Source: an uncultured Lachnospiraceae bacterium (lineage in GTDB: Bacteria; Bacillota; Clostridia; TANB77; CAG-508). From it: 64,000 bases of DNA. The stretch covers positions 29,113-93,112 of the forward strand of contig CAMEHU010000001.1 in the NCBI GenBank assembly GCA_945917765.1, written 5' to 3'. A program made the position numbers and the translations under genes. This document shows, in pieces, positions 1 through 64,000 of this stretch; within the stretch, counting starts at the first letter, position 1; each line of letters begins with the position of its first letter. The notes beneath the pieces were generated by a model. That model did no database searches. It saw only the letters and a program-made list of their open reading frames with translations, and was not told the origin of the DNA.

Positions 1-1039
1 CATGAATTTTTAAAATTGCTTCTCTTCCATTTAAATCTGGTAAACCTACTGTAATTTGTCTATCAAATCTTCCTGGACGTAATAAAGCTTTATCAAGCAT
101 TTCAGGTCTATTTGTAGCTGCTAAAACTATTATACTTTCCTCTGTATCAAAACCATCCATCTCTACAAGTAATTGATTTAATGTTTGATTATTTTCAGTT
201 TCAGAACCACTTGATGATGTTCTTCTTGAACCAATAGCATCAATTTCATCTATAAAAACTATACATGGTGAAACTTTTCTTGCTTTTTCAAATAGTTTTC
301 TTACTCTTGATGCACCTAATCCTGCAAACATTTCAATAAATTCTGAACCACTCATTGAAATAAATGGTACATTTGCTTCACCTGCAATTGCTTTAGCAAT
401 TAAAGTTTTTCCTGTACCTGGATTACCACATAGTAATACACCACGAGGAACTTTTGCTCCCATATCAGTAAATTTCTTTGGATGTTTTAAGAAATCTACT
501 ATTTCAATCATTTCTTGTTTTTCTTCATCTAATCCAGCAACATCATCAAATTTTATTTTTGTTTTTTGTGTTTCTGAATCATATACTTTTCCTTTTTCAC
601 CAAGACCTTGCATTTTAAAAATCATTAAAACTAATACTACTAGTATAATAGTTGGTAAAAATGATAATAATGTTCTAATAATTGTTACAAAAACATTTCT
701 TTCTTTTTGGATTAAATCTATTTTTATACCATTATCTGATTTTTGTTGTACTAATTCAATAAATGAATCAACACTTGGTATTAAAACCTTTTTTTCTTCA
801 TCTTGATTAACTAATTTTACTTTTGCTGTATCACTGCCTTCTGTCATTTCAATTTTTTCAACAGTACCTTCATTTATGCTATTAAGCAATTGTGTATATG
901 GCATATTTTTATCTTCTTGATTCTTGTTAAAATTCATAATGAAAAATATTCCAGCAATAAAAATGATAATCAATAAAACAGAACCAAAAATCAAGCCTAT
1001 ATTTGATTTTTTGTTATTCTCATTATTTTTCAATCCCAT
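1..1039 (-). CDS. ftsH: ATP-dependent zinc metalloprotease FtsH (5' part; 3' end runs off the window)
   Basis: Not in the ORF track because it is truncated. The minus-strand frame from ATG 1039 (RBS AAGGAG) has two TM segments, then [12 protein letters not shown], Walker [30 protein letters not shown] and RPGRFDRQI. Confidence 0.95.
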
Positions 1040-1233
1040 ATTTTTTCTCCTTTTGTATTATTTTCTTCATGATTATAAATATTATACTTTTTACTTTACT
1101 ATATTTTTAATAAAGTACTAAAATTTTATAACAAATTGTTTTTTATATTATATTTCACTATATATATTCTTAAAATTTGTCAAGTTTAAATAAATCAAAC
1201 TTGACAAATTTTATATTACTATCATCTAATTTT

Positions 1234-3981
1234 TTAATGTTGTGATTCTGGTTGCTCCTGTTGGGCAGGTTGTGATGGCTGTGTTGGTTGAGCTGGTGGT
1301 GTTGGTTGAGCTGGTGGTGTTGGTGGTGCTGGAGTTTCTTTTTTCTCTGCTTCACCAACAACTAATTTAATCTTTGCTTGTTTTGAAACAACTGAACCTG
1401 CTGAAATACTTTGTGAAATAACTTTTCCAACATTATTATTATCTGCTTTGTGTTCTATAGAAACTGATAAATAACTTAATGCTGATTTAGCATTTCCTTC
1501 TGACATTCCAATAACATTTGGAACAGTAACATCTGTATCAACCTTTTCTGTAGTAACTATTGTTTCATCACCATGATCTTCTTCTGCTGGTGTTGCAGAT
1601 GTATGAACATCACATGTTTCTGTTATAACAGAATATTTTGAACCACCATTTGTTTTCCATTTTGCATTTACTTCTTTTTCTGGCATTGCTAATCCCCATG
1701 CTGTTTCCTTATTTGGACAAAATTCTGTTGCTAATTTATGTGTTTCAGAACATATAGAATATGAATTATGACCTTCACATTTTCCTGGAACTGCACCTTC
1801 TACAAAGAATTCTGTATATTTTTCTGTACATGCACTTGTAGCACATTTTCCAGATTTTCTACAAACAGTTGCTGTTACAACATTTCCTGGTTGTTCAAAA
1901 GTTTTTCCTTCTAAACCAGAATGAATGCTTTTCATTACATCAGCCCAAATTAATGTCGCAGGACTACCTCCAGCTGTGTTAACTCTTTCTGGTTGGTCAA
2001 ATCCAACCCAAGTTGCAGCTGTATAATATGGAGTAAATCCACATAGCCATACGTCTTTTTCTTCTTGTGTTGTACCTGTTTTTGCTCCTACATCTATATT
2101 ACTCATTTTACAAATTCTTGCTGTACCTTGTGAACCTTCAACTGGTTGTTTTAGAAGGCTCTTCATAATAAATGCATTTCCTTCTGAAAATACTCTTCTT
2201 GATTCTTGTTTTGCTTCAATTAAAACATTGCCTGATGAATCTTCAACTTTTGTATAGAAAGTTGGCTCTATATAAACACCGTCATTTGCAATTGCAGCAT
2301 ATGCAGCAGCCATTTCTAATGGGCTTATACCATAACTTACTGCACCTAATGCTGTTGTTAAGTTTGAATCATTATATCCATTTGATGATTCTGATGCTTT
2401 TGTTAAAGATGTTATTCCTAACTCTCTCATAAAATCAATTGAAGCATCTGGTGTTAATTCACTCATAACCTTACAAGCAACTATATTAGCTGAAACTTCT
2501 AAAGCATCTCTTATTGTACACAAGCCTGATTTTTGATTTGATGCATTGTGAGGTGTATATGATGTTCCAAATGTTGTTGGATATGTATTATCATATACTG
2601 TAGCTGCATTGATAATTCCTTTTTCTACTGCAGGTCCGTATACTCCTATAGGTTTTATAGAAGAACCTGGTTGTCTTAAACTATTTATTCTGTTTATACC
2701 AATAGCATCAACATCTGTACCTAAACCACCCATACATCCAACAACTCTACCTGTTTTATGATCTATAATAACCATTGCTGATTGTGTATGTGCCCCTTCT
2801 GTTGTAGGAGATGGTTTTACATATTTATCTCCTTTATATTGTGTTTCAACAGTATCTTGTACTGATTTTACTTGTGCAGTATATATTTTTAATCCACCAC
2901 TATATACACGGTTTCTTGCATATTCTTCTGACATTCCTTTTTCTTCAACTAAATCTTTGATTACTTGTTCAACTGCTGCAGAAACATAATAATCTTTTAT
3001 AGTTGAGCTTGGTAATTCACCTTTTTCAAATTTTAAGCCTTCATTTACTTTATTGATTGCTTCATTATATTGATTATCTGTTATAAAACCTAATTCCTTC
3101 ATTTTACCTAATACTGTTTTTGTTCTTGAATTGATTCTATCAGTATTTGGATTTTCCTTATATGGATTATATTGGCTTGGGCTATGTGTAACACCTGCTA
3201 AAAATGCACATTCTTCAATTGATAAATCTCTTGCTGATTTATTGAAATAATACATTGATGCTACTTCAACACCACAAATATCTCCTCCACTTGAAGCAAG
3301 AGGTATTAGATTTAAATAAAGCTCTAATATTTCATCTTTACTAATCATTTTTTCAATTTGATATGCTCTTGACATTTCTCTTATTTTTCTTTGCATACCA
3401 GCTTTACCACTACTATCTTTTTCATTAGTTATGTTTTTAACTAATTGTTGTGTAATAGTACTTCCACCAAAGTTTGATTCACCTGAATGTGTTACATATG
3501 TTAAAGTTGCTGCTGCTGTTCTTTTAACATCAACACCTTTATGCTTATAAAATCTCTCATCTTCTATTGCCACAAAAGCTTTAGGCAAATATTCTGTCAT
3601 TTCCTTTATGCTTATAATTTTTCTGTTTTCTTTTCCAGATAATTCAGCAATAACATTTCCTTCTGAATCATAAATTATAGTATTTGCTTCTCCAATTAAT
3701 AAATCATCTTTTGTTAAAGCAAATTTATCACTGAAAAATATTCCAGCAAAAATTCCACCCATTATTAATATTGCTAAAAATATAACAGCAATTGATATTA
3801 AAATAACTCTTTTTAATACTGGATGTTTCTTTCTTTCTCCTTTAATTTTTTTCTTTTTACCTTTTTGTATTGGTCCTCTATTATTTGTAGTAACATTTTT
3901 GTCATATCGTTTTACTGGATTAATTTTTGCAGAACTATTTGTGCTTCTTCTCCTATTTACATTATTACTTTTACCACTCAT
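1234..3981 (-). CDS. Class A penicillin-binding protein (PBP1A family) with PASTA domain and Pro/Gln-rich tail
   Basis: Transglycosylase motifs EDERFYKHKG and GGSTITQQLVKN; transpeptidase SxxK (GSSIKP) and KTGT; C-terminal VPNVIG PASTA repeat. Confidence 0.93.
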   Translation of the reverse strand: MSGKSNNVNRRRSTNSSAKINPVKRYDKNVTTNNRGPIQKGKKKKIKGERKKHPVLKRVILISIAVIFLAILIMGGIFAGIFFSDKFALTKDDLLIGEANTIIYDSEGNVIAELSGKENRKIISIKEMTEYLPKAFVAIEDERFYKHKGVDVKRTAAATLTYVTHSGESNFGGSTITQQLVKNITNEKDSSGKAGMQRKIREMSRAYQIEKMISKDEILELYLNLIPLASSGGDICGVEVASMYYFNKSARDLSIEECAFLAGVTHSPSQYNPYKENPNTDRINSRTKTVLGKMKELGFITDNQYNEAINKVNEGLKFEKGELPSSTIKDYYVSAAVEQVIKDLVEEKGMSEEYARNRVYSGGLKIYTAQVKSVQDTVETQYKGDKYVKPSPTTEGAHTQSAMVIIDHKTGRVVGCMGGLGTDVDAIGINRINSLRQPGSSIKPIGVYGPAVEKGIINAATVYDNTYPTTFGTSYTPHNASNQKSGLCTIRDALEVSANIVACKVMSELTPDASIDFMRELGITSLTKASESSNGYNDSNLTTALGAVSYGISPLEMAAAYAAIANDGVYIEPTFYTKVEDSSGNVLIEAKQESRRVFSEGNAFIMKSLLKQPVEGSQGTARICKMSNIDVGAKTGTTQEEKDVWLCGFTPYYTAATWVGFDQPERVNTAGGSPATLIWADVMKSIHSGLEGKTFEQPGNVVTATVCRKSGKCATSACTEKYTEFFVEGAVPGKCEGHNSYSICSETHKLATEFCPNKETAWGLAMPEKEVNAKWKTNGGSKYSVITETCDVHTSATPAEEDHGDETIVTTEKVDTDVTVPNVIGMSEGNAKSALSYLSVSIEHKADNNNVGKVISQSISAGSVVSKQAKIKLVVGEAEKKETPAPPTPPAQPTPPAQPTQPSQPAQQEQPESQH
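1250..1335 (-). repeat. Coding tandem repeat (PAQPTP-like units) in the PBP1A tail
   Basis: gctggtggtgttggttga-type 18-bp units are visible directly. Confidence 0.8.
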
Positions 3982-4101
3982 TTTTTAACTCCTTTTCTGA
4001 CATAATTTTTAGTAAAACCTTACCATCTAATTATATTACATATTTCCTAAAAATAAAAGTCTTTTTTTGATTTTTATCAACTTTAATAAATAAATCACAA
4101 T

Positions 4102-4968
4102 TTACAATGTTTCTATAATATCTCTACAGTCAGTAGCAATTATAGCACCTTGTTTTATTAATTCATTTGTTCCTTTAGAATTAATATTATCAATATTTCC
4201 AGGAATTGCAAAAACTTCTTTTCCTTGTTCTAATGCAAAATCAGCAGTTATTAATGACCCGCTTTTTTCTTTTGCTTCAACAACAATAACGCCTTTAGAC
4301 AATCCACTAATTATCCTATTTCTTGCTGGAAAATTGATTTTATTCGGTTTAGTACCAACTATATATTCTGTAATTATTAGACCATTATTTTTTATAATTC
4401 GTTCATATAAATTTTTATTTTCATATGGATAAATATAATCTAAACCGCAACCTATTACACCAATTGTTGAGCCTCCCGCTTCTAATGCCCCGATATGCGA
4501 ATATTTATCAATTCCTTTAGCCAAACCACTAATTATACATAAATCTTTTTTAGCTAATTCATATCCAATTTTTAGTGCAGTCTTTTTCCCATATTCACTA
4601 CAATCTCTACATCCGACTATCGCAACTCCAGTTTTATGTAATATATCAGTATTTCCAAGTGCATATAATACTATTGGTTTATCATATATATTTTTTAATT
4701 GTTCTGGATAATTTGTATCACATATAGTAATTATTTGAATTTTGTTTTTTTCAATATATTTTTGATATTTGTCTAAATTTTCTCTATATTTCATTTCAAG
4801 AATTTGTTTTACATCATTTTCATCTAGTTCTGTAATAGTATCTAATTCCTGTTTTTTTAAACTCCAAATATTTTGTGGGGTTTTAAATTTTTTTAATAAT
4901 AATTCTTTTTTTATAACACTTAATTTTTCTATTCTTGAAAACCAAATCCAATATTTAATATCAATCAT
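4102..4968 (-). CDS. dprA: DNA-processing protein DprA
   Basis: Motifs AIVGCR, ISGLAKGID, FPARNRIISGLS, VEAKEKSGSLITA, GTNELIKQGA. Confidence 0.95.
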   Translation of the reverse strand: MIDIKYWIWFSRIEKLSVIKKELLLKKFKTPQNIWSLKKQELDTITELDENDVKQILEMKYRENLDKYQKYIEKNKIQIITICDTNYPEQLKNIYDKPIVLYALGNTDILHKTGVAIVGCRDCSEYGKKTALKIGYELAKKDLCIISGLAKGIDKYSHIGALEAGGSTIGVIGCGLDYIYPYENKNLYERIIKNNGLIITEYIVGTKPNKINFPARNRIISGLSKGVIVVEAKEKSGSLITADFALEQGKEVFAIPGNIDNINSKGTNELIKQGAIIATDCRDIIETL

Positions 4969-5095
4969 TTATTTTTTATGTGATAATTCAGTTACCACAT
5001 TCTCCTTTCTGTTGTTTTATAATAATTGCTTTCTTTCTATATCTTGATATAAAAAGAGAGCTGTAAAAATTTAGCCCCCAAAAATATATTAAATT

Positions 5096-5944
5096 TTATT
5101 TATTCATTTCTTTTGCAGCTTTAACTACGTTTGTCATAAGCATTGCAATTGTCATTGGTCCAACGCCACCTGGTACAGGAGTGATGTAAGATGCTTTTTT
5201 CTCAACATTTTCAAAATCAACATCTCCTACCAATTTTCCTTCTTCGTTTCTATTTATTCCAACATCTATGATAACAGCCCCATCTTTTACCATATCTGCT
5301 GTTACAAATTTTGCTTTTCCTAATGCGGCAATTAGAATATCTGCATTTTTTGTAATTTCTTTAATATTTTCTGTTTTTGAATGACAAACTGTAACAGTTC
5401 CATTTTTCTTAAGCATACATTGAATTAATGGTTTACCAACTATATTGCTTCTTCCAATAATTACAACATTTTTCCCTTGAACATCAATATTATATTCCTC
5501 AAACATTTTTACAACACCAAATGGAGTACATGATATAAAACAATCTTCACCTATTGATAATTTTCCAACATTAATAGGATTAAATCCATCAACATCTTTT
5601 TTATAACTTATTTTATTAAAAGCTTTATTTATATCTAAGTTTTTAGGAATAGGACTTTGTAAAAGTATTCCATGAATATCATCTCTATTATTTAATTTTT
5701 CTATTAACTCCAACAATTCTTCCATTGTTGTAGTTTCATCAAGTAAAAACTCTTCATATTCTATTCCGATTTCTTCACAAGCTTTGCTTTTATTTTTTAC
5801 ATATACTTTTGATGCTTTATCATCACCAACCATTATTACCGCTAATTTTGGATTTATTCCATTATTTTTTAGTTCGGAAACTTCTTCTTTTAAACCCATT
5901 CTTATTTTTTGTGCAAGCCCTTTACCATCAATTAAAACTGCCAT
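5096..5944 (-). CDS. folD: Methylenetetrahydrofolate dehydrogenase/cyclohydrolase
   Basis: Motifs KDVDGF, GRSNIVGKP, TPVPGGVGPMT. Confidence 0.97.
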   Translation of the reverse strand: MAVLIDGKGLAQKIRMGLKEEVSELKNNGINPKLAVIMVGDDKASKVYVKNKSKACEEIGIEYEEFLLDETTTMEELLELIEKLNNRDDIHGILLQSPIPKNLDINKAFNKISYKKDVDGFNPINVGKLSIGEDCFISCTPFGVVKMFEEYNIDVQGKNVVIIGRSNIVGKPLIQCMLKKNGTVTVCHSKTENIKEITKNADILIAALGKAKFVTADMVKDGAVIIDVGINRNEEGKLVGDVDFENVEKKASYITPVPGGVGPMTIAMLMTNVVKAAKEMNK

Positions 5945-6050
5945 ATTAATTCCTCCATTTTTTGATTTAGAAAATAATTACTAACTGTGTCTATTATAGA
6001 ACACTTGTTCTTTAATGTCAATGCTTTTTTATTATTTTTTCAATGTTTCG

Positions 6051-6067
6051 TACGACATTTTTCGACA
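6051..6067 (-). promoter_or_regulatory. Tandem Spo0A-like boxes upstream of folD
   Basis: TTCGACA (TGTCGAA on the minus strand) at 6061-6067 and a near-copy TACGACA 10 bp away. Confidence 0.5.
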
Positions 6068-7946
6068 TTAAATTTCACTCATTTGTTGTAATATTTGTAT
6101 ACTTAGCGCAATGCTTTTAGCATCTAACCCATTTAATGCCTCTAATTCCTCTACTTTTCCATGTTGAACAAAAGTATCATCATAACCGTATGCTTTCATA
6201 CGAACACCACTAATTTTACATTCATTTATTAATTCCAAAACACTAGTTCCCAATCCACCATGTAAAATTCCATCTTCAATTGTTATCACATTTTTTGTTT
6301 TTCTAATTGACCTCTCTATTGTGTAAGAATCAAGTGGTTTTAAAAACCTAGCATTTATAACATCACACTTTATATCATATTGCTTCAACAATTCACTAAC
6401 TTCAACAGCTCTTTCAACCATTTTGCCAATTGCTACAATTGTTAAATCATCACCTTCTTCAAGAATTTCAGCTCTTCCAAGTTTAATCTCCTCAGTTTTT
6501 TCAAATTCATAACTTCCTTGTCCACCTCGTGGATATCTAATTACAACAGGAGTTTTTAAAGTAAATGCAAACTCAAGCATTTTTTCTAATTCCTCAAAAT
6601 TCTTAGGTGCCATAATAGTGATATTAGGAATTAATGAGAAAAACGCCATATCAAATATTCCTTGATGAGTTTCCCCATCATTTCCTACAATTCCAGCTCT
6701 ATCAACACACATAACTACAGGTAAATTTTGAATACATATATCATGAATAACTTGATCAAACGCCCTTTGATAAAATGATGAATATATTGATACTACAGGT
6801 TTATATCCTTTTTTAGCCATTCCTGCTGCCATTCCGAATAGCATGTTGCTCAGCAATTCCAACATCAAAAATTCTATTTGGAAATTGCTTTTGAAATTCA
6901 GTTAATCCTGTTCCATCAATCATTGCTGCCGAAATTGCAACTATTTTTTCATCTTTTTTTGCAAGTTCTACTAGTTTTTTTCCAAATATTCTTGAATAAT
7001 CATCCTTTTTTTCTTTTATTGGGTTTCCTGTAAAAACGTCAAAACTTGAAGTGCTATGAAATTTATCTGGATTTTCTTCTGCAAATTTATACCCTTTTCC
7101 TTTTTTAGTAATAACATGTATTAAAACAGGACCTTTTATAGCTTTACTTGTTTTTAAAACTCTTTCTAACTTTTCAATATTATGACCATCAACAGGTCCT
7201 AAATAAGTAAATCCAATATCTTCATAATACATTTTAGGAATAAAAATTTGTTTAATTCCTCTTTTTAGTCTTTGTGCTACTCTTACAATACTATTTCCCA
7301 CTTTTGGAATTTTTAAAGTAATGTTTTTTATTCTACTATTAGTTTTTGTATAAAATCTTTTAGTTCTTAATTTACTTAAAAAGTACGTAATTCCTCCAAC
7401 ATTTTTAGAAATGCTCATTTCGTTATCATTTAAAATAACTGTTATATCTGTATTACTACTACCTGCATCATTTAGGGCTTCTTGGGCCATCCCTCCAGTC
7501 AAAGCCCCGTCACCAATAACAGCTATTACTTTATTTTTTCTATCGTCTAATTTATTTGCTCTTGCCATTCCTAATGCAGCTGATATAGATGTTGAGCTAT
7601 GTCCTGTATTAAAGCAATCAAACTCAGATTCACTTGTTTTTGGAAATCCTGCAATTCCATCTAATTTTCTTAGTGAATTCATTTGATCTTTTCTTCCAGT
7701 CAAAATTTTATGTACATAAGTTTGGTGCCCAACATCCCAAATAATTGAATCTCTAGGAGTATTAAAAACACTATGTAATGCAATTGTTAGTTCAACAACT
7801 CCCAAATTTGATGCCAAATGTCCTCCATTTTCTGAAACTATCCCCAACACCATTGTTCTAAGTTCTTCAGCTAATTTTTCTTTTTCTTTTATATTTAATT
7901 TTTTTAAATCTTTTACATTATTTAAATTTTTTAAAACTTCTTCCAC
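6068..7946 (-). CDS. dxs: 1-deoxy-D-xylulose-5-phosphate synthase, split into two frames by one extra base at 6836 (recoding, pseudogene or assembly error)
   Basis: The 5' ORF has GGHLASNLG, DVGHQ, GDGALTGG and DVGIAEQHA. The 3' ORF continues GMAAGMA...FYQRAFDQ...DGETHQG. Removing one C (ATT-C-GGA) fuses them into a full-length Dxs. Confidence 0.93.
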
Positions 7947-8078
7947 TTTAAAACTCCTATAAATTTTGTTTTCGCTAATTATTTTATATCATTATTTGAC
8001 AGTTTTGTAAACCAAAATAAAAAAATAGTTCACTTTCAAATCTGATTAGCATATATTTATTGAAAAGGAGGTTTTTTA

Positions 8079-8372
8079 ATGGATGGATTATATGAATTTA
8101 ATGTAAAATCACCAATGGGAAATATTAAAGCTTTAGTAAAACTAATTTCAAACGGAAATAACTTAAGTGGATTTGTAGATGTTATGGGAAAAAGAAATGA
8201 ATTTAATAACGGATTAATTTCTGGAAACAATTTATCTTTGAAAGGAAAAATTTCTGCTGGAATGATGAATATTCAATATACTATTATTGGAAATGTGCAA
8301 GGAGATATTCTAAATCTTGCTGCCCAAACAAATATGGGTAATTTTAATTTACAAGGAAAACGAATTTCGTAA
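8079..8372 (+). CDS. Hypothetical small beta-rich protein
   Basis: 97-aa ORF with a strong AAGGAGG RBS. Confidence 0.75.
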   Translation: MDGLYEFNVKSPMGNIKALVKLISNGNNLSGFVDVMGKRNEFNNGLISGNNLSLKGKISAGMMNIQYTIIGNVQGDILNLAAQTNMGNFNLQGKRIS

Positions 8373-8560
8373 ATTGGGGACGGAGAAAAATTTTAAATTG
8401 TTAAATTGGGGACGGAGAAAATTTTAAATTTTTAAAATTAGGGACAGAAATCGAGACTTTCTAGAAAAGCTTTTTTCTAAAAAAAAGAGACTTTCAAGAC
8501 TGTCCCCTAAAGTCTCAAAAGTGAGACTAAAAAAGACCGTCCCGAAAAGTCTCATTTCAA
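8373..8560. repeat. REP-like intergenic repeat cluster (GGGACGG / AGACCGTCCC...GTCTCA family), copy 1
   Basis: Two aattggggacggagaaaa units, then agactgtcccc..gtctcaaaagtgagac..agaccgtcccgaaaagtctca, between convergent genes. Confidence 0.8.
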
Positions 8561-8561
8561 A

Positions 8562-9707
8562 TTAAATTTTTCTATCTATTCCTTTTTTAGCTCCCCACAT
8601 GCATGGCATAGTACAACGGAATCCTGGGAATGTACATCTTGCGCCTTTTGAATATGGTAATAAATATTCATAAATTTCCTTTTTATTTTCTTTTACATTA
8701 CTCATATATTTTTCTAATATCTCTTTTGTTTGTAATGCAATTTCAAGTTGAGCTGCACCACATAATCTTTCTTGACATTTCATAACAAAATTTTCAACAG
8801 TTCCTCTTTCATTAATATCTAATAATAATCCTTGAGGAAACTCTGAATCAAGACTTGTTATATCTTTTATCCATTCATTTTCTAATTCAGTTCCTTTAAT
8901 AATTGGAGGAACAAAATATTCATGTTTTTCTGGCATAAAAATTTCATAATATAATGTACGATGTCTTTGAGCCTGAGCTAGTTCAGCAAAAGTTCCTTTA
9001 TAATTCACACAGTAGTTTTCACCAAATTCTTCCTCACGTCTTCTTTTGGCAAAAAATGAAATAGTTCTACCTTTTACATCTGAATTTAATTCAGGTACTA
9101 TTAAATCACTAATTTTCTCATTAAATTCTTTAAATACTTTTTTTAATTTAACATTAAAATCTGTATCTGGAGCTTTTTCTATAAAATCTTCAAACCAGTG
9201 TACAATATAATTTAATTGTCCAAAATTAACCGTATATTCCATTATTGTCGCAGGTGTAAAAACACTTATAAGATATCTAGCATTTTCCATTGCAAGCTTT
9301 TTCACCTTTTTTTCATCAATTTCAGGGAATTCTTCAGAGATGACATTTTGATAAATCTTAATCCACTTTTCGTATAATTCTTCTTCTTTCTCAGAAGGCT
9401 CCATTTTTGTATATCTTGCTGACTTTTCAGATGTATTATACATTTTTTCATTATTTAAAATCATAGCTAAAATTTTTGGAATTCCTTCTAATGATAAATT
9501 ATAAGTAACATGTCCAAAAACACTATGATGACCTGAAGCTAGTGTGCCTTTCGCCCTTCTTTCAGTCTTTTCAATAGGTTCAGAAAACAAAGTATCCATA
9601 CTATCTGGCATATAACATATTCCAGCAGACTTACCAGAAAAATTAATTGCCTCCTCTTTTGGCATTGTATAACCTACTTTAGTTGATGCTAGTACTTTTA
9701 TTTGCAT
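8562..9707 (-). CDS. thyX: FAD-dependent thymidylate synthase ThyX-like protein (long, two-domain form)
   Basis: GHHSVFGH, EKSARYT, ENARY and AQAQRHRT motifs typical of ThyX. Confidence 0.75.
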   Translation of the reverse strand: MQIKVLASTKVGYTMPKEEAINFSGKSAGICYMPDSMDTLFSEPIEKTERRAKGTLASGHHSVFGHVTYNLSLEGIPKILAMILNNEKMYNTSEKSARYTKMEPSEKEEELYEKWIKIYQNVISEEFPEIDEKKVKKLAMENARYLISVFTPATIMEYTVNFGQLNYIVHWFEDFIEKAPDTDFNVKLKKVFKEFNEKISDLIVPELNSDVKGRTISFFAKRRREEEFGENYCVNYKGTFAELAQAQRHRTLYYEIFMPEKHEYFVPPIIKGTELENEWIKDITSLDSEFPQGLLLDINERGTVENFVMKCQERLCGAAQLEIALQTKEILEKYMSNVKENKKEIYEYLLPYSKGARCTFPGFRCTMPCMWGAKKGIDRKI

Positions 9708-9986
9708 ATTTTACAACTCCTTTATAACATATAATTTTACTATATTTTTCTCTAAATTTTATTTACAGATTATCTGAATTATAGCATTACAATTTTCACA
9801 TTTCAACATTTTTTTACAATTATAAATCATTTCCTGTTACATTTTAATACTTTTGTCTTTTGAGTAGCCAGAATCATAATATGGAAAATATACATATCCC
9901 CCATTGACTTTTATAAACAAATCCATTAATATAATCATAACAAAAAATAACTTACACAAAATAAAAAAAAGAAAGGATGAACTAAT

Positions 9987-10847
9987 ATGAGTAATTTAAT
10001 TAAGTATTTATTTCAAACAAATGCATTCAAAATATGTCCAGAAAACAAACCATTTTGGTACACTTCAGGAAAAATCGGACCATATTTTATGAATGCTCAA
10101 TTTTTATATGGAAGTGAAGAAGACGCAAATTCTTTGTTAGAGTTTATCGACTCTGAATTAGAAAATGCAACAAAATATGAATTACCAAAAGATGTTTTTG
10201 AAAAAACTTTAACACAATACAACTCTAATGAAATATATAAAACAACAATAAATGAATTTGTTGATTTTATAAAAAACACTATTAATTTATCAGAAATAGA
10301 TTATATTTCAGGTGGAGAAAGAAGAGATTGGTTTTTCTCTAACATTGTTGCACATTTATTAGGAAAACCTCATTTAACAATTTTCAAAGATTTATCTTTA
10401 GTATGTAGTACATCTGACTTTTCATCTACAACAGATATCACAGATTTATCTAATAAAAATGTATTACATGTTGCAGATCTTCTTAACGTAGCGTCAAGCT
10501 ATCTTCGTGCTTGGATACCTGCAATCAAGGATTTAGGTGGAAATTTAAAATGGAGTTTAGTTGCTGTTGATAGACAACAAGGCGGTTTTGAAACATTAAA
10601 AAATGCTGGAGTTACTTCATATGCATTAATTAATATTGATAATTCATTATTTGATAAAGCTTTAGAATTAAATATAATTAATAAAGCTCAATTAGATACT
10701 TTATACAAGTTCAAAGAAAATCCTGATGAAACTATGAGAAACTTTTTACTAGAACACCCAGAATTTATAGAAGAATCATTAAAAGCTGGTGGCAAAAGTG
10801 CAAAAAGAGCTCAACTTTGTATAGATAGTAATATTTATAATTTATAA
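9987..10847 (+). CDS. Orotate phosphoribosyltransferase-like protein (type I PRTase)
   Basis: FWYTSGKIGPYF at the N-terminus, PRPP loop VLHVADLLNVASS, and AVDRQQGG. Confidence 0.7.
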   Translation: MSNLIKYLFQTNAFKICPENKPFWYTSGKIGPYFMNAQFLYGSEEDANSLLEFIDSELENATKYELPKDVFEKTLTQYNSNEIYKTTINEFVDFIKNTINLSEIDYISGGERRDWFFSNIVAHLLGKPHLTIFKDLSLVCSTSDFSSTTDITDLSNKNVLHVADLLNVASSYLRAWIPAIKDLGGNLKWSLVAVDRQQGGFETLKNAGVTSYALINIDNSLFDKALELNIINKAQLDTLYKFKENPDETMRNFLLEHPEFIEESLKAGGKSAKRAQLCIDSNIYNL

Positions 10848-10881
10848 TTTATAATTTATAATTTATAATTTATAATTTATA
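10834..10881 (+). repeat. Heptamer microsatellite (TTTATAA), about 7 copies, overlapping the PRTase stop codon
   Basis: Six perfect copies and one partial copy read directly. Confidence 0.9.
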
Positions 10882-10887
10882 GTTTTT

Positions 10888-10919
10888 AAGCCGGTTCAAT
10901 TAATACAACCGGCTTTTTC
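10888..10919 (+). terminator. Intrinsic terminator
   Basis: aagccggtt...aaccggctt stem followed by a T tract. Confidence 0.75.
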
Positions 10920-10926
10920 TTAACTT

Positions 10927-11040
10927 TTGGGACGGTTCTAAAAACTCAAAGTTACATTTATATACGTTGCTATAACATTAAGACCGTCCCTTCAAGTCTC
11001 AAAAGTGAGACAAAAAAAGACCGTCCCCAAAAGTCTCATT
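10927..11040. repeat. REP-like intergenic repeat cluster, copy 2
   Basis: gggacggttct...agaccgtccc..gtctcaaaagtgagac..agaccgtccccaaaagtctca, nearly identical to 8497-8556. Confidence 0.8.
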
Positions 11041-11045
11041 CTTTT

Positions 11046-11729
11046 TTATCTTCTTCCTGGCATCATTCCAATGATTCTTCCTGCGAAATCTCCAAAGTTT
11101 TGTGTTTGAATTACAACTCTACCTGGTCCAACTAATTTTGTTAAGAATAATCCTTCTCCACCTAAGAATATATTACCTAAACCTTTTACAGTTTCAATTT
11201 GATAAGATACTTTTGGCTCAAAACCTACTACATTTCCTGTATCAACTTTTAATACTTCTCCTGGTTGTAAATCTCTAACAATTGCATCACCATCAACTTC
11301 TAAGAAAATCATTCCATTTCCTTTTGCATGTTGTAATATGAATCCTTCTCCTCCAAATAATCCTGCTGTAAATCTTTTTGTAAATTTAACATTTAATTCA
11401 ACACTTGGTTGTGCTGCTAAAAATGCTCCTTTTTGAATAATAAATCCTTCAGGTAATTCAGCTAAATTAATAGGCATTACTGCACCTGGAACTGTTGTAG
11501 CAAATGCAACTTTAGCTTCATCTTTTTCAGCTGTATATGTTGACATAAATATTGATTCACCTGCGAACATTCTTCCCAAACTTTTCATTACTCCGCCTTT
11601 AGCATTAGTTGTCATTTTAATTCCTTCTGTTTGCCAAGCCATTCCGCCTCTTTGGGTATACATTGATTCTCCAGCATTTAATGTTACTTCAACTGCTGGA
11701 ACTGTATTTCCAACTACTTCATATTTCAT
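11046..11729 (-). CDS. TIGR00266/AIM24 family protein
   Basis: GRMFAGESIF, FGGEGFILQ, VDTGNVVGFE and GGEGLFLTKLVGPG motifs. Confidence 0.88.
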   Translation of the reverse strand: MKYEVVGNTVPAVEVTLNAGESMYTQRGGMAWQTEGIKMTTNAKGGVMKSLGRMFAGESIFMSTYTAEKDEAKVAFATTVPGAVMPINLAELPEGFIIQKGAFLAAQPSVELNVKFTKRFTAGLFGGEGFILQHAKGNGMIFLEVDGDAIVRDLQPGEVLKVDTGNVVGFEPKVSYQIETVKGLGNIFLGGEGLFLTKLVGPGRVVIQTQNFGDFAGRIIGMMPGRR

Positions 11730-11867
11730 AAAAAAATCCTCCTTTGTATTTTATGAAATAATTATATATTAAGTTATTTTTTTTAGCAAGTAAATTTTTT
11801 TTAATCTACTTGCTAAAAATTCTTTTTATTTATTAATAATATCTATAATCCTAAATCAATTATACTA

Positions 11868-13733
11868 TTAATTATTTTTTACTAATATATCTAAAATCTC
11901 AATTTCTTGATTCATATCATCATCGCCAATATCTTTAATTTCATTTTTCATATATTCTTTAAATTTAACTAAAGTATCAACATATTCTTCACTAACACTA
12001 AGTTTTTGAGATGTTCTTTCATTTTGTCCTAAAACGCTACGAACATCTTCAGTATCATTATATGGATAATCTACAATTCCAGTTTCACTTGTAACTAACA
12101 ATTTACTTTTATCAGCTTTTACTATAACATCTAATTCATTTTCAATGCAATTCATTCTTTCGTATAATATCCAATCTTTCATTAAATTAGCATATCTTGT
12201 TAAAACAATTGCTTTTCTAATTCCTGTATTATCATAACCTTCTTCAATATCTCCAAAAGTTACTTTTTGCTCGTTTGTATGATTATTTCCATTTACATCT
12301 TTATATGAAACAACTATATTAGTTTTTTGAGAACTTATTTTATCATATTGAGTTGTATATGATAAAGGTTTTAATTTTAATAAAATAACTCCGCCTTTTA
12401 CTTCACCTTCTGAATTACTGCTTGATGGAAATAATGTATTAACCTTCATAATTGTTCCTGTTGATTTATCTTTAGTATCTGTTCCATAAACACCTGCAAT
12501 TTCAAATTCATTTGAATCAAGTTTTAATTCTAAATCAAATACTAAAGGTGTAACCATATAATCAAATTCTTTACCCATTATTTTCTTAAATTCTTCTGAA
12601 CTGTGTACTGAATAGTAATTAGCACCTTTTACATCAGATAAACATTCAATAACTTCTGTATTAAAGTCAACACCTACTCCAACAAATGATGTATAAATTC
12701 CATTTTTAGCGTTATCTTTCACATATTTTGTTAAACCATCTTTAGATGTTTCTCCTAAATTTGGCATAGCATCTGTTATTACAATAATTCTATTTTCATA
12801 TTCTTCATTATTAAGCATTTCATCTGTAAATAATTCTGTTCCTTTTGTATACCCTGCTTCAAAATTTGTTCCACCTTGTGGCTCAATTTCTAAAATATGT
12901 TCTTTTATTTTATCAACATCTGTTTCACTTATTAAATTTACAGGCTTTGCTAAATATGAAGAATCATCAAATAATACAATTCCTAATCTATCATCTGGAT
13001 TTAATTGGTCAATTAAACAGTTTAATGATTCATTTGCAATAACCATTTTACTTCTGCTATCATCTTTATTACCTTCTTCTAATGAATTTCTTCTATCATA
13101 ATAATAATCTCTAAAGCTTGATGACATAGAACCTGAAATATCCATTACAACAACAAGATTTAATTTTTTTCTTTTAAAATCACTTTGTTTTATATTTGAA
13201 TTTAATCCAACTGTCATATAAAATTCTTGTTGTCCTGAGATTGGATCTTTTGAAATTGCTTTTGAATATGTTGGATAAAACATTTCATTAGACTTAATTT
13301 CATTGTTATTATTTCCTGTGTTAAAATAATAATCATAAAAAAGTCCATTATATGTTATATCTGTTGAAATTGGTAAATAATTATTTTTTATATTTTCTCT
13401 AAAATTATTTATATTCTTTGCACCACCAACAGAAAATCCTATATTTGCTTCATTTAAGTTCGCAGCCGCATCTGTTGAAACAAAACTTCCACTATTAATT
13501 GATTTGGCGCTTCCCTCTATCCTATCATATTTATCTGGTGTATATTCCCAATCATCAAATAATCCTTGCTTACTATAATTAGAATCTCCAATACCAACAA
13601 CACTTTTAGCATTCTTAAATATTTTTTCAAATCCTTCCCTATTGAAAATCCACAATGCTCCTAGACTTCCACCTAAAATACTTAGTATAATAATAATTAC
13701 TACTATACTTAAAATAACTTTTTTATTTTTCAT
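11868..13733 (-). CDS. Membrane-anchored VWA-domain protein
   Basis: N-terminal TM; MIDAS motif DISGSM; PQGGTN; IIVITDAMPN. Confidence 0.85.
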   Translation of the reverse strand: MKNKKVILSIVVIIIILSILGGSLGALWIFNREGFEKIFKNAKSVVGIGDSNYSKQGLFDDWEYTPDKYDRIEGSAKSINSGSFVSTDAAANLNEANIGFSVGGAKNINNFRENIKNNYLPISTDITYNGLFYDYYFNTGNNNNEIKSNEMFYPTYSKAISKDPISGQQEFYMTVGLNSNIKQSDFKRKKLNLVVVMDISGSMSSSFRDYYYDRRNSLEEGNKDDSRSKMVIANESLNCLIDQLNPDDRLGIVLFDDSSYLAKPVNLISETDVDKIKEHILEIEPQGGTNFEAGYTKGTELFTDEMLNNEEYENRIIVITDAMPNLGETSKDGLTKYVKDNAKNGIYTSFVGVGVDFNTEVIECLSDVKGANYYSVHSSEEFKKIMGKEFDYMVTPLVFDLELKLDSNEFEIAGVYGTDTKDKSTGTIMKVNTLFPSSSNSEGEVKGGVILLKLKPLSYTTQYDKISSQKTNIVVSYKDVNGNNHTNEQKVTFGDIEEGYDNTGIRKAIVLTRYANLMKDWILYERMNCIENELDVIVKADKSKLLVTSETGIVDYPYNDTEDVRSVLGQNERTSQKLSVSEEYVDTLVKFKEYMKNEIKDIGDDDMNQEIEILDILVKNN

Positions 13734-13850
13734 TTTTATTCCTCCTTAGCATTTTTTATTTTAAACATCCTTTGAAATTGTTTTTTGCTTATTTTTCAAA
13801 TAAATTTCTAGTGTGTTTTTTTCAATGCTATTATTTAGATGATTTTTTTC

Positions 13851-14840
13851 TCAACTTTTGTTGGTAAATTTTGAAAAAATTAAAAAAGTTATAAAAAGTA
13901 CAATTCCAATAACAGAAAATACAGCTTGGAAGCCATTTATTTTACTGTATTTTTCACTATTTGATACATCCACAGAAGTTATTTCTTTTGTTGATTCAGT
14001 ATTTGTATTTTCTTTACTTTCTTTATTAATATTTTCTTGCGAGTTTTCTTGATTATCAATTATATTGCTAATCTCATTATTACTCTTCTCTTCATTTATC
14101 ACAATACTACTATTTTCAGACTGACTTTCCTTTTTTTCTTCAGAAGGAGCTTCATTTGCTTTATCACTTTGATTATTAGTTTCTGCATTTTCAGACATAT
14201 TACCTTTTCCATCAAGTTCATTATCATGTGCCATATTTGTATAATTTTTCTTTTTCCAAAAATCTCCATTTGCACAAACAATAATAAAAGCCATAACTGC
14301 TCCGACCAAGCTTCCAATAGAAATTTTTAAACTATTAATTGCATTATAATATTTCCATTGCACAGTTCCTATAGGAATATTCATAATTTGCGAAATCTTT
14401 TTAAATGTAAAATTTGAAAGAACTTTAAGAGATACAATCATCTTTTCATCTTCTTTTAAACCACTAATCAATTTATTATAATATTCTCTATCAACAATAA
14501 TATCAATTTCATTTGAATTATTAGGCATTTCAAAGATTTCGTCTATGCTAATGTTAGGTTTAGACTTTCTAATAAATAAAAAACACTCATTTTTACAAAC
14601 TGTATATAACCAACTCGCCTCATTTTCACTAGGTAATTTATTTACATCTAATCTGTAAATTTTTGTAAATATTTCATGTGTTATATCTTCAGCATCTGCC
14701 TTGTTTTTTATAATTGAAAAAACAATTCCATACACTAAACTATAATATTTTTCATATAAAATATTGTATGCATTTTGATTTTTGTTTTTTAAACTATTGA
14801 ATAATTCATGTAATTCTTTTTTATTTAATTTACTCATCAA
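13851..14840 (-). CDS. ECF-type sigma-70 factor fused to two TM segments and an acidic linker
   Basis: Region 2 DAEDITHEIF...SWLYTVCKN; region 4 TFKKISQIMNIPIGTVQW; two hydrophobic segments in the C-terminal extension. Confidence 0.82.
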   Translation of the reverse strand: MMSKLNKKELHELFNSLKNKNQNAYNILYEKYYSLVYGIVFSIIKNKADAEDITHEIFTKIYRLDVNKLPSENEASWLYTVCKNECFLFIRKSKPNISIDEIFEMPNNSNEIDIIVDREYYNKLISGLKEDEKMIVSLKVLSNFTFKKISQIMNIPIGTVQWKYYNAINSLKISIGSLVGAVMAFIIVCANGDFWKKKNYTNMAHDNELDGKGNMSENAETNNQSDKANEAPSEEKKESQSENSSIVINEEKSNNEISNIIDNQENSQENINKESKENTNTESTKEITSVDVSNSEKYSKINGFQAVFSVIGIVLFITFLIFSKFTNKS

Positions 14841-14913
14841 TTACACCTCCTAATTTATTACAAATAATTTATACTATTTTTCTATTCTTTAAATTTATAT
14901 TTATTAAGTCACA

Positions 14914-15540
14914 CTAAATTTTGTTTTTACATAATTCACTAACTGGACACTCATTACATTTTGGATTACGTGCATTACAAATTTTTCTCCCATGCCAAAC
15001 TAATAAATGATTTGCATCATAATAAAATTCTTTTGGAATAACTTTTAATAAATCTTGTTCAATTTTTTCTGGGTCTGTATTTTTTGATAATCCTAATCTA
15101 TTTGAAATTCTTTTAGCATGTGTATCTACCGCTATTCCTTGTGGTGAATTAAAAGCCTCTAGCATAACAACATTTGCACTTTTTCTCCCAACTCCAGGTA
15201 ATTTCATAAGTTCTTCCATAGTTTTAGGAACTTCTCCGTTAAATTCTTTTAAAATCATTTCTGCAGTTAATTTAATGTTTTTCGCTTTATTTTTATAAAA
15301 ACCACATGGATGAATTATTTTTTCTAACTCTGATAATTCCATTTTGCAAATAGCTTCAGGTGTTCCATATTTTTCAAATAACTTAGGTGTTGTTTTATTT
15401 ACTCTTTCATCTGTGCATTGTGCTGATAACATTACTGCAACTACCATTTGAAATGGTGTTTGAAAATCTAAGCTACATGTTGCATCAGGATAATATTGTT
15501 TTAATGTTTTTATTATATTTATTGCGTCTGATTTTTTCAT
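14914..15540 (-). CDS. nth: Endonuclease III
   Basis: LSAQCTD, HhH LPGVGRKSAN, AVDTH, and the 4Fe-4S motif CNARNPKCNECPVSELC. Confidence 0.97.
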   Translation of the reverse strand: MKKSDAINIIKTLKQYYPDATCSLDFQTPFQMVVAVMLSAQCTDERVNKTTPKLFEKYGTPEAICKMELSELEKIIHPCGFYKNKAKNIKLTAEMILKEFNGEVPKTMEELMKLPGVGRKSANVVMLEAFNSPQGIAVDTHAKRISNRLGLSKNTDPEKIEQDLLKVIPKEFYYDANHLLVWHGRKICNARNPKCNECPVSELCKNKI

Positions 15541-15659
15541 TTTTATGTGCTCCTTGATTGTTTAATAATTATTTATATTATACCAGATAAACATAATTTT
15601 TCAATATATTAATTCCACATAATAAATGTATAGTTTTTTTCTAAATTCATTATACAAAA

Positions 15660-15694
15660 AAAAGACAGATTGAAAAATTCCAATCTGTCTTTTT
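15660..15694. terminator. Bidirectional intrinsic terminator
   Basis: aaagacagattg...caatctgtcttt stem with A and T tails. Confidence 0.8.
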
Positions 15695-15724
15695 AAAGCG
15701 GTGAAATTTCACCCTAGAACCGAG

Positions 15725-15865
15725 CTATCCTATAAAGTAGTATTTACCCAAGGTTCTAATCCATTCTTTCTGCGTCATTTCTTTAGACTGTTTATAGATC
15801 TGTTCCGGATTTTCCTTGAGGATCTTCCGGATTACCTTGTCAACGGTTTCTCTAATAATAGCCAT
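15725..15865 (-). CDS. Unannotated 46-aa protein MAIIRETVDKVIRKILKENPEQIYKQSKEMTQKEWIRTLGKYYFIG
   Basis: AGGAAGGAG RBS, a perfect sigma-A promoter upstream and a terminator downstream; below the ORF-track length cutoff. Confidence 0.7.
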   Translation of the reverse strand: MAIIRETVDKVIRKILKENPEQIYKQSKEMTQKEWIRTLGKYYFIG

Positions 15866-15902
15866 AAATGATGTACGCTCCTTCCTGTAATAATGTACTT
15901 TC

Positions 15903-15931
15903 ATTATACTTCATTTTTCTCAATTTGTCAA
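15903..15931 (-). promoter_or_regulatory. Consensus sigma-A promoter
   Basis: TTGACA-17 bp-TATAAT on the minus strand. Confidence 0.85.
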
Positions 15932-16026
15932 CCCAATTGTTTTAACGCATTATTTGAATGATGCATAAATTGTACAAAAAACAGGAGTCTCTCTCTCTGT
16001 GCATTAACTAAATAGATAGCGCTTAC

Positions 16027-16620
16027 CTAGATTACAACGACGTTATTACCAGGCTTGATTTTGTAGAAGAATTCCTCGAAAAATTTAACTGGGAAAAAAC
16101 AACTACCGTCTTGAAGCATACTGCCTTCTTTTTTATCGAGTTTAAGAAGCATTAAATTATCAATCTGCTTTAAAGAACCCGAAATACAAAAAGCATGCTT
16201 TTGCAGTACTGACAAATCGTTGAAATAATTCCAAAGAACTCTTTCTGAATACGCTTCTGGCTGATATTTTTCAACCTCGTTGATTTTTCTAGTTATTACA
16301 ATTGAATCAGCTATCGACACACCACGGAAAGTGTGCATCAATTCCATATTAATATTTCCTGTAGCAAAGAAATTTTGCTGATCTCTTGCTACAAAATCCC
16401 TCAATGAAATGAGGTTATATTTTTTCTGGTTACGCAGCTGTTCGCATGCCTGTGCGATTTGTTTTTCATTTAAGCTTTTGCTTACATCATTAATACTGAT
16501 ATCACGTACGCCTAAGCCATTCATCAGATTCTGTGGTGTTGCAATCATCTTGCTTTCTAACCGCACATATCTATTTTCGTTATCAACGCTACTCCTGTCC
16601 TTTGATGAAAAAAGACCCAT
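16027..16620 (-). CDS. Hypothetical protein (orphan, higher GC than flanks)
   Basis: 197-aa ORF with a GAGG RBS; no recognised motif. Confidence 0.7.
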   Translation of the reverse strand: MGLFSSKDRSSVDNENRYVRLESKMIATPQNLMNGLGVRDISINDVSKSLNEKQIAQACEQLRNQKKYNLISLRDFVARDQQNFFATGNINMELMHTFRGVSIADSIVITRKINEVEKYQPEAYSERVLWNYFNDLSVLQKHAFCISGSLKQIDNLMLLKLDKKEGSMLQDGSCFFPVKFFEEFFYKIKPGNNVVVI

Positions 16621-16869
16621 TGTTCCTCTTTCCTTTCATAAAATTTGGTTTAACTTCCCAATCTGACCTAAAGGCTGTTAATAAACATCCTTATTGGTGG
16701 AAAACCGTCTTCTATGAAGTATTATTCCACATAGATGCGTTAGGTACAAATCCTCTGCGCGCAGGTTGCGTGCTATGTATTGACTGTACATAAATTTGAT
16801 ACCTTTTCCTCCTTTTTGATTGATACCCCACCATGGGGACCTATTGAGATTTTTACCTCAATGAGATGT

Positions 16870-16898
16870 ATTCTAACATTCTATTTTTATGCTGTCAA
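16870..16898 (-). promoter_or_regulatory. Sigma-A promoter for the orphan islet
   Basis: TTGACA-17 bp-TAGAAT with an extended -10 TG, followed by hairpins and an AAGGAGG RBS. Confidence 0.7.
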
Positions 16899-17139
16899 TA
16901 TTTTTTTCCATAACTTTTAAAAATTTTTTAATTTATATTTCACAAGTAATATTATATATTCTTGACATGATTTTTTACTTAATATCAGTAGCTATAATGC
17001 CTTAAAAATCAAGAAAAAAGGCAATCCCTATTTAGAGATTGCCAAATAAAAATTAAAACTTAGAAATTTTTTCTTCAATTTTTATATCATTTTATGTAAA
17101 TTTCAGCAAGTGATTTATAAAATTTCTCGCCAAAAACCC

Positions 17140-17168
17140 TTGACTTTTACCACATTTTGTTATAAAAT
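17140..17168 (+). promoter_or_regulatory. Sigma-A promoter of rplM-rpsI
   Basis: TTGACT-17 bp-TAAAAT. Confidence 0.75.
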
Positions 17169-17184
17169 AGTAAAGCAATTAAAT

Positions 17185-17242
17185 TGACATATGACTTGAA
17201 GGCAAACTTCTCCCCGGTGGTTTCACTTTGAGTTTCATATAT
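17185..17242 (+). ncRNA. Putative L13 ribosomal leader
   Basis: Hairpin atatga..ttgaag/ctttgag..tcatat enclosing CCCCGG in the rplM 5' UTR, where Bacillota L13 leaders occur. Confidence 0.5.
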
Positions 17243-17280
17243 AAATAAATTATTTTATGAAATGGAGGGTAATTTTTACC

Positions 17281-17715
17281 ATGAATAACACTACATATGT
17301 ATTAAAAGGAAATGAAATCGAAAGAAAATGGTATATAATTGATGCTGCAAACAAACCATTAGGTAGAGTAGCAACTGAAGCTGCTAAATTATTAAGAGGA
17401 AAACACAAACCAACTTATACACCAAACATGGATGCAGGAGATCATGTAATTATACTTAATGCAAGTGAAGCAATTTTCACTGGAAAAAAATTAGATCAAA
17501 AAGTTTATAGACATCACTCAGGATATATTGGTGGTATGAAAGAAACTACTGCTAGAGTAATGATGGAAAAAAATCCTGAAAAAGCAATGATGTTAGCAAT
17601 CAAAGGTATGCTTCCTAAAAATTCATTAGGAAGACAAATGATTAAAAAAGTAAGAATTTATGCTGGTAGTGAACATGAAAATGCAGCACAAAAACCAGAA
17701 ATTTGGAATTTCTAA
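17281..17715 (+). CDS. rplM: 50S ribosomal protein L13
   Basis: [26 protein letters not shown]; start moved to ATG 17281 after the GGAGG RBS. Confidence 0.98.
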
Positions 17716-17741
17716 TTTATTATTAAGGGAGGAAATAAAAA

Positions 17742-18149
17742 ATGCCTAAAGCAAAATCAGAAAAAATAGTTTTCTACGGTACAGGAAGAAGAAAAAAATC
17801 AATTGCAAGAGTTAGATTAGTTGAAGGAACAGGTGTTATCACAATTAATGGTAGAAATATTGATGAATATTTCGGTGCTGAAACTTTAAAAGTTATAGTA
17901 AGACAACCATTAACAGCAACAGACACTGTTACAAAATATGATGTAATTTGTAAAGTAATCGGTGGAGGATTTACAGGTCAAGCTGGAGCTATCCGTCATG
18001 GTATTTCAAGAGCTTTATTACAAGCTAATGGTGAATACAGACCAACTTTAAAATCTGCAGGTTTCTTAACAAGAGATCCTCGTATGAAAGAAAGAAAGAA
18101 ATATGGTTTAAAGAAAGCAAGACGTGCACCACAATTCTCAAAGAGATAA
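17742..18149 (+). CDS. rpsI: 30S ribosomal protein S9
   Basis: [32 protein letters not shown]. Confidence 0.99.
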
Positions 18150-18185
18150 TTACAATACGGTTTTTATGAAATCGTTAAAGCATAC

Positions 18186-18228
18186 AGAAATGTTACTTTT
18201 GTTAAAGAGAGTAACATTTCTTTTATTT
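18186..18228 (+). terminator. rpsI terminator
   Basis: agaaatgttact...agtaacatttct stem followed by a T tract. Confidence 0.75.
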
Positions 18229-18283
18229 TCATAAAAAATTTATTCAACATGTGGATCTCAAATATAAAACATCCTTATATTTA

Positions 18284-18348
18284 TGTCGAATTATATCAAA
18301 TTATGTCTAACGATTTTTCTTGCATATTTCCCCTCTTTATACTAAAAT
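18284..18348 (+). promoter_or_regulatory. Spo0A-like box triplet plus sigma-A promoter upstream of the Rpn gene
   Basis: TGTCGAA (18284), TATCAAA and TGTCTAA at a 10-bp period; TTGCAT-17 bp-TAAAAT at 18320-18348. Confidence 0.5.
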
Positions 18349-18531
18349 ACATTTAGAAACTTTTTGTTTCGTTTTGTAAATATTTTAATCTTTAAATTAT
18401 ATGTTTTTATTTTTATAATTTAATCAACATATTTGAATTCACAATTCAAATATTCTTTTAAGTAGTAAAAATTCTAGCTACTATTATCAAATTTTAAAAA
18501 AATTTAACTATTAGAAAGAAGATGATGCTTA

Positions 18532-19389
18532 TTGAAATTATTAGACCCTACTATTGACTATGTTTTCAAAAGGATTTTTGGTTATGCAGGTAATGAGAAA
18601 ATCACTGCCGGTTTATTAAGTGCTATTTTGGAAGAACCTGTTTATGATGTTAATCTTGATACAAATCCAATTTTAGAGAAGGACCTTATTGATGATAAGC
18701 TTGGAATACTTGATATTAAAGCAAATATTGGTAAACATACTGTTTGTGATATAGAGATGCAAGTTGTTGATAAGAATAATTTATTGGAAAGACTATTATT
18801 TTATTGGAGCAAACTCTATGAAAAAAATGCAAAGACTGGTATGAACTATATTAAATTAAAAAAAACTATTGTAATAATGTTCGCTGATTTTGAGTTAAAA
18901 GATTTTTCTAATATTAATAAATATGTAACTCAATGGAATATTAAAGAGAAAGATTATGTAGATTGCGTATTGACAGACCTTATTCAATTATATATAATAG
19001 AAATGCCTAAGTTTACTAAATATAGCACAAACACAGTTCTTGATACTTGGGTAAAATTTATTAAAAATCCTGAGGTGATCAATATGGCAGATGAAAAAAA
19101 TAATGAATCTCTTAAAGCTGCTAAAAAAGTTTTGGAAGATATTAGTCAAGATGAACATGAAATATATTTAGCAGAATTGCGTGAAAAATATATTATGGAT
19201 CAAAAAGCTATTGCGGCTAAAGGCTTTGAAGATGGCGTTCAGGCTGGTATTGAACAGGGCATTGAACAGGGCATTGCACAAATAATATCCAATATGCTTA
19301 AACAAAATGTTCCTTTAGAAGATATTGCAAAATTTACCAATTTAGATATTAAAAAAATCAGATTAATTATGAATAAATCAAATAATTAA
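18532..19389 (+). CDS. Rpn family recombination-promoting nuclease / PD-(D/E)XK putative transposase
   Basis: DPTIDYVFKRIFG, LDIKA...DIEMQV, RLLFYWSKLY, IIEMPKF and a GIEQGIEQG tail. Confidence 0.9.
   Translation: MKLLDPTIDYVFKRIFGYAGNEKITAGLLSAILEEPVYDVNLDTNPILEKDLIDDKLGILDIKANIGKHTVCDIEMQVVDKNNLLERLLFYWSKLYEKNAKTGMNYIKLKKTIVIMFADFELKDFSNINKYVTQWNIKEKDYVDCVLTDLIQLYIIEMPKFTKYSTNTVLDTWVKFIKNPEVINMADEKNNESLKAAKKVLEDISQDEHEIYLAELREKYIMDQKAIAAKGFEDGVQAGIEQGIEQGIAQIISNMLKQNVPLEDIAKFTNLDIKKIRLIMNKSNN
19084..19389 (+). CDS. Putative in-frame internal small protein (RpnS-like, 101 aa)
   Basis: GAGGTG at 19072-19077, six nt before an in-frame ATG at 19084. Confidence 0.6.
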   Translation: MADEKNNESLKAAKKVLEDISQDEHEIYLAELREKYIMDQKAIAAKGFEDGVQAGIEQGIEQGIAQIISNMLKQNVPLEDIAKFTNLDIKKIRLIMNKSNN

Positions 19390-19548
19390 TTTATTTAAAC
19401 GGATTACAAAGATTTTTATATTTACAAAAAATAGTAGGGTTGATTACGCTATTTTATCAACTCTGCTATTATTTTAAACATTTTATTATAATACAATTTG
19501 TTTCCAATTAAAACTCATTTAGGACTATTTAAGTGTATATTATAATAA

Positions 19549-19860
19549 CTATACAATATACAAAAGCTTCCTGTTATTACCATCGGTATTGGAGAGGTTT
19601 CTAAGCTCAAGGATCTTCCCAAAACAATATGTCATAATGACAAAGGCGAAGTTGTTATTGCAACCAAAGAAGCTCCTGATGGATGCATTTACGATCAGTC
19701 TCGTATAGCTGTGGTTCGTGTAATTGGTGGCAAAGTCCTTATAAATGGCTTATATGACATCTATGCTCCAGACCCAAGCAAAATCGAGAAATTACTCAGT
19801 AATAATCCATTCGAGCTTCTTGGTGAACCCGGAATGCCCGGAAATCTGTACACGCCACTT
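19549..19860 (+). pseudogene. Headless gene fragment of unknown family
   Basis: About 100 open codons of protein-like sequence (QKLPVITIGIGEV...GEPGMPGNLYTP) with higher GC, no RBS or start at the 5' end, running into a T-rich tract. Confidence 0.45.
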
Positions 19861-19936
19861 TTTTTATATTATCATTTCTTTATACTACTCTCCCACTTTT
19901 TATCTTTCTATTTCTTTATACTGCTCATCCACATTT

Positions 19937-21217
19937 TTACCTTTCTATTTCTATTTCTTTATACACCTCCCCTACTAAATCATACATCTCTCTAATTGCT
20001 TTTCCATTAATATCTTCTTTGTTTTTAACCACCGGAATATTTATATGAAGATAATTATCAGCATCATCTGGGAAGCTTGTAACTTTTCCTTTTGGAAAAT
20101 GATATAATGCCCTTTCAAAATTCTTTAATAGTCTTTCTGTTTTTATTTCACTTACTAAATCTGGACTTGCACAACTTGTTTTTAAGATATCTTTTTCTAT
20201 CTCATACCACTTTGATTCATCTTCCTGCATTTTAGGATTCCATTTGTTATTAAATCTATCTATTAAAAACTTGTTTCTTTTTTCATGATATTCATAATCT
20301 AAAACATACATACTTGGAATTTCGATATTTGTTATTCCCTCTTTATTTAACATTGATATAAATACACTTAATGCTACAATGTTTTTAGGCTCTATCCTAT
20401 CTTTGTATTCTTCTGGAACCTCATCATTAACTGTATATTTTTTTCTGTTAATCTTTTTGTATAAATCGTTTTTTTCAGTTCTTACATTAAGATTTTGAAT
20501 TGAGCCAATATGACAAATTTTTTTACCATCTTTTTCATATATTCCATATCTTATAACAGGTAACATATATTGGGGAACATAGCTAGAATTAGAATATTTC
20601 ATTTTTTGCTTATCATATATTACAATTTCCATTTGTTTAAATGCTTCATCCCAAGTTCTAGCAATATTATTTTTTACTGTTACAATCATATTTTTCAAAA
20701 ATGGAGGTTCGCCTAAAACTGTTTCTTTATCAAACTTATTAAAAGTTGTATCTTTTAACATTTTTGCTTGTTTTTCTAAAAAAGCTTCTGGATTATTAAA
20801 GTCTACTGGTGTTGCTCTAAGCCAAATATCTAAGAAACAATTTCTCATTTCGTATTTTGGAAAGTCCATATCTTCAGTTCTTTTAAAATACAATTCGATA
20901 TTTTTTTCATATATTTGTCTTAGAAATTCGAAAAACTTTTTATAATCTTTTACAACCAATACTGGTGTTGTATCATTATTTTGAGTTTTTTCTTGTAAGG
21001 CTTTCATAACTTTTTTAGAGTTTTCTTTAAAAAAATCATTTTTACTAGCGTATTTGTTTAATTGTTTTTGAATAAAATCTAATGCTTCTTTTTCTCTAAA
21101 ATCAAACTTAAAATTAACTTCGTGTTTACTAAATAGAAAATCTTCTATTGTTCCTGCAATAAATTCTAGAGATACATTTTCAAAAGTTGGTTTTAAATCT
21201 GGCGCGATTTTTCTCAT
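19937..21217 (-). CDS. Hypothetical protein
   Basis: 426-aa ORF with an AAGGAG RBS; no recognised motif. Confidence 0.8.
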   Translation of the reverse strand: MRKIAPDLKPTFENVSLEFIAGTIEDFLFSKHEVNFKFDFREKEALDFIQKQLNKYASKNDFFKENSKKVMKALQEKTQNNDTTPVLVVKDYKKFFEFLRQIYEKNIELYFKRTEDMDFPKYEMRNCFLDIWLRATPVDFNNPEAFLEKQAKMLKDTTFNKFDKETVLGEPPFLKNMIVTVKNNIARTWDEAFKQMEIVIYDKQKMKYSNSSYVPQYMLPVIRYGIYEKDGKKICHIGSIQNLNVRTEKNDLYKKINRKKYTVNDEVPEEYKDRIEPKNIVALSVFISMLNKEGITNIEIPSMYVLDYEYHEKRNKFLIDRFNNKWNPKMQEDESKWYEIEKDILKTSCASPDLVSEIKTERLLKNFERALYHFPKGKVTSFPDDADNYLHINIPVVKNKEDINGKAIREMYDLVGEVYKEIEIER

Positions 21218-21453
21218 ATTTTTTACTCCTTTTTTATATTTCTCCTACTTTTTACTATTTTTCCTGCTTTTTTATTTCATACTTTTTGATTATATATCTA
21301 GAGTTGTAACTAATATTTTCATTAGTTTATCTATTTATTACTACATTATTTTTACTCACTCTATTATAACACAAAAATGATTAATATCATATACTTTGCA
21401 AGTATTTTTTATGTTTACTAGTTATAGTTTAACACTTTTTGTCTTTTGAGTAG

Positions 21454-21613
21454 CTGGAATCATAGAATTATGTAGCGTTCAGAAATATATTAATACGCAG
21501 TGGAGTGCGCAGTTTGGCGCTCCTACCTTATGTCTTTATCTCAAATCTTAGCGCCAGTAAACGAACGGAGTATTAATCATATTTCTGAACACTACATAAT
21601 TCTATGATTCCAG
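21454..21613. repeat. 160-bp foldback (MITE-like or structured RNA)
   Basis: ~43-bp near-perfect arms ctggaatcatagaattatgtag..gttcagaaatat..attaatac plus an inner tggcgct/agcgcca stem. Confidence 0.8.
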
Positions 21614-21737
21614 TGGGTTATTTCATAAAAAAACTGTAACGTTTACTAAGCAAAGTATTACATTACTCATATACTTTTTTAACATAGGTCATCATATTTC
21701 CTTAATAAATATCTGAAAAATACCTAAAAAATGTTTC

Positions 21738-22595
21738 TTATTCAATAAATTCTATCAAATCATCTGATTGTATTCCATTCAAATTATAATAATTACTTGG
21801 AACTTCGCCTACAATTACCGCTTCTGCAATTAAAACTTGATTAACTATGTTTTGTTCTATGCTGTCAAATGGCGTTAAAACCGTAACATTGCAACTTACA
21901 TTTAAATATATTCTATGTAATGTTTGATTGATTCCAGATTGAGAGAACTGTGAAACTAAATTTGTTTCTACATTTCCTACAGTTGCCATTTTTATAGGAA
22001 CATTCGGTCCTCTACCAGATAAAATCTTACTACCCGTAAAAGTTCCAAGTTTTATAGAAAACTCTTCGCTATTATAATTTTCTAATCCGTCTTGAATTTT
22101 TAATGCAACATCAGAAGTTATCGCATTTACAGTTATAACATTCATTTGAATCATTTTTATATTTCCTTTATCATCTTTTATTACATTTGAAATATCATCA
22201 TACTTATATTTTTCCATAACTATTGTTGCTTGTTCATTTGAAACTTTTGTTGCAATTGCTTTTGCCATATCAATACATAAGATGTTCACAGTTGGCTCAA
22301 TAGTTGCAATTATTCTATTTGCTATAAAAACAGCAATAATAACTATAATTGCTGTTTTTATTAATTTTTTGTTTATGATATTATTATTTTGAAAAAATTG
22401 ATTTAAATTATTTTGATTATTCTGATTGTTTTGATTGTTTTGATTGTTTTGATTATTTTTTACGTTATTATTATTCATATTAATTCCATTATTAATCACT
22501 TTACCATAATTATTTCTGAATTTTAAGTTGCTTCCTCTTCTATTTTTTCTTAGTTTTGGAAGCAATAATCTTTTTCTTGAATAAATTTTATCCAT
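21738..22595 (-). CDS. yunB: Sporulation protein YunB (with an Asn/Gln-rich insertion)
   Basis: LSGRGPNVPIK, GINQTLHRIY, EAVIVGEVPSNYY; start moved to the ATG after GAGG. Confidence 0.9.
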   Translation of the reverse strand: MDKIYSRKRLLLPKLRKNRRGSNLKFRNNYGKVINNGINMNNNNVKNNQNNQNNQNNQNNQNNLNQFFQNNNIINKKLIKTAIIVIIAVFIANRIIATIEPTVNILCIDMAKAIATKVSNEQATIVMEKYKYDDISNVIKDDKGNIKMIQMNVITVNAITSDVALKIQDGLENYNSEEFSIKLGTFTGSKILSGRGPNVPIKMATVGNVETNLVSQFSQSGINQTLHRIYLNVSCNVTVLTPFDSIEQNIVNQVLIAEAVIVGEVPSNYYNLNGIQSDDLIEFIE

Positions 22596-22625
22596 ACTAA
22601 CCTCTAAAGCCAATGGAAAGCCAAT

Positions 22626-22648
22626 GGGAAAAGACCGTCCCCAAAGTC
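22626..22648. repeat. REP-like repeat, single unit
   Basis: aaagaccgtccccaaagtct matches the family core. Confidence 0.7.
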
Positions 22649-24178
22649 TTACACAAACTTTGGGATAAATAATTGCTGTCCAACGCTTAATCTGTTTTCA
22701 TCTTCTATTCCATTCACTGATGTGATTGCATTTATTGTGCTTTTAAATTTTTTAGCAATATTCCATAATGTATCACCTGGTTTAACAAAATATACGACTA
22801 TGCTGTATATATTTTCGTCTTCATTTTCTAAAATAGCTAAATTATCAACAACTTTTATTTCAATCATTTTTGAAATGTCTGAAATCACATTTAAATCTAC
22901 ATTTGCTTCAATACTACCATCTCCAGCTTCTGAAAATTGTTTTGTTGTTATTTCAATGTTTGTGTTTATATTTGAGTTGCTTGATGCACCTGGGCAGTCT
23001 AAGTTACAGCTAAATGGTATTGTTTGTGTTCTTAAATCTAATCTGTTAGTTAATCCTGAGATATATAAGATTTTCACTTCAAGTTCTCCATCATAAATGA
23101 TTTTATCATTATAAATATTCTGTTTTATAATTTTAGGAATTATTTCAGAATTGCAAATTTTTGAATTTTGTAATTCAGGAATAACTATTTTTTCCGTTAG
23201 AGAGGTTTTGTTGTTTAAAATCTGTTTATCTTGCATAACAGTAATGTTTTTTTGGCTTATATCAAGATTTTCTGTTGGACTATATAAATCTTGTATTATA
23301 TTTAATTCTTTTTTCTCAAAAACATTACAAGTTATTTCTATTTCGACTTCTATGTATATTGAATGTTCTTCAACACTATTTGGTTTTAATAACATATTTT
23401 TTATTTCATAACTTACATTACATAAACTGTCATCAGATACAGATGGCATATCAACAAATCCCATAACCGGTATCTGCCAATTTAGTTCTTTTATTCTATT
23501 GTCATCTGTTAAATAAACTAAATTTACTACCATATCTGATTTAGCTAAAACCTTATTATAACTTGTTTTTGTTTCTTTATTAATAATGTTAAGATTTACT
23601 TTCAAAATTTCTGCTAAATTATCAGTATTTTCCATTGTCATTGTATCTTTTGCATATACTTTTGTAATTCCTGTTCCAACCAATGAATCTATTATTGCTG
23701 ATGTGTTTAGAATTTGAATGTCTTCCCTGTTTTCTATATCTTTTATAAATTCAATATTTTCGTTTGAATATACTGTAATGTCAATATCTATATTTGTTTT
23801 TATATTAACTTTTCTGCCGTTTAGTATTTTACATTCAATGTTATTTAAGTTTATAATACTTTCCATATTCATATTTGGATTTGAATTTTCCATATCTATT
23901 ACTTTAGTAAAATCAATTACAGTATTAATTCCCCTTACAGTGCTGTTTTCGTCATCTGCTAGGTACATTATATATACTTGTACTCCACCATCTATTCTGA
24001 TTTTTCCATCTAATATTTCTTTTTTATAAATACACACTGTTCCATTAGTGTTTATTGTGCTTAATATATCTGGTTTTATATCTGGAATTATAACATCACC
24101 TTCAGCTATTATGTTTTCTTTAGCTTTTCCAATTATTTGATTAACACATAAGTTTTCTTTTAATGTTTCTATAGCCAT
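22649..24178 (-). CDS. SPOCS (DUF3794) domains plus LysM, SipL-like spore coat assembly protein
   Basis: DVIIPDIKPDI SPOCS start; C-terminal LysM YFVKPGDTLWNIAKKF; lies next to veg and yabG. Confidence 0.88.
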   Translation of the reverse strand: MAIETLKENLCVNQIIGKAKENIIAEGDVIIPDIKPDILSTINTNGTVCIYKKEILDGKIRIDGGVQVYIMYLADDENSTVRGINTVIDFTKVIDMENSNPNMNMESIINLNNIECKILNGRKVNIKTNIDIDITVYSNENIEFIKDIENREDIQILNTSAIIDSLVGTGITKVYAKDTMTMENTDNLAEILKVNLNIINKETKTSYNKVLAKSDMVVNLVYLTDDNRIKELNWQIPVMGFVDMPSVSDDSLCNVSYEIKNMLLKPNSVEEHSIYIEVEIEITCNVFEKKELNIIQDLYSPTENLDISQKNITVMQDKQILNNKTSLTEKIVIPELQNSKICNSEIIPKIIKQNIYNDKIIYDGELEVKILYISGLTNRLDLRTQTIPFSCNLDCPGASSNSNINTNIEITTKQFSEAGDGSIEANVDLNVISDISKMIEIKVVDNLAILENEDENIYSIVVYFVKPGDTLWNIAKKFKSTINAITSVNGIEDENRLSVGQQLFIPKFV

Positions 24179-24210
24179 TTTTATACCTCCTACTTTTTAT
24201 TTAGTAAAGT

Positions 24211-24236
24211 ATATTATGGTTAGTTTCAAAATATTC
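24211..24236 (-). promoter_or_regulatory. Putative sigma-E promoter of the SPOCS-LysM gene
   Basis: GAATATT...CATAATAT on the minus strand upstream of the AGGAGG RBS. Confidence 0.5.
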
Positions 24237-24267
24237 TTAAATTTTAGTGTTATTTTTTTCTATTTAA

Positions 24268-24336
24268 AAAAACAAACCCTTTAAAATTGAACTCTACTTT
24301 TGGTTGTATAGTTCAAAGTTAAAGGGTTTGTTTTTC
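24268..24336. terminator. Long hairpin / probable terminator downstream of veg
   Basis: aaaaacaaaccctttaa..ttgaact / agttcaa..ttaaagggtttgttttt. Confidence 0.65.
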
Positions 24337-24369
24337 TTGAATACAATAATTTTAATTTTTACATTTTAT

Positions 24370-24643
24370 TTGTCTTTTGAGTTTTAAACAAATTTTTCTT
24401 TTGGTTTTTGATTAAATATTTTTCTTTTGTGTTTTTTTATTTATCTTTTGATTTCCAAATCACTTTATCTTTTGTTTCTTTAAATTATTTTATCATTTGA
24501 AATTCGAATAAATTTATCATTTGAAACTTTGCATTTTTTCATTTGATATTCACATAAGTTTATCATTTGATTTTTACATATATTTCATCATTTGATATTT
24601 TAAATATTTCATCATTTGAACCTCGAATAATTTTATCTTTTGA
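24370..24643. repeat. Array of 12 direct repeats TTATCWTTTGA at ~24-bp period
   Basis: Units start at about 24370, 24394, 24420, 24441, 24465, 24490, 24514, 24536, 24560, 24585, 24609 and 24633, with variable 10-15-nt spacers. Confidence 0.8.
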
Positions 24644-24648
24644 GCATT

Positions 24649-24954
24649 CTATAATGTTGCTTTTACTTTCTTCATTTCCTCCGGAACTGGTGGTAATAAT
24701 GGATTATATTTTTCACCATCAAAAACCTCTAGTTCTACAGTTCTAGTTAATATATCTATATAGCTCCATGTTGCATTTCTATCTTCATTATCATATTTTA
24801 CTATAAACATATTTGGATATGCTTTCTCAACTGTAGCTTCTTTTTCAAACGATTTACTCCTTCCTAGAGAGCCCTTAACAATTATTCGTTGTTTGTTCCC
24901 ACTCATTTCTTCAATATCTGCTTTAATATTTGAAATATCATTTTTGCAAATCAT
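24649..24954 (-). CDS. veg: Veg family protein
   Basis: GRSKSFEKEATVEKAYPNMFIV...SYIDILTRTVEL. Confidence 0.85.
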   Translation of the reverse strand: MICKNDISNIKADIEEMSGNKQRIIVKGSLGRSKSFEKEATVEKAYPNMFIVKYDNEDRNATWSYIDILTRTVELEVFDGEKYNPLLPPVPEEMKKVKATL

Positions 24955-25189
24955 TTATAAATCACCTACTTCTTTAAGATACTTTGATTATAGCATCAGG
25001 GGTAAAAATTGTCAAAGTACACTTGCAACAGTGTTTTCGTCTAAACCTCAGTAATATCAACAGGTTCAAGGTTTATTTTTATCAATGTTACATTTTTATC
25101 ACATTTTTATTACAAAATTATTACATTGTTTCATTTTATATATTTTTATTTATAAATAGCCTTTTTATTTAGTTTTTTCATCTCATATT

Positions 25190-25218
25190 CACATTTCGAC
25201 ATAATCAGACATAAAATA
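25190..25218 (+). promoter_or_regulatory. Putative sigma-K promoter of yabG overlapping tandem Spo0A-like boxes
   Basis: CACA-16 bp-CATAAAATA; TTCGACA at 25195 and TCAGACA at 25205. Confidence 0.55.
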
Positions 25219-25250
25219 TATTAACCTGCAAAAAATGGAGTGATGTTTAA

Positions 25251-26048
25251 TTGAAAAGGATAAAAAAAGGTGATATAGTTGGAAGATTATCTTATGGAAA
25301 AGATATAATTTTCGTTGTTGATAGAATTATAAAACTAAATAATAACAATCAAATAGCAATATTAAAGGGCTTAACTATGAGAATTAAAGCTGATAGTGAT
25401 ATAACCGATTTAGAAATAATTGATAAAAGAATTGTAAAATCTAGTGAGAAAAAAATTGAGGATAGAATTTTGAATCATTTAAGTAAATATACAAAACGAC
25501 AACGAAAATCTTATAATTTTGGTAAAATATTGCATTTAGATGGTGATAGTAGATATTCACAAAAATCCACTAGATACTATAGAGATATGGGTATTAACGC
25601 TATTGTTAAAAACATTTCGGAAACAAGACAACCATTGGTAGTAAAAGGTCTGCTTAGTAAGTATAGACCTGATATTTTGGTGATTACAGGGCATGATGGA
25701 ATGATTAAAAGAGGTACTGGTTTTAATGATATTTATAATTATAGACATTCTGCATATTTCGTAAAAACTGTTATTAATGCTAGACAATGGGAGAATCACT
25801 CGAATAATTTAGCTATTTTTGCAGGTGCATGTCAAAGCTATTATGAAGCTCTTATCCAAGCAGGAGCAAATTTTGCTTCATCACCTGCTAGAATCTTAAT
25901 AGATTTTATTGATCCATTAATAGTTGCTGAAAATATTGCTATTGCTGATAGAAATAATTTTGTTTCTATTAAGAATTTTGAAAACGAATTAAGAGATGGT
26001 CAAAAAGGTATTAGTGGAATTGGGAGTTTTGGGAAGAAAAATGAATGA
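25251..26048 (+). CDS. yabG: Sporulation peptidase YabG
   Basis: ILHLDGD, PDILVITGHD, FAGACQS, GANFASSPAR. Confidence 0.95.
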   Translation: MKRIKKGDIVGRLSYGKDIIFVVDRIIKLNNNNQIAILKGLTMRIKADSDITDLEIIDKRIVKSSEKKIEDRILNHLSKYTKRQRKSYNFGKILHLDGDSRYSQKSTRYYRDMGINAIVKNISETRQPLVVKGLLSKYRPDILVITGHDGMIKRGTGFNDIYNYRHSAYFVKTVINARQWENHSNNLAIFAGACQSYYEALIQAGANFASSPARILIDFIDPLIVAENIAIADRNNFVSIKNFENELRDGQKGISGIGSFGKKNE

Positions 26049-26144
26049 GCAATTTTTGGATGGTCTTTTTGAGACTTTTTGGGCGGTCTTTTGAGACTCA
26101 AAAGACCGCCCAAAGAGTCTCAAAAAGACCTCCCAAATTGCTCA
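26046..26144. repeat. 99-bp near-perfect palindrome built from REP-like units
   Basis: tgagcaattt..ggtctttttgagac..gggcggtctttt | aaaagaccgccc..gtctcaaaaagacc..aaattgctca, between convergent genes. Confidence 0.85.
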
Positions 26145-26147
26145 CTT

Positions 26148-29042
26148 TTAATTAGCTTTATAAAACTCTTTTTCCTCATCAGTTATCTTAGTTAAAAACA
26201 ATCTTGTATTTCTAAAATATCTAGTACAATCTAATGCTGCTTTTTTTATTTTATCACTTTCTGATTTATGGAAATTTGAGTAAATTATTTCATTGAAATT
26301 TCTTCTAAATTCATAGAAATATCCTCTGTCAAATTTGTTTAATAAATCATATATACCTAAAATATACTCCTCTTCAGCACCTTCAACTAAGGCTTTTTCA
26401 ATAATTTTCATTACATCAACTGAATTTAATTCCTCTTGTTTTATAGAACATAGTTCAACTAAATTTTCTAATAACGTATAGTTTCCTTTTATTAATTCAG
26501 CATTTTCAACAGCTTTTTTGTATTCTTCTGAATCAAAATTTTCATCTGGTGTATTTTCTTCTTCAGCCATTGAAATATCATCTACATCGCATTCTATTAC
26601 ATCTGTTAATTTGTAATTAGATAATTTTTCTTCAATTTTCAAGCAATCATCTATAGAATTAACATCTGATAAAATTTGATTAATAACTTCAGACATTCTA
26701 TAAACATCACCATTATCTAAACATTTAGCCATAAAAGCATATGCTTTATCATAATCTAAATTATCTAAACCTTTAATATTTTGATTTAATTCATATACTT
26801 TACTTATTCTTGTGAAATTATCATCTAATTCTTGAATAACTGCATTTGGTTCTGTAGCTAAACTAATGTTGTTTACTAAGAATTTTACATATTCAGAAAT
26901 ATTTCCACCTTCTTCATAAAATGGATCACTATTTTCTTTCAAGAACTCAAAAGATTTATCATAATTTTCTTTTGAAATACTTTCACTAATTCTTCTAATT
27001 AATACATTCATTATATTAGCAGGAATTTCAATTTCTAAATTGCTAAATAGATTTAATGCATTGTCTGGATAATAATTATAATTATCTGCAACAATTTCTA
27101 AATACTTAGTATACTCTGATTCAGAAATATAGTCTTTATTTGCGTTAATCAATGTATTTAAATTTTCAAAGTATTCTTTATCAGAAGGATTGTTTTTATA
27201 TACTTCTAATAAGTTGACAAAATTATTTGTAATAAATTCCTTCTTATCTTGTTTATTATCAAATTCCTCAGTTAATTCTAATATTTCTTGACTTGTTAAT
27301 TCAGTAAGATTTTCTTCTCCTAAAATATACGAATTAATATTTTTTCCTTTAAATAATTTTTCAGATTTTATTTTAGTTGCATACATTAATGTAGGCATAT
27401 TTTCAATTTGATAATTTCTAGTTTGTCTTAAGAAATACACAAGAGGTCTACTTTTATTTGTAAAGAATGGTTTTAAATCATCATCAATATCATTCCATGC
27501 ATTTCGTAAATCATCTGGCTCCATGCAATAATATTTTGTAATATCATCTAAATAATCGAAATCTATAAATAAAGTATTATAGAATTTTTCGAAATCCGCT
27601 TGTAGAACAGAAATCTTAGCTAATTGACATTCAAAATCCTTGCTATTTAAAATTTTATCATCAATTTTTCCGCTTTCTATTCTTTTGGCAATTAATAATT
27701 TATTATGAATATAATTATTAATTAGTTTTTTAGCATGTCTTGGTGTAACAACATTTCTATAAACTAAAACATTTCTTATAGTTTTTTCAAATGTAGCCAA
27801 ATCACTGTATTCTTCAATAAAATCAGAAGCTTCTTGTTCAACTAAATTAACTGCATAATCTTTAATATCTGTGTTTGAAAAATGTGGCACATCAAATTTA
27901 AATTGAAATACCTTATCTAAAATTCTTTCTAATTTTAGAGGTCGGTAATTTGCACCATTTTTCATTTGATTTCTAACTTTAATTGCTTTTTCTAAAATCT
28001 TGTCATCAATTGAAACTAAAATAATGCAATTAATATATTCGCTGCAATGCTTAATATCATCAAGAGTTTTTAGCATTTTAGCAACAGTTAGTTTATCAAT
28101 ATCTTCAATAATAATTATATTTTTTCTTAATGAATCTATAATTTGTGAATTAATAATTTGTTTGTTAATTATTGTTGAATTTTGAGCAATATTATTCTGC
28201 TTAATATCCATTATTTGAGCATCATTATTTATATTTAAACTTGTTCCTTTAATATTATTTTCACTATTTTTCTTTTCTGCTACAGATTTTTTAGTTGCAA
28301 TCATTAAAGTTTGCACAATGTATGCAATTGCAGTTAAGCCAAATGCGAAAATCATAATCATTAAGAAGTTTTCACGATAATTTAAATAAGTATTCTCAAC
28401 AAAGAAAACATCATTACTATAAATAGATTTATTCCCCATATATTCCATGAAAATAAAAATTAAAGTTGTAATTAAAAAACAAATTAGAAATGTTAAAACG
28501 AATTTTACAACACTAAAAATCCCTTTAACTGCTGATTTTCTTTGGTCCTTTAAATCTTCTTTTTTATCTTCTTCTATATATGCATCACTATTATAATAAT
28601 CATCAATTAAATTTTGTTTTTCTGTTTCTGAATCCACACTTTTTTGTGCATTTGCATCACTTGAAATAGCTGTAGATTGAACATTATTGGCAATGTCTGC
28701 ATTATTTAAAACAGCATTATTGTTGATATTGGCAACACATTGAACGCTTTGTACACAATTCTCATCTAATATTTGTTTTAATGTAGTTTCATTTTTCCAT
28801 ATATTAATTTTTTTAACATTATATTCTTCAGGCAAATTTTCATATTTCTCAGCAACCATATTAATTATAGAAGATTTACCAATTCCACTTTTTCCATTTA
28901 CAGATATTGCAAATGGTGGCTTTGTAGTGTCTATAATTGATATTATGTTATTAACTACATCTTTGGCTCCAAGTTTATCTTGGTTGATTGATGTGAGTTC
29001 TTCATCTTTAATAAAATATTTTTTTATTATTTCATCACTCAT
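26148..29042 (-). CDS. KAP family P-loop NTPase
   Basis: PFAISVNGKSGIGKS Walker A, two inserted TM helices, IIIIEDIDKL Walker B, LDKVFQ and TPRHAKKLIN. Confidence 0.85.
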   Translation of the reverse strand: MSDEIIKKYFIKDEELTSINQDKLGAKDVVNNIISIIDTTKPPFAISVNGKSGIGKSSIINMVAEKYENLPEEYNVKKINIWKNETTLKQILDENCVQSVQCVANINNNAVLNNADIANNVQSTAISSDANAQKSVDSETEKQNLIDDYYNSDAYIEEDKKEDLKDQRKSAVKGIFSVVKFVLTFLICFLITTLIFIFMEYMGNKSIYSNDVFFVENTYLNYRENFLMIMIFAFGLTAIAYIVQTLMIATKKSVAEKKNSENNIKGTSLNINNDAQIMDIKQNNIAQNSTIINKQIINSQIIDSLRKNIIIIEDIDKLTVAKMLKTLDDIKHCSEYINCIILVSIDDKILEKAIKVRNQMKNGANYRPLKLERILDKVFQFKFDVPHFSNTDIKDYAVNLVEQEASDFIEEYSDLATFEKTIRNVLVYRNVVTPRHAKKLINNYIHNKLLIAKRIESGKIDDKILNSKDFECQLAKISVLQADFEKFYNTLFIDFDYLDDITKYYCMEPDDLRNAWNDIDDDLKPFFTNKSRPLVYFLRQTRNYQIENMPTLMYATKIKSEKLFKGKNINSYILGEENLTELTSQEILELTEEFDNKQDKKEFITNNFVNLLEVYKNNPSDKEYFENLNTLINANKDYISESEYTKYLEIVADNYNYYPDNALNLFSNLEIEIPANIMNVLIRRISESISKENYDKSFEFLKENSDPFYEEGGNISEYVKFLVNNISLATEPNAVIQELDDNFTRISKVYELNQNIKGLDNLDYDKAYAFMAKCLDNGDVYRMSEVINQILSDVNSIDDCLKIEEKLSNYKLTDVIECDVDDISMAEEENTPDENFDSEEYKKAVENAELIKGNYTLLENLVELCSIKQEELNSVDVMKIIEKALVEGAEEEYILGIYDLLNKFDRGYFYEFRRNFNEIIYSNFHKSESDKIKKAALDCTRYFRNTRLFLTKITDEEKEFYKAN

Positions 29043-29140
29043 TATTAATTCAACATCCCTTCGATTTTTTTCTTATAAAGTATATCAGATTTTTGAAGGA
29101 ATTTCAATGGGTTGGGGATTATTTAATCTCAAAAAAAGTA

Positions 29141-29169
29141 TTGACATAATACTAATATTATGATATATT
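29141..29169 (+). promoter_or_regulatory. Sigma-A promoter
   Basis: TTGACA-17 bp-TATATT with an extended TG. Confidence 0.7.
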
Positions 29170-29218
29170 ATAGTCCACACGTTTATAAACCCCATTCATA
29201 AATGAAAGGAGCATAATT

Positions 29219-29554
29219 ATGTTCTATGATTATGAATATTATCCCGCTCAACCAAAAACACTCTTTCAGGGTACTGGAGCTGAATTAGCTAAAAAATTAA
29301 AAGCTAATCCTCAGTTATTTATAGTTGGCGGTGGTAATGGCTCATGGGTACTTGCAGGTTATTCATTTGGAAGAATCTATGAATTTGACAATGAATCCTC
29401 TCGTACACTCATTCGTTCAGTAACTCCTAGCAAAGATCTTATCAGACTCATGCACAACAAAACAAAAGTGACTGAGAAAGATTATCAGGTTATTGCTGAG
29501 GATCTGAATAGTGGTAAGTTGAGCTTTGATGAACTCACTAAACCTCTGTATTGA
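29219..29554 (+). CDS. Hypothetical protein
   Basis: 111 aa with an AAAGGAG RBS and its own promoter and terminator. Confidence 0.78.
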   Translation: MFYDYEYYPAQPKTLFQGTGAELAKKLKANPQLFIVGGGNGSWVLAGYSFGRIYEFDNESSRTLIRSVTPSKDLIRLMHNKTKVTEKDYQVIAEDLNSGKLSFDELTKPLY

Positions 29555-29558
29555 GCCG

Positions 29559-29597
29559 AAAAACAAGCTGGAGATTTTTTCTCCAGCTTGTTTTTTT
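29559..29597. terminator. Bidirectional intrinsic terminator
   Basis: aaaaacaagctggaga / tctccagcttgttttt perfect stem. Confidence 0.85.
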
Positions 29598-29681
29598 AGT
29601 TCAATAATAAATGTCGAAATATGTAACAACAATCGTGTTACGCATTTCGACATTTTTTGACAAATTAAATTACTAATATTA

Positions 29682-30092
29682 TTAATCTCTACTATACAAA
29701 TCCCTTGTATAAACTTTATCTTTAACAACCTCCAAAGCACTTTCTAATCTATTAGCTAAAATAACATCACTATCTTCAGAAAATTCTTCGAAATCATTTA
29801 CAACTCTACAACCATTAAACTCAGTTGCCTTTAAAGTAGGTTCATAAATAATAATTTCAACATCCTCATCTTTTAATCTTTCAATAATACCTTGAATGGC
29901 ACTTGCTCTAAAGTTATCAGAATCTGTTTTCATTGTTAATCTATAAATACCAACTACTTCAGGGTCTCTACGCATAATCATTTCAGTTATATGTTTCTTT
30001 CTAGTTCTATTAGAACGTACAATAGCTCTAATTAAGTTTTGTGGTACATTATCATAATTAGCTAATAATTGCTTTGTATCTTTTGGTAAACA
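29682..30092 (-). pseudogene. ugd: 3' fragment of UDP-glucose 6-dehydrogenase, beginning at the catalytic Cys codon
   Basis: [13 protein letters not shown]...[22 protein letters not shown]...KVYTRDLY is the HasB/Ugd C-terminus. The expected upstream GYGGY is replaced by unrelated sequence. Confidence 0.9.
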
Positions 30093-30165
30093 ACCTGTCG
30101 CTTCTATTGTGTGTAATATTCTTAACAAAAACCAAAAGAAAACCTGTATTTATGCAGGTTTTAAG
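30085..30165. other. Putative att junction and terminal palindrome
   Basis: ugd homology stops at 30092/30093; the palindrome aaaacctgtatttatgcaggtttt overlaps the last recombinase stop codon. Confidence 0.6.
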
Positions 30166-31847
30166 TAACTTTTGTTTTTCTTGACATATTTTAGTAAATT
30201 TTGATAAATATCTTGATATTTAAAAACAATCTCGACTTTTTTATCTTCAAAAATATATATGCATTCTATAAATTTAAAAAGTATATCTCTATCAATTTTC
30301 TTAAATAATTCTCTATTGTTAAAAAGTTTTATTAAATCAACTTGATAGTTTGGAATATTATCTAATTCTTCCAATTCCTTATCAATTATTTTAATTGTTT
30401 CTCTAATTTCTAAAATTTCATTATTATATGAACTTGAATAATTTTTATAATCTTCAAAAGTTATTATTTCTTCTTTCCAATCTGTATATAAAGATTGTTT
30501 TAATTTCATTTTTTGGTTAATACTTTCTGATAAAGTATTTTTTCTTTCTAGCAGAATATCTCCTTTTATTGATAATTTTTTATTTTTAGAAATCAATTCT
30601 AAATCATCATTTAATTTGGTAACTAACTTTATTTGCTTGTTAATTGATTTTCTTACAATTTCAATTAAATCGTCTTCTTTTATTCTATGAGGAGTACAGC
30701 CCTTTGAATTAACTTTATTAGTACCACATATATAATATTTTAATCTACTTCCATCTTTTCTTGGTCTTCTACTCTCTAAATAATAAAGTCCTCTATGACA
30801 ATCATTACAAATTAAAAAGCCTGAAAACAAAGCGTAATCATGATTTTTTCTTCTTATTTGAATTATCTTTGAATAATACTTTTCTTGAATCCATTTAAAA
30901 TCTTCTTTACTTACTAATGCTTCATGGGTATTTTCAACTCTAATCCAATCTTCTTTTTCTACATCTATTCTTTTCTTCAACTTATAACTTATTTTATTCT
31001 TTTTATTTTGAATTAAGTTACCTGTATAAATTTCATTTCTTAATATATTTGATATAATTCTTGGATTCCATTTTATTTCATCAATATTTTCATCTGTTAC
31101 AATATTAGTCTTATAAGATTGACCTTTTTGCTTTTTATATTGAGAAGGTGTTGGAAATTTTCTTTCGTTAAGATAATCTGCAATCTGAATTGCTGTTTTA
31201 TTATTTAATGCTAATTCAAAAATCAGTTTCACTATTTTTGCACCTTCCATATCAATTAGCAAATGATATTTATTATCTGGATCTTTTCTATATCCAAATG
31301 GTACATGTGCAGCTATATATTCTCCCTTTTTTTGTTTTATTCTATATACAGATTTTATCTTTCTTGAAATATCTCTTGCGTATTCATCATTAATAAGATT
31401 CTTGAAATTTACTAACATACTGCTCGATGACTCAGGATTTTTAAAGCTATCTATTTTATCAATTATTGATATGAATCGTACCCTCATAGTTGGAAAAGTA
31501 TCTTCTAAAAATCTTCCAACCTCTACATAGTTCCTGCCAAACCTTGATAAATCTTTAACTATGATTGTATCGATTTTACTTTTTTTTAAATCTTTTAACA
31601 TTTCTTGAAATCCTGGTCTATTGAAACTTGTGCCAGAATATCCATCATCTACATATTCACTAATAAAAACCAAATCTTCATTACTATCAATATACTTTTT
31701 TATAATTCTTCTTTGATTTTCTATACTATTACTCTCTGTATCTTTTTTAATTTTGTCTTCTTGGGATAATCTCAAATATATTCCAACTTTAAATAAAGTA
31801 TCATTTTCATTTCTATATCTCGAAATAGACATTTTCATCACCTCCAT
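30150..31847 (-). CDS. Large serine recombinase (4th in operon)
   Basis: YLRLS catalytic motif, DDGYSG, RPGF, DLSRFGRN, recombinase domain, Zn ribbon CNDC, coiled coil. Confidence 0.93.
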   Translation of the reverse strand: MEVMKMSISRYRNENDTLFKVGIYLRLSQEDKIKKDTESNSIENQRRIIKKYIDSNEDLVFISEYVDDGYSGTSFNRPGFQEMLKDLKKSKIDTIIVKDLSRFGRNYVEVGRFLEDTFPTMRVRFISIIDKIDSFKNPESSSSMLVNFKNLINDEYARDISRKIKSVYRIKQKKGEYIAAHVPFGYRKDPDNKYHLLIDMEGAKIVKLIFELALNNKTAIQIADYLNERKFPTPSQYKKQKGQSYKTNIVTDENIDEIKWNPRIISNILRNEIYTGNLIQNKKNKISYKLKKRIDVEKEDWIRVENTHEALVSKEDFKWIQEKYYSKIIQIRRKNHDYALFSGFLICNDCHRGLYYLESRRPRKDGSRLKYYICGTNKVNSKGCTPHRIKEDDLIEIVRKSINKQIKLVTKLNDDLELISKNKKLSIKGDILLERKNTLSESINQKMKLKQSLYTDWKEEIITFEDYKNYSSSYNNEILEIRETIKIIDKELEELDNIPNYQVDLIKLFNNRELFKKIDRDILFKFIECIYIFEDKKVEIVFKYQDIYQNLLKYVKKNKSYLKPA

Positions 31848-31907
31848 TACAATTTACTTTATTTTGATTGTTTGTACGATTGTGTCATTTTATATTTTGC
31901 ACATTAT

Positions 31908-31935
31908 AAAAGCAGAGCTTCAATTTACTCTGCTA
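31908..31935 (-). terminator. Possible terminator/attenuator between the 3rd and 4th recombinase
   Basis: Minus-strand agcagag..ctctgct stem followed by a short T tract. Confidence 0.5.
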
Positions 31936-33597
31936 TGTATTCTTTTTAATCTTTTTTGCTAACTTCAATAATTTTTTATATTCATCTTGATATTTAAATT
32001 CAATTTCAATAGTTCCGTCTTCATTTGAATAAATATTATTTATTAAATCATCAATTAACTTTTTATTAAGTGTTTTAATATTTTCATACTCTTTTATATT
32101 TTTAAATATTTCCTTATTATCATTTAGCTTTTCTTCTTCTTCCAATTTTTCAGAATATTTCTTGTATCTATCATTTAATATGTTAATTGTTTTTTCTGCA
32201 CCATTAACATATTTCATATATTCTTCTTTTGTAATAATACCAAGTTTCCAATCTTCATAAAACTTTTGCTTTATTTTCCTTTTTTCTTTCATTTCTTTTT
32301 CAATTCTTTCAATTGTTGCTTTTGTATCATTATCAGTTCCTTGATTTATTATTTCATCAATTAATTTGTCTGCTTTGAGATATAGTTTAATTTGATGTTT
32401 TATTGCTTTTAAAACAATCTTATCTAAATTTTCACTTCTAATCATATTTTTTATACATTCATTTCTAGAAATATTAGTATAGGTAGAACAATAATAATTG
32501 TAATTCATAATTTCTGGATTACTTCTTCTATGTCCTGTATATTTTCTAATCATAAATTTTTTACATTTACCACATTTCAAATGTCCTGCATATAAATTAG
32601 GCTGGCTTTTAATTGCACCTGTATATTGTTTTTCTTCTAATATCTTTTGAACTTTTTTAAATTCCTCTCTTGTAATTATTGCATCATGTGTATTTTCGAC
32701 AATGATCCATTCTTCTTTATCTGTTCTTATTGATTTATGGTTTTTATGACTTAAACATTTTTGTTTGCCTTGAATCAAATCACCACAATATACTTGATTT
32801 TCTAATATAGATTTAACCGATTGAATAGTCCATTTTTTATTAGAAATTGTTTCTTCTGTACAACTGGGATTTCCATATTTTAAATTTTGAACTTCTTTTT
32901 TATATCTTGAAGGGCAATAGATGTCATTATCGTTCAAATACCTTACTATAGCGCCATATCCTTCTCCATCTATGAATTTTTTATATATTAATTTTATTAT
33001 TTTAGCTGCTTCGTCATCAATTATAAACTTATGCTTATCCTCTGGGTTTTTGATATAGCCATAAGGAGCAAGTCCTTGCATAAAATTTCCTTTTTTAGCC
33101 CCAATAAGTTTAACACTTCTAATTTTTCTAGATATATCTCTACAATACTCTTCATTTATCATATTTTTAAAAGGAAATATCATGCTATTTAGTGATTCAG
33201 GATTTTTAAAATTATCTATTTTATCACTTATTGATATAAATCTAATTTTGTACTGAGGAAATACTTGTTCAATAAAATTTCCAACTTCAATATAGTTTCT
33301 ACCAAACCTTGACAAGTCTTTAACTATAATTGTATTTATAGATCCTTTTTGAATATCATCTAGCATTCTTTGAAAAGAAGGTCTTTTAAAGTCTGTTCCA
33401 GTAAAGCCATCATCTATATAATAATCATATAATTCAATATCACTCTCATTTTTTAAGTAATAATCAATTATTTCTCTTTGACTTGTCACAGAATTGCTTT
33501 CTTCTTTATCACCATCTTCTTGGCTTAATCTTATATATGCAGCACAATTAAATTTTTTCTTAGTTATTTCATTCGACTTATATCTACTTTTCCCCAT
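31933..33597 (-). CDS. Large serine recombinase (3rd)
   Basis: YIRLS, DDGFTG, DLSRFGRN, Zn ribbon CGKC. Confidence 0.93.
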   Translation of the reverse strand: MGKSRYKSNEITKKKFNCAAYIRLSQEDGDKEESNSVTSQREIIDYYLKNESDIELYDYYIDDGFTGTDFKRPSFQRMLDDIQKGSINTIIVKDLSRFGRNYIEVGNFIEQVFPQYKIRFISISDKIDNFKNPESLNSMIFPFKNMINEEYCRDISRKIRSVKLIGAKKGNFMQGLAPYGYIKNPEDKHKFIIDDEAAKIIKLIYKKFIDGEGYGAIVRYLNDNDIYCPSRYKKEVQNLKYGNPSCTEETISNKKWTIQSVKSILENQVYCGDLIQGKQKCLSHKNHKSIRTDKEEWIIVENTHDAIITREEFKKVQKILEEKQYTGAIKSQPNLYAGHLKCGKCKKFMIRKYTGHRRSNPEIMNYNYYCSTYTNISRNECIKNMIRSENLDKIVLKAIKHQIKLYLKADKLIDEIINQGTDNDTKATIERIEKEMKEKRKIKQKFYEDWKLGIITKEEYMKYVNGAEKTINILNDRYKKYSEKLEEEEKLNDNKEIFKNIKEYENIKTLNKKLIDDLINNIYSNEDGTIEIEFKYQDEYKKLLKLAKKIKKNT

Positions 33598-35191
33598 TGC
33601 TTATCTCCTTACTAAAATTTCTTATCATTTCATATACATCATTATTCAAATATATAATTTCAATTGATTTATCTGATTTTACATATATTACTTCAATCAA
33701 TTCTTCTAATATTTTTTCATTAAGTTCATCTAAATTACGATATTTCTTAAAACATCTTATAAAATCTTTAATAATTCTTTTGTCATGTGATAATGTGAAT
33801 TCCTTTTCTTTAAGTTTGTTTAATTCTTTCAAAAGTTTCTTCATTTCGTTATTGTATGTTTCAAAATAAAAATCATAATCGTCATTTGTAATTAAATCTT
33901 TCTTTAAATCGTACAAAATTTCTTTTTTTAAATTTTCTAATTCTTCCATTCTCTTATTTTTTAAAGATATTTCATCTGCAATTTTAACTAATTCTTCATT
34001 ATCATGCATAGAATCGAGTTTATTAATTTCAAAATCTATTAGAAATTCTGTATCACTATTTATTTTCTCAATTACTTTACTCATTAATTCTTCATATTTA
34101 ATACTTCTGCTTAAGCAAAGTTTCTTTGACATTCTTTTATAAGTGAAACAATTATATACCAAATAAGTTTTATCTTTGTATTTGTTGCATGATGTTTTAA
34201 CCATATTTTTTTTACAATCATAGCATTTTAAATATCCTCTAAAGATTGAGTTAAAAACATTTCTTTTTAACTTTGTAGCTGTCGTCCTAGATAAGATACA
34301 TTCTTGAGCTTTTTTGAATGTTTCTTTATCTATTATTGGCTCATGATGATTTTCAACTCTAATCCAATCTTCTTTTGGCACAGGAACACTAACTCTTACT
34401 TTATTATTTAGTGTGGTAGTTTTTCCTTGAACTAAAGTGCCACAGTAAACTTCATTTTTTAGAATATTACTTATTTTTGTAGAATCCCAATAATATTTTT
34501 TAGAATGCTCAACATTATTTCTTTTACAAAAATGTTCTTTTGGACAATCAATATTTTCTTCATTTAGTTTATAAGCAATTTTTGTTGAGCTTTCTCCTGC
34601 AATGCACATTTCAAATATCATTGTAATTATATCTTTAACTTCTAAATCTATAACATAGTTTTTATCTTTTAATAAATATCCATATGGTGCAGAACCACTG
34701 GTTATTTCTCCATTCAACCTTTGTACTTCTTTTACTTTTTTTACTTTTCTAGCAATATCCCTACAATATTCATCGTTCATTAGATTTTTAAATGGTACTA
34801 TTACGCTATTTAAAGACTCGGGATTTTTAACATTATCAATGTTGTCATTAATAGATATAAATCTTATTCCCATACTTGGGAATATATAATCTATATATCT
34901 TCCAACTTCGATATAGTTTCTACCAAATCTTGATAAATCTTTAACTATAATGCAATCTATTTTTTTATCATACATATCTTTCATCATTCTTTGAAATCCT
35001 GGTCTATCAAAATTTGTTCCAGTTCTGCCATCATCAGAATAATATCCGTAAATCGAAATATCATCTTGCTCGTCTATAAATTCGTTAATTAAATCCCTTT
35101 GATTCTTTATAGAATTGCTTTCTTCAAATTTGTTGCCATCTTCTCTCGAAAGTCTTATATAGGCTCCAGCTTTATAAATTTTTTTATCCAT
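33584..35191 (-). CDS. Large serine recombinase (2nd)
   Basis: YIRLS, DDGRTG, DLSRFGRN, Zn ribbon CYDC. Confidence 0.93.
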   Translation of the reverse strand: MDKKIYKAGAYIRLSREDGNKFEESNSIKNQRDLINEFIDEQDDISIYGYYSDDGRTGTNFDRPGFQRMMKDMYDKKIDCIIVKDLSRFGRNYIEVGRYIDYIFPSMGIRFISINDNIDNVKNPESLNSVIVPFKNLMNDEYCRDIARKVKKVKEVQRLNGEITSGSAPYGYLLKDKNYVIDLEVKDIITMIFEMCIAGESSTKIAYKLNEENIDCPKEHFCKRNNVEHSKKYYWDSTKISNILKNEVYCGTLVQGKTTTLNNKVRVSVPVPKEDWIRVENHHEPIIDKETFKKAQECILSRTTATKLKRNVFNSIFRGYLKCYDCKKNMVKTSCNKYKDKTYLVYNCFTYKRMSKKLCLSRSIKYEELMSKVIEKINSDTEFLIDFEINKLDSMHDNEELVKIADEISLKNKRMEELENLKKEILYDLKKDLITNDDYDFYFETYNNEMKKLLKELNKLKEKEFTLSHDKRIIKDFIRCFKKYRNLDELNEKILEELIEVIYVKSDKSIEIIYLNNDVYEMIRNFSKEISNGEK

Positions 35192-36806
35192 AGTTTATCT
35201 CCTTTCCTATCATTTCTAATATTTTCTTGTTTATATCGTTATATTTAAATTTTATTTCTATTTTATTATTTTCAAATACATATATTGTTTCAATTAATTC
35301 ATCTACAGTTTCTCTATCCAATGAAGTGATATTACAAAATTGCTTATACTTCACAATATAATTATCTATTGTTTCGTCTTTCATGCCATTAAGTTTATCT
35401 TCAAATTCTTTAATTTTATTATTAATTTCATTTATGCTTTTAGAATAATTTTCTACAAATATAAAATAATCATTTTGAGATATAATGTTTTTTTTCCAAT
35501 CCATATATGATTCTCTTTTCAATACATCTAATTTTGATAATTCTTCATTTAGTTCTTTTATTTTCTCTTTATACTCTGCTTTCATTTCTTCTTTTCTATT
35601 TTCAGCATAAATTTTTTTTATTAATTTTTCTTGTTCTAAAACAAGTTTAGTTTGATTTTGAATTGCTTTTAATACTAAATCTTCTAAAACTTCATATTTA
35701 ATACCATGTCTTGTACATAAATTATGAGATTTTCTTGTATAAGTTGAGCAATAATAGTGAACCACTCTTGATCCATCTTTTCTTATAGTGCCAGATGTAT
35801 TTTTATGCATAGCACATTTACAATCACCACACTTAACTTTCCCTGCAAATGTTGATATTGTCCCATCATGATTACATTTCCATCCTCGGCTATCTAACAT
35901 CTTTTGAACTTTATCAAAATCATTATAACTTACTAATGCTTCATGAGTTCCTTTTACAATAATCCAATTTTCTTTGCTGTTTTTTACTCTTTTGTGTATT
36001 TTATAGCTAACTGTCTTATATTTACATTGAACCATTTCACCTAAATACACTCTGTTTCTTAATATATGAGCAACCATACTATCATTCCAATAGTTGCTTT
36101 TACCACTATTTCTATAATTACATTTGATTTTTAAAACATTTATTTTATGAAGTGATGGAGTATTTATTCCATCTTTATTTAATTTTCTGGCAATTGCTGT
36201 TGTTCCTAATCCTTTTAGTGCATTTTTAAATATTTTTTTTACAACTTTTGCAGCCTCGTCATCTATAACCAATTTATGTTTGTCTTCGGTACTTCTAATA
36301 TATCCATAAGGAATCATTGAACCCATAAATTCGCCATTTCTTTTTCTTGTATTTAATGCATATTTAACTTTTTGTGATATATCTCTACAATATTCGTCAT
36401 TCATTAAATTTTTGAAAGGTACTATAATACTGTTTATTGATTCTGGATCTTTATAACTATCTATACAATCATTAATCGCAATGAATCTAATATTATTAAC
36501 AGGAAATATCTGCTCTAAATAGTTACCAACTTCAATATAGTTTCTACCAAATCTTGATAAATCTTTTACTATAATGGTATTTATAACATTATTTTCGACA
36601 TCAGCAATTAATCTTTTAAAATCTGGTCTGTCAAAATTTGTTCCAGACCATCCATCATCAATATAATAGTCATATACATTTAGTTCTTTATCCTCACTAA
36701 TATAACTATTAATAAGTTCTCTCTGATTTGTTACAGAATTACTTTCTTCTTTATCTCCATCTTCTTGACTTAATCTAATATATATTCCAACATTCCATTT
36801 ATTCAT
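35184..36806 (-). CDS. Large serine recombinase (1st)
   Basis: YIRLS, DDGWSG, DLSRFGRN, Zn ribbon CGDC. Confidence 0.93.
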   Translation of the reverse strand: MNKWNVGIYIRLSQEDGDKEESNSVTNQRELINSYISEDKELNVYDYYIDDGWSGTNFDRPDFKRLIADVENNVINTIIVKDLSRFGRNYIEVGNYLEQIFPVNNIRFIAINDCIDSYKDPESINSIIVPFKNLMNDEYCRDISQKVKYALNTRKRNGEFMGSMIPYGYIRSTEDKHKLVIDDEAAKVVKKIFKNALKGLGTTAIARKLNKDGINTPSLHKINVLKIKCNYRNSGKSNYWNDSMVAHILRNRVYLGEMVQCKYKTVSYKIHKRVKNSKENWIIVKGTHEALVSYNDFDKVQKMLDSRGWKCNHDGTISTFAGKVKCGDCKCAMHKNTSGTIRKDGSRVVHYYCSTYTRKSHNLCTRHGIKYEVLEDLVLKAIQNQTKLVLEQEKLIKKIYAENRKEEMKAEYKEKIKELNEELSKLDVLKRESYMDWKKNIISQNDYFIFVENYSKSINEINNKIKEFEDKLNGMKDETIDNYIVKYKQFCNITSLDRETVDELIETIYVFENNKIEIKFKYNDINKKILEMIGKEINYG

Positions 36807-37042
36807 ATTCTAATTCCCCATTCTGGAATAATAATGTTTGAAATTTTAACACCATTCCAATATTTAATCTTAATATTTGCACATTTATTTTGAAAAATTT
36901 TATTTTTAATTTCTCCCATTGTTATATACTCTCTTTTTATTTTTGCTAAAGTCTGTGAAATCATATTTATATTTAATACACTATCTTCAGTTTCTTCTTT
37001 TTTGCTAATTCTAACGTACATAGCAAACTTCAATTCATTCAT
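36803..37042 (-). CDS. 79-aa protein starting with a serine-recombinase catalytic-strand motif
   Basis: FAMYVRISKKEETEDS parallels GIYIRLSQEDGDKEES; GAAGGGAG RBS; ATGA overlap with recombinase 1. Confidence 0.65.
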   Translation of the reverse strand: MNELKFAMYVRISKKEETEDSVLNINMISQTLAKIKREYITMGEIKNKIFQNKCANIKIKYWNGVKISNIIIPEWGIRI

Positions 37043-37120
37043 ATTTTTCTCCCTTCGGCTACATAATATCTAAAATTTAAAGACCAAGCCAATGTGCGAT
37101 TCTGGAATTTTTATACTTGA

Positions 37121-37408
37121 TTATTTATTAATAATTTGCTTTATAGCATTATGAATACAGTCCTCAGCCTCCACTCCATTTTCTTGATATGAAAATTTAA
37201 CAACATAACCATCAATATTAAAAAAATAAGGATTACTAACTTTTTTTAAAAAGTCAATAACCCTTTCTTCTGGTTCTAAATTTTCATCTATTTTTATATT
37301 ATCTATATTATCTATTTCACTAACATTAATGTTTTTAATATTCATACTTTTGTAATTATTTATTTTACTTTCGATTTCTTTTTGTTCTTCTAAACTCAAC
37401 GATCTCAT
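37121..37408 (-). CDS. DUF6870-like small protein that typically precedes serine recombinase clusters
   Basis: IKIDENLEPEERVIDFLKKVSNPYFF...VVKFSY pattern and position. Confidence 0.65.
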   Translation of the reverse strand: MRSLSLEEQKEIESKINNYKSMNIKNINVSEIDNIDNIKIDENLEPEERVIDFLKKVSNPYFFNIDGYVVKFSYQENGVEAEDCIHNAIKQIINK

Positions 37409-37607
37409 AATTACCTCCTTCTAAAACTTTTATTCTGTAGCATTCTAAATAAAATTCATTTTTTTTATAATTCCAGATAGAGGATTTCATAACTACATCA
37501 AGCACCTTTTCTTTAGCCTCATTCATATTATGTGCTTGCAACATCATATTTTCTTTTTGGTTATTATGGACAATACAAACTAGATAATTAAATAATCTTT
37601 CTCTCAT
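37365..37607 (-). CDS. Hypothetical protein
   Basis: 80-aa ORF with a GGAGG RBS, overlapping both neighbours. Confidence 0.6.
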   Translation of the reverse strand: MRERLFNYLVCIVHNNQKENMMLQAHNMNEAKEKVLDVVMKSSIWNYKKNEFYLECYRIKVLEGGNYEIVEFRRTKRNRK

Positions 37608-37705
37608 TGCTTATCCTCCCAAGAAGAACATCTACTTGAAACTATACAAGCAGCATAACAAAATATTGCTATTATCAAAAATATTATTCCTATTATTATA
37701 ATCAT
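37604..37705 (-). CDS. Unannotated 33-aa single-TM peptide MIIIIGIIFLIIAIFCYAACIVSSRCSSWEDKQ
   Basis: AGGAG RBS inside the mazF 3' end; ATGA overlaps at both ends. Confidence 0.55.
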   Translation of the reverse strand: MIIIIGIIFLIIAIFCYAACIVSSRCSSWEDKQ

Positions 37706-38079
37706 TTACTTTTCCTCCTAAATTCCAAAGTTTTTTCTAATCCTTTATTTATCTTTTTTATAGTTTTATTATTTGCTCTACCTATAAATTCATTCTTAAT
37801 TCGGCTTTTATCTAATACTCTTATTTGTTCTAATAAAATAACTGAATCATACTTCAGCTTTCCAAATTTTTTTATATTTATATGAGATGGCAAATTTGGT
37901 TTATTGTTTATTTTTTTAGTAAGTGGTGCAATTATAACGGTTGGATTTTTCCAGTTTCCTTTATCAGTTTGTACAACAATTACTGGTCTAATTCCACCTT
38001 GTTCACTACCTATTTTAGGTTCTAAATTTGCATAAAAAATTGTGCCTTTTAAATATCTCAAAACTACTCCTTCCTTCAT
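37702..38079 (-). CDS. PemK/MazF family toxin (no adjacent antitoxin)
   Basis: GSEQGGIRPVIVVQ, IIAPLT, ILLEQIRVLDKSR; the real start is probably TTG at 38061. Confidence 0.88.
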   Translation of the reverse strand: MKEGVVLRYLKGTIFYANLEPKIGSEQGGIRPVIVVQTDKGNWKNPTVIIAPLTKKINNKPNLPSHINIKKFGKLKYDSVILLEQIRVLDKSRIKNEFIGRANNKTIKKINKGLEKTLEFRRKSK

Positions 38080-38139
38080 GTAAAAAGGTCAAACATAATT
38101 TGACCTTTATTGATTTCATTATATTTATTATTGTTAATA

Positions 38140-38285
38140 TTTTTCCTTGAACCCCTTAACACTGGGAAATCATCAAACGATTGAAAGCTACTTCAATTCC
38201 ACGAGAATTTCACTCTCTTGTGGTTCTCACAAGACTGCCCCCATTGCGTGAGTCTGTGGCTAGGCAGGAGTATCATTATTACTAT
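38140..38285 (-). ncRNA. Candidate structured RNA leader upstream of the mazF-recombinase operon
   Basis: GC-rich non-coding island with several stems, including GAGAG-TGAAA-TTCTC (T-loop-like) and agact/agtct. Confidence 0.4.
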
Positions 38286-38512
38286 TATTAATCTTCGCAT
38301 ATTAGGAGCAACCTAATTTTATAATCAAATATTAATCGACATGCGTATTTATTAATGTGCTTTTAATAATAGGAATGTATTTGATGAATGTATATAAAAT
38401 TTTCAAAGATCATAAAGTTTCTTAGCTTTAAAAATAAAAGCGAGGAACTTTGAAAGGACTTTATTCCTTTCAATTGTTTCCTCACTTAAATCAGAAATCG
38501 GAACCTATTTTT

Positions 38513-38992
38513 TTAAATTAATTTATTTTTTTCAAAATAACATTTAATTTTATTTCTTCCTTGTTCTAATGATTTTCGAATCATTCTATCTGAACAATGC
38601 TCTAATGTTGCTATTTGAGAAGTTGTTAATTCTTCAAAATAAAACATTTTAATTCTTCTTTTTATAGTTTTTGGTAATTCATTAATTGCTTTCATTAAAT
38701 CTTCATACCTAGATTTTTTTATAAAGTCATCTTCAATACTACCATAAATAAGATTTGCTCTTTTATATAATGTTTCTTCATACACTTCTGATCTTTCTTT
38801 ATGCCTTTCATCTTTATTCATTTGAGATTTATCTTCTAGTTCAAATTCATTAAAAGCCTCAAATTGTTTTTCTGTAACTTCTACAGTATTTAATATATTT
38901 TTTACATCTTTAAATTCAACATAGTATTTATTATTAATTACTAATAATGTATATGGATTATCTTTACTTTTCCTTCTTTTAGGTCTATTCAC
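38513..38992 (-). CDS. Sigma-70 region-4 domain regulator (Tn916 Orf7-like)
   Basis: AINELPKTIKRRIKMFYFEELTTSQIATLEHCS region-4 HTH; GTG start after GGAGG. Confidence 0.82.
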   Translation of the reverse strand: MNRPKRRKSKDNPYTLLVINNKYYVEFKDVKNILNTVEVTEKQFEAFNEFELEDKSQMNKDERHKERSEVYEETLYKRANLIYGSIEDDFIKKSRYEDLMKAINELPKTIKRRIKMFYFEELTTSQIATLEHCSDRMIRKSLEQGRNKIKCYFEKNKLI

Positions 38993-39058
38993 CTTTATTC
39001 CTCCAATCAATCTAAATTTTTTAAATTGATTGGAATAGGTGGACTTCTACACCTAAAA

Positions 39059-39075
39059 ACCGACATTTTTCGACA
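39059..39075 (-). promoter_or_regulatory. Tandem Spo0A-like boxes upstream of the ICE sigma-like gene
   Basis: Minus strand reads TGTCGAA-aaa-TGTCGGT. Confidence 0.45.
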
Positions 39076-39505
39076 AAGAAAAAAGCCAGTCGTAAAAACG
39101 TTTTTGTCTTTACAACTGACTTTAACATCAAAATTATTTAATTTTTGAGGGTATTTATCCCACGAATATTCAATATAAATAAAACAAAATAAAATTTTAA
39201 CATAGTTGAAAACTCTCATAAGGCGAATGTCCTCCTTATGTAGAGCTAATGTCTTATAAGAGCTATCACAAAAGAATTTATTTGTCCTTTGTAACTCTTA
39301 ATATTAAATTTTATTTCTTTTTATTCTTTAAATATATTTACAATACATATATCAACTAGCCACCATTATGACATTGCTGCTACTTGGGTTGTATTATATA
39401 CTTTTTTCCTACAAATTTCATTATATTTAAACATTTTCTTAAAAATTGTTAATTTTAAGTATAAAAAAAGAAACACAACTCAAATGTGCTTCTTCACAAT
39501 TAAAA

Positions 39506-40612
39506 TTACTGATCGTTCTTTAACAGCTTTTGAGATTTGTCTATGTCAATAAAATAAATCATTTCCAATATTAAAATAAAATTATATTGATATGAATAAT
39601 TATTTTCAAAAATACCATATAAAGAAAATAATATAAACACCAAAGATATCATTTTGTTTTTGGAAATTTTTTTGGCAACAGAAAAATTAATTATTATATA
39701 TAATGTAAATATTATAATTCCATCAATATATAAATGAGTTAAATATACATTATCTAAAGGAAAACCCGTAATAATAGATTTATCAAACAAACCTATATTA
39801 TATGTTGTGACATATTTATTCCAAAAATATAGCCTATTACTTAATATCTCATTTAACTTTCCAAATTGTAAATATTTACTTGCGAGAAAAATAGATATAA
39901 TTGTTAATATAAAATAACTATATTTCATATATTTCTCATACTTATTACTGCTAATTTTATCTGTTATTAGATTTAATATAGCCAAAATAATTGCAATTAA
40001 AAATCCTGTTCTACACAAAGTGATTTTATAAAAAAATAAACTAATCAAAAATATTATAAATGATACTTTTATTTTTTTAGCCAGTACATAATCTTTTTTA
40101 TATATCATAAATGAGGCAAATATTGGTATTAAGCACAAAAACAAAATATTAATTCCAGCAAAACCAAAGCTGTATCTTGTCACTATACCATCAGCCATTA
40201 CTCGTGCAGAATTGTTAGATGGCAAAATGCCAATCAAATATAAAAGAATTGTACATATAAATAATAATAATGAATTTATAAAATAATATTTTATAAATTT
40301 TTCATCTCCATTTTCTTCTACAGAAAATATAATTGCAAATATAATTGCAAATAGGAAATCGAATTTTGGATTAATAAAAACTATAATGCCTCCCATTATT
40401 AAAAGACAAATTACTTTTTTAAAATCCTTTTTTCTTATTTTATAGCTCAATATCGAAATAAACGAAACAAGTATAAATAATGTCATAATTATTGTCGGTG
40501 TTTCAAATTTTCCGACAAACAAATAATTCCACATTGAAAAATATTTTAAAAATAATGCTACAAAAACAATAACAAACAAAATCAAATTCTTTGGCTTTAT
40601 TTTCATTTTCAA
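39506..40612 (-). CDS. Wzy-like polysaccharide polymerase
   Basis: About 10 TM segments, RYSFGF, CRTG, SNRLYFW, PLDNVY; last gene of the glycosyltransferase cluster. Confidence 0.72.
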   Translation of the reverse strand: MKMKIKPKNLILFVIVFVALFLKYFSMWNYLFVGKFETPTIIMTLFILVSFISILSYKIRKKDFKKVICLLIMGGIIVFINPKFDFLFAIIFAIIFSVEENGDEKFIKYYFINSLLLFICTILLYLIGILPSNNSARVMADGIVTRYSFGFAGINILFLCLIPIFASFMIYKKDYVLAKKIKVSFIIFLISLFFYKITLCRTGFLIAIILAILNLITDKISSNKYEKYMKYSYFILTIISIFLASKYLQFGKLNEILSNRLYFWNKYVTTYNIGLFDKSIITGFPLDNVYLTHLYIDGIIIFTLYIIINFSVAKKISKNKMISLVFILFSLYGIFENNYSYQYNFILILEMIYFIDIDKSQKLLKNDQ

Positions 40613-40618
40613 ACCTCC

Positions 40619-41641
40619 TTATCTAGAACCAGTAATTACATTATAAAATTTAGGCAACATTTTATTTATAATCTTTGAAATTAATTGTATCAACCACACT
40701 GTTAATATTATAGTTAAAATGTATACTATTATTGAAACATAAGAATTATATCCTAAAATAATAAATAAGATTTTTCTTACTACTTTTATAACAGGCAAGT
40801 GAATACAATAAATAAAGAAACTTATTTTTTCAATATTATATATTTTATACTTATATAAACTAAACATATCCAAAATAGATAATAAAATAATAGGAGATAA
40901 CATTCTATAAATATAATATATCCTTGATGTTTCTTCAAAAGTAGATACAATAATTGCAAACAAAACATATAAAATTATAAATATTGGTAACTTGCTTTTT
41001 TTATTTTTAACAATATTTTCTTTTATGTCATAATCTTTGCTATGTATTCCCATATTTGCACCAAATAGATATATTGGCAACCAAAATATTGGATTAGAAT
41101 ATCCAAATTTAAATATCAAATTTACTGTTAAACATATAAGCATAATAATATAGTTTAATTTTTTTGACTTTTTCATTATAAAATATATTGCAGGTGCTAA
41201 AAAACTATAAATTATTAAATCACGTACAAACCACATACCTTCAGCACAATTAGCCATCAAAATATTTTGAAAAATATGACTTATACCAAGTTCAAATGTA
41301 TTATTAAATAATGTGTTTACCTTAGGAATTAAACAAATTAATTCATAATATATTAAGAAAAATATTGACCAAAAAAAGTATGGAATAACCAACGAAAAGA
41401 ATCTGCTTTTATATTTTTCTTTTATTTTTGAAAAGTCGAAATTTCTGTAAAATAAATAAGCTGATAATATAAAGAATGCTGGAACACTTGCATCACACAT
41501 TACAGAAATAATTTTATATATTTTTGTTATCATAAAATTATTATCGCTAATAAATCTCAAACAATTAGAATGCAATATTACAATTAATAATACAAGAATA
41601 AAATTAATATGTGTTATTTTTTTTGATACATTTTTATTCAC
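40619..41641 (-). CDS. Acyltransferase-3 family (O-acetyltransferase)
   Basis: VILHS, VPAFFILSAYLF, LVIPYFFWS, MWFVRDL, SFFIYCIH. Confidence 0.85.
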   Translation of the reverse strand: MNKNVSKKITHINFILVLLIVILHSNCLRFISDNNFMITKIYKIISVMCDASVPAFFILSAYLFYRNFDFSKIKEKYKSRFFSLVIPYFFWSIFFLIYYELICLIPKVNTLFNNTFELGISHIFQNILMANCAEGMWFVRDLIIYSFLAPAIYFIMKKSKKLNYIIMLICLTVNLIFKFGYSNPIFWLPIYLFGANMGIHSKDYDIKENIVKNKKSKLPIFIILYVLFAIIVSTFEETSRIYYIYRMLSPIILLSILDMFSLYKYKIYNIEKISFFIYCIHLPVIKVVRKILFIILGYNSYVSIIVYILTIILTVWLIQLISKIINKMLPKFYNVITGSR

Positions 41642-43041
41642 TTTTTTCGTTCCTTTCCTAAAAAATCATATTTTATATAATTAAAATTAATACAGAAATA
41701 AAATAATGCAGAAATAGATACTTGTAATAATAATTTTAAATATATATTTTTTATCAAACATCCTATAACTATAATTATAAGTGCCATGGCTATACATTTA
41801 TATAAATATTTTATAAAAAATTTAATCACATTTTTATAATCAATAAAATTCTTTGTACACACAATTTGATAAAGCATAACAAAAAATTCAGCTACTATGG
41901 TACCAATGCACGCACCATATGCACCATATTTCCTTATAAATATTAAATTTAGCACAAAATTCACAACAGCTCCAATAATAGTTGAATATACATAGATGTT
42001 GTCTTTTTCTTTTGGGATTAAATAGCTTGTTCTAATAACATTTGCAATTGATGTGAATATTACAGTTGGAATTAGAAGTTTGATAATATTACCAGTAATC
42101 TCAAATTCCTTTCCAAAGAAAATTGTTGAAAAATCAGAACTTACTAAGAATATTCCAAAACACATAGGCATAATAAAGAAAAATGTTAATCTAAATGTAT
42201 CCATTATCTTTCTTTCATATTCTTTATCATTGGTTTTTGACATGTGTGGCAACATTACTGTACCTAAAGCTGTTATAAAACTAATAGGAATATTAATTAT
42301 CTTTTCAGCACTCTCATAGTTTCCAAGTTCAATAGTATTTGAAAACATTCCAATCATAGTTTTATCCATAACTCTGTATATAGAATATGCTATTATAGGA
42401 ATAAACAATATCAAGCAAGGCTTCAAATTCTTCATAATTTCTTTAAATGATGGTTTACTAAATTTAATATATTTTTTTATATACAACCATAAATAAGCTT
42501 GACTAATAAAAGTACTTCCACTCATCAATAGAGTATATTTCCACAAATCATTGCTATCTTTTACAAATACAAAAGTTAAAATTAATGAAAGTACTTTTAT
42601 TATAATATTTCTACTAATAGTAATTTTAAACTTTTCTATCCCAAAGAAAAACCAATTAATATCCAATAGCACACTTAGTAAAAAAATAGATTGTATTAAC
42701 ATTATTTTCAAATTATATCTATACATAAAAAATATAAATATATAGTAAGCAGCAATCATTATAGATGTCAAAATAAATTGTAAACAATAAATATTAATAA
42801 AATTTTCTGACATTTTTTCTTTATCTTCACTGCTTTTAGCTATTTTTCTCGATCCATAATTATTTATTCCAATTAAACCACATAACATAAAATAGTAAAC
42901 TATTGAATATGTATAAGAATATATCCCTACATTTTCAACACCTAATGCTCTAGAAATATAAGGCGTTGAAATTAGTGGAATGATGAAAATAAAAATTTGA
43001 TACACTATATTATACATAAAATTTTTATTTGTTGTTTTCAT
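41638..43041 (-). CDS. wzx: Wzx oligosaccharide flippase
   Basis: KNFMYNIVYQ...PYISRALG, MDKTMIG, LGTVMLP, YGAYGACIGT. Confidence 0.88.
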   Translation of the reverse strand: MKTTNKNFMYNIVYQIFIFIIPLISTPYISRALGVENVGIYSYTYSIVYYFMLCGLIGINNYGSRKIAKSSEDKEKMSENFINIYCLQFILTSIMIAAYYIFIFFMYRYNLKIMLIQSIFLLSVLLDINWFFFGIEKFKITISRNIIIKVLSLILTFVFVKDSNDLWKYTLLMSGSTFISQAYLWLYIKKYIKFSKPSFKEIMKNLKPCLILFIPIIAYSIYRVMDKTMIGMFSNTIELGNYESAEKIINIPISFITALGTVMLPHMSKTNDKEYERKIMDTFRLTFFFIMPMCFGIFLVSSDFSTIFFGKEFEITGNIIKLLIPTVIFTSIANVIRTSYLIPKEKDNIYVYSTIIGAVVNFVLNLIFIRKYGAYGACIGTIVAEFFVMLYQIVCTKNFIDYKNVIKFFIKYLYKCIAMALIIIVIGCLIKNIYLKLLLQVSISALFYFCINFNYIKYDFLGKERKK

Positions 43042-44167
43042 TGTCTCTTCCACCAACACTTTCCCTCAAATATTTTATTGCCTCCATCTGCAATTCTTTT
43101 ATTTGATTATTGTATTCGGAATAATCCACATCTTTTAAATAATTAAAATTATTATCAAAATCATATGCAATAAGTCTATCTAGCATTTTCAATTGTGATA
43201 AAAGAGTTATAACTCTGTCATCATCTCCATACATATCTCCATTTTTTATAGTAAAAAATTTCTTATTATAAATAGTCGAAAATATTGTTCCATGAAACGA
43301 AGTAGTTAATACTAAATCAGCATTTTTTATATAGTATAAATAAGATGATGGATTTTCGTATTTAGCAAGTTCAAAGCCGAATCTTTTTATCATTCTTGTG
43401 CTATATGATTTACAACTCCATGTTATTACTTTCAAATTATATTTTTTTGAAATTTTCTTTACATATTTACATATATTTTGATTAAAACTTGGACAATAAA
43501 AAAATATATATTTTTCTTTTTCATTAATATCATTAGCAAGTATTTCATCATAGCAAGTTGCTGTTAAAATTAAAGTTGGATCTATTAGTACAGGCACATC
43601 TTTATTAATCATATCTTTAATCCATTTTTGTCCATTTCTTTCACGTATAGATAAATAATCATAGTTCATTAAATATTTTTTATATTTTTCAGGATTTTTC
43701 GCATATTTTAGTATATTTTTTGAACCAAAGCTTGGTGCATAAGCAACTTTTTTTGCACTATTTACCCATGGCAAAAAATATGCGTCGTCTGCATCTGGAA
43801 TAGTCACATTCCAAATTTGGTCACTCCCAGAAACAATACAACTATAATCTTTATCATTTAGTTCATTCATATTATTAAATTTATTTTTTGATAAATGAAA
43901 ATTTTTATCTCTAAATTCTTCGTATTTCATATTATTCATTTTTAATTTTCTATGATTAGGCAACAATAAAATATTCTTTAAAATATTTTTCAAAGAGTTA
44001 TTCTTAAAAAATATTTTATATAAATTTTTTTGACCTTCATTAGAAAAATCTATTATTTCTACATTATCACTGCAATATTTTTCAATGGATTTTTGCATTG
44101 CATATGATTCAAGCATAGAACCACAATTATATGAATTATGAAACGTTATTATTCCTATCTTTTTCAT
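43025..44167 (-). CDS. Polysaccharide pyruvyl transferase family protein
   Basis: ITFHNSYNCGSML, SGSDQIWN, YAPSFG, SIRE, DPT, TSFHGTIFS. Confidence 0.88.
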   Translation of the reverse strand: MKKIGIITFHNSYNCGSMLESYAMQKSIEKYCSDNVEIIDFSNEGQKNLYKIFFKNNSLKNILKNILLLPNHRKLKMNNMKYEEFRDKNFHLSKNKFNNMNELNDKDYSCIVSGSDQIWNVTIPDADDAYFLPWVNSAKKVAYAPSFGSKNILKYAKNPEKYKKYLMNYDYLSIRERNGQKWIKDMINKDVPVLIDPTLILTATCYDEILANDINEKEKYIFFYCPSFNQNICKYVKKISKKYNLKVITWSCKSYSTRMIKRFGFELAKYENPSSYLYYIKNADLVLTTSFHGTIFSTIYNKKFFTIKNGDMYGDDDRVITLLSQLKMLDRLIAYDFDNNFNYLKDVDYSEYNNQIKELQMEAIKYLRESVGGRDNENNK

Positions 44168-44179
44168 TTTTTTCTCCTT

Positions 44180-45154
44180 TTATATTAAAATATATTCTTC
44201 ACTATTTTTTTTGAATTTATTTCTTCGTATAAATCTAAACAAATGATACAAAAGACATTTCAGTTTAATTTTGTATAATGCATATTTAATTTTATTGCTT
44301 TTACTAACCATCAAACATAAAGTTTCTGCCTTATTATATGGAAAACTATATAACCTACATATATACTTCTTTGCATCACTATACTTTTCAATGTAAGATA
44401 TCCTCTCATAAAGCATTATAATAGCTCCTTGCAAGCAAAATTTTTTTATTTTTTCTTTATCATCTTCCAAAATATCGTAATCATTTAATAGATTAGTAAT
44501 TTTTTCATGAAATAATACATCAGAATCAAATATTCTGATATCAAATTTTTTTGTAGTTTGACCTACATATCTTCTATACAAATAAATTGGCTCGTTTATA
44601 CTTTGTATCTTTTCGGCTTTACTTAATGCTTCAATATTAAATAACATATCCTCTCCATTTATTATCTTATCATTAAACAAAATATTATTTTTCTCAATAA
44701 ATTCTTTTCTAAAAATTTTTGAATATGGACCAGCTATACATATATTTTCTTTATTATAACCAATTATATATTTTAGCAAATCATTTTTATTAGAGTCTAA
44801 ATTGTACTTTGAAAAATAAACTATGTCATAATTTTCTGCCATATAACTATTTATCTTGTCAAACCAATTTTTTTTAAGTTCATCATCAGCATCTACAAAC
44901 ATTATATAATTGCCTTTAGCTTTTTTAATTCCTAGATTTCTAGAGTATGAAACTCCATTATTAGAATTATCTATAAGTTCAATATTTTTATACTTTTTCA
45001 TAAGTTCTTTTATAATTTTTAAGCTATTATCTTTCGATCCATCATTTATAAGTATTACTTCGAATGAATTTTCAATATTATCAAAAATTGATTTCATACA
45101 TTTTTCTAAATACTTTTCGGCATTGTATACTGGAATAATTATCGACAATTTCAT
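44180..45154 (-). CDS. GT2 family glycosyltransferase
   Basis: SIIIPVYN, NDGSKD, GVSYSRN, FVDADD, GEDMLF. Confidence 0.92.
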   Translation of the reverse strand: MKLSIIIPVYNAEKYLEKCMKSIFDNIENSFEVILINDGSKDNSLKIIKELMKKYKNIELIDNSNNGVSYSRNLGIKKAKGNYIMFVDADDELKKNWFDKINSYMAENYDIVYFSKYNLDSNKNDLLKYIIGYNKENICIAGPYSKIFRKEFIEKNNILFNDKIINGEDMLFNIEALSKAEKIQSINEPIYLYRRYVGQTTKKFDIRIFDSDVLFHEKITNLLNDYDILEDDKEKIKKFCLQGAIIMLYERISYIEKYSDAKKYICRLYSFPYNKAETLCLMVSKSNKIKYALYKIKLKCLLYHLFRFIRRNKFKKNSEEYILI

Positions 45155-46125
45155 TCTTTTTCACCTAATTTCTTTATTTTTTTCAACACTTTTCTAAAAT
45201 TCACATATATATAAATAAATAATAAATTTTTATTTAGGTACATACTAAGTAATATTGAATAGATTTTACTATTAATGTATTCTTTTTGTATTTTATTAAT
45301 TATACTTATGAAATCTTGATTATTTATAATCGTTTTTAATTCTTTAAATTTGTTTACTTTAGCTAATTCTTTTTCAATTAATATAATTTTTTTGTTATCA
45401 ATTAATTTTTCATAACAATTTTTTGTAATCGAATTAATTTCATCAAGAGATTTATTAAAAGACTTTACATTGTTTAAAATGTTATCACTTGATAACGTAA
45501 TACTATTTGTATTGCTTAAACAATAATAATAATTTGCTTCAGCAAATTTTACATATTTAATATTATTTAAGTATTCAACTAGAAATAATGTATCTTCCAT
45601 AAAATGTAATTCAGATGAAAACTTCATTTTTTTTATTATTTTTGTTTCAAACAAGCAACCCCAAACACATCCTGGAAATGAATTAGCTAGTATTTTTTCA
45701 ATAAAATCACTAACCAAAATCTTATCTCTTTCAGTTTTATTATTAAAAATTTTATTACCTTTAAATGTTTTATAATTACTTCTAACCATAGTATCTTTTT
45801 CACAACAATTTAAAAGAGCTTCCAACAAATTTTCTTCCAAATAATCATCTGAATCTACAAATGTTATGTAATCTCCTTCTGCATTTGCTATTCCCCTATT
45901 TCTTGCACTTGAAGGTCCTTCATTTTTTTGAGTAAAAATTTTCAAAATTATATTTTTATTTTCATTTTTGAACTTTTTACATATTTTTAAACTATTATCT
46001 TTTGAACCATCATCAACAATTATTATTTCATAATTACTATAGGTTTGTCTTTTTATAGAATATAAACATTTTTCAATGTACTTTTCGGCATTATATAATG
46101 GAATAATTATTGAAATTTTTTTCAT
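45151..46125 (-). CDS. GT2 family glycosyltransferase
   Basis: SIIIPLYN, DDGSKD, GPSSARN, FVDSDD, MEDTLF. Confidence 0.92.
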   Translation of the reverse strand: MKKISIIIPLYNAEKYIEKCLYSIKRQTYSNYEIIIVDDGSKDNSLKICKKFKNENKNIILKIFTQKNEGPSSARNRGIANAEGDYITFVDSDDYLEENLLEALLNCCEKDTMVRSNYKTFKGNKIFNNKTERDKILVSDFIEKILANSFPGCVWGCLFETKIIKKMKFSSELHFMEDTLFLVEYLNNIKYVKFAEANYYYCLSNTNSITLSSDNILNNVKSFNKSLDEINSITKNCYEKLIDNKKIILIEKELAKVNKFKELKTIINNQDFISIINKIQKEYINSKIYSILLSMYLNKNLLFIYIYVNFRKVLKKIKKLGEKE

Positions 46126-46138
46126 TTTCTTTCCTCTC

Positions 46139-47185
46139 TTATTTGTTGTTATATATGCATCTAATTTTATTTATATATTTATTAATATCACTTACTTCAT
46201 CAAATTGTTGTAATGCATTTTTAGAATATTCTTTTAATTTTTTATCATCTTTCAACAAACTGATAATAGCATCCTCTAGCTCACTGTCATTGCTTGATAA
46301 ATACCCGTTTTTATTTTGCTTAACAATATCTTTCAAACCATCTGTAGGTGTGCTAATTATAGGCTTACCTAATGCCATTGCTTCTAATGCTACCATTGGA
46401 GTTCCTTCATATCTTGATGTCATAACTAATATTCTAGAATTATTTAAAATCTTGTAAGGATTTGTAACATACCCAAACAATTTTACATTTTCATTTAATT
46501 CAAAATTATCTATTAATTCTTTTATACTTTCGTACAATTCTCCTGTTCCAACTATTGCTGCCTTAATATTGTAACCTTTTACTTTAATATTTTTTATTAT
46601 TTTTAATAATCTTTCAGGGTTTTTAGCATAAGTCAATCTTCCTAAATAAATAATATCAAATGGTTCATATTTATTATTGTCATTTTCTATACTATTGATT
46701 ATTTCCTTTTTATTAATTACATTATATAAAATAATAGATTTTTCTTTAACTTTATCTTTAAATATATAATTATCAAAAGCGCTTTGTGAAACCCATATGA
46801 TTTTAGAAAAATTCTTAGAGCAATAATTAAACATCAGCGTTTTAATATTTACTTTTCTCATATTTTCATGATTCGAATGAACATGAGAAATTATTTTTGT
46901 TTTATTTCCACATATTAAAGAAGCCATAACGCTTGCTTTTATATCATGGGCATGAATTATATCTGGATCAAATTCTTCTATTGCTTTCTTTGTAGATTTA
47001 TAATCAAATTTATTAAGCTTTAAATGTTTTACTTTTCTCTCAGCTAGGCTTGCTTCATTTGGACCACTAGGACTACAATACACCATTTGAAAATCTTTGT
47101 CATTTTGAAATCCATTTATTATTTGGCATGCTACATTTTCTGCACCCGAGAAAACATCAGTACATATTAAATGTAATACTTTCAT
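46139..47185 (-). CDS. GT4 family glycosyltransferase
   Basis: GAEN, IIHAH, SRYEGTPMVALEAMALG (E-x7-E). Confidence 0.9.
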   Translation of the reverse strand: MKVLHLICTDVFSGAENVACQIINGFQNDKDFQMVYCSPSGPNEASLAERKVKHLKLNKFDYKSTKKAIEEFDPDIIHAHDIKASVMASLICGNKTKIISHVHSNHENMRKVNIKTLMFNYCSKNFSKIIWVSQSAFDNYIFKDKVKEKSIILYNVINKKEIINSIENDNNKYEPFDIIYLGRLTYAKNPERLLKIIKNIKVKGYNIKAAIVGTGELYESIKELIDNFELNENVKLFGYVTNPYKILNNSRILVMTSRYEGTPMVALEAMALGKPIISTPTDGLKDIVKQNKNGYLSSNDSELEDAIISLLKDDKKLKEYSKNALQQFDEVSDINKYINKIRCIYNNK

Positions 47186-48327
47186 TAATTCATCACCTTT
47201 CTTCTATATTCTTCATAATATTTTTGAGTTAATTTATTTGCTTCTTTTTTTATATTAAAATCTTTTTTAGAAATTTCGTTGATACAATTCTTTCTTTTAA
47301 ATGATTTATATTTCTTTAAAATTGTATATGTCCACTCTTCTACACTCTGATTTAACGATAAAAACTCAGTAGTATCCAACACTTTTGTTTCTTTTGTCAT
47401 ATCATCAGAAAATATACATAATAATCCTGTTGCTTGTGCTTCAACTCCAACAACTGGTAATCCCTCATAAAGGCTTGGTAAGCAAAATACATCAAATGCT
47501 TGATATAATTCATTTATATCATTTCTTTGCCCTAAAAATTTAACACTGTCCTCTATTCCTAATATTTTAACTTTTTCTTTCATTTCTCCCATTAAAGGGC
47601 CTTGTCCTGCAAGTAATAAAATAGATTTTTCTTTTTGTTTATGTACTTCATTAAATATATCAATTAAAAATCTATGATTTTTTTGTTCAACAAATCTACC
47701 AACATGACCAATTACTAAAGTATCATCTTCTATATTTAATTCTTTTCTTTTTTCTTTTCTTTTCTCTTCATCATATTTAAATTTATCTAAATCAATTGCA
47801 TTGTTTAAAAGATAAACATTACCATTATCATATTCTTTGTTTCCAAACAACCATCTGCCAGCAAGTTCTGAACAACACATATAATCTGTTGCAAATACTT
47901 TGCTAAATGGTCTTAATACTTGCTTTAATAAATTCTTCTTTTTTTCTTTTTTATTTGTCGTGCTATGACTATGTGCAATTCTTACTGGAACTCCAGCACA
48001 CTTTGCAGCAAACAAACTAAAAACTGATAATGTATTAATATGTGAGTGAACTATTTTGTATCCCCCAGATTTTAATACTTCTTTTAGTTTTTTATGATAC
48101 TTAAAAACTTTTTGATATGGTGGTATTAAAATAACTTTACCACCCATTTTTTCTATTTCTTCATATGGAATATTCGTAGAATCTTCATCACATATAAAAT
48201 CAAACTGAATTTTAGTTCTATCAATATGTCTATAATAATTCATTACGACAGATTCCACTCCACCACCAAGCCATTTTCCTATAATTTGTGCTACTCTTAT
48301 CGGCTCATTTTTTTTCACAAAATTCAC
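47185..48327 (-). CDS. GT4 family glycosyltransferase (EpsF-like)
   Basis: GGVESVVMNYYR, RIAHSH, HVGRFVEQKNH, PSLYEGLPVVGVEAQ. Confidence 0.9.
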   Translation of the reverse strand: MNFVKKNEPIRVAQIIGKWLGGGVESVVMNYYRHIDRTKIQFDFICDEDSTNIPYEEIEKMGGKVILIPPYQKVFKYHKKLKEVLKSGGYKIVHSHINTLSVFSLFAAKCAGVPVRIAHSHSTTNKKEKKKNLLKQVLRPFSKVFATDYMCCSELAGRWLFGNKEYDNGNVYLLNNAIDLDKFKYDEEKRKEKRKELNIEDDTLVIGHVGRFVEQKNHRFLIDIFNEVHKQKEKSILLLAGQGPLMGEMKEKVKILGIEDSVKFLGQRNDINELYQAFDVFCLPSLYEGLPVVGVEAQATGLLCIFSDDMTKETKVLDTTEFLSLNQSVEEWTYTILKKYKSFKRKNCINEISKKDFNIKKEANKLTQKYYEEYRRKVMN

Positions 48328-48614
48328 TTCTCCTTAAAAAATCATTGCACTATACAATGCAATGATTAAATACTCAAACTAACTACTATTGTATAATCTA
48401 TACTATATTTTTAAATCAATCTGTTTTTTCTTTCAAATATAATGTTCATCTGAAAGAAACTCGAAAATATTATACACTAAAAGGACTAAAATTTCAACTT
48501 TTTCAGCCATTTTTTTACTCAATTTTGCATAGTAAATTTTGTCAAAATTTATGTTTACGAAAATTCCATTATATTTCATATGGTTTTCTGATATTTTATC
48601 AATATCTTATGTAT

Positions 48615-48645
48615 ATGACTATTCAAAAACTGAATAGCCATTTTT
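48615..48645 (-). terminator. Terminator of the conjugation operon
   Basis: atgactattca..tgaatagccat stem immediately after the hydrolase stop codon. Confidence 0.55.
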
Positions 48646-48657
48646 ATAATAATTCTT

Positions 48658-50322
48658 TCAATTAACCATAAAATAATTAAATTGTGATGATTTACTCCAT
48701 TCATAAGAACTCCATAAATCTGTACCATTACTTCCTGGATCAACAATATTTACATTGTTTCCATTCACTCCAGTAATAGCAACCCAATGTTGATTCCCTG
48801 GTGTTGCACCTTTTACTTCTATAGTCAAATAATATCCTTGATTATAATATTGAGTTATTAGTGCAAGTTTTTCAGTTCTTGATTTTCCTCTTAAATTAAC
48901 ATTACCACCATATTTAAAATTAGGAACTGCTTTAGTAACACCAGCATATTGAAGATTTCCATTTATATCAAAAGCATTATTTGCATTTAGTACTTCCAAA
49001 AAAGTACCTGGATTAAATGGAGTAATAGTTGTATTGCAACCAGATTTTTCTATTAAAATTGATATAGAAGTAACCAAACATCCTATTTGTCCAAGTGTAC
49101 TATTCGTATTTCCAATTTTTATATTTGACCAACTTTGACCATTTTGTCGCCATGATATATATTCTCCAGAGTCAACATTACCATAAATAGCACCATTCCA
49201 TAGTGCAGCATATTTTTGGCTAGACAATTCATTATATTGTTTTAATTGATTAGCATTAAAAGAATATTCCATTTTCATCTGTTCAGCTGTTTTTGAAATA
49301 AGTTTTATATGCAATACTCTTTTCTCAACTTCTTTAGGTAATTCATTAGTATTAATCCCTTGTTCAATAACCTTTTCTGTTTTAACTTCAGATGAAATAT
49401 TATTCATATTCCAAAATATTTCTTTAAAAGTCTTTTTCTTCTCTTCATTCATGGTCATAACTTCTTGGTCATTAACGCCTTTTGATTCTTTTATAGTATA
49501 AACGAGCAATACATCTTTCCACGAAGCCATTGTCCCCTCTAGTATATAGTCATCATGTGGATTCTCATCTTGAATATTTTGCAATCTATCAGCAAATTCT
49601 TGATTACATTCTGCTACTACCTCTTTCATAGTTAAAGAATTAGCACTTGTTTTTTCGCTAGATAAAAAAATCCCAAATATAGAACTGCATAACATGGCTA
49701 CTAAACAAACAACTAAGATTATTGCAACTGCCAACCACCCTCCTGCCATAATAGCTGTAACCAGAGCCTTTGTACTAATAACTATTCCTTTTATTGCTGA
49801 TATTGTTGCTTTAATTGCCATCCTAATTCCCTTAATAGTCGATTTAGCAGTTTCTTTGGCTAGTTGCATTGCTCTTTTACTTACCTTAACACTCTCTTTG
49901 GTCATTTTTTGAGTTTTTATTATGGTATCTTTACTTGTTTTTATAGCCATCTTACTATTTTTTATAGTTGATTTACCAGTCTTAATAGTATCTTTTGCTA
50001 ATCTTTTAGCCTTTTGCTTATCTTTAAATTCTTTAATTTTAATTTTTGATTTTATAATATTTTCTCTTGTCTCTTTGAATGATTTTTTTCCATATTTATT
50101 AAATTGAGTAGCAATGGTACTAGAAGTTATGCTACTAGCACCTGTTACTGCATTGCTACCATAATCAATAGTATTTTCTTCATTATTATTTTTGTTAGAA
50201 TTATCTTTCAATTTTTCTTTTGTGCTAACAATATTATCTTTTAGATTTTTAGTTCCTACTACTGCTTTGTTTAAAGTCTTTATTGTTTTAGGCTTAGAGT
50301 CTTTTGTTTTTATATTAGCCAA
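48658..50322 (-). CDS. Conjugative cell-wall hydrolase-type protein with a C-terminal C39-like peptidase domain
   Basis: Basic N-terminus, TM, then WRQ...IGCLVTS...HWVAI...DPG papain-like motifs; directly downstream of VirB4. Confidence 0.72.
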   Translation of the reverse strand: MANIKTKDSKPKTIKTLNKAVVGTKNLKDNIVSTKEKLKDNSNKNNNEENTIDYGSNAVTGASSITSSTIATQFNKYGKKSFKETRENIIKSKIKIKEFKDKQKAKRLAKDTIKTGKSTIKNSKMAIKTSKDTIIKTQKMTKESVKVSKRAMQLAKETAKSTIKGIRMAIKATISAIKGIVISTKALVTAIMAGGWLAVAIILVVCLVAMLCSSIFGIFLSSEKTSANSLTMKEVVAECNQEFADRLQNIQDENPHDDYILEGTMASWKDVLLVYTIKESKGVNDQEVMTMNEEKKKTFKEIFWNMNNISSEVKTEKVIEQGINTNELPKEVEKRVLHIKLISKTAEQMKMEYSFNANQLKQYNELSSQKYAALWNGAIYGNVDSGEYISWRQNGQSWSNIKIGNTNSTLGQIGCLVTSISILIEKSGCNTTITPFNPGTFLEVLNANNAFDINGNLQYAGVTKAVPNFKYGGNVNLRGKSRTEKLALITQYYNQGYYLTIEVKGATPGNQHWVAITGVNGNNVNIVDPGSNGTDLWSSYEWSKSSQFNYFMVN

Positions 50323-50339
50323 TATTTACCACCTACTTT

Positions 50340-52673
50340 CTATTCACCTTCTCCAGGTTTTGTAGTCATCAACTTATAAAGTTTTGTATTAGTTGGAAAT
50401 TTATTTACGAATGGAATTAACGAACTACCAACTTTTAGTAATCCTTGTCCTACACCAACATTAGTTATATATCCCATTTGCAACTCAGAAATATTTAACA
50501 ACTTTGAAAGTTCAATTCTATCAGTACTTGCTTGATTTAACATCACTATAAATTCAGAGTTTGCAAGCATAGTTCTTGCAGTATGACTTTGAAGTAAATC
50601 ATCTACATTTTGGGTTATACCTGTACAATATGCTCCATACTTTCTTACTCTTTTCCATAAGGTAAATAAAAAGTTTGCTGAATATTCATGTTGAAATAAT
50701 AAGTAAATTTCATCAATAAAAATAAAGGTATTTCTACCTTTTGCTCTGTTCTCTGTTATTCTATTTAATATACTATCTAAAACCACTAACATTCCAATAG
50801 GTTGTAATTGCTTTCCCAAATCTAAAATATCATAACAAATTAATCTACTATTAGTATTCACATTAGTTTGTTTTGCAAAAGTATTTAAACTACCATTTGT
50901 AAATAATTCTATCGCAAGGGCTATTTCTTTGGCTTCTGGTTCTGTTTGCTTTAAAAGTTCTTCTCTAAAATCTTGTAGCGTTGGTGGTGTTCCCATATAA
51001 TTTCCTTGCTGAAAATGTCTATATACAGAAGCAGTACATCTGTCTATTATTGATTTTTGTTTTGGCCCTAAATTATTACCACCAATTAACTGCTCACACA
51101 ATGATAATATAAATTCTGATTTTAATATTACAGGGTTTGCACCGTCACCATATTCACTATTCATATCCATTGCATTAATATGATTATCACTTGTAGCTGA
51201 TATATGAACAACTTCTCCTCCTAATGCTTTGACAAGTCTTGATTCTTCTCTTTCAGGATCTATCAAAATTACATCTGCATTAGGATTTCTTAATATTACA
51301 GATACAATTTCGTTTTTAGCCGTAAAAGATTTTCCACTTCCAGAAACTCCAAGTATAAAACTATTACCATTTAATAATTGCTTTCTGTCTGCAATTATCA
51401 TATTTTTACTAATAACATTTTGTCCATAATAAATACCATTTTCATGATTTATTTCTTGTACTCTAAAAGGCATAAATACTGCTAAACTTTCAGTAGTTAG
51501 TGTTCTTAAAGCATCTATCTTTCTAACGCCAAATGGCATTGCAGTATTTAGCCCATCCATTTGCTGCCATTTAAGAATAGCAAGCTGACATAAATGTTTT
51601 CTTGCAGTAGTTAATAAACTTTCAGTATCATTATCCAACTGTTCTTTAGTATCGGCAACGTGTACCATTGTTAAAATAGATAAAAACATTCTTTGGTCTC
51701 TTGTAGTTAAATCATCCAAAAATTCTTTTGATTCTATTCTTTGCTGTTCTAAATCATAAGGTATTATAGCACTAAAATTATTATTAGAATTTTGTCTTCT
51801 TTGCCAGTTTGTTATATTGGTTTCTACACCTAGTCTTCTGTTTTCAACCTCTCTTACAGCCTCGTCCATTGGTATTGGAATAACGTCTATACTCATCATT
51901 AAATTTCTATTCAAATCTGTAAGTTCTGCCACCATATTGTCTTTAATATAACTTGCATATTCTTTTAAAAATATGACTCTACCATATTTATTACCCATTT
52001 TAAAATAATCACTTTTAAATTCAAAAGTATCTGGACATATCATATCTTTGAAACTATGACCTTTTTTCATACTCTTAATTAAATCAAAGCTAAATGAATT
52101 TTCTTCTCCTTCTCTATAAAAATCATGAAACATTCTTAATCTATCAATAGCGTCTAATTCAATACATTTTGAACCTAAACCAGAAAAATGAGAAATTAAA
52201 TCTGCACCTATTCTTGCAAAATAATTTCTCGCTTCATCTATATTTTTTTTATTAACAGAAATAGTAATAAATTTTTCTTGGATCATTCCGTTTGCACCAG
52301 TTGCTTTGTCTAGTAACATTTTGTTATATTCTTTTCTATATATATCTAAATTATCATTTTCTAATGGTAATAATATATTTTTCTCAAAATCTATTTTATT
52401 TAATCTTCGATTAACAATTGTCAGTTTAGTAGTTGCACCAGTGTCAAAAGAATTAAGAAGTTCCGAATATTCTAAAAACATGCCTTCTTTATCGTTTCTG
52501 CTTGCTACTGCATAATTTATATCAGAAAACCTATAGCACTTAGAATACTTATTTTTTCCAACTAAAAATATTCCATCTTCCCATATTCTATTAACTGGAA
52601 TAACATCTTGTACTCCCTTTGGAACTACAAACTCTTCTTTGTCTTGTTTAAATAACATCTTTAATGTTTTCAT
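50340..52673 (-). CDS. VirB4-like conjugation ATPase
   Basis: GVSGSGKS, LIDPERE, FIDEIYLL, WKRVRKYG, GITQN. Confidence 0.93.
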   Translation of the reverse strand: MKTLKMLFKQDKEEFVVPKGVQDVIPVNRIWEDGIFLVGKNKYSKCYRFSDINYAVASRNDKEGMFLEYSELLNSFDTGATTKLTIVNRRLNKIDFEKNILLPLENDNLDIYRKEYNKMLLDKATGANGMIQEKFITISVNKKNIDEARNYFARIGADLISHFSGLGSKCIELDAIDRLRMFHDFYREGEENSFSFDLIKSMKKGHSFKDMICPDTFEFKSDYFKMGNKYGRVIFLKEYASYIKDNMVAELTDLNRNLMMSIDVIPIPMDEAVREVENRRLGVETNITNWQRRQNSNNNFSAIIPYDLEQQRIESKEFLDDLTTRDQRMFLSILTMVHVADTKEQLDNDTESLLTTARKHLCQLAILKWQQMDGLNTAMPFGVRKIDALRTLTTESLAVFMPFRVQEINHENGIYYGQNVISKNMIIADRKQLLNGNSFILGVSGSGKSFTAKNEIVSVILRNPNADVILIDPEREESRLVKALGGEVVHISATSDNHINAMDMNSEYGDGANPVILKSEFILSLCEQLIGGNNLGPKQKSIIDRCTASVYRHFQQGNYMGTPPTLQDFREELLKQTEPEAKEIALAIELFTNGSLNTFAKQTNVNTNSRLICYDILDLGKQLQPIGMLVVLDSILNRITENRAKGRNTFIFIDEIYLLFQHEYSANFLFTLWKRVRKYGAYCTGITQNVDDLLQSHTARTMLANSEFIVMLNQASTDRIELSKLLNISELQMGYITNVGVGQGLLKVGSSLIPFVNKFPTNTKLYKLMTTKPGEGE

Positions 52674-52676
52674 GAA

Positions 52677-53021
52677 TTAGCATTCCTCCTTTTTTAATTT
52701 TTCCTTAAATATTTCATAGTAGAAATTAGTTGGCTTGAAAGATAATTTACTTGGAATTAAAACTTCTGATTTAATCCATGCCAAAATTAGTTTTTCTGCT
52801 GGCATACCGTTATAGCTTATAAATCCTATTGCTGCAAAAGGAGAGGCTCCTAAAATACATATCCACGATAATGTTTCGATTCCTAAATGCTCTTTTAAAA
52901 TGAAATATAAAATTACAGCAACACCACAAGCTAATATAGAAAAAAAGAACTGCCTTAAAGACAGTCCAAAAAATATGCTTTCTGTATAATTTCTTATTTC
53001 TCTATTTATTTTAACTTCCAA
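52677..53021 (-). CDS. PrgI family protein
   Basis: INREIRNYTESIFFGLSLRQ, two TM segments, YNGMPAE. Confidence 0.85.
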   Translation of the reverse strand: MEVKINREIRNYTESIFFGLSLRQFFFSILACGVAVILYFILKEHLGIETLSWICILGASPFAAIGFISYNGMPAEKLILAWIKSEVLIPSKLSFKPTNFYYEIFKEKLKKEEC

Positions 53022-53023
53022 AC

Positions 53024-53716
53024 TTATCTACTCCTTTCATCTTTTTTCTTAGAATAATTAAAATTAAGTTCAACACTCATAATATTATCTCTAATGGTTC
53101 CATCATTAAACTTTATAGTATATCTGTCTGAATAGATATCCTTTCCTTTTTGAAAGTCTATTACATCAACTATTTCTCCGTTATGTTTCATATCACTTTC
53201 CATTTTTGTTCTAAATAAAGCCTTATCACTTTCTTTTATGTCTGATAGGCTATTATCATTTTGTTCTTGATAAAACTTCATAATATCTGGCACATCATTA
53301 TTCATTATTTTGCTTAATTTTTCTTTCGTAATATTATTATCTACGCAATATTTTAAGTATTTTTGAACACCTTTTATATTTTCAATATCTTCTGGATAAA
53401 ATTCATCAATGGTACTCCATAACCCATAATTGACATCATTAGTTATAAAACCTATTTCATATCCATTTTGCAATTCTTTGAAAAAATATTCATCCAAATT
53501 GAAATCCCAATCTGGAACATTCGTATATCCTTTAGGATAATTTTTAGTATACGGTGCAAATAAAATTATCTCATCAACACCATTACTTGCTAAAACATAA
53601 CTTTCATTTGTTTTAGGGTTATATAAAATAAAATCAATTGTCTTATCTTTATTTTCTATGTTTTCTGTCAAATAAGATTCTATGCTTGTCTTTATTTTAT
53701 TTATTATTTTTTCCAT
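53024..53716 (-). CDS. Hypothetical protein
   Basis: 230-aa ORF within the transfer operon. Confidence 0.75.
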   Translation of the reverse strand: MEKIINKIKTSIESYLTENIENKDKTIDFILYNPKTNESYVLASNGVDEIILFAPYTKNYPKGYTNVPDWDFNLDEYFFKELQNGYEIGFITNDVNYGLWSTIDEFYPEDIENIKGVQKYLKYCVDNNITKEKLSKIMNNDVPDIMKFYQEQNDNSLSDIKESDKALFRTKMESDMKHNGEIVDVIDFQKGKDIYSDRYTIKFNDGTIRDNIMSVELNFNYSKKKDERSR

Positions 53717-53718
53717 AA

Positions 53719-54030
53719 CTATCTTCCTCTTTCATTAATTTTATTTTTCTTATTTTCAAGTAAATCAGCAATTTTATCTACTTGAACATTATCATTCACA
53801 AAAGTATTGTAATCAATAAAGTCATTAGGATACTTATCTCCTAACTCTATTTTTTTGTTAGTTATCATTGTTCCTATTCTATTTACAATAACATGTTTTT
53901 CAATACTCGCAATATCTCGCCCATCATCACTATCTCTCAAATCATAACAATATAATCCTAATTCTTCTAATCTTTGTTTTGATTCATTTGACCTTATTCC
54001 AGAAACAATAAATTTAATTTTATTTTTCAA
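53719..54030 (-). CDS. LPD28-like small domain protein
   Basis: LYCYDLRDSDDG...IEKHVIVNRIGTMIT pattern. Confidence 0.55.
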   Translation of the reverse strand: MKNKIKFIVSGIRSNESKQRLEELGLYCYDLRDSDDGRDIASIEKHVIVNRIGTMITNKKIELGDKYPNDFIDYNTFVNDNVQVDKIADLLENKKNKINERGR

Positions 54031-54041
54031 ACTAACACCTC

Positions 54042-54887
54042 CTATAGTCCCATCATTTCTCTTACTACTCTATCTGATAATTTAATTGTTCCTACTAAAA
54101 CAAGCATATTAAATATCAGTTCTCCAATATATTTCCATACTTGCGTAACTGCTGCTGCATTTGTATCAACAACTGGTGGACTTGAAGCAAATAATGAAAA
54201 AATTATACATGCCAAAACAATTATTGCTCCTTCCATGCATACAGCACAGTATGATTTTATGAAACTTTTTCCTACTTGTTGTGTTGGCTCTCCAGCAAAA
54301 GTTGATAAAGGTATTGGAGCAATGGCAGTATATAAATATAATTTAAAAAATCTACCATAAACAGTCATAATCATAATGAATGATAAAACCGTTATAAGTA
54401 GTCCTCCTATCAGCGTCACAGCCCATAAAGGAATGGATTCGAAAAAGCCACACTTTTCAACTGCTGTTATAATCTCTTGGGGCAATGTTGTAGAACTAAC
54501 ACTTCCAAAACCTGCTGCTTTCATAATCGTTGATATTATGCCTTGTACAATTTTAAATATAGATAATAATAAGTCCATTCCATAAGTTACTACAATTTTT
54601 GCAATTGCAAATCTAATAAATAACTTCAAAGCGTGTTCTGGCTTTTTTACTTCTGTAAGTGATCCACAAGTTTTCATTACTCCCACTACAAAAAATAAAA
54701 CTAATAGAGCTAATCCAACTGCTTGAACTGCACCATATATATTTTGTATTACTGTCCATATTGTTCCACCTTTAAAGGTTTCTGGTGTTTGCGTTACTAA
54801 TTGCCATATTTCTCCCAATTTAGAGTTCCAAGTTTCTAGTGCATTTTGTAAATTTTGCACTACCCAATTATCACTCAATATTAACAC
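54042..54887 (-). CDS. VirB6/TrbL-like conjugation membrane protein
   Basis: Multi-TM; VYGRFFKLYLYTAIAPIPL. Confidence 0.85.
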   Translation of the reverse strand: MLILSDNWVVQNLQNALETWNSKLGEIWQLVTQTPETFKGGTIWTVIQNIYGAVQAVGLALLVLFFVVGVMKTCGSLTEVKKPEHALKLFIRFAIAKIVVTYGMDLLLSIFKIVQGIISTIMKAAGFGSVSSTTLPQEIITAVEKCGFFESIPLWAVTLIGGLLITVLSFIMIMTVYGRFFKLYLYTAIAPIPLSTFAGEPTQQVGKSFIKSYCAVCMEGAIIVLACIIFSLFASSPPVVDTNAAAVTQVWKYIGELIFNMLVLVGTIKLSDRVVREMMGL

Positions 54888-54936
54888 CTCCTAAAAATAG
54901 TTAGAGGCAAGTAGTACTTGCCTCTCATTCAATAAC

Positions 54937-55269
54937 TTAACCTGTAATCATATTTAAAATTTCTTTGGCAAAAGTTATAATTATACCACCTGCTACTGTC
55001 AAAAAACCATTTGCTCTTTGACTAGGGTCATGACTTTTTAATGAAAGACCAACTTGAACTATACCAAAACCAAGTAAAATCATTCCTATTGCTCTAATTA
55101 ATCCAAAGATAAAATTAGACAAATTATTAACTACAGCCATTGGATCATCTGCAGCAAGTACTGTTAAACTTGTTCCAAACGTCAAAGTAAAAAGACTTAT
55201 ACCTAGTGCATAAGCCTTAAACATCTTTCTTCCCTTATCACTCATTTTTAATTTGTTTTTCTTTTCCAT
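54937..55269 (-). CDS. TrbC/VirB2-like (Maff2-type) small membrane protein
   Basis: Signal-like segment, then LSLKSHDPSQRANG between two TM helices; start moved to ATG 55269. Confidence 0.7.
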   Translation of the reverse strand: MEKKNKLKMSDKGRKMFKAYALGISLFTLTFGTSLTVLAADDPMAVVNNLSNFIFGLIRAIGMILLGFGIVQVGLSLKSHDPSQRANGFLTVAGGIIITFAKEILNMITG

Positions 55270-55273
55270 ATAT

Positions 55274-57073
55274 TTATTCTCCTTCTTTTTTAAAGTAATC
55301 TTCAATTTCTTCTGAAGATAACAATTCATATTCGTCTGCTATATCTTCAACTTCTGTAAAATCATACGCATTTATATTCTCATCAAAACTTATTGAAGCA
55401 ATAGCATTTTCTGTGCCTCCATATGAATAAGGCTTTTCTTTTCCATCAGTTGTATATATAACATTAGGATGTTTTAAAATATCATATTTAAAATCCATTA
55501 TAGGACGTTCTCCTCTGATAAATAATAAAGCATACTTATTGTCTAGTAATCTTACTTCGTCTGGAGTCATTAATTCTCTACCACTTATTTGATAATTAGT
55601 AGAATAATTTCCACTTCTACCACTACTTTTTCCATAAGTATTTGTATCTATTGTTTCTTTACCTAATAATTCTGAAACATATTTATGAGTTGATTGTTCA
55701 TTACCACCTAAGTATAAAAACTCATCACAATTTCCAACTATGCTTTCCCATTGTTTTTCAAACAGGGCTTTTAACTGAGCTAAGTTTTGTAAAATTATAG
55801 ATACCGAAACTTCTCTACTTCTCATAACAGATAAAATCTTGTCAAAGTCATCTGGCAGACTTACATTTGCAAATTCATCCATAACAAAATGAACGTGTAC
55901 TGGTAAACTACCACCATATTTATGATCTGCTAAAAGAAAAAGTTGTTGAAACAATTGAGTATATAAAATACTTACTAAAAAATTAAAACTTGTATCATTA
56001 TCTGGAATTAATGCAAATAATGCCACTTTCTTTTCGCCTAATGATGGTAAATCTAATTCGTCTGTTATAGTTAATGAAGCCAAACTCTCTAAATTAAATT
56101 TTTCAAGTCTTGACGCTAAAGTTATTTGAATCGATTTAAGCGTTTTTGCACTCCCACTATGATAGTCTCTATAATATTTCAATGCTATATGTTCTGAGTT
56201 TTTACTTTCTAATCTATTAAATAAAACATCTAGTGGACTTATATAAGTATCATCATCTTCATGAACTTCTCCAGCTCTTAATAATTCCATAACCATTGGA
56301 AAATTTTGTTCTTCTTCTGGTGCTTCATATTTAAGATAAAATACTAAAGCTAATAAAAGCATTGACGCTGCAGTATCCCAAAAAGGATCATTTGAAGATG
56401 AACCTTTTGGAGTAGTTGCTTTAAATAAATTTGTTACCAATTTTTGAACATCATTATCGCTTTTTAAATATACAAATGGATTATAGCAATGACTTTTTTC
56501 CATATTAATTAAATCTAATATTTTAACTTCATATCCTTGTTTTTCTAGTAAATATCCTAAATCTCTTACAATTTCTCCTTTTGGGTCAAGAATTACAAAA
56601 GAAGTATTTGATTGCATTATATTTGGTTTACAATAAAACCTCGTTTTACCTGCACCACTACCTCCACATACTAAAACATTTAGATTTCTTCTATGTTTTT
56701 TTCCATTAAGTCCTAATGACACATTTTGAGTTAATATTTTATTATTCGAAATAGGTTTTTGCTCATATTTTTTGTTTATTACATTTGCAATACCCCATTT
56801 TGCACTTCCATGTTCTTCTCTCCTACGGTAATTTTTCTTTGAAGATATATAAATTCCAATTCCCATTAAATAGCATAAAATCATAGTAAAAACTACTTTT
56901 AAACTATTGTTGCACCAATAAATAGAAAAAGGGCTCTCCATTAAGTTTGGAAAGTCCTTTATTATTTGTGGTAAACCTCCACTAAGTGAAGGGGCAATTA
57001 GTAATGATATCCATATTGTAGGAATTAAGCCTAAAAAGTAAACCCACTTCGGTATATTATCTCTATTATTCAT
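55274..57073 (-). CDS. VirD4-like type IV coupling protein
   Basis: HGSAKWG, GGSGAGKTRF, DPKGE, MDEFAN, LQNLAQL, RELMTPDEV. Confidence 0.95.
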   Translation of the reverse strand: MNNRDNIPKWVYFLGLIPTIWISLLIAPSLSGGLPQIIKDFPNLMESPFSIYWCNNSLKVVFTMILCYLMGIGIYISSKKNYRRREEHGSAKWGIANVINKKYEQKPISNNKILTQNVSLGLNGKKHRRNLNVLVCGGSGAGKTRFYCKPNIMQSNTSFVILDPKGEIVRDLGYLLEKQGYEVKILDLINMEKSHCYNPFVYLKSDNDVQKLVTNLFKATTPKGSSSNDPFWDTAASMLLLALVFYLKYEAPEEEQNFPMVMELLRAGEVHEDDDTYISPLDVLFNRLESKNSEHIALKYYRDYHSGSAKTLKSIQITLASRLEKFNLESLASLTITDELDLPSLGEKKVALFALIPDNDTSFNFLVSILYTQLFQQLFLLADHKYGGSLPVHVHFVMDEFANVSLPDDFDKILSVMRSREVSVSIILQNLAQLKALFEKQWESIVGNCDEFLYLGGNEQSTHKYVSELLGKETIDTNTYGKSSGRSGNYSTNYQISGRELMTPDEVRLLDNKYALLFIRGERPIMDFKYDILKHPNVIYTTDGKEKPYSYGGTENAIASISFDENINAYDFTEVEDIADEYELLSSEEIEDYFKKEGE

Positions 57074-57261
57074 TATCTACATTCAAATATCCTTAAATGT
57101 CTTTTTTTAAATGGGGTATCAATTACACGAGTTAAAACTTCATCAATAAATGTCGTATCTTCGTTTAATGCAATTCTATTATTACGCATTTCATTTAAGG
57201 CATTTACAATAAGTCCTACTTCATACCTGTCAAAGGCTAGTATTTTTACTTCCTCTTTCAC
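57073..57261 (-). CDS. Hypothetical protein
   Basis: 62-aa ORF coupled to virD4, with an AGGAGG RBS. Confidence 0.65.
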   Translation of the reverse strand: MKEEVKILAFDRYEVGLIVNALNEMRNNRIALNEDTTFIDEVLTRVIDTPFKKRHLRIFECR

Positions 57262-57272
57262 TTAAAAACCTC

Positions 57273-58157
57273 CTATCTTTCTAAATCATTTATTTTTGCT
57301 TTTTTAGATATATTTTCAAAATGTTGGCTCATTCTCATATTTATATCTTCCATAGCACTTCTCATTGTTGCTAGTTCACTTCTAATTTCGTTAGAATTCA
57401 TATTTTTTAAACTATCTGGTATAACATCAAAATTAAAAGTTGAAACATCAATGTTGTACTTCTTACATAACATATAAGAAATACACTTACATTTAAAATT
57501 ATCTAAACTTGGATTTTCTGTTTCTTCTAATGTTGCCCTTGCAAGTTCTTCTGATAATTCTTTAAATATGTTTTTGGTTTCACAACCTCTTTTGACATAT
57601 AAAATATTATCTTGTTTATTCCACTTTGCTACTCTATCCATTTCTGGTATTTCATCAACAACTTTTATATTAACAGGACAATCTTTTAAAAGAGCCGTTA
57701 GTTTGACCTTATCATCATAAGCATTAAATTTATTATTTTGAGTAAGTGTAGTTTGTGATACATCAAACATTTTCTTCGGATTATAATAAATTGCCTGTGT
57801 ACCATTATTTCTTGTATATGATTCTCCTGGTTCTAAAACAATAATACTGCTTTCATTCTTTTTTATAAATGCTCCAGCTTCTTTCCAATCTGAAAATTCT
57901 TTTAATTGTGTAGCATTTGGCATTTGTGCAGTTATCAAAAGAGCATTACCTACAGAATATTTATTCATTCTGCTTTGAACATCTAAATATGTTTTGAATT
58001 TTTTAGAATCATTTACTATTTCTGTAGCAGTTTTTTCTATTAAATCAAAAGCAGATTTTCTTTCTTCTTGCTTTTTCTTAACCCATTCTGATTTATCAAA
58101 TTTCTTAGTTTGATTATTAGCATTGGCTTCTGAAACAATATTATCAATATTATCCAT
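57273..58157 (-). CDS. ArdC-like N-terminal ssDNA-binding domain protein
   Basis: FKTYL...YSVGNALLITAQ.P.AT...WKE.G...K.E motif and KMFDVSQT. Confidence 0.7.
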   Translation of the reverse strand: MDNIDNIVSEANANNQTKKFDKSEWVKKKQEERKSAFDLIEKTATEIVNDSKKFKTYLDVQSRMNKYSVGNALLITAQMPNATQLKEFSDWKEAGAFIKKNESSIIVLEPGESYTRNNGTQAIYYNPKKMFDVSQTTLTQNNKFNAYDDKVKLTALLKDCPVNIKVVDEIPEMDRVAKWNKQDNILYVKRGCETKNIFKELSEELARATLEETENPSLDNFKCKCISYMLCKKYNIDVSTFNFDVIPDSLKNMNSNEIRSELATMRSAMEDINMRMSQHFENISKKAKINDLER

Positions 58158-58162
58158 GATAC

Positions 58163-58921
58163 TTACCCTCTTTCTTTTATTTTTTTCTTCTTATTTTTAT
58201 GTTGTTTGTGTTTTATTTTATTAACTTTATTTTTTTCTTTTGAAATCTCAGATTTACCTAAATTAGTTTTAGCTTGTTCTTCTTTGATTTTCTTTATCTC
58301 TTCTCTAACACTAGGCTTTTGTAATTTAGTACCCAGATCTGATTTGTTTTTGCTCTTTGAGATAGGCTCTGATAGAGGGTTTTTTTCCATCTTTGCCACT
58401 TGGGGGTTTAATGGTTCTTTTTCTTCTTTAACAAGTGGTTTAGTTAAAATATCATCTACAAGTTTTTCCTCTATACTTTTAACAACAATATCATTTTCTT
58501 TGCTATCTTTTGATTTTCGAACATCATTTTTAATAGAGGCTGTATCTATCGTTGCAAATTTAAATCTTTCAACTATACGATTAATTTTACTAGCGTCTTC
58601 TGCTCTCACCATTATATCCACTATTCCATCAACACTTTTTTCCTTACCTTTCAAAGCACAAAATAAAATACCATATCTTTTTGCTTCTTGAGTAAATTTT
58701 TTAAAATCCTCTTCTTTAACTGTAAAAACTTTTAATTCTTTGCCACTTTTTATCATATTAGTTAGTCTGGTCTTTCCTTTTGTTTGACTATTATCTTTCA
58801 TAATAGCATAAATAAGTGCTGCTACATTTTTCGCACCACTTCCTGTTATTCTTGTTGCAACTTCAAAACCTTGCAAACTCATTCTAACAATTGACTCAGC
58901 AGCATCACCTGATGTGTTCAT
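58163..58921 (-). CDS. PcfB family (DUF3801) protein
   Basis: KGKTRL, FTQEAKRYGILF, VRAEDASKINRI, KPSVRE. Confidence 0.8.
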   Translation of the reverse strand: MNTSGDAAESIVRMSLQGFEVATRITGSGAKNVAALIYAIMKDNSQTKGKTRLTNMIKSGKELKVFTVKEEDFKKFTQEAKRYGILFCALKGKEKSVDGIVDIMVRAEDASKINRIVERFKFATIDTASIKNDVRKSKDSKENDIVVKSIEEKLVDDILTKPLVKEEKEPLNPQVAKMEKNPLSEPISKSKNKSDLGTKLQKPSVREEIKKIKEEQAKTNLGKSEISKEKNKVNKIKHKQHKNKKKKIKERG

Positions 58922-60254
58922 TGTTCTTATCCTCCTTTCCTTGTTCTTTTTCGGCTTGAGATAATTTTTCTTCTATCTCTTTACTTCTTTTAAGAATATC
59001 ATCACATAAAATCACCTCCTCTCGTATTGGTTTTAATTCTTCATTTATTTTTTCTATTTGATTAGACAACATTTTTTTCTCATCCAAATCATTTGACTTT
59101 TTGTGTTTGTACCAAAGTTTATATCTTTCATCAGTCAGCTCTTTTAATTTCTTTTCTTTTTCCTCTTTAAAGCAAAAAAACTGCTCATTAGTTTTTAAAT
59201 CATAACTAACAAGCAGTTTTGCTTCATTTGATATTTTATCCATCTTCTTTATATCTGCACGAATCTCAGCAGATATTCTTTGCCTCGGATACTTTATAGG
59301 AAATACTTTTAACAAATAGCAATAGTGCAAATATAAACCATAAAATCCTTTGTATTTTGGTTTGATATAATTCTTTTTATCTACTTCATATTTTGTATTA
59401 CCAAAGACTTCAATAAAAGGTATTCTTGGTGCAAAAGTTGTTTCAATTCTTTCATTAATTTTTGCAATTGAATACTCATCACCAAAATACCTTTCAATTC
59501 TTATATTTTTCTTATAACCTTTTCTTCTTATACTTATTTTGTTATATCTAACCATTACTTCATAATCCATAGCTTTCATTAAATTACAAAAATCTTTATA
59601 ATCATAAGCCTGTTCTATTGCTCTATCCAAATCTTCTTTTGCTTTTGAATAATAATTATTTTTTTCGAAATCACCTTTTTGATAATTAGCGTAATTGATT
59701 TTACTTCTTTTACATGATTTTTCTTTTAATTTAGATAAGCCATATTCTTCACAAATCGAGTCTGATATTTTGCGTAATTCTGCATAAGTTTCTCTTTTAT
59801 CATAATATCTTTTTCCATCAACAAAAGAAACCGAATTAATAACAAAGTGATTATGATAATGTTTTGTATTTAAATGAGTAGAAACAACTACTTCAAACCT
59901 ATCTCCCCACATTTCTTCTGCTAATTTAATACCAATTTCATGGGCTAGTTCTGGAGTAACTTCCCCTTCTTTAAAAGATTGAAAAGCATGAAATCCTAAA
60001 ATACCTTTTGTTTTATGAAATCTTTCTTTTGTAATTAGCATTTCCTCCAATGCTCTATCACTACTACAATTTATTCCTGTAACATAAAATTGTTTTTCTG
60101 TTTTATAATCTGCCTCAACATATTCTATTACATTATGAAGATTACAATATGGTTCTTTCGAATACTCCATGTTATTTGTTTTTTCTATATTCGTTGTATA
60201 TTTTAGAACATTGTCTAATCTTGATCCGATTTTCCAAATTCCTGTAGTTGCCAT
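58905..60254 (-). CDS. Relaxase (MOBP-type)
   Basis: MATTGIW..LKY, FHAFQSF.EGEVTPELAHEIG, and HUH motif STHLNTKHYHNHFVINS. Confidence 0.93.
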   Translation of the reverse strand: MATTGIWKIGSRLDNVLKYTTNIEKTNNMEYSKEPYCNLHNVIEYVEADYKTEKQFYVTGINCSSDRALEEMLITKERFHKTKGILGFHAFQSFKEGEVTPELAHEIGIKLAEEMWGDRFEVVVSTHLNTKHYHNHFVINSVSFVDGKRYYDKRETYAELRKISDSICEEYGLSKLKEKSCKRSKINYANYQKGDFEKNNYYSKAKEDLDRAIEQAYDYKDFCNLMKAMDYEVMVRYNKISIRRKGYKKNIRIERYFGDEYSIAKINERIETTFAPRIPFIEVFGNTKYEVDKKNYIKPKYKGFYGLYLHYCYLLKVFPIKYPRQRISAEIRADIKKMDKISNEAKLLVSYDLKTNEQFFCFKEEKEKKLKELTDERYKLWYKHKKSNDLDEKKMLSNQIEKINEELKPIREEVILCDDILKRSKEIEEKLSQAEKEQGKEDKNNEHIR

Positions 60255-60337
60255 TTAAAGCTCCTTTCAATAAAAAAAGAGCAAATCATTTGAGATTCAC
60301 TCTACATATTAAACAAAATTCAATGTTTTTATTATAA

Positions 60338-61348
60338 CTAATATTCTATATCATCCATGCAATTCAAATATTCATCCATATTGATATTATTTTTTTCTAT
60401 TATTTCATAATCATATATACCAGCATTATTTTCATTAAAATAACACGAAACAAACATTGTTTGCCTTTTTAAATTTAATTTATCCGTTGTTTTGTAATAT
60501 TCAAACAAATATCCTTTTTCATAATTACTATAATGTGACATTTGCGAATCTAATACAATTATTTCTCCTACCATATCAATATCATACCTAATATAAACAT
60601 CATACCTATTATTTTCAATACCAATTATTTCAATATTCGTAATATCGGCATTTTCTAAAGTAACATCTATTGTATCATTTTCTGATATTTCATTAATATT
60701 ATAATTATTTTGATTTTCTAATATTTTAGTTCCAATTATATATTTTTTTATTGTTTTCAAAATTTCTGTATCATACAAAAGATATAATTTAAGTACATCT
60801 CCTAAATTATCATAAATATTATACTTTAAATATTCTTTAGCAGCTTTGTTAAATCCCTTATCAAAAGAAATAACATTAACAACTTCATATTTTTGTTTTT
60901 CAAAATAGTTTTCTATAGAAGAGATAATCATTGCATCTGGAAATTCTTCTTTTTTTCTTTCTTCAAACGGATATTTTTCTTGAAAATACCATTCGTTTAC
61001 TTTCTTTAAATTTGTAAACTCATTACAATCAATAATTATTATTTTATTTTCTTCAATAAAATCGTTTATTTCTTTCAAATTCTTTTTGTAATAATATTCT
61101 AAAGCATTTTGAGGAATATAATCTTTAATATATCTTGTTTTCATTTGAGATAATTCTTCTTTAATGTGCTTTTTTATATGAACTTTTATTTCTTCTAAAA
61201 CAATGCTTGGCATAAATAAGTCAATATTATCATAACTCGCCAAAGTATTTATTGCATAACTTAACACACTATTTCTAAAATTATAGTGATCTGTGCTTCC
61301 AAAAACATTTGTATCAAAAATAATTGCAATCTTTTCCATTTCAATCAC
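60338..61348 (-). CDS. PIN-domain protein (DUF4935-like)
   Basis: IIFDTNVF, PSIVLEEI, EFPDAMI and ISFDKGF acidic PIN motifs. Confidence 0.8.
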   Translation of the reverse strand: MIEMEKIAIIFDTNVFGSTDHYNFRNSVLSYAINTLASYDNIDLFMPSIVLEEIKVHIKKHIKEELSQMKTRYIKDYIPQNALEYYYKKNLKEINDFIEENKIIIIDCNEFTNLKKVNEWYFQEKYPFEERKKEEFPDAMIISSIENYFEKQKYEVVNVISFDKGFNKAAKEYLKYNIYDNLGDVLKLYLLYDTEILKTIKKYIIGTKILENQNNYNINEISENDTIDVTLENADITNIEIIGIENNRYDVYIRYDIDMVGEIIVLDSQMSHYSNYEKGYLFEYYKTTDKLNLKRQTMFVSCYFNENNAGIYDYEIIEKNNINMDEYLNCMDDIEY

Positions 61349-61514
61349 CTATATTATATATTTTTTTATATAAAAAAACAGTCTTATATTAACGACTATT
61401 TTCTTAACTATCTATTCATCAGCATGATAAACAGAACAGTAAAATGGTTTAATATAATGCGTATCTCACATTACAGATATATACTATCATAATTTTAGAA
61501 TATTTTCTATAGTT

Positions 61515-61841
61515 TTACTCTTTTTTTGGCAATAAATATTCTTTTTTTAGTTCAATTATTAAATCATTTAATACATCAAATTGTTTCTTGCAAGTAAGTT
61601 CATCTAGTCTTCCTGTATCATTTGCTATTCTTGCAATTTGATTAATATTATTTCCAACGGCTCTTATTTGTTTTATTGCGTCATAAAAATCTCTTGGTGG
61701 TTTTTCTCTTGGCTCATATCCTATTGCTCTACTTCTTATATAATCTGATAAATTCAAGCCAACTTTTTCTGCACGAAATTTAATTTCTTTATATTCTTCA
61801 TAAGTGGTACGAAACACGATTTGTTTTTCTCTAACTCGCAT
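61515..61841 (-). CDS. mobC: MobC relaxosome accessory protein
   Basis: RHH-like N-terminus, LSDYIR, VGNNINQIARIAN. Confidence 0.9.
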   Translation of the reverse strand: MRVREKQIVFRTTYEEYKEIKFRAEKVGLNLSDYIRSRAIGYEPREKPPRDFYDAIKQIRAVGNNINQIARIANDTGRLDELTCKKQFDVLNDLIIELKKEYLLPKKE

Positions 61842-61854
61842 TACTCATATCTCC

Positions 61855-61965
61855 TTATTTATTAATTATCTTTTTTAATTCTTTAATTTTTTGATATTGC
61901 AAAAAGTTTGATACAGATAATCCACCTATCATTAAACCTAATGCAAAAAATAATAATTCACTCAT
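61855..61965 (-). CDS. Unannotated 36-aa membrane peptide MSELLFFALGLMIGGLSVSNFLQYQKIKELKKIINK
   Basis: GAGGT RBS; lies between oriT and mobC. Confidence 0.55.
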   Translation of the reverse strand: MSELLFFALGLMIGGLSVSNFLQYQKIKELKKIINK

Positions 61966-61991
61966 TCTAATTAATACCTCTCTTTCTTTTA

Positions 61992-62055
61992 TGGGGATTG
62001 GGGTCTAGCCCCACATTGGAATTTGTGGCTATACAAATTCAGTGCTGGCTAGACA
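61992..62055. other. Putative oriT
   Basis: ggggtctagcccc and gaatttgt..acaaattc inverted repeats followed by AGTGCTGGCT, resembling the TGCTTG/CC nick motif of pC221-type MOBP origins; upstream of mobC. Confidence 0.6.
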
Positions 62056-62063
62056 ATTAAATA

Positions 62064-62657
62064 TTATTCTTCTAGTATGCAGTTACCACAAACTGGACAT
62101 AAATAAATACAATCCTCTGAACAATTTGTATCATTATTATCCTCAAATTCTTCATTATAATCAGTATTATTCATATCTTCTGTTCCATCATTTTCTTCAC
62201 ATAATTGCCCTGCTTTTTCATAGTTTTCTATTATATTTTTATCCAAATCCTTTATATTTTTTACTGCTCCAATTAATAAATTTTTCTTAGACAAACTGAA
62301 ATCAATCAACTGGTTTTCACACACAAAATCAAAAGCAATTCTGATTGCTTCGCCTTCACTTCTTGCATGAACTTTGAATATATTTTCTTCATCTTGTTTA
62401 AAAATAACATAGAATAATTGGTCAAAATCAACATTCCATACACCTGCATCATCTAATAGATTCATCATATCAATTTCTAGTTCATTACATAATTTTGCTA
62501 ATATTAGAAAAGAAAAATTAGGACGCATACCATTTTCTATTCGTGATATTTCAGCATGGCTTACACCAACAATCTCTCCCAATTCTCTTGTAGAATACCC
62601 TTTTTCTTCTCTCTTTTCTTTTAAGATTTCTGCTAATTTTAAATAATTATATTTCAT
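62064..62657 (-). CDS. XRE-family HTH regulator with an acidic, Cys-rich C-terminus
   Basis: REEKGYSTRELGEIVGVSHAEISRIENG; C-terminal CSEDCIYLCPVCGNC. Confidence 0.82.
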   Translation of the reverse strand: MKYNYLKLAEILKEKREEKGYSTRELGEIVGVSHAEISRIENGMRPNFSFLILAKLCNELEIDMMNLLDDAGVWNVDFDQLFYVIFKQDEENIFKVHARSEGEAIRIAFDFVCENQLIDFSLSKKNLLIGAVKNIKDLDKNIIENYEKAGQLCEENDGTEDMNNTDYNEEFEDNNDTNCSEDCIYLCPVCGNCILEE

Positions 62658-62659
62658 AT

Positions 62660-63619
62660 TTACCTCACTCTTTCATAATTTTTTTTATAATTTATTCCTT
62701 TTTGAAAACATAAAAAGTCATTGATATCTTTGCCAATTTGTGGTGGATCATCAATGACTTCATATTGTTTTGGAAGAATAGTTTTCAATGCCATTGTTGC
62801 TAATCTTCCTGCATTATCATTGTCTAAATGCAAATATATTTTTTTAACATTTTGATGTTGGTTTAAATAATAATTCAATGCTAATGGTATCTTACTTTCA
62901 TCCAGTTTTTTGGCTGGTTGATATACTCCAGAGAGAGCCAAAAGATTAGTATTATACCATTCTTTATTATTATTTTTTAATAATGTTGCATATGATAATA
63001 AGTCTATAGCACTTTCAAATAAATGAACCTCGTCATTGCTTTCCAATGATTCTAATTTGAACGAAAATGCCTTATGACTTCCATAAGCATCATGCATATA
63101 TCTGCTTGAGTTTGTTGCTCTAATACATGCATACCTAGGCACATTATTTTTGTCATATCCAACAAATACAACATTATTGTATTGATATTGCTGATATATT
63201 AAATTATTATCTATGCACTCTTTTATAATATCAATATCAATGCCTCTTCCTGTTAAATAGTTAATAACCTTATTGTTATTTACAGCTCTTTTTGGTAATA
63301 TCACATTAATATTTTTTAATTTTTCTGTTTGCTTGTATATTGTTGGTGGTCTATCATTTGAATATCCAAGTATTGTTTCTACGGCTTGAATAAAAGTATA
63401 TTCTTTTACTCTTATAAGATATTCTAAAGCACTTTTACCACCAATTCCACGCGAAAACCAATACCACATTCCATTACTTATTTTTAAACTATCATGTGTT
63501 TTAGTCATATAAGTATCTCTACAAAAATGAACTAATTCTTCTGGTTCATAATTTGCTAAATAAGTATATAAATCCATTTGTTTAGCTTTTTGAATTTCTT
63601 CTGGCGTGTAATATGCCAC
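62660..63619 (-). CDS. DUF3991 plus TOPRIM domain primase-like protein
   Basis: HDSLKIS..WYWFSRGIGG, YLTGRGID, FESAIDLLS, LDNDNAG, KDIND. Confidence 0.82.
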   Translation of the reverse strand: MAYYTPEEIQKAKQMDLYTYLANYEPEELVHFCRDTYMTKTHDSLKISNGMWYWFSRGIGGKSALEYLIRVKEYTFIQAVETILGYSNDRPPTIYKQTEKLKNINVILPKRAVNNNKVINYLTGRGIDIDIIKECIDNNLIYQQYQYNNVVFVGYDKNNVPRYACIRATNSSRYMHDAYGSHKAFSFKLESLESNDEVHLFESAIDLLSYATLLKNNNKEWYNTNLLALSGVYQPAKKLDESKIPLALNYYLNQHQNVKKIYLHLDNDNAGRLATMALKTILPKQYEVIDDPPQIGKDINDFLCFQKGINYKKNYERVR

Positions 63620-63629
63620 ATTAAATCAA

Positions 63630-63968
63630 CTACCTTTCTCTTGATTTATTTTTATTTTTTTCATGTTGCTCTTTTAAAAATTCAAGTGTCTCTTCTACAC
63701 TACATTCTAAAGGTTCGTGAACCCCTCCATCATAATCCATCCAACCTTGATATAATTCTTCTAAAGGATTTTTTGTTTTGTTTAATATTTTTAATTCAGA
63801 TAAATCATAATTATTAATTTCTGGATAAAACATTTCCTTTAGCTCTTCTTTCATAACTTTTTCATAAGATTTACTTATTATTTCTTCTGGTGTTTTTGTT
63901 TTTAAATCTTCTATAAATTCATTGTATTCTTTTTCTAACTTATCATATAATTCTTCTTTCAAATTCAT
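63630..63968 (-). CDS. DUF3848-like protein
   Basis: LYDKLEKEYNEF...PEEII..SYE...PLEELYQGW pattern. Confidence 0.6.
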   Translation of the reverse strand: MNLKEELYDKLEKEYNEFIEDLKTKTPEEIISKSYEKVMKEELKEMFYPEINNYDLSELKILNKTKNPLEELYQGWMDYDGGVHEPLECSVEETLEFLKEQHEKNKNKSRER

Positions 63969-64000
63969 TTTATATTGTCCTCCTTAACAAATATAGCGAC

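Follow-up and report, generated by a model that had tools for sequence, protein, structure and literature searches.

Described systems and the present locus

Phage adsorption, immune recognition and colonisation are all governed by the type of capsule and exopolysaccharide, and changes of type are usually ascribed to homologous recombination in conserved flanks or to phage-borne modifying genes. Serotype-converting phages (the gtrABC/oac phages of Shigella and Salmonella, D3 of Pseudomonas) resemble the locus described here in that a mobile element alters the host surface glycan, acetylation being among the changes. Such phages supply a resident pathway with a modification or with a replacement polymerase, whereas here a whole repeat-unit pathway would replace the resident one. 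Conjugative transposons with large serine recombinases are known from Clostridia, as in Tn5397/TndX and Tn4451/TnpX. The likeness to these is one of architecture and lies in the succession of transfer module, accessory slot, sigma-like regulator and serine recombinase at the extreme end, the recombinases here having Resolvase, Recombinase and Zn_ribbon domains. Our locus differs from them in its four tandem recombinases, in its target, the catalytic codon of ugd, and in carrying a glycan cassette and a priming transferase, not a resistance gene.

In Bacteroides fragilis YCH46 a conjugative transposon lies within polysaccharide locus PSI/9 and disrupts one gene; the authors proposed variable expression as a possible outcome of its insertion and loss, and pointed to conjugative transposons tied to duplication and translocation of polysaccharide loci (PMC3090145). 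This is likewise a conjugative element inside a Wzx/Wzy polysaccharide locus, but of a different phylum and element type, and the passages describing it mention neither a repeat-unit cassette on the PSI/9 element nor a recurrent site-specific target in ugd. The SPbeta prophage in spsM of Bacillus subtilis, treated with other gene-intervening elements (PMC4191935, PMC5499854), is reported as a serine integrase element splitting a polysaccharide-synthesis gene of a spore former. The element there has one gene half on either side, and its excision restores the gene, whereas here the 5′ half is absent and the element is conjugative, not a phage. Capsule-locus exchange in Klebsiella and pneumococcus through homologous recombination in conserved flanks (PMC8259999, PMC13043062, PMC5850285) is similar in swapping a variable core between conserved flanks, and the identity break that we found inside a priming transferase resembles such a crossover. 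In our case, by contrast, a self-transmissible element carries the incoming core, and a site-specific recombinase junction forms one boundary.

We analysed a 64,000-nt stretch of DNA (the window) and the contigs around it. The locus is probably a ~49–50 kb integrative conjugative element of gut Clostridia that replaces the core of the host capsule (cps) locus. It holds an entire repeat-unit pathway, and its target codon in ugd is hit in at least three divergent hosts.

The recombinase end is joined to ugd at a defined codon

Positions 29682–30094 contain, on the minus strand like all window features below, only the 3′ third of a UDP-glucose 6-dehydrogenase gene (ugd) of the E. coli type, a piece that begins at the catalytic Cys codon and runs to the stop (Pfam, NCBIfam and relatives' full-length genes). 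The ORF at 29682–30128(-) contains UDPG_MGDP_dh_C (Pfam), and the ugd piece corresponds to positions 252–388 of the 388 of PRK15057 (NCBIfam). Because the full-length frames of relatives (383–406 aa, 8 of 60) match only residues 13–148 of the fragment ORF, the break was placed between GYGGY and CLPKD, at about 30092–30095. The element right end (30093–30149) terminates in ...ATAGAAGCGACAGG followed by TTG, the junction overlapping a TTG common to ugd, 55 nt from the stop codon of the last recombinase.

Four independent junctions define this end: three in ugd alleles and one, in metagenome contig L075, in a non-ugd gene. The right-end DNA was 97.3–99.4% identical in contigs L075, L076 and L081, and the ugd 3′ flanks at the shared end were just 73% and 70% identical in DNA (94/136 and 79/136 aa). 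Since three divergent ugd alleles are joined to the same element end at the same TTG and the same codon, insertion there is site-specific. The interruption of ugd reported in the preliminary description is thus borne out; targeting of ugd holds for the three alleles and fails for the L075 junction. None of the 19 checked homologue loci of the terminal recombinase carried ugd. Among 150 family genomes, no homologue of this recombinase exceeded 46% and near-full-length matches fell at 39–43%. At the left, no attL was found, and the right arm had no inverted copy when up to 8 mismatches were allowed.

A search of the assembly for N-terminal and central domains of the PRK15057 type returned no ugd 5′ half: PF03721 and PF00984 matches were confined to paralogues on contigs C16 and C33 (PF03721 at ~32% identity), and no PRK15057-type ugd here has the N-terminal NAD, central and C-terminal domains in one frame. 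The gene on C16 is an intact TuaD-like UDP-glucose 6-dehydrogenase (NCBIfam), so that loss of UDP-glucuronate is not implied, contrary to the earlier proposal that insertion removes the uronic-acid precursor.

Recombinase and regulatory module

Four large serine recombinase genes follow the junction, at 30150–31847 (terminal, number 4), 31933–33597 (3), 33584–35191 (2) and 35184–36806 (1), each encoding Resolvase, Recombinase and Zn_ribbon_recom domains (Pfam). An R-L-S-(Q/R)-E-D motif, which we take to hold the catalytic Ser, stands near each N-terminus in the translations. Copies of the terminal recombinase with 97–100% aa identity were present in L075, L076 and L081, and the 5′ 0.9 kb of recombinase 1 was 95% identical in L077–L079. 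Upstream are genes for a MazF/PemK-family toxin (37702–38079) and a small sigma-70 region-4 protein (38513–39010), both by Pfam.

The glycan cassette

The next eight genes form a Wzx/Wzy-type cassette. From its upstream end, Pfam identified two GT4 glycosyltransferases (Glycos_transf_1; 47185–48327 and 46139–47185), two GT2 glycosyltransferases (Glycos_transf_2; 45151–46125 and 44180–45154), a polysaccharide pyruvyl transferase (PS_pyruv_trans; 43025–44167), a Wzx-type flippase (Polysacc_synt, also NCBIfam; 41638–43059) and an O-acyltransferase (Acyl_transf_3; 40619–41641). The flippase and glycosyltransferases of a Wzx/Wzy-dependent pathway are therefore present, as previously described. The Wzy assignment did not fare as well: the polytopic membrane protein at 39506–40612, a putative polymerase, had no Pfam or NCBIfam match and no BLASTP similarity to the two Wzy_C proteins of sister cassettes, so that its label comes from position and membrane character; a language model (Atlas) gave a weak lead to O-antigen-ligase-like clusters (0.95–0.96, 161–164 shared features). 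No Pfam match to Bac_transf, Wzz or nucleotide-sugar families occurred in 39506–48327, in agreement with the preliminary description.

The cassette looks like its own transcription unit. A terminator-like hairpin lies immediately 3′ (39467–39495; 3 such hairpins found versus 1.1 expected in shuffles), and the best promoter-like site (48469–48497; 11 of 12) stands in the 330-nt gap upstream of the first GT4, a weak candidate because such sites were overall no commoner than in shuffles.

Transfer module and its linkage to the cassette

Upstream of the cassette lies a block holding relaxase, coupling protein and VirB4-type ATPase together, with the recombinases at the element end. Its last gene encodes a 554-aa membrane protein matching no family (48658–50322), whose homologues adjoin VirB4 in genomes G012, G036, G019 and G225. 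It is preceded by genes for a VirB4-like ATPase (P-loop_TraG/AAA_10; 50340–52673), a VirD4-type coupling protein (T4SS-DNA_transf; 55274–57073), ArdC-N-like and DUF3801 proteins (57273–58921), a MobA/VirD2-type relaxase (PF03432; 58905–60254), a PIN_12 protein (60338–61348; a similarity gap shows other DNA here in the G386 copy) and a DUF3991-Toprim protein (62660–63619), all by Pfam.

The element continues past the window (63630–64000 and on to the end of contig C1, then C2:1-13117) with an SNF2/methylase gene, a sortase, an LPXTG adhesin, ParB, ParA, a small ORF and an intact priming transferase. Of the element's proteins between ParA and the cassette, 17 were scanned with Pfam; 5 had no match, and no other recombinase family came up. 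Backbone homology with G008 and G225 begins only at the small ORF before ParA.

The preliminary placement of the cassette inside a conjugative element is upheld by this block and by metagenome contigs from three studies in which the first GT4 and the last transfer gene are joined (runs X5, 45251–48823; X9, 47668–49500; X12, 47777–49104). Contigs of runs X5 (36537–39748) and X9 (38550–39655) bridge the cassette and the sigma module. Among Logan contigs of assembled public runs, a type of contig from which rare forms drop out, we saw no circular form and no empty site.

The far end lies in the host cps locus

At its far end on C2 the element meets the host genes cpsC-cpsD-cpsB-vanZ along with two priming transferases, one damaged and one intact. 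Wzz (cpsC), a P-loop CpsD-like protein and CpsB_CapC are encoded at C2:14823-17301 on the host side; these and VanZ are full length, and chain-length, tyrosine-kinase and phosphatase genes were found on that side only. The prediction of a host cps locus with priming genes here thus proved right. The flank is not the ugd 5′ part that had also been predicted, so the two halves of ugd do not bracket the element. In element-free relatives the order is cpsB-vanZ-priming transferase-variable genes-ugd, ugd closing the cps locus. Here no resident repeat-unit genes lie on C2 between priming transferase and element.

The host priming transferase is damaged (Bac_transf 1–139 of 179). The small intact phosphoglycosyltransferase (C2:12356-13117; Bac_transf 1–178 of 179) adjoins ParA, outside the cassette. 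Compared with G386, which belongs to another genus, identity was 45–78% through vanZ and the damaged transferase, host genes upstream of the intact transferase reaching just 41–65% in protein. It climbed to 93–100% from C2:13040, ~77 nt into the intact transferase, and stayed so through ParA. Because about 90% of this gene, from about codon 26, matches the other-genus copy at 93–100%, it travels with the element, and the first supposition, that initiation is left to the host, is largely contradicted. The G386 assembly holds the left 27 kb of the element only; the cassette and these recombinases were absent from it at high identity.

Sister elements vary in cargo

The suggested search for the same backbone with different cassettes gave related backbones with other cargo in the same slot. 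G019 shows the order priming transferase, ParA, transfer genes, glycan cassette and sigma remnant, and there VirB4 and the homologue of the 554-aa protein are followed by a different set of genes: GT2, Glf, GT4, Wzy_C, pyruvyl transferase, FrhB-like and Wzx. In G225 the slot is taken up by type I restriction genes and an ABC transporter/two-component module, and sigma and recombinases come after it. Contig L079 carries the cassette and sigma module at 96.7% identity. L078 is 98.9% identical to L079 over 12.3 kb from the sigma module onward and has an unrelated cassette; in both, the cassette adjoins a truncated single recombinase. At least two further element-like regions were noticed in the assembly that contains the window.

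Model and alternatives

Under the favoured reading the element comprises, in order, ParA/ParB, sortase and LPXTG adhesin, SNF2-methylase, Toprim, relaxase, VirD4, VirB4, an accessory slot, the sigma/MazF module and the four tandem recombinases; the slot here contains the 8-gene repeat-unit cassette, with the intact priming transferase at the opposite end. Integration of the recombinase end is site-specific, at the catalytic-Cys codon of ugd genes of the E. coli type. In this genome the element fills the whole variable slot of the host cps locus, with only the ugd 3′ third downstream. As the route to this state we propose integration in ugd and then a recombination of the priming-transferase gene on the element with a resident one, by which the resident cassette would be lost together with the 5′ part of ugd and the left attachment site, locking the element in. 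We infer that the cell builds the element-encoded glycan, possibly pyruvylated and O-acylated, with host chain-length and kinase genes.

The preliminary description had envisaged a simple reversible insertion in ugd, switching off a resident uronic-acid glycan while the cargo uses host initiation and export, excision restoring the serotype. Such a switch would account for the site-specific cut in ugd, for a cassette without priming transferase or Wzz and for host cpsC/D/B at the far end. For this genome we consider it quite improbable in view of the missing N-terminal and central ugd domains of this type anywhere in the assembly, the lack of resident repeat-unit genes between the priming transferase and the element, the intact priming transferase shared with another genus at element-level identity and the intact dehydrogenase on C16. 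Neither the 5′ half of ugd nor the resident repeat-unit genes remain, so the state is one of replacement, in which ugd cannot be rebuilt by excision. As the element stands where the capsule-type genes should be, it looks like a permanent replacement and not the reversible switch first proposed. That the C1–C2 join or the junctions are chimeric products of assembly or binning is barely credible, even with 77 contigs, 5.5% contamination, no overlapping ends between C1 and C2 and the further element-like regions. The join falls within one SNF2/methylase gene (residues 6–1768 of the G008 homologue map to C2:5315-57, residues 1765–2396 to C1:95743-93848), G386:C21 is unbroken and colinear across it at 97–99%, and the assembly has just one other SNF2 gene, complete, on C6. 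Moreover, the ugd junction recurs in independent contigs and Logan contigs of 4 runs cover 29501–49500.

It is rather unlikely that the cassette and priming transferase belong to the host as its cps variable region and that two separate mobile pieces, a transfer module without integrase and a sigma/MazF/recombinase module, landed by chance on either side. Gene order and strand are as in a normal cps operon, and in G006, within the same pilin-sortase neighbourhood, an element-free cps locus begins with a priming transferase of this type (73% aa). The pattern of L078 and L079, two cassettes beside one conserved sigma/recombinase module, is also the look of a chromosomal cps variable region. Against this, the transfer module would be without its own recombinase. 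The same order recurs in G019, where element genes are 72–91% identical and flanking core genes 43–63%; the sister backbone of G225 has non-glycan cargo in the same slot before sigma and recombinases; and the 96.7% of L079 compares with 43–76% in protein for its flanking genes.

Beyond the single replacement that we favour, we tentatively raise the possibility of a conjugative-element lineage that uses conserved cps flank genes, ugd and by recombination the priming gene, as landing pads, and acts as a self-transmissible serotype-replacement device. If true, sister elements with other cassettes (G019, L078) would make this a general way for gut Clostridia of different genera to exchange capsule types. 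Were the element active, it would provide a testable explanation of how surface-glycan types pass from one genus of uncultured gut Clostridia to another, and a serine recombinase set with a defined, conserved target site. Near-identical copies of the element occur in gut metagenomes from 13 studies. Of the 23 runs listed, 19, from 13 studies, contained half or more of the words of 40001–50000, and 4 of them may be the source sample.

Organization of the element and its junction with ugd

The window corresponds to C1:29113-93112 of the assembly under study (1.82 Mb, 27% G+C, 77 contigs), which is that of a low-G+C Clostridia, and all long ORFs from 30150 to the window's right end lie on the minus strand. 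Next to a UDPG_MGDP_dh_C fragment (29682-30128, −), the ugd remnant, four proteins each combine Resolvase, Recombinase and Zn_ribbon_recom domains (30150-36806, −). The minus strand also carries a MazF/PemK toxin gene with a sigma-70 region-4 protein, a glycan cassette (39506-48327) encoding Acyl_transf_3, Wzx, a pyruvyl transferase, two GT2 and two GT4, and a transfer module. The latter comprises a 554-aa protein without family match, VirB4-like, pilin-like and VirD4 proteins, and further ArdC-N-like, DUF3801, MobA/VirD2 relaxase, PIN_12 and DUF3991-Toprim proteins. Pfam thus bore out the gene list of the preliminary description except for the 'Wzy' label, which is putative for a polytopic membrane protein (39506-40612, −). 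A terminator-like hairpin lies directly 3′ of the cassette and the top promoter-like site falls in the 330-nt gap ahead of it; across the scan, promoter-like sites were not enriched (101 vs 102 in shuffles). The ugd remnant adjoins a gene for a KAP-family P-loop NTPase (964 aa, 26148-29042), itself beside an ORF (25251-26048) which we take to be the sporulation protease YabG.

The ugd fragment aligns to positions 252-388 of the 388 of PRK15057 UDP-glucose 6-dehydrogenase (NCBIfam). Eight of 60 relatives, including 7 of the 29 within the genus, have a full-length ugd (383-406 codons), and these genes align with no more of the fragment ORF than residues 13-148. The junction reads ...GCGACAGG|TTG|TTTACC whereas intact genes read ...GGTGGATA|TTG|TTTACC, the TTG being the Cys codon of GYGGYCLPKD. 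A metagenome scan with the terminal recombinase (30150-31847, −) yielded nine loci. In two of these, L076 and L081, a recombinase 97-98% identical in amino acids and the same end sequence are fused to ugd at the same TTG. Their element sides are 97.3-97.8% identical to the window, whereas their ugd 3′ parts share 73% and 70% of DNA positions and 94/136 and 79/136 amino acids with the window's. One junction at the same TTG beside three divergent ugd alleles indicates that insertion is site-specific, and the interruption of ugd noticed earlier is therefore real. In a third locus, L075 (3995-5062), the partner of the same element end (99.4%) is a FrhB_FdhB-like gene, joined within a Cys-rich motif at one of its Cys codons, so ugd is not the exclusive target. 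This second target may also be a glycan-locus gene. An FrhB-like gene with Fer4 domains adjoins a pyruvyl transferase in the cassette of G019, a genome of the same genus. In the four runs examined, 29501-30167 was poorly covered and contigs stopped or diverged at 30037-30101; these breaks may correspond to other host flanks.

Searches for close relatives of the terminal recombinase in 150 family genomes gave nothing over 46% (39-43% where the match was near full length), and thus no orthologous ugd-targeting set there; ugd adjoined the recombinase homologue at none of 19 loci. A scan of genome contigs turned up nothing beyond a relative at 35% and a relic of 47 aa; the latter shares 94% identity with the terminal recombinase and is situated ~2.8 kb downstream of the intact ugd of relative G007 (C21:23744-23884; L074, 6001-6141). 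The relic suggests that such elements have earlier visited this ugd locus. The DNA of the sigma/MazF module, searched against every genome of the genus (30), matched at no more than 75-78%, and over short stretches only. A candidate relative on G025:C9 was rejected as a degraded remnant that gives way to housekeeping genes.

The far end lies in a capsule locus

Contig C1 ends within an SNF2/methylase gene. A related-element protein of genome G008 matches contig C2 with residues 6-1768 (C2:5315-57) and C1 with residues 1765-2396 (C1:95743-93848), and contig C21 of G386, a genome of another genus, is colinear over the C1-C2 join at 97-99%. The contig ends themselves (C1:95732-95784, ~53 nt; C2:1-55, ~55 nt), a short way past the right end of the window, match nothing in the G386 SNF2/methylase copy, which is uninterrupted. 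On the gene strand the C2 end starts GTGCGAGAC, which presumably resembles a group II intron 5′ end, and an unassembled insertion in this gene between C1 and C2 is likely. Elsewhere G386 differs at the PIN_12 gene (60338-61348), where it has ~560 nt of unrelated DNA instead, its copy being otherwise 97-99% identical.

Further element genes on C2 encode, in order, a sortase, a SpaA-type LPXTG adhesin, ParB, ParA and the product of a small ORF; a small priming phosphoglycosyltransferase follows, which is intact (C2:12356-13117; Bac_transf 1-178/179). A second priming transferase beyond it lacks ~27 residues near the C-terminus (Bac_transf 1-139/179) and is followed by full-length VanZ, CpsB, CpsD-like P-loop and Wzz-domain proteins. 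The host cps locus with a priming transferase expected at the far end is thus present on C2. The ugd 5′ half also anticipated there is not: this flank consists of priming transferases and cps genes. An N-terminal/central domain of PRK15057 type is absent from the whole assembly, PF03721 and PF00984 matching contigs C16 and C33 only, and the Ugd of eight full-length relatives found just the C1 fragment plus 31-35% paralogues on C16/C33. In the element-free relatives G007 and G017 the order is cpsB-vanZ-priming transferase-variable genes-ugd. Together with the far-end cps genes, this order places the element, as read from gene arrangement, exactly in the position of the cps variable core, with neither the resident core nor the 5′ part of ugd left.

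The left junction could not be placed, since DNA beyond the intact priming transferase shows no common sequence when aligned between our genome, G006 and G019. A 7/12 symmetry at C2:13170 was rejected as left end, not being above chance; the junction at this position is an internal deletion of the host transferase, common to G386. No inverted copy of the right arm was found within 8 mismatches in the composite element.

A priming transferase travels with the element

Against G386 (ParA 99%), the stretch up to and including VanZ and the damaged transferase is 45-78% identical; identity climbs to 93-100% ~77 nt into the intact transferase and is kept through ParA; the G386 assembly covers the left 27 kb of the element only. 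Such element-level identity over most of the intact transferase implies that most of the gene travels with the element, contrary to the proposed reliance on host initiation. A cps locus without the element in G006, set in the same pilin-sortase surroundings, begins with a same-type transferase (73% aa). Where identity changes within the gene shared with G386, an element-borne and a resident copy seem to have crossed over, and for this reason we propose a two-step route: the element would have integrated in ugd, and a deletion between the two transferase genes would have followed.

The cassette as probable cargo

Runs of three studies yielded contigs that span from the first GT4 to the last transfer gene, and two runs yielded contigs linking the cassette to the sigma module, with few differences in both cases. 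Of the 23 runs listed, 19 (13 studies) contain half or more of the words of 40001-50000; most of these samples are from pig gut or faeces, and four may be the source. Sister backbones in G019 and G225 place other cargo in the same slot. G019 runs from VanZ, a damaged and an intact transferase (68.5%), ParA (72%) and ParB (77%) to a decayed transfer module (VirB4 85-91%), then a different cassette (GT2, Glf, GT4, Wzy_C, pyruvyl transferase, FrhB-like, Wzx), sigma-module remnants and a Wzx 3′ fragment; core genes flanking the region are only 43-63% identical to ours. The suggested related backbone with another glycan cassette is thereby found. G225 (C7:18635-108396) holds two relatives head to tail (78-86% DNA), neither with a priming transferase upstream. 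The first has in this slot an ABC transporter/two-component module and type I restriction genes, then a sigma-like gene and two recombinases. The second starts ~360 nt past the last recombinase gene of the first and has non-glycan ORFs in the ~6 kb covered beyond its last transfer gene. G012 and G036 are again different at this slot.

Two metagenome loci leave some room for another reading, in which the cassette is a host chromosomal cps variable region. L079, on contig OHXA01000007.1, carries our cassette and sigma/MazF module at 96.7-96.9%, flanked by cps genes of 43-76% protein identity. L078, on contig ULRH01014942.1, is 98.9% identical to it from the sigma module onward, with an unrelated cassette (GT2, pyruvyl transferase, Wzy_C, Caps_synth, Wzx, acyltransferase). 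One conserved module with two cassettes is also expected of a chromosomal variable region, and the single recombinase beside the module is truncated; because of both points we retain this reading, as an unlikely one. Judged from sequence, we describe the element as a serine-recombinase conjugative element with a whole-pathway glycan cargo, parked in replacement of a capsule-locus core.

Tn5397, Tn4451 and serotype-converting phages serve as comparisons. In the literature searched, no ugd-targeting conjugative element with a Wzx/Wzy cassette was found, and PMC5542703 contains nothing relevant. Conjugative transposons within Bacteroides polysaccharide loci have been described (PMC3090145), as have serine-integrase elements reversibly splitting a polysaccharide gene (PMC4191935, PMC5499854).

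Reversibility, UDP-glucuronate supply and other loci

The observation behind the preliminary description holds; of its interpretation the site-specific ugd junction stands, and reversibility and dependence on host initiation do not. With the ugd 5′ part and the resident core missing, insertion is not reversible in this genome. Nor is the proposed loss of UDP-glucuronate borne out: the supply is probably intact, since C16 encodes a TuaD-like dehydrogenase (455 aa). Its best NCBIfam match is TuaD UDP-glucose 6-dehydrogenase at 530 bits, below the strict cut-off of that model (700) and far above the nucleotide-sugar dehydrogenase subfamily cut-off.

A second TuaD-like dehydrogenase gene (C33:12866-14108) carries a frameshift in the C-terminal domain that leaves frames of 353 and 99-104 aa, in surroundings that look like another glycan locus. 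The genome also holds a second, more distant conjugative element (C6:7393-41352) that has an SNF2 protein 45-48% identical as well as VirD4 and VirB4, and ends in a single serine recombinase; further fragments lie on C55, C58 and C65.

Follow-up and report, generated by a model that had tools for sequence, protein, structure and literature searches.

We propose that an integrative conjugative element (ICE) of the Tn1549/CTn4 type entered the ugd gene of its host at the codon for the catalytic cysteine of UDP-glucose 6-dehydrogenase (Ugd), by attP × attB recombination through a serine recombinase, and we put the probability of this reading at about 0.8. The evidence comes from a 64,000-nucleotide stretch of DNA, referred to below as the window, and from comparison of the junction that it contains with Ugd sequences from other hosts.

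The 3' remnant of ugd occupies positions 29682..30092 on the minus strand (codons 253–388 and the stop) and was recognized from a match to PF03720, from alignments to PDB chains and from its identity to database proteins. Positions 29685–30092 encode residues 253–388 of a 388-residue Ugd, and all 136 residues are identical (100%) to those of five full-length database proteins (P0001–P0005, each of 388 residues). Translation gives 136 open codons followed by a double stop, without an internal stop or frameshift. The remnant is a fragment of a Ugd family member without functional membership, in that only the portion from the cysteine to the C-terminus is present; Pfam detects the UDP-binding C-terminal domain (PF03720) only, and both the NAD-binding N-terminal domain and the central domain are missing. 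Residues 1–252, the 5' half, are not encoded anywhere in the window, where a tblastn search with full-length P0003 recovered residues 253–388 only. Since the remnant is undecayed and matches the C-terminal 136 residues of intact proteins exactly, its intactness is most simply explained by a recent event. When genome contigs were scanned with full-length Ugd, partial matches being left out, the 80 loci kept were essentially full-length and intact with identities of at most 81%, the best match among them in the species-representative genomes (81%) being that of an uncultured Clostridiaceae MAG.

GC content is ∼26%, and among the core genes of the host flank are sipL, yabG, yunB, veg and rplM/rpsI; the GC content and the genes for SipL, YabG and YunB point to a spore-forming member of the Clostridia. 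Three further features of this flank may be recorded. A KAP-family P-loop NTPase of 964 residues (26148–29042), with weak similarity to PifA and QatA, separates the ugd remnant from the core genes yabG and veg and may be a defence gene of the native ugd neighbourhood. The dxs gene (DXP synthase; 6068–7946) is divided between two overlapping open reading frames (6813–7946 and 6068–6868) by a frameshift near 6835, inside the ...GIAEQHA... motif and with no long homopolymer there, and is either a pseudogene or the product of a sequencing error. A transposase-like gene of the PD-(D/E)XK nuclease family (PF12784; 18532–19389) adjoins rplM/rpsI in the core region.

The break itself can be placed closely. 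The minus strand at about 30100–30068 reads GAA GCG ACA GGT TGT TTA CCA AAA GAT ACA AAG CAA, in which the cysteine codon TGT occupies 30090–30092 and forms residue 13 of a 148-residue open reading frame made up of a leader and the remnant. In phmmer searches against PDB chains this frame aligns only from residue 13, the cysteine, which pairs with residue 289 of 3phl_A and residue 260 of 1dli_A; the query start is residue 13 for all five PDB Ugd chains listed and for all 25 of the plasmid-borne ugd matches listed. Cys260 of the Streptococcus pyogenes enzyme (1dli) is the catalytic nucleophile. At the nucleotide level, comparison with the intact ugd genes of other species gave 23 blastn alignments; 17 of them stop at 30093, four at 30092, one at 30088 and one at 30086, and none extends past 30093. 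Ten relatives carry FGYGGYCLPKD or FGFGGYCLPKD and read ...GGN TAY/TTY GGN GGN TAY TGY..., as opposed to ...GAA GCG ACA GGT TGT in the window; immediately 5' of the cysteine codon, ...GACAGGT in the window thus faces ...GGNGGNTAY in all ten, with the last base alone in common. The initial annotation had quoted this junction sequence, described the GYGGY-C-LPKD motif, set the start of homology at the cysteine codon (30090–30092) and reported 136 codons free of stops and shifts. The quoted letters match the window, the motif is correct, the 136 codons are open throughout, and phmmer, the blastn ends and the ten-relative comparison agree on the position to ∼1–3 nt. The break is therefore confirmed at the catalytic cysteine codon or one base before it, with that precision.

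From the blastn ends and the comparison with the ten relatives, we infer a crossover at 30091..30093 on the minus strand. The core dinucleotide is likely to be the TG of the TGT codon or the TT across 30093/30092. The base at −1 (T) is common to attB in the element lineage found in the window; other element ends would have G, A or another base at this position, judging from leaders that end in M, E or L. Since base −1 differs between leaders, the core should lie at TG or later, provided that all lineages use the same core. Dyad symmetry was considered as a means of locating the core and was rejected: the local maximum at TG is weak (9–11 of 20 positions in all ten relatives) and other offsets score equally high.

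On the other side of the break lies what appears to be the P arm of attR, an element end of 36 nt (30093..30128, minus strand) encoding a 12-residue leader in frame with the ugd remnant; the leader is identical in 31 of the 120 proteins listed in the search described below. A terminator-like hairpin follows at 30139..30162 on the minus strand (one site, against 0.2 expected in shuffled sequences) and overlaps the stop codon of the first recombinase gene, which lies 57 nt from the break with only this hairpin and the element end in between. The suggestion in the initial annotation that the break adjoins a mobile element is consistent with a serine recombinase gene ending so close to it.

Four large serine recombinase genes stand in tandem from this point, all on the minus strand, as is the ugd remnant: recombinase 1 (565 residues; 30150..31847), which is nearest to the junction, recombinase 2 (554 residues; 31933..33597), recombinase 3 (535 residues; 33584..35191), which overlaps recombinase 2 by 14 nt, and recombinase 4 (540 residues; 35184..36806), which overlaps recombinase 3 by 8 nt. 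All four proteins, 535–565 residues in length, contain the resolvase, recombinase and zinc-ribbon domains (PF00239, PF07508 and PF13408), and the motif Y24-x-R26-L27-S28 (recombinase 1 numbering), with Ser28 as its serine, is invariant in a four-way alignment. By these features the four genes are intact and are predicted to encode large serine recombinases. Because their pairwise identities are only 37–45%, they are probably old paralogues.

None of the four reaches an NCBIfam equivalog cutoff, CcrB and XisF lying far below theirs. A close relative with a known att site was not found in the plasmid and phage collections, in which the best match to recombinase 1 is 37% identical; TndX is 33% identical to it. 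DUF4368 falls just short of its 25-bit cutoff in recombinase 3 (23.8 bits) and recombinase 4 (24.7 bits) and has no Pfam match in recombinases 1 and 2. A P'-arm-like sequence was likewise not found inside the window, where the reverse complement of the P arm matches at no more than 18 of 26 positions, which is at chance level. Overlapping the start of recombinase 4 by 4 nt is an open reading frame of 79 residues (36803–37042), the N-terminus of which (..YVRIS..) resembles the catalytic motif of serine recombinases and for which PADLOC gave no match; it may be what is left of a fifth recombinase, or may encode a small protein with an accessory role.

This small open reading frame opens an accessory and regulatory block on the minus strand (36803..39010) that also encodes a DUF6870 protein, a MazF/PemK toxin (37702–38079, minus strand) and a sigma-70 region-4 protein. 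Upstream of the toxin gene, at 38199–38279, is a pemK RNA motif (Rfam RF02913, 61 bits). The next segment (39506..48327, minus strand) was identified as polysaccharide gene cargo from family matches and a low GC content, 21–23% as against 25–29% in its flanks. It encodes an acyltransferase, a Wzx-type flippase, a pyruvyl transferase, two GT2 and two GT4 glycosyltransferases and a Wzy-like membrane protein, the last without a family match; neither a priming transferase nor ugd was found in the cargo at 39506–48327.

From 48658 to 64000, again on the minus strand, a conjugation module runs off the window; Pfam matches, VirB4 identity and gene order all served in its recognition. It encodes a homologue of a CHAP-domain protein, VirB4, PrgI, pilin-like proteins and a VirD4-type coupling protein, followed by ArdC-N, DUF3801, a MobA/VirD2 relaxase, PIN, MobC/NikA, HTH, DUF3991-Toprim and DUF3848 proteins. 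The presence of a relaxase (PF03432), a coupling protein (PF02534) and VirB4 (PF19044/PF12846) in one module marks this as the conjugation module of an ICE. VirB4 is 79% identical to the 'CD1110 family' VirB4 of NZ_OY725736.1 (Monoglobus pectinilyticus), with which the backbone order is also shared. Near-identical DNA for 30093–39500 or 48658–64000 was not found in the plasmid and phage collections. The DNA from 30093 to beyond 64000 is, by its predicted gene content, a single ICE into which a serine-recombinase integration module has been swapped and which carries polysaccharide genes as cargo. The integrase end of this ICE borders directly on the ugd remnant, as expected of attR, and we accordingly regard 30093 as the probable attR junction.

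The same junction recurs in many other, unrelated gut bacteria. A collection of 5.8 billion proteins was searched for Ugd-containing proteins near the length of the 148-residue frame, and the best 120 short Ugd proteins were considered. The identical 12-residue leader is joined to CLPKD at the same codon in 31 of these, and 43 of the 120 start at the cysteine codon or within one codon of it without preceding Ugd sequence, which argues that the junction is not a product of chance. The leader is the same at all 12 positions in the 31 clusters, every one of which joins at the cysteine codon. The Ugd halves behind it are diverse: for the 32 sequences that include the window copy, pairwise identities range from 50 to 99.3% (median 64%), and single linkage gives 24 groups at ≥90% identity and 12 at ≥80%. 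Individual halves match intact genes of quite different hosts. That of P0261 is 98.5% identical to the intact ugd of a sequence titled uncultured Tenericutes (L006), that of P0277 is 97.8% identical to the intact ugd of one titled Clostridium sp. CAG:594 (L010) and that of P0181 is 97% identical to P0017. An element end that is invariant, joined to gene halves that vary and match their hosts, suggests repeated independent integration by one young ICE lineage. We assume, going by the window, that the 31 leader-bearing clusters also adjoin a recombinase gene. The leader was absent from the plasmid-borne ugd matches listed.

Twelve more of the 120 proteins listed begin here or within one codon, with a different leader or none. 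Their leaders are MQINMWFSQIENKL, ...LLYTIEATG, MLE, a bare M before the cysteine (two proteins) and, in seven cases, a start at MPKD. This suggests that further element lineages may use the same ugd site, although the MPKD-starting forms can be assigned to insertions by other lineages only tentatively.

It had been claimed in the initial annotation that an element directed at the most conserved motif of ugd would have a broad-host attB and that the target might be undescribed. A conservation scan bears out the former: when 79 ugd genes of many phyla were aligned by codon and scanned in 1121 sliding windows of 44 nt, the one that has the first two bases of the cysteine codon at its centre ranked fourth for nucleotide conservation, and the ten most conserved windows all overlap it. 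Because attB falls within the best-conserved DNA of the gene, a single ICE lineage can insert at an identical nucleotide position in hosts that are only distantly related. As to the latter, full-text literature searches that paired serine recombinase or integrase with ugd returned nothing relevant and no paper naming ugd as a target, and neither the name nor the accession of UDPG_MGDP_dh occurs in the text supplementary files of Durrant et al. (PMC10083194), as far as these were covered. The catalytic cysteine codon of ugd is thus an apparently undescribed but mechanistically ordinary integration site. What is new is the target codon, its use on at least 24 divergent host backgrounds, the four-gene cassette and the polysaccharide cargo; the insertion of a serine-recombinase ICE into a conserved intragenic site is already known as a mechanism.

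The counterpart of the remnant, a free 5' half, was sought among database proteins. The best 120 matches to Ugd residues 1–252 are all 388–389 residues long except for two (401 and 488 residues), and no fragment of ∼252 residues from a close relative was found among them, where one or two clusters were expected. Among the 150 representative-library matches listed, P0304 is the sole protein broken right after GGYC; in its 413 residues, Ugd sequence as far as ...FGYGGYC passes straight into the C-terminal portion of an FrhB/FdhB-like protein (PF04432). In P0322, from the same 150 matches, the break lies two codons before the position seen in P0304. Most of the other odd C-termini examined (P0404, P0358 and P0364) were rejected as real breaks, since they read as frameshifted Ugd; among the odd C-termini examined, P0304 and P0322 alone look like real breaks on the 5' side.

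A variant in which the ICE carries its own 3' half of ugd, so that the remnant would be a displaced copy, was also rejected, since mosaic Ugd proteins have their breakpoints at residues 317 and ∼138 and not at 253. P0121 matches P0003 at every position as far as residue 316 (100% identity), after which about half of the residues differ, and P0098 and P0110 differ solely before residue 138. This pattern suggests either homologous recombination within ugd or chimeric assembly, and the mosaic proteins would then be unrelated to the att site.

Several other explanations of the junction have to be weighed against integration at ugd by a site-specific ICE. The one closest to it accepts the integration but supposes that ugd can no longer be rebuilt, its 5' half having been lost or displaced by deletion, inversion or a second recombination; the four recombinases could then mean that the far end has a different att site. 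We consider this unlikely. It would account for a 5' half that is found neither in the window nor, as a fragment from a close relative, among the best 120 N-terminal matches, and for the fusion of P0304, the only clean 5'-side break at this codon among the matches listed, to an unrelated gene. The absence weighs little, however, when only one or two clusters of 5' fragments are expected among close relatives (P0181 and P0183), and the ICE continues past the end of the window; the related element L081 has more than 10 kb upstream of its Toprim gene. Decay is likewise not apparent in the 3' piece, which still agrees with intact proteins at every one of their last 136 residues. The recombinases might alternatively be transposon-like enzymes of low specificity, multi-targeting in the manner of TndX/TnpX, in which case ugd would be one of many sites and would appear special only through a search limited to Ugd. 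The near-threshold DUF4368 scores of recombinases 3 and 4 fit this explanation, DUF4368 being linked to a multi-targeting clade of large serine recombinases (LSRs) in the parts of Durrant et al. (2022; PMC10083194) drawn on here; so does the place of TndX, at 33% identity, among the nearer named relatives, and the recurrence search did cover Ugd fusion partners only. Yet a relaxed enzyme would scatter its insertions within the gene, whereas in the 31 leader-bearing proteins the join is always at the cysteine codon, and one nucleotide position is used on 24 or more ugd backgrounds with an identical element end; moreover, recombinases 1 and 2 have no DUF4368 match. On balance we regard relaxed targeting as quite improbable.

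The remaining two explanations deny that a host gene was split, and we give both very little credence. According to one, the Ugd fragment travels as part of the element, which the initial annotation had itself named as a finding that would tell against integration, or else it represents a true family of short proteins that have an N-terminus of their own; the fragment is indeed an intact open reading frame with a possible TTG start, and versions of 148 residues are common. Cargo, however, would show conservation equal to that of the leader. Instead, the leader is the same at 12 of 12 positions in the 31 clusters, as against identities of 50–99% (median 64%) for the rest, and individual fragments are 97–100% identical to the intact ugd of various species. 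The fragment is therefore host DNA and not cargo, at a site that has been hit repeatedly. According to the other explanation, the junction is an assembly chimera, a concern raised by the many metagenome assemblies among the sequences involved; it would have to have arisen identically in 31 protein clusters and on many contigs, some longer than 45 kb.

Under the preferred reading, integration of an ICE at the cysteine codon, the events may be reconstructed as follows. The integration module would be the cassette of four paralogous large serine recombinases at the end of the ICE, and either recombinase 1, as the nearest gene, or the cassette as a whole would catalyse the reaction. Recombination between attP and attB would take place within the TGT codon that specifies the catalytic cysteine, or directly ahead of it, and would leave at 30093 an attR composed, in that order, of the P arm of the element, the core and the B' arm of the host. 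The core would be 2 bp in length, attL would lie beyond the window and excision would restore ugd. Integration would leave the NAD-binding domain and the central domain of Ugd on one side and the nucleophile with the UDP-binding domain on the other, and with these parts separated, UDP-glucuronate synthesis from this gene would be lost for as long as the ICE remained integrated.

A bolder extension of this mechanism is that the ICE acts as a reversible surface-glycan switch of broad host range, turning ugd off, bringing in its own cassette and restoring the host glycan on excision. This extension is doubtful. If it were true, the loss of ugd would stop the supply of UDP-glucuronate and with it the synthesis of any glucuronate-containing host polysaccharide, and the ICE would bring its own Wzx/Wzy-type cassette which, lacking a priming transferase, would depend on the initiation and export machinery of the host. 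The four paralogous recombinases could in that case provide alternative landing sites or directional control. More generally, that ugd is lost while a polysaccharide cassette is brought in suggests an ability of ICEs to remodel the glycans of the cell surface.

The site adds to the catalogue of serine-integrase targets a well-supported new attB that lies in a widespread gene and has served for insertion on two dozen or more divergent backgrounds. It bears on the host range of ICEs in gut Firmicutes and on the annotation of ugd 'pseudogenes' in MAGs, with a possible bearing on the discovery of integrase tools.

Among known elements, the closest resemblance in the conjugation backbone is to the CTn4/CTn5/Tn1549-family ICEs of Clostridia, with which gene order and a VirB4 at 79% identity are shared; we presume the backbone to be of the CTn4 type. 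NZ_OY725736.1 is annotated with a 'CD1110 family' VirB4 and a 'CD1115 family' VirD4. As in the Monoglobus element (L081), the cargo slot lies between the gene for the CHAP-domain protein and the sigma-factor gene, and there, too, genes for a sigma factor and a MazF-family toxin separate the cargo from the integrase, comparable to the accessory block described here. The two differ in what occupies the exchangeable positions: the Monoglobus element has a tyrosine integrase (PF00589) in place of the four serine recombinases, and tet(O/32/O) and tet(40) in the slot that here holds polysaccharide genes.

The splitting of a gene by a serine-recombinase element has well-known parallels in the skin element, which splits sigK, and in SPbeta, which splits spsM. 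The host in the present case resembles those of skin and SPbeta in being, on the evidence of SipL, YabG and YunB, a probable spore former, whereas other hosts of the same ugd junction are titled Tenericutes and CAG:594. A similar arrangement is that of the A118-like prophage, which interrupts comK (mentioned in Ambroset et al., 2016; PMC4701971, in the part used here). In these systems the split gene can be restored when the element is excised precisely. Our element is like all three in splitting its target gene, and restoration of the gene by excision would extend the likeness.

A close parallel in organization is provided by streptococcal ICEs. In the part of Ambroset et al. (2016; PMC4701971) drawn on here, these are described as carrying a triplet of serine integrases at the end of the element, co-oriented with the target gene (mutT, hsdM or traG); their site-specific insertion disrupts the target and leaves repeats of 2–8 bp, and some of them carry Tn1549-type conjugation modules. 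To the extent of that description, the present ICE shares with them tandem paralogous serine recombinases at one end, co-oriented with a disrupted target gene of a non-essential type, and differs in having four recombinases, ugd as its target, a polysaccharide cargo and hosts among low-GC gut Clostridia and their relatives.

LSRs in general often target conserved sites within coding sequences, according to the sections of Durrant et al. (2022; PMC10083194) considered here, which include a comM-like Mg chelatase and a prolyl isomerase among the targets. The ugd site agrees with the single-site LSRs in those sections, in that a conserved segment within a widely distributed gene acts as attB in diverse hosts and is apparently used by several element lineages. 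Unlike the examples given there, the carrier at ugd is an ICE and not a phage.

Follow-up and report, generated by a model that had tools for sequence, protein, structure and literature searches.

The 64,000-nucleotide window analysed here (the whole stretch of DNA, from an uncultured Lachnospiraceae bacterium) raises the question of why a probable integrative conjugative element (ICE) should end in four large serine recombinase (LSR) genes in tandem, and whether their products work together or apart. The four genes lie intact and co-oriented on the minus strand between 30150 and 36806, and comprise R1 (35184..36806, 540 aa, the innermost of the array), R2 (33584..35191, 535 aa), R3 (31933..33597, 554 aa) and R4 (30150..31847, 565 aa, the outermost gene of the element). 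The first-pass annotation had described four tandem serine recombinases with intact catalytic and zinc motifs, and the open reading frames, Pfam domains and a four-way alignment all agree with that description. Each protein scores above the curated Pfam cut-offs for Resolvase, Recombinase (PF07508) and Zn_ribbon_recom (PF13408), and the columns of Y-x-R-L-S, D-D-G-x-x-G-T, R-P-x-F and K-D-L-S-R-F-G-R-N-Y are invariant among the four. The nucleophilic Ser of Y-x-R-L-S is kept in every member, which places all of them in the LSR family, and each carries the four zinc-ribbon Cys residues (three in invariant columns, the fourth set off by one column in R4 by the aligner). DUF4368 reaches 24.7 bits in R1 and 23.8 bits in R2, against a Pfam cut-off of 25, and the Pfam search gave no DUF4368 match at E<=0.001 in R3 or R4. 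The DNA similarity that had been pointed out around the DLSRFGR codons resolves into a single direct-repeat family of four 300-nt copies (31355-31654, 33120-33419, 34741-35040 and 36365-36664; 70-75% identical to the reference copy), which covers all four of the sites named. The divergence proposed for the C-terminal DNA-binding regions also stands: identity between paralogs is 53-61% in the catalytic domain versus 26-44% beyond it (recombinase domain, 35-44%; zinc ribbon, 26-41%; remaining C-terminal part, 26-35%).

The layout of the array sets R4 apart from the other three. Start and stop codons overlap by 8 nt at R1/R2 and by 14 nt at R2/R3, and R3 and R4 are 85 nt apart. The R3-R4 spacer (31848..31932) has a hairpin resembling a terminator (31911-31934) and, preceding R4, a promoter-like site (31861-31888), and a further terminator-like hairpin lies across the R4 stop codon (30139..30162); all are on the minus strand and are consensus matches only. 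The AGCAGAG...CTCTGCT-TTTATA hairpin is also found 3' of the R3 ortholog in the related locus L293.

Upstream of the array, and likewise on the minus strand, Pfam searches identify a DUF6870 gene (37121..37408), a MazF/PemK-like toxin gene (37702-38079) and a gene for a sigma-70 region-4 protein (38513-39010), the last two syntenic in L293 and in another related locus, L046. These are followed by polysaccharide-synthesis cargo (39506..48327; glycosyltransferases, a flippase, a pyruvyl transferase and an acyltransferase) and a conjugation module (48658..64000; VirB4-like ATPase, PrgI, coupling protein, relaxase, NikA/MobC and Toprim, with the Pfam domains Relaxase, T4SS-DNA_transf, TraG P-loop/AAA_10 and PrgI). 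The conjugation module runs past the window, continues over contig C2 of the same assembly and is syntenic with contig C14 of genome G452; by the same synteny the left part of the ICE is placed on C2, beside vanZ and cpsB/D/C. Contigs of other studies bridge the cargo to the recombinase module across 39120-39500. R1-R4 form the integration module and lie at the right end of a probable ICE, whose other parts are the conjugation module and the polysaccharide cargo. The occurrence of ugd just upstream of the sigma gene in L046 and L293 had prompted the idea of a 9-kb mini-element, from the sigma gene to R4, as the mobile unit; this was not adopted, being disfavoured by the contigs that bridge 39120-39500 into the polysaccharide cluster and by a coupling protein ~21 kb upstream in G452. 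The order sigma / MazF / DUF6870 / array is common to the window element, L046 and L293, and of 70 arrays that have at least two full-length members, 64 have a DUF6870-like open reading frame no more than 1.5 kb upstream.

R1-R4 are the last genes of the ICE, and R4 adjoins the only att-like junction that was found. The element-side arm of this right attachment junction, ACACAATAGAAGCGACAGGTTG (30091..30112, minus strand), ends in an inferred TG crossover core at 30091-30092, so that the end of the ICE falls 58 nt past the R4 stop codon. The core lies inside the codon for the catalytic Cys of ugd (UDP-glucose 6-dehydrogenase), the target gene disrupted here. Its 3' fragment (29682..30090, minus strand; Pfam UDPG_MGDP_dh_C) begins at the catalytic-Cys motif C|LPKDTKQ and shares 74% identity with the final 136 residues encoded by an uninterrupted 393-codon frame in a genome of the same genus (G036). 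Searches of the window's own assembly by Pfam, tblastn and blastn found no 5' part of ugd, and no ugd piece was present on C2 near the presumed left part of the ICE. Contig cover from four runs is thin over 29404-30004, an observation that was given no evidential weight.

The right junction was mapped in four contexts, in which one arm, with the same TG, is joined to ugd, to an frhB-like gene or to a kelch-like gene. The arm is identical in the window and in loci L138 and L139 and matches at 21 of 22 bases in L293, and the flanks diverge right after the TG. Near-identical copies of the element in other samples occupy another ugd allele and the frhB-like gene, such that arrays 98-99% identical in DNA are found in two different genes. 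These are the two targets seen at >=94% DNA identity or >=90% LSR identity; the third, a large kelch-like gene that adjoins ugd, occurs only in a relative at 66-77% protein identity, and the sample is small. The three attB proxies have little in common beyond the TG core and a GA at -5/-4. Genome G462 has an intact kelch-like target with this polysaccharide cluster and ugd immediately beside it, and the 5' part of the target is absent from the G452 assembly; the arrangement in these two genomes may be due to sequence lost afterwards through homologous recombination, or to mobility of some other unit. Neither the window's own genome nor G452 yielded the left junction, so full attP and attB half-sites are not reconstructible from these two. 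An inverted copy of the 22-nt arm (<=6 mismatches) was absent from the first 100 kb of G452:C14 and from C2, and the same search of the window's own contig, C1, turned up, besides the arm, a single match with 6 mismatches, distant from the ICE. The end arm does not recur within the array. Among the contigs of four runs, no joint was credible as a trace of excision or of a circular form, all joints listed having sides of 20-24 nt.

Comparison with relatives indicates that the four genes have a shared history. L293 carries one-to-one orthologs in the same order (R1, 72% identity; R2, 66%; R3, 73%; R4, 77%), against 36-44% for non-orthologous pairs, and the set has been passed down jointly, its order unchanged, in ICE lineages whose proteins now share only 66-77% identity. 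Between these arm-sharing lineages the zinc ribbon of R4 is 92% conserved, versus 62, 62 and 77% for R1-R3. Copies from other samples show no indels in R1-R4, and dN/dS values of 0.03-0.15 place all four genes under purifying selection (R1, 0.087 versus L140; R2, 0.03-0.11; R3, 0.085-0.15; R4, 0.05-0.07). In L046, a five-member array, R2 is sister to member 3 (SH-aLRT 97) and R4 to member 5 (SH-aLRT 99), and R1 is grouped with position 1 by FastTree alone (support 89); the R4 ortholog there overlaps the preceding gene, within the coupled array. The trees gave no clear ortholog of R3 in L046, which was counted against a co-operating reading of the array. Three short contigs (L145, L149 and L163; coverage 1.2-1.7 where the name states it) fuse parts of different paralogs and may represent unequal recombination or assembly chimeras. 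The possibility raised in the first-pass annotation that the fourth gene belongs to a separately accreted element with its own att sites finds little footing here, as R4 is outermost, no second arm lies in the array and the orthologous order is kept in L293; recent accretion of R4 is unlikely given the retained four-gene set in L293, the same arm and the purifying selection.

Sets of several tandem LSRs recur in gut bacteria. Four had been thought unusual, yet four or five full-length tandem LSRs are present in 29 of 266 fetched loci (on 28 distinct contigs that form 11 sequence clusters), with cultured Blautia and Dorea isolates among the carriers (Blautia luti MSK.16.34, Dorea amylophila H5_25 and Blautia acetigignens Sanger_28 have four-member arrays), and related modules have arrays of 2, 3, 4 and 5. 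A phylogeny against triplet-type arrays, the comparison proposed alongside the first observation, placed R1-R4 all in a different superclade from the triplet positions and recovered the positional orthologs. The triplet-type arrays (from IMG/VR) form three positional clades of 20, 19 and 19 leaves, in which no solitary LSR occurs, and in other four-member arrays members 1-3 fall in positional clades and member 4 groups with solitary LSRs. PF07508 has 587 matches across 151 genomes; the window's own genome has 14 in 1.82 Mb. A search with R4 alone led to two related loci, and among the proteins of 400 genomes in the order, relatives of R4 reached at most 43% identity, partial matches to shorter open reading frames excepted. 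No publication on an element with four serine recombinases in tandem was found, and the supplements of PMC4701971 and PMC10083194 may list some.

Several known systems resemble the array in part. CcrA and CcrB of SCCmec are also LSR paralogs side by side on one element and are a precedent for the division of a single recombination reaction between paralogs, although they form a pair, have a single target (rlmH), belong to a non-conjugative cassette and are distant in sequence. Misiura et al. reportedly found, in 2013, that CcrA and CcrB are both required and bind different half-sites. PMC13739063 describes the att sites of SCCmec as unequal in their half-sites, of which three resemble one another and one lies inside rlmH. 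Streptococcal ICEs bear serine integrase triplets at their ends whose members cluster by array position, according to Ambroset et al. 2016 (PMC4701971). As in the window, these are adjacent co-oriented LSRs at one end of an ICE that disrupts a protein-coding gene on integration, and the positional clustering common to both (seen here in the one-to-one orthologs of L293 and in the match of R2 and R4 to positions 3 and 5 of L046) implies an ancestral multi-gene module. The streptococcal module, however, has exactly three LSRs, whereas the array described here has four full-length members (five in L046), at least three target genes for one lineage and a place in a different superclade. Direct repeats of 2-8 bp bound the streptococcal module on either side; at the right end of the window element the shared core is TG. 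The closest named relative is TndX (~36% identity to R1). The DUF4368/TndX clade, according to Durrant et al. 2022 (PMC10083194), includes multi-targeting LSRs, defined by more than three target genes, and Cp36, which integrates alone in human cells; the window element has two target genes at >=90% LSR identity. TndX/TnpX-like LSRs share with this array the occurrence of close relatives in different target genes; the DUF4368 matches of R1 and R2 are weak and below the cut-off. The TndX/TnpX-like enzymes are described as single self-sufficient proteins (e.g., Cp36) rather than as a set of four. Single phage integrases (Bxb1, phiC31, A118/LI) have the same catalytic, recombinase and zinc-ribbon domain plan and cross over at a central dinucleotide; there one protein reads all four half-sites, as set out by Rutherford et al. 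2013 (PMC3783163), in contrast to four diverged paralogs inherited as a set.

The reading favoured by this analysis, with confidence somewhat short of even, is that R1-R4 constitute a co-operating multi-paralog serine integrase. The paralogs would act jointly as a multi-subunit enzyme, as CcrA and CcrB do, with catalytic domains that remain compatible among them and diverged recombinase and zinc-ribbon domains that split the recognition of dissimilar att half-sites between them. R4, presumably made from its own promoter (a consensus match), would most likely read the conserved element-side arm adjoining its gene, and R1-R3, expressed from one translationally coupled operon, would provide the remaining contacts. 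Co-operation is favoured by the intact motifs, full domain sets and low dN/dS, the overlaps at R1/R2 and R2/R3, the ordered orthologs in L293 and pairs in L046, the shared sigma / MazF / DUF6870 synteny, the single arm found with the same TG at three targets and without a second copy in the array, and the triplet positional clades that lack solitary LSRs. A division of labour is hinted at by the stronger conservation of the R4 zinc ribbon between arm-sharing lineages. The heterotetramer first envisaged, with one subunit per half-site, is not committed to in a strict 1:1:1:1 form, being disfavoured by the arrays of three and five in related modules and by the conserved terminator-like hairpin before R4. 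With sizes from 2 to 5, the related arrays leave no fixed number of subunits per half-site that would fit every one of them.

Alternatively, each paralog may be an independent integrase, a lone homotetramer with its own target sites, the array broadening the host or target range. This is unlikely on balance. It would accommodate the near-identical arrays in two genes and the diverged relative in a third, the dissimilar attB proxies, the low identity of the DNA-binding domains and the variation in array size, and PMC10083194 describes LSRs of the DUF4368/TndX clade that work singly. However, the same arm and TG occur at all three kinds of junction, where DNA-binding domains of 26-44% identity would each have to read them, no other arm-like site lies near the array, positional orthologs have kept a fixed order through long divergence, and members of the triplet clades are never seen alone. 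Counting against co-operation, on the other side, are multi-targeting single LSRs such as Cp36 in a related clade, which mean that several paralogs are not required for several targets.

A further alternative, distinctly unlikely, makes R4 the sole integrase of the ICE and assigns the R1-R3 operon to excision control, multimer resolution or other sites. The overlap of the R4 ortholog with its preceding gene in L046, the retention of catalytic and DNA-binding domains under purifying selection in R1-R3, and the lack of any other site for these three within the array weigh against the signals that R4 might stand alone, namely the hairpin and promoter-like site between R3 and R4 (the hairpin being kept in L293, which also fits an autonomous R4), the joint conservation of the R4 zinc ribbon and the adjoining arm, and the grouping of fourth members of other arrays with solitary LSRs. 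Quite improbable, as an extension of co-operation, is a combinatorial integrase in which one or two paralogs, R4 above all, would be dedicated to the constant element arms and the others would be exchangeable readers of host arms, with synapsis of unlike dimers joining one attP to several unrelated attB sites. If so, gaining, losing or swapping array members (four versus five; R3, which lacks an ortholog in L046) would retarget the ICE, and part of the 'multi-targeting' reported for the clade would reflect arrays rather than relaxed specificity of single proteins. Finally, a pile-up of integrases from neighbouring insertions, some of them passengers, is very improbable despite the LSR-rich genome, the paralog fusions on low-coverage contigs L145 and L149 and the solitary-like fourth members of some arrays, since the overlaps at R1/R2 and R2/R3 leave no space for att sites, L293 has the same four genes in the same order at 66-77% identity, all four are under purifying selection, and the array and end arm enter different genes as one piece.

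Multi-gene serine integrase modules are already catalogued as pairs (SCCmec) and triplets (streptococcal ICEs). This locus adds a tractable case, with a four-member set, a mapped arm and core, three natural targets, a diverged orthologous set, and cultured isolates of Blautia and Dorea in which comparable arrays of four occur. Should different half-sites be read by different paralogs, the specificity of LSRs could be separable into modules, with a bearing on target choice by ICEs and on how integrases might be designed for asymmetric sites. The polysaccharide cargo, together with junctions in ugd, an frhB-like gene and a kelch-like gene beside ugd, suggests that elements of this kind may provide a route for swapping surface polysaccharide genes in gut Clostridia.

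The recombinase array of the window is a conserved four-member variant of a known multi-gene integration module of large serine recombinases (LSRs), and is not unique. Its genes follow one another in the same orientation on the minus strand, from the innermost, R1 (35184-36806, 540 aa), through R2 (33584-35191, 535 aa) and R3 (31933-33597, 554 aa) to R4 (30150-31847, 565 aa). Each ORF exceeds the Pfam cut-offs for Resolvase, Recombinase and Zn_ribbon_recom (weak DUF4368 matches in R1 and R2, at 24.7 and 23.8 bits, fall below the cut-off of 25 bits), and in the alignment all four retain YxRLS, DDGxxGT, RPxF, KDLSRFGRNY and the zinc-ribbon cysteines, bearing out the four tandem recombinases with intact catalytic and zinc motifs described in the first-pass annotation. 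The DNA similarity it reported between the genes is also real (four 300-nt copies of one repeat family, at 31355, 33120, 34741 and 36365, with 70-75% identity to the reference copy), as is the C-terminal divergence: R1 is 40-45% identical to R2-R4 at the protein level, and the paralogs share 53-61% identity in the catalytic domain versus down to 26-44% in the DNA-binding domains. R1 and R2 overlap by 8 nt and R2 and R3 by 14 nt, and the 85-nt gap between R3 and R4 contains a terminator-like hairpin together with a promoter-like site (consensus matches only). Three short metagenome contigs (L145, L149 and L163; coverage 1.2-1.7 where the contig name states it) fuse the start of one paralog, or the region upstream of it, to the body of another inside the 300-nt catalytic-domain repeat, which reflects either unequal recombination of the paralogs or chimeric assembly. 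An unrelated metagenome contig (L166:3770-3830) holds 61 nt that are 96.7% identical to the R3 3' end (window 31970-32029), ~200 nt downstream of a PD-(D/E)XK_2 gene and ~1.4 kb beyond an intact ugd. The window corresponds to G000:C1:29113-93112 and has a GC content of ~25%. Its source assembly (G000; 1.82 Mb, 77 contigs) contains 14 PF07508 matches in total, which beyond contig C1 lie on C55, C6, C24, C25, C36, C38, C12, C19 and C10, with a second tandem LSR pair (566 and 559 aa) on C55.

Upstream of the array, on its strand, are a DUF6870 gene (37121-37408), MazF-like and sigma-70 region-4 genes, a polysaccharide cluster (39506-48327), and a conjugation module (VirB4-like ATPase, PrgI, coupling protein, relaxase, NikA/MobC and Toprim). 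Beyond R4 come the last third of ugd, a gene for a 964-aa KAP-family P-loop NTPase (26148-29042; an unassigned 111-aa ORF lies on the other strand at 29219-29554) and sporulation genes. Elsewhere in the window, dxs reads as two overlapping ORFs (6068-7946; DXP_synthase_N in 6813-7946, transketolase pyrimidine-binding and C-terminal domains in 6068-6868), perhaps through a frameshift or assembly error. Homology to intact ugd from a same-genus genome begins at the catalytic-cysteine codon (GGYC|LPKD), 58 nt from the R4 stop codon, and R4 is therefore the outermost gene of the probable integrative conjugative element (ICE). The 22-nt right-end arm of the element (30091-30112, minus strand), ACACAATAGA(A/G)GCGACAGGTTG, is common to four contexts with different flanks: ugd in the window, a different ugd allele in L139 (94.7% DNA identity to the window), an frhB-like ferredoxin-motif gene in L138 (98.6%), and, in the more distant L293 (78.7%), a large kelch-like gene that is intact in genome G462. 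Intact proxies of the three targets have only a TG core and GA at -5/-4 in common, and we infer a crossover at the TG (30091-30092). The junctions lie at window position 30091, L138:4054, L293:11756 and, in a rumen assembly, L046:~18330, the last at a vanZ 3' fragment. The sample of L138 also yielded L140, which has R1 and the R2 start at 98.2% identity, so the whole array is present in that sample too. Contigs of four further studies tile 30090-45000, linking the recombinase module with the polysaccharide genes. Three of these contigs diverge from the window at 30037-30091, and the stretch was found in 19 runs from 14 studies (5 possibly sources of the window DNA). The left part of the ICE runs on in contig C2 of the same assembly (G000:C2:57-14332), abutting vanZ and cpsB/D/C; the ugd 5' part is missing, and genome G452 likewise lacks that of its kelch-like target (G452:C14:22500-24200). 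The same polysaccharide cluster directly adjoins the intact kelch-like target in G462:C30 (L386, L376).

Several comparisons indicate that the array is inherited as one unit. Against copies in other samples, dN/dS is 0.03-0.15 across the four genes, and these copies differ by no indels. L293 holds one-to-one orthologs in unchanged order (72, 66, 73 and 77% identity for R1 to R4, versus 36-44% for non-orthologous LSR pairs), together with the R3-R4 hairpin and a syntenic conjugation module whose coupling protein lies ~21 kb upstream. L046 contains five tandem LSRs behind sigma, MazF and DUF6870 genes, as in the window; in a quick tree built with IQ-TREE from 46 sequences, R2 groups with its member 3 (SH-aLRT 97) and R4 with its member 5 (SH-aLRT 99), R1 pairs with member 1 in FastTree only (support 89), and R3 has no L046 partner in the trees. 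A further copy of the end arm was looked for within the array and not found. On this sequence evidence recent accretion of array members is unlikely, and so is a fourth recombinase accreted separately with its own att sites, given the missing second arm and the R4 ortholog kept in L293.

Four tandem recombinases had been considered unusual. Array size was taken, for each fetched locus, as the largest run of LSR ORFs that are 450 aa or longer, share one orientation and are separated by less than 400 nt. The counts, which are not frequencies because loci were selected by query similarity and many arrays touch the locus end, were as follows: for query A1, 0, 1, 2 and 5 members in 1, 48, 30 and 1 of 80 genome-contig loci, and 1, 2, 3 and 4 members in 4, 30, 35 and 11 of 80 viral-contig loci; for query A2, 0 to 4 members in 3, 7, 4, 2 and 11 of 27 viral-contig loci, and 0 to 5 members in 4, 57, 6, 6, 5 and 1 of 79 genome-contig loci. 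At least four tandem LSRs thus occur at 29 loci (28 distinct contigs, L046 and L294 being one contig; 11 clusters when first members are grouped at 90% identity), which does not sustain that view. Three of the four-member arrays come from isolates in culture, of Blautia luti, Dorea amylophila and Blautia acetigignens. In its RefSeq annotation, Vescimonas fastidiosa MM35 has a DUF6870 gene followed by three full recombinase genes and a fourth that is split. A DUF6870-like ORF lies at most 1.5 kb upstream in 64 of 70 LSR arrays with at least two full-length members and 27 of 67 single LSRs (e.g., window 37121-37408, L046:9618-9902, L252:8529-8771), and its product may serve as an accessory or directionality factor. 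The three positions of triplet-type arrays form clades (20, 19 and 19 leaves) that include no solitary LSR, whereas several fourth members cluster with solitary LSRs; four-member arrays thus arose in more than one way. Serine integrase triplets and their clustering by position are described in PMC4701971. Literature searches for multiple or neighbouring serine recombinases, sets of four included, found nothing relevant, and supplementary files may contain such arrays.

An integrase of co-operating paralogs fits these data best, a tentative reading to which we give slightly less than an even chance, because the set is co-inherited in fixed order, R1-R3 are translationally coupled, the catalytic centres are intact, the DNA-binding domains have diverged, and a single arm of the element is used at several targets. 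L293 has the arm of the window but a different target, and between the two the R4 zinc ribbon shows 92% identity, versus 62, 62 and 77% for R1, R2 and R3. This one difference favours a division of labour among the paralogs and suggests that R4 recognises the conserved arm. CcrA and CcrB reportedly have separate DNA-binding roles. The half-sites of SCCmec are asymmetric (PMC13739063). Several points speak against the strict form proposed earlier, a heterotetramer with one paralog per half-site: arrays of three and five members occur, R4 appears to be transcribed separately, and single proteins of this LSR clade can be multi-targeting and self-sufficient (PMC10083194). The ICE and its relatives are joined to genes of cell-surface or polysaccharide loci (ugd, the frhB-like gene, the kelch-like gene beside ugd, and the vanZ 3' fragment), and an ICE that carries its own polysaccharide cluster and joins such genes may offer a route for the exchange of surface polysaccharide genes.
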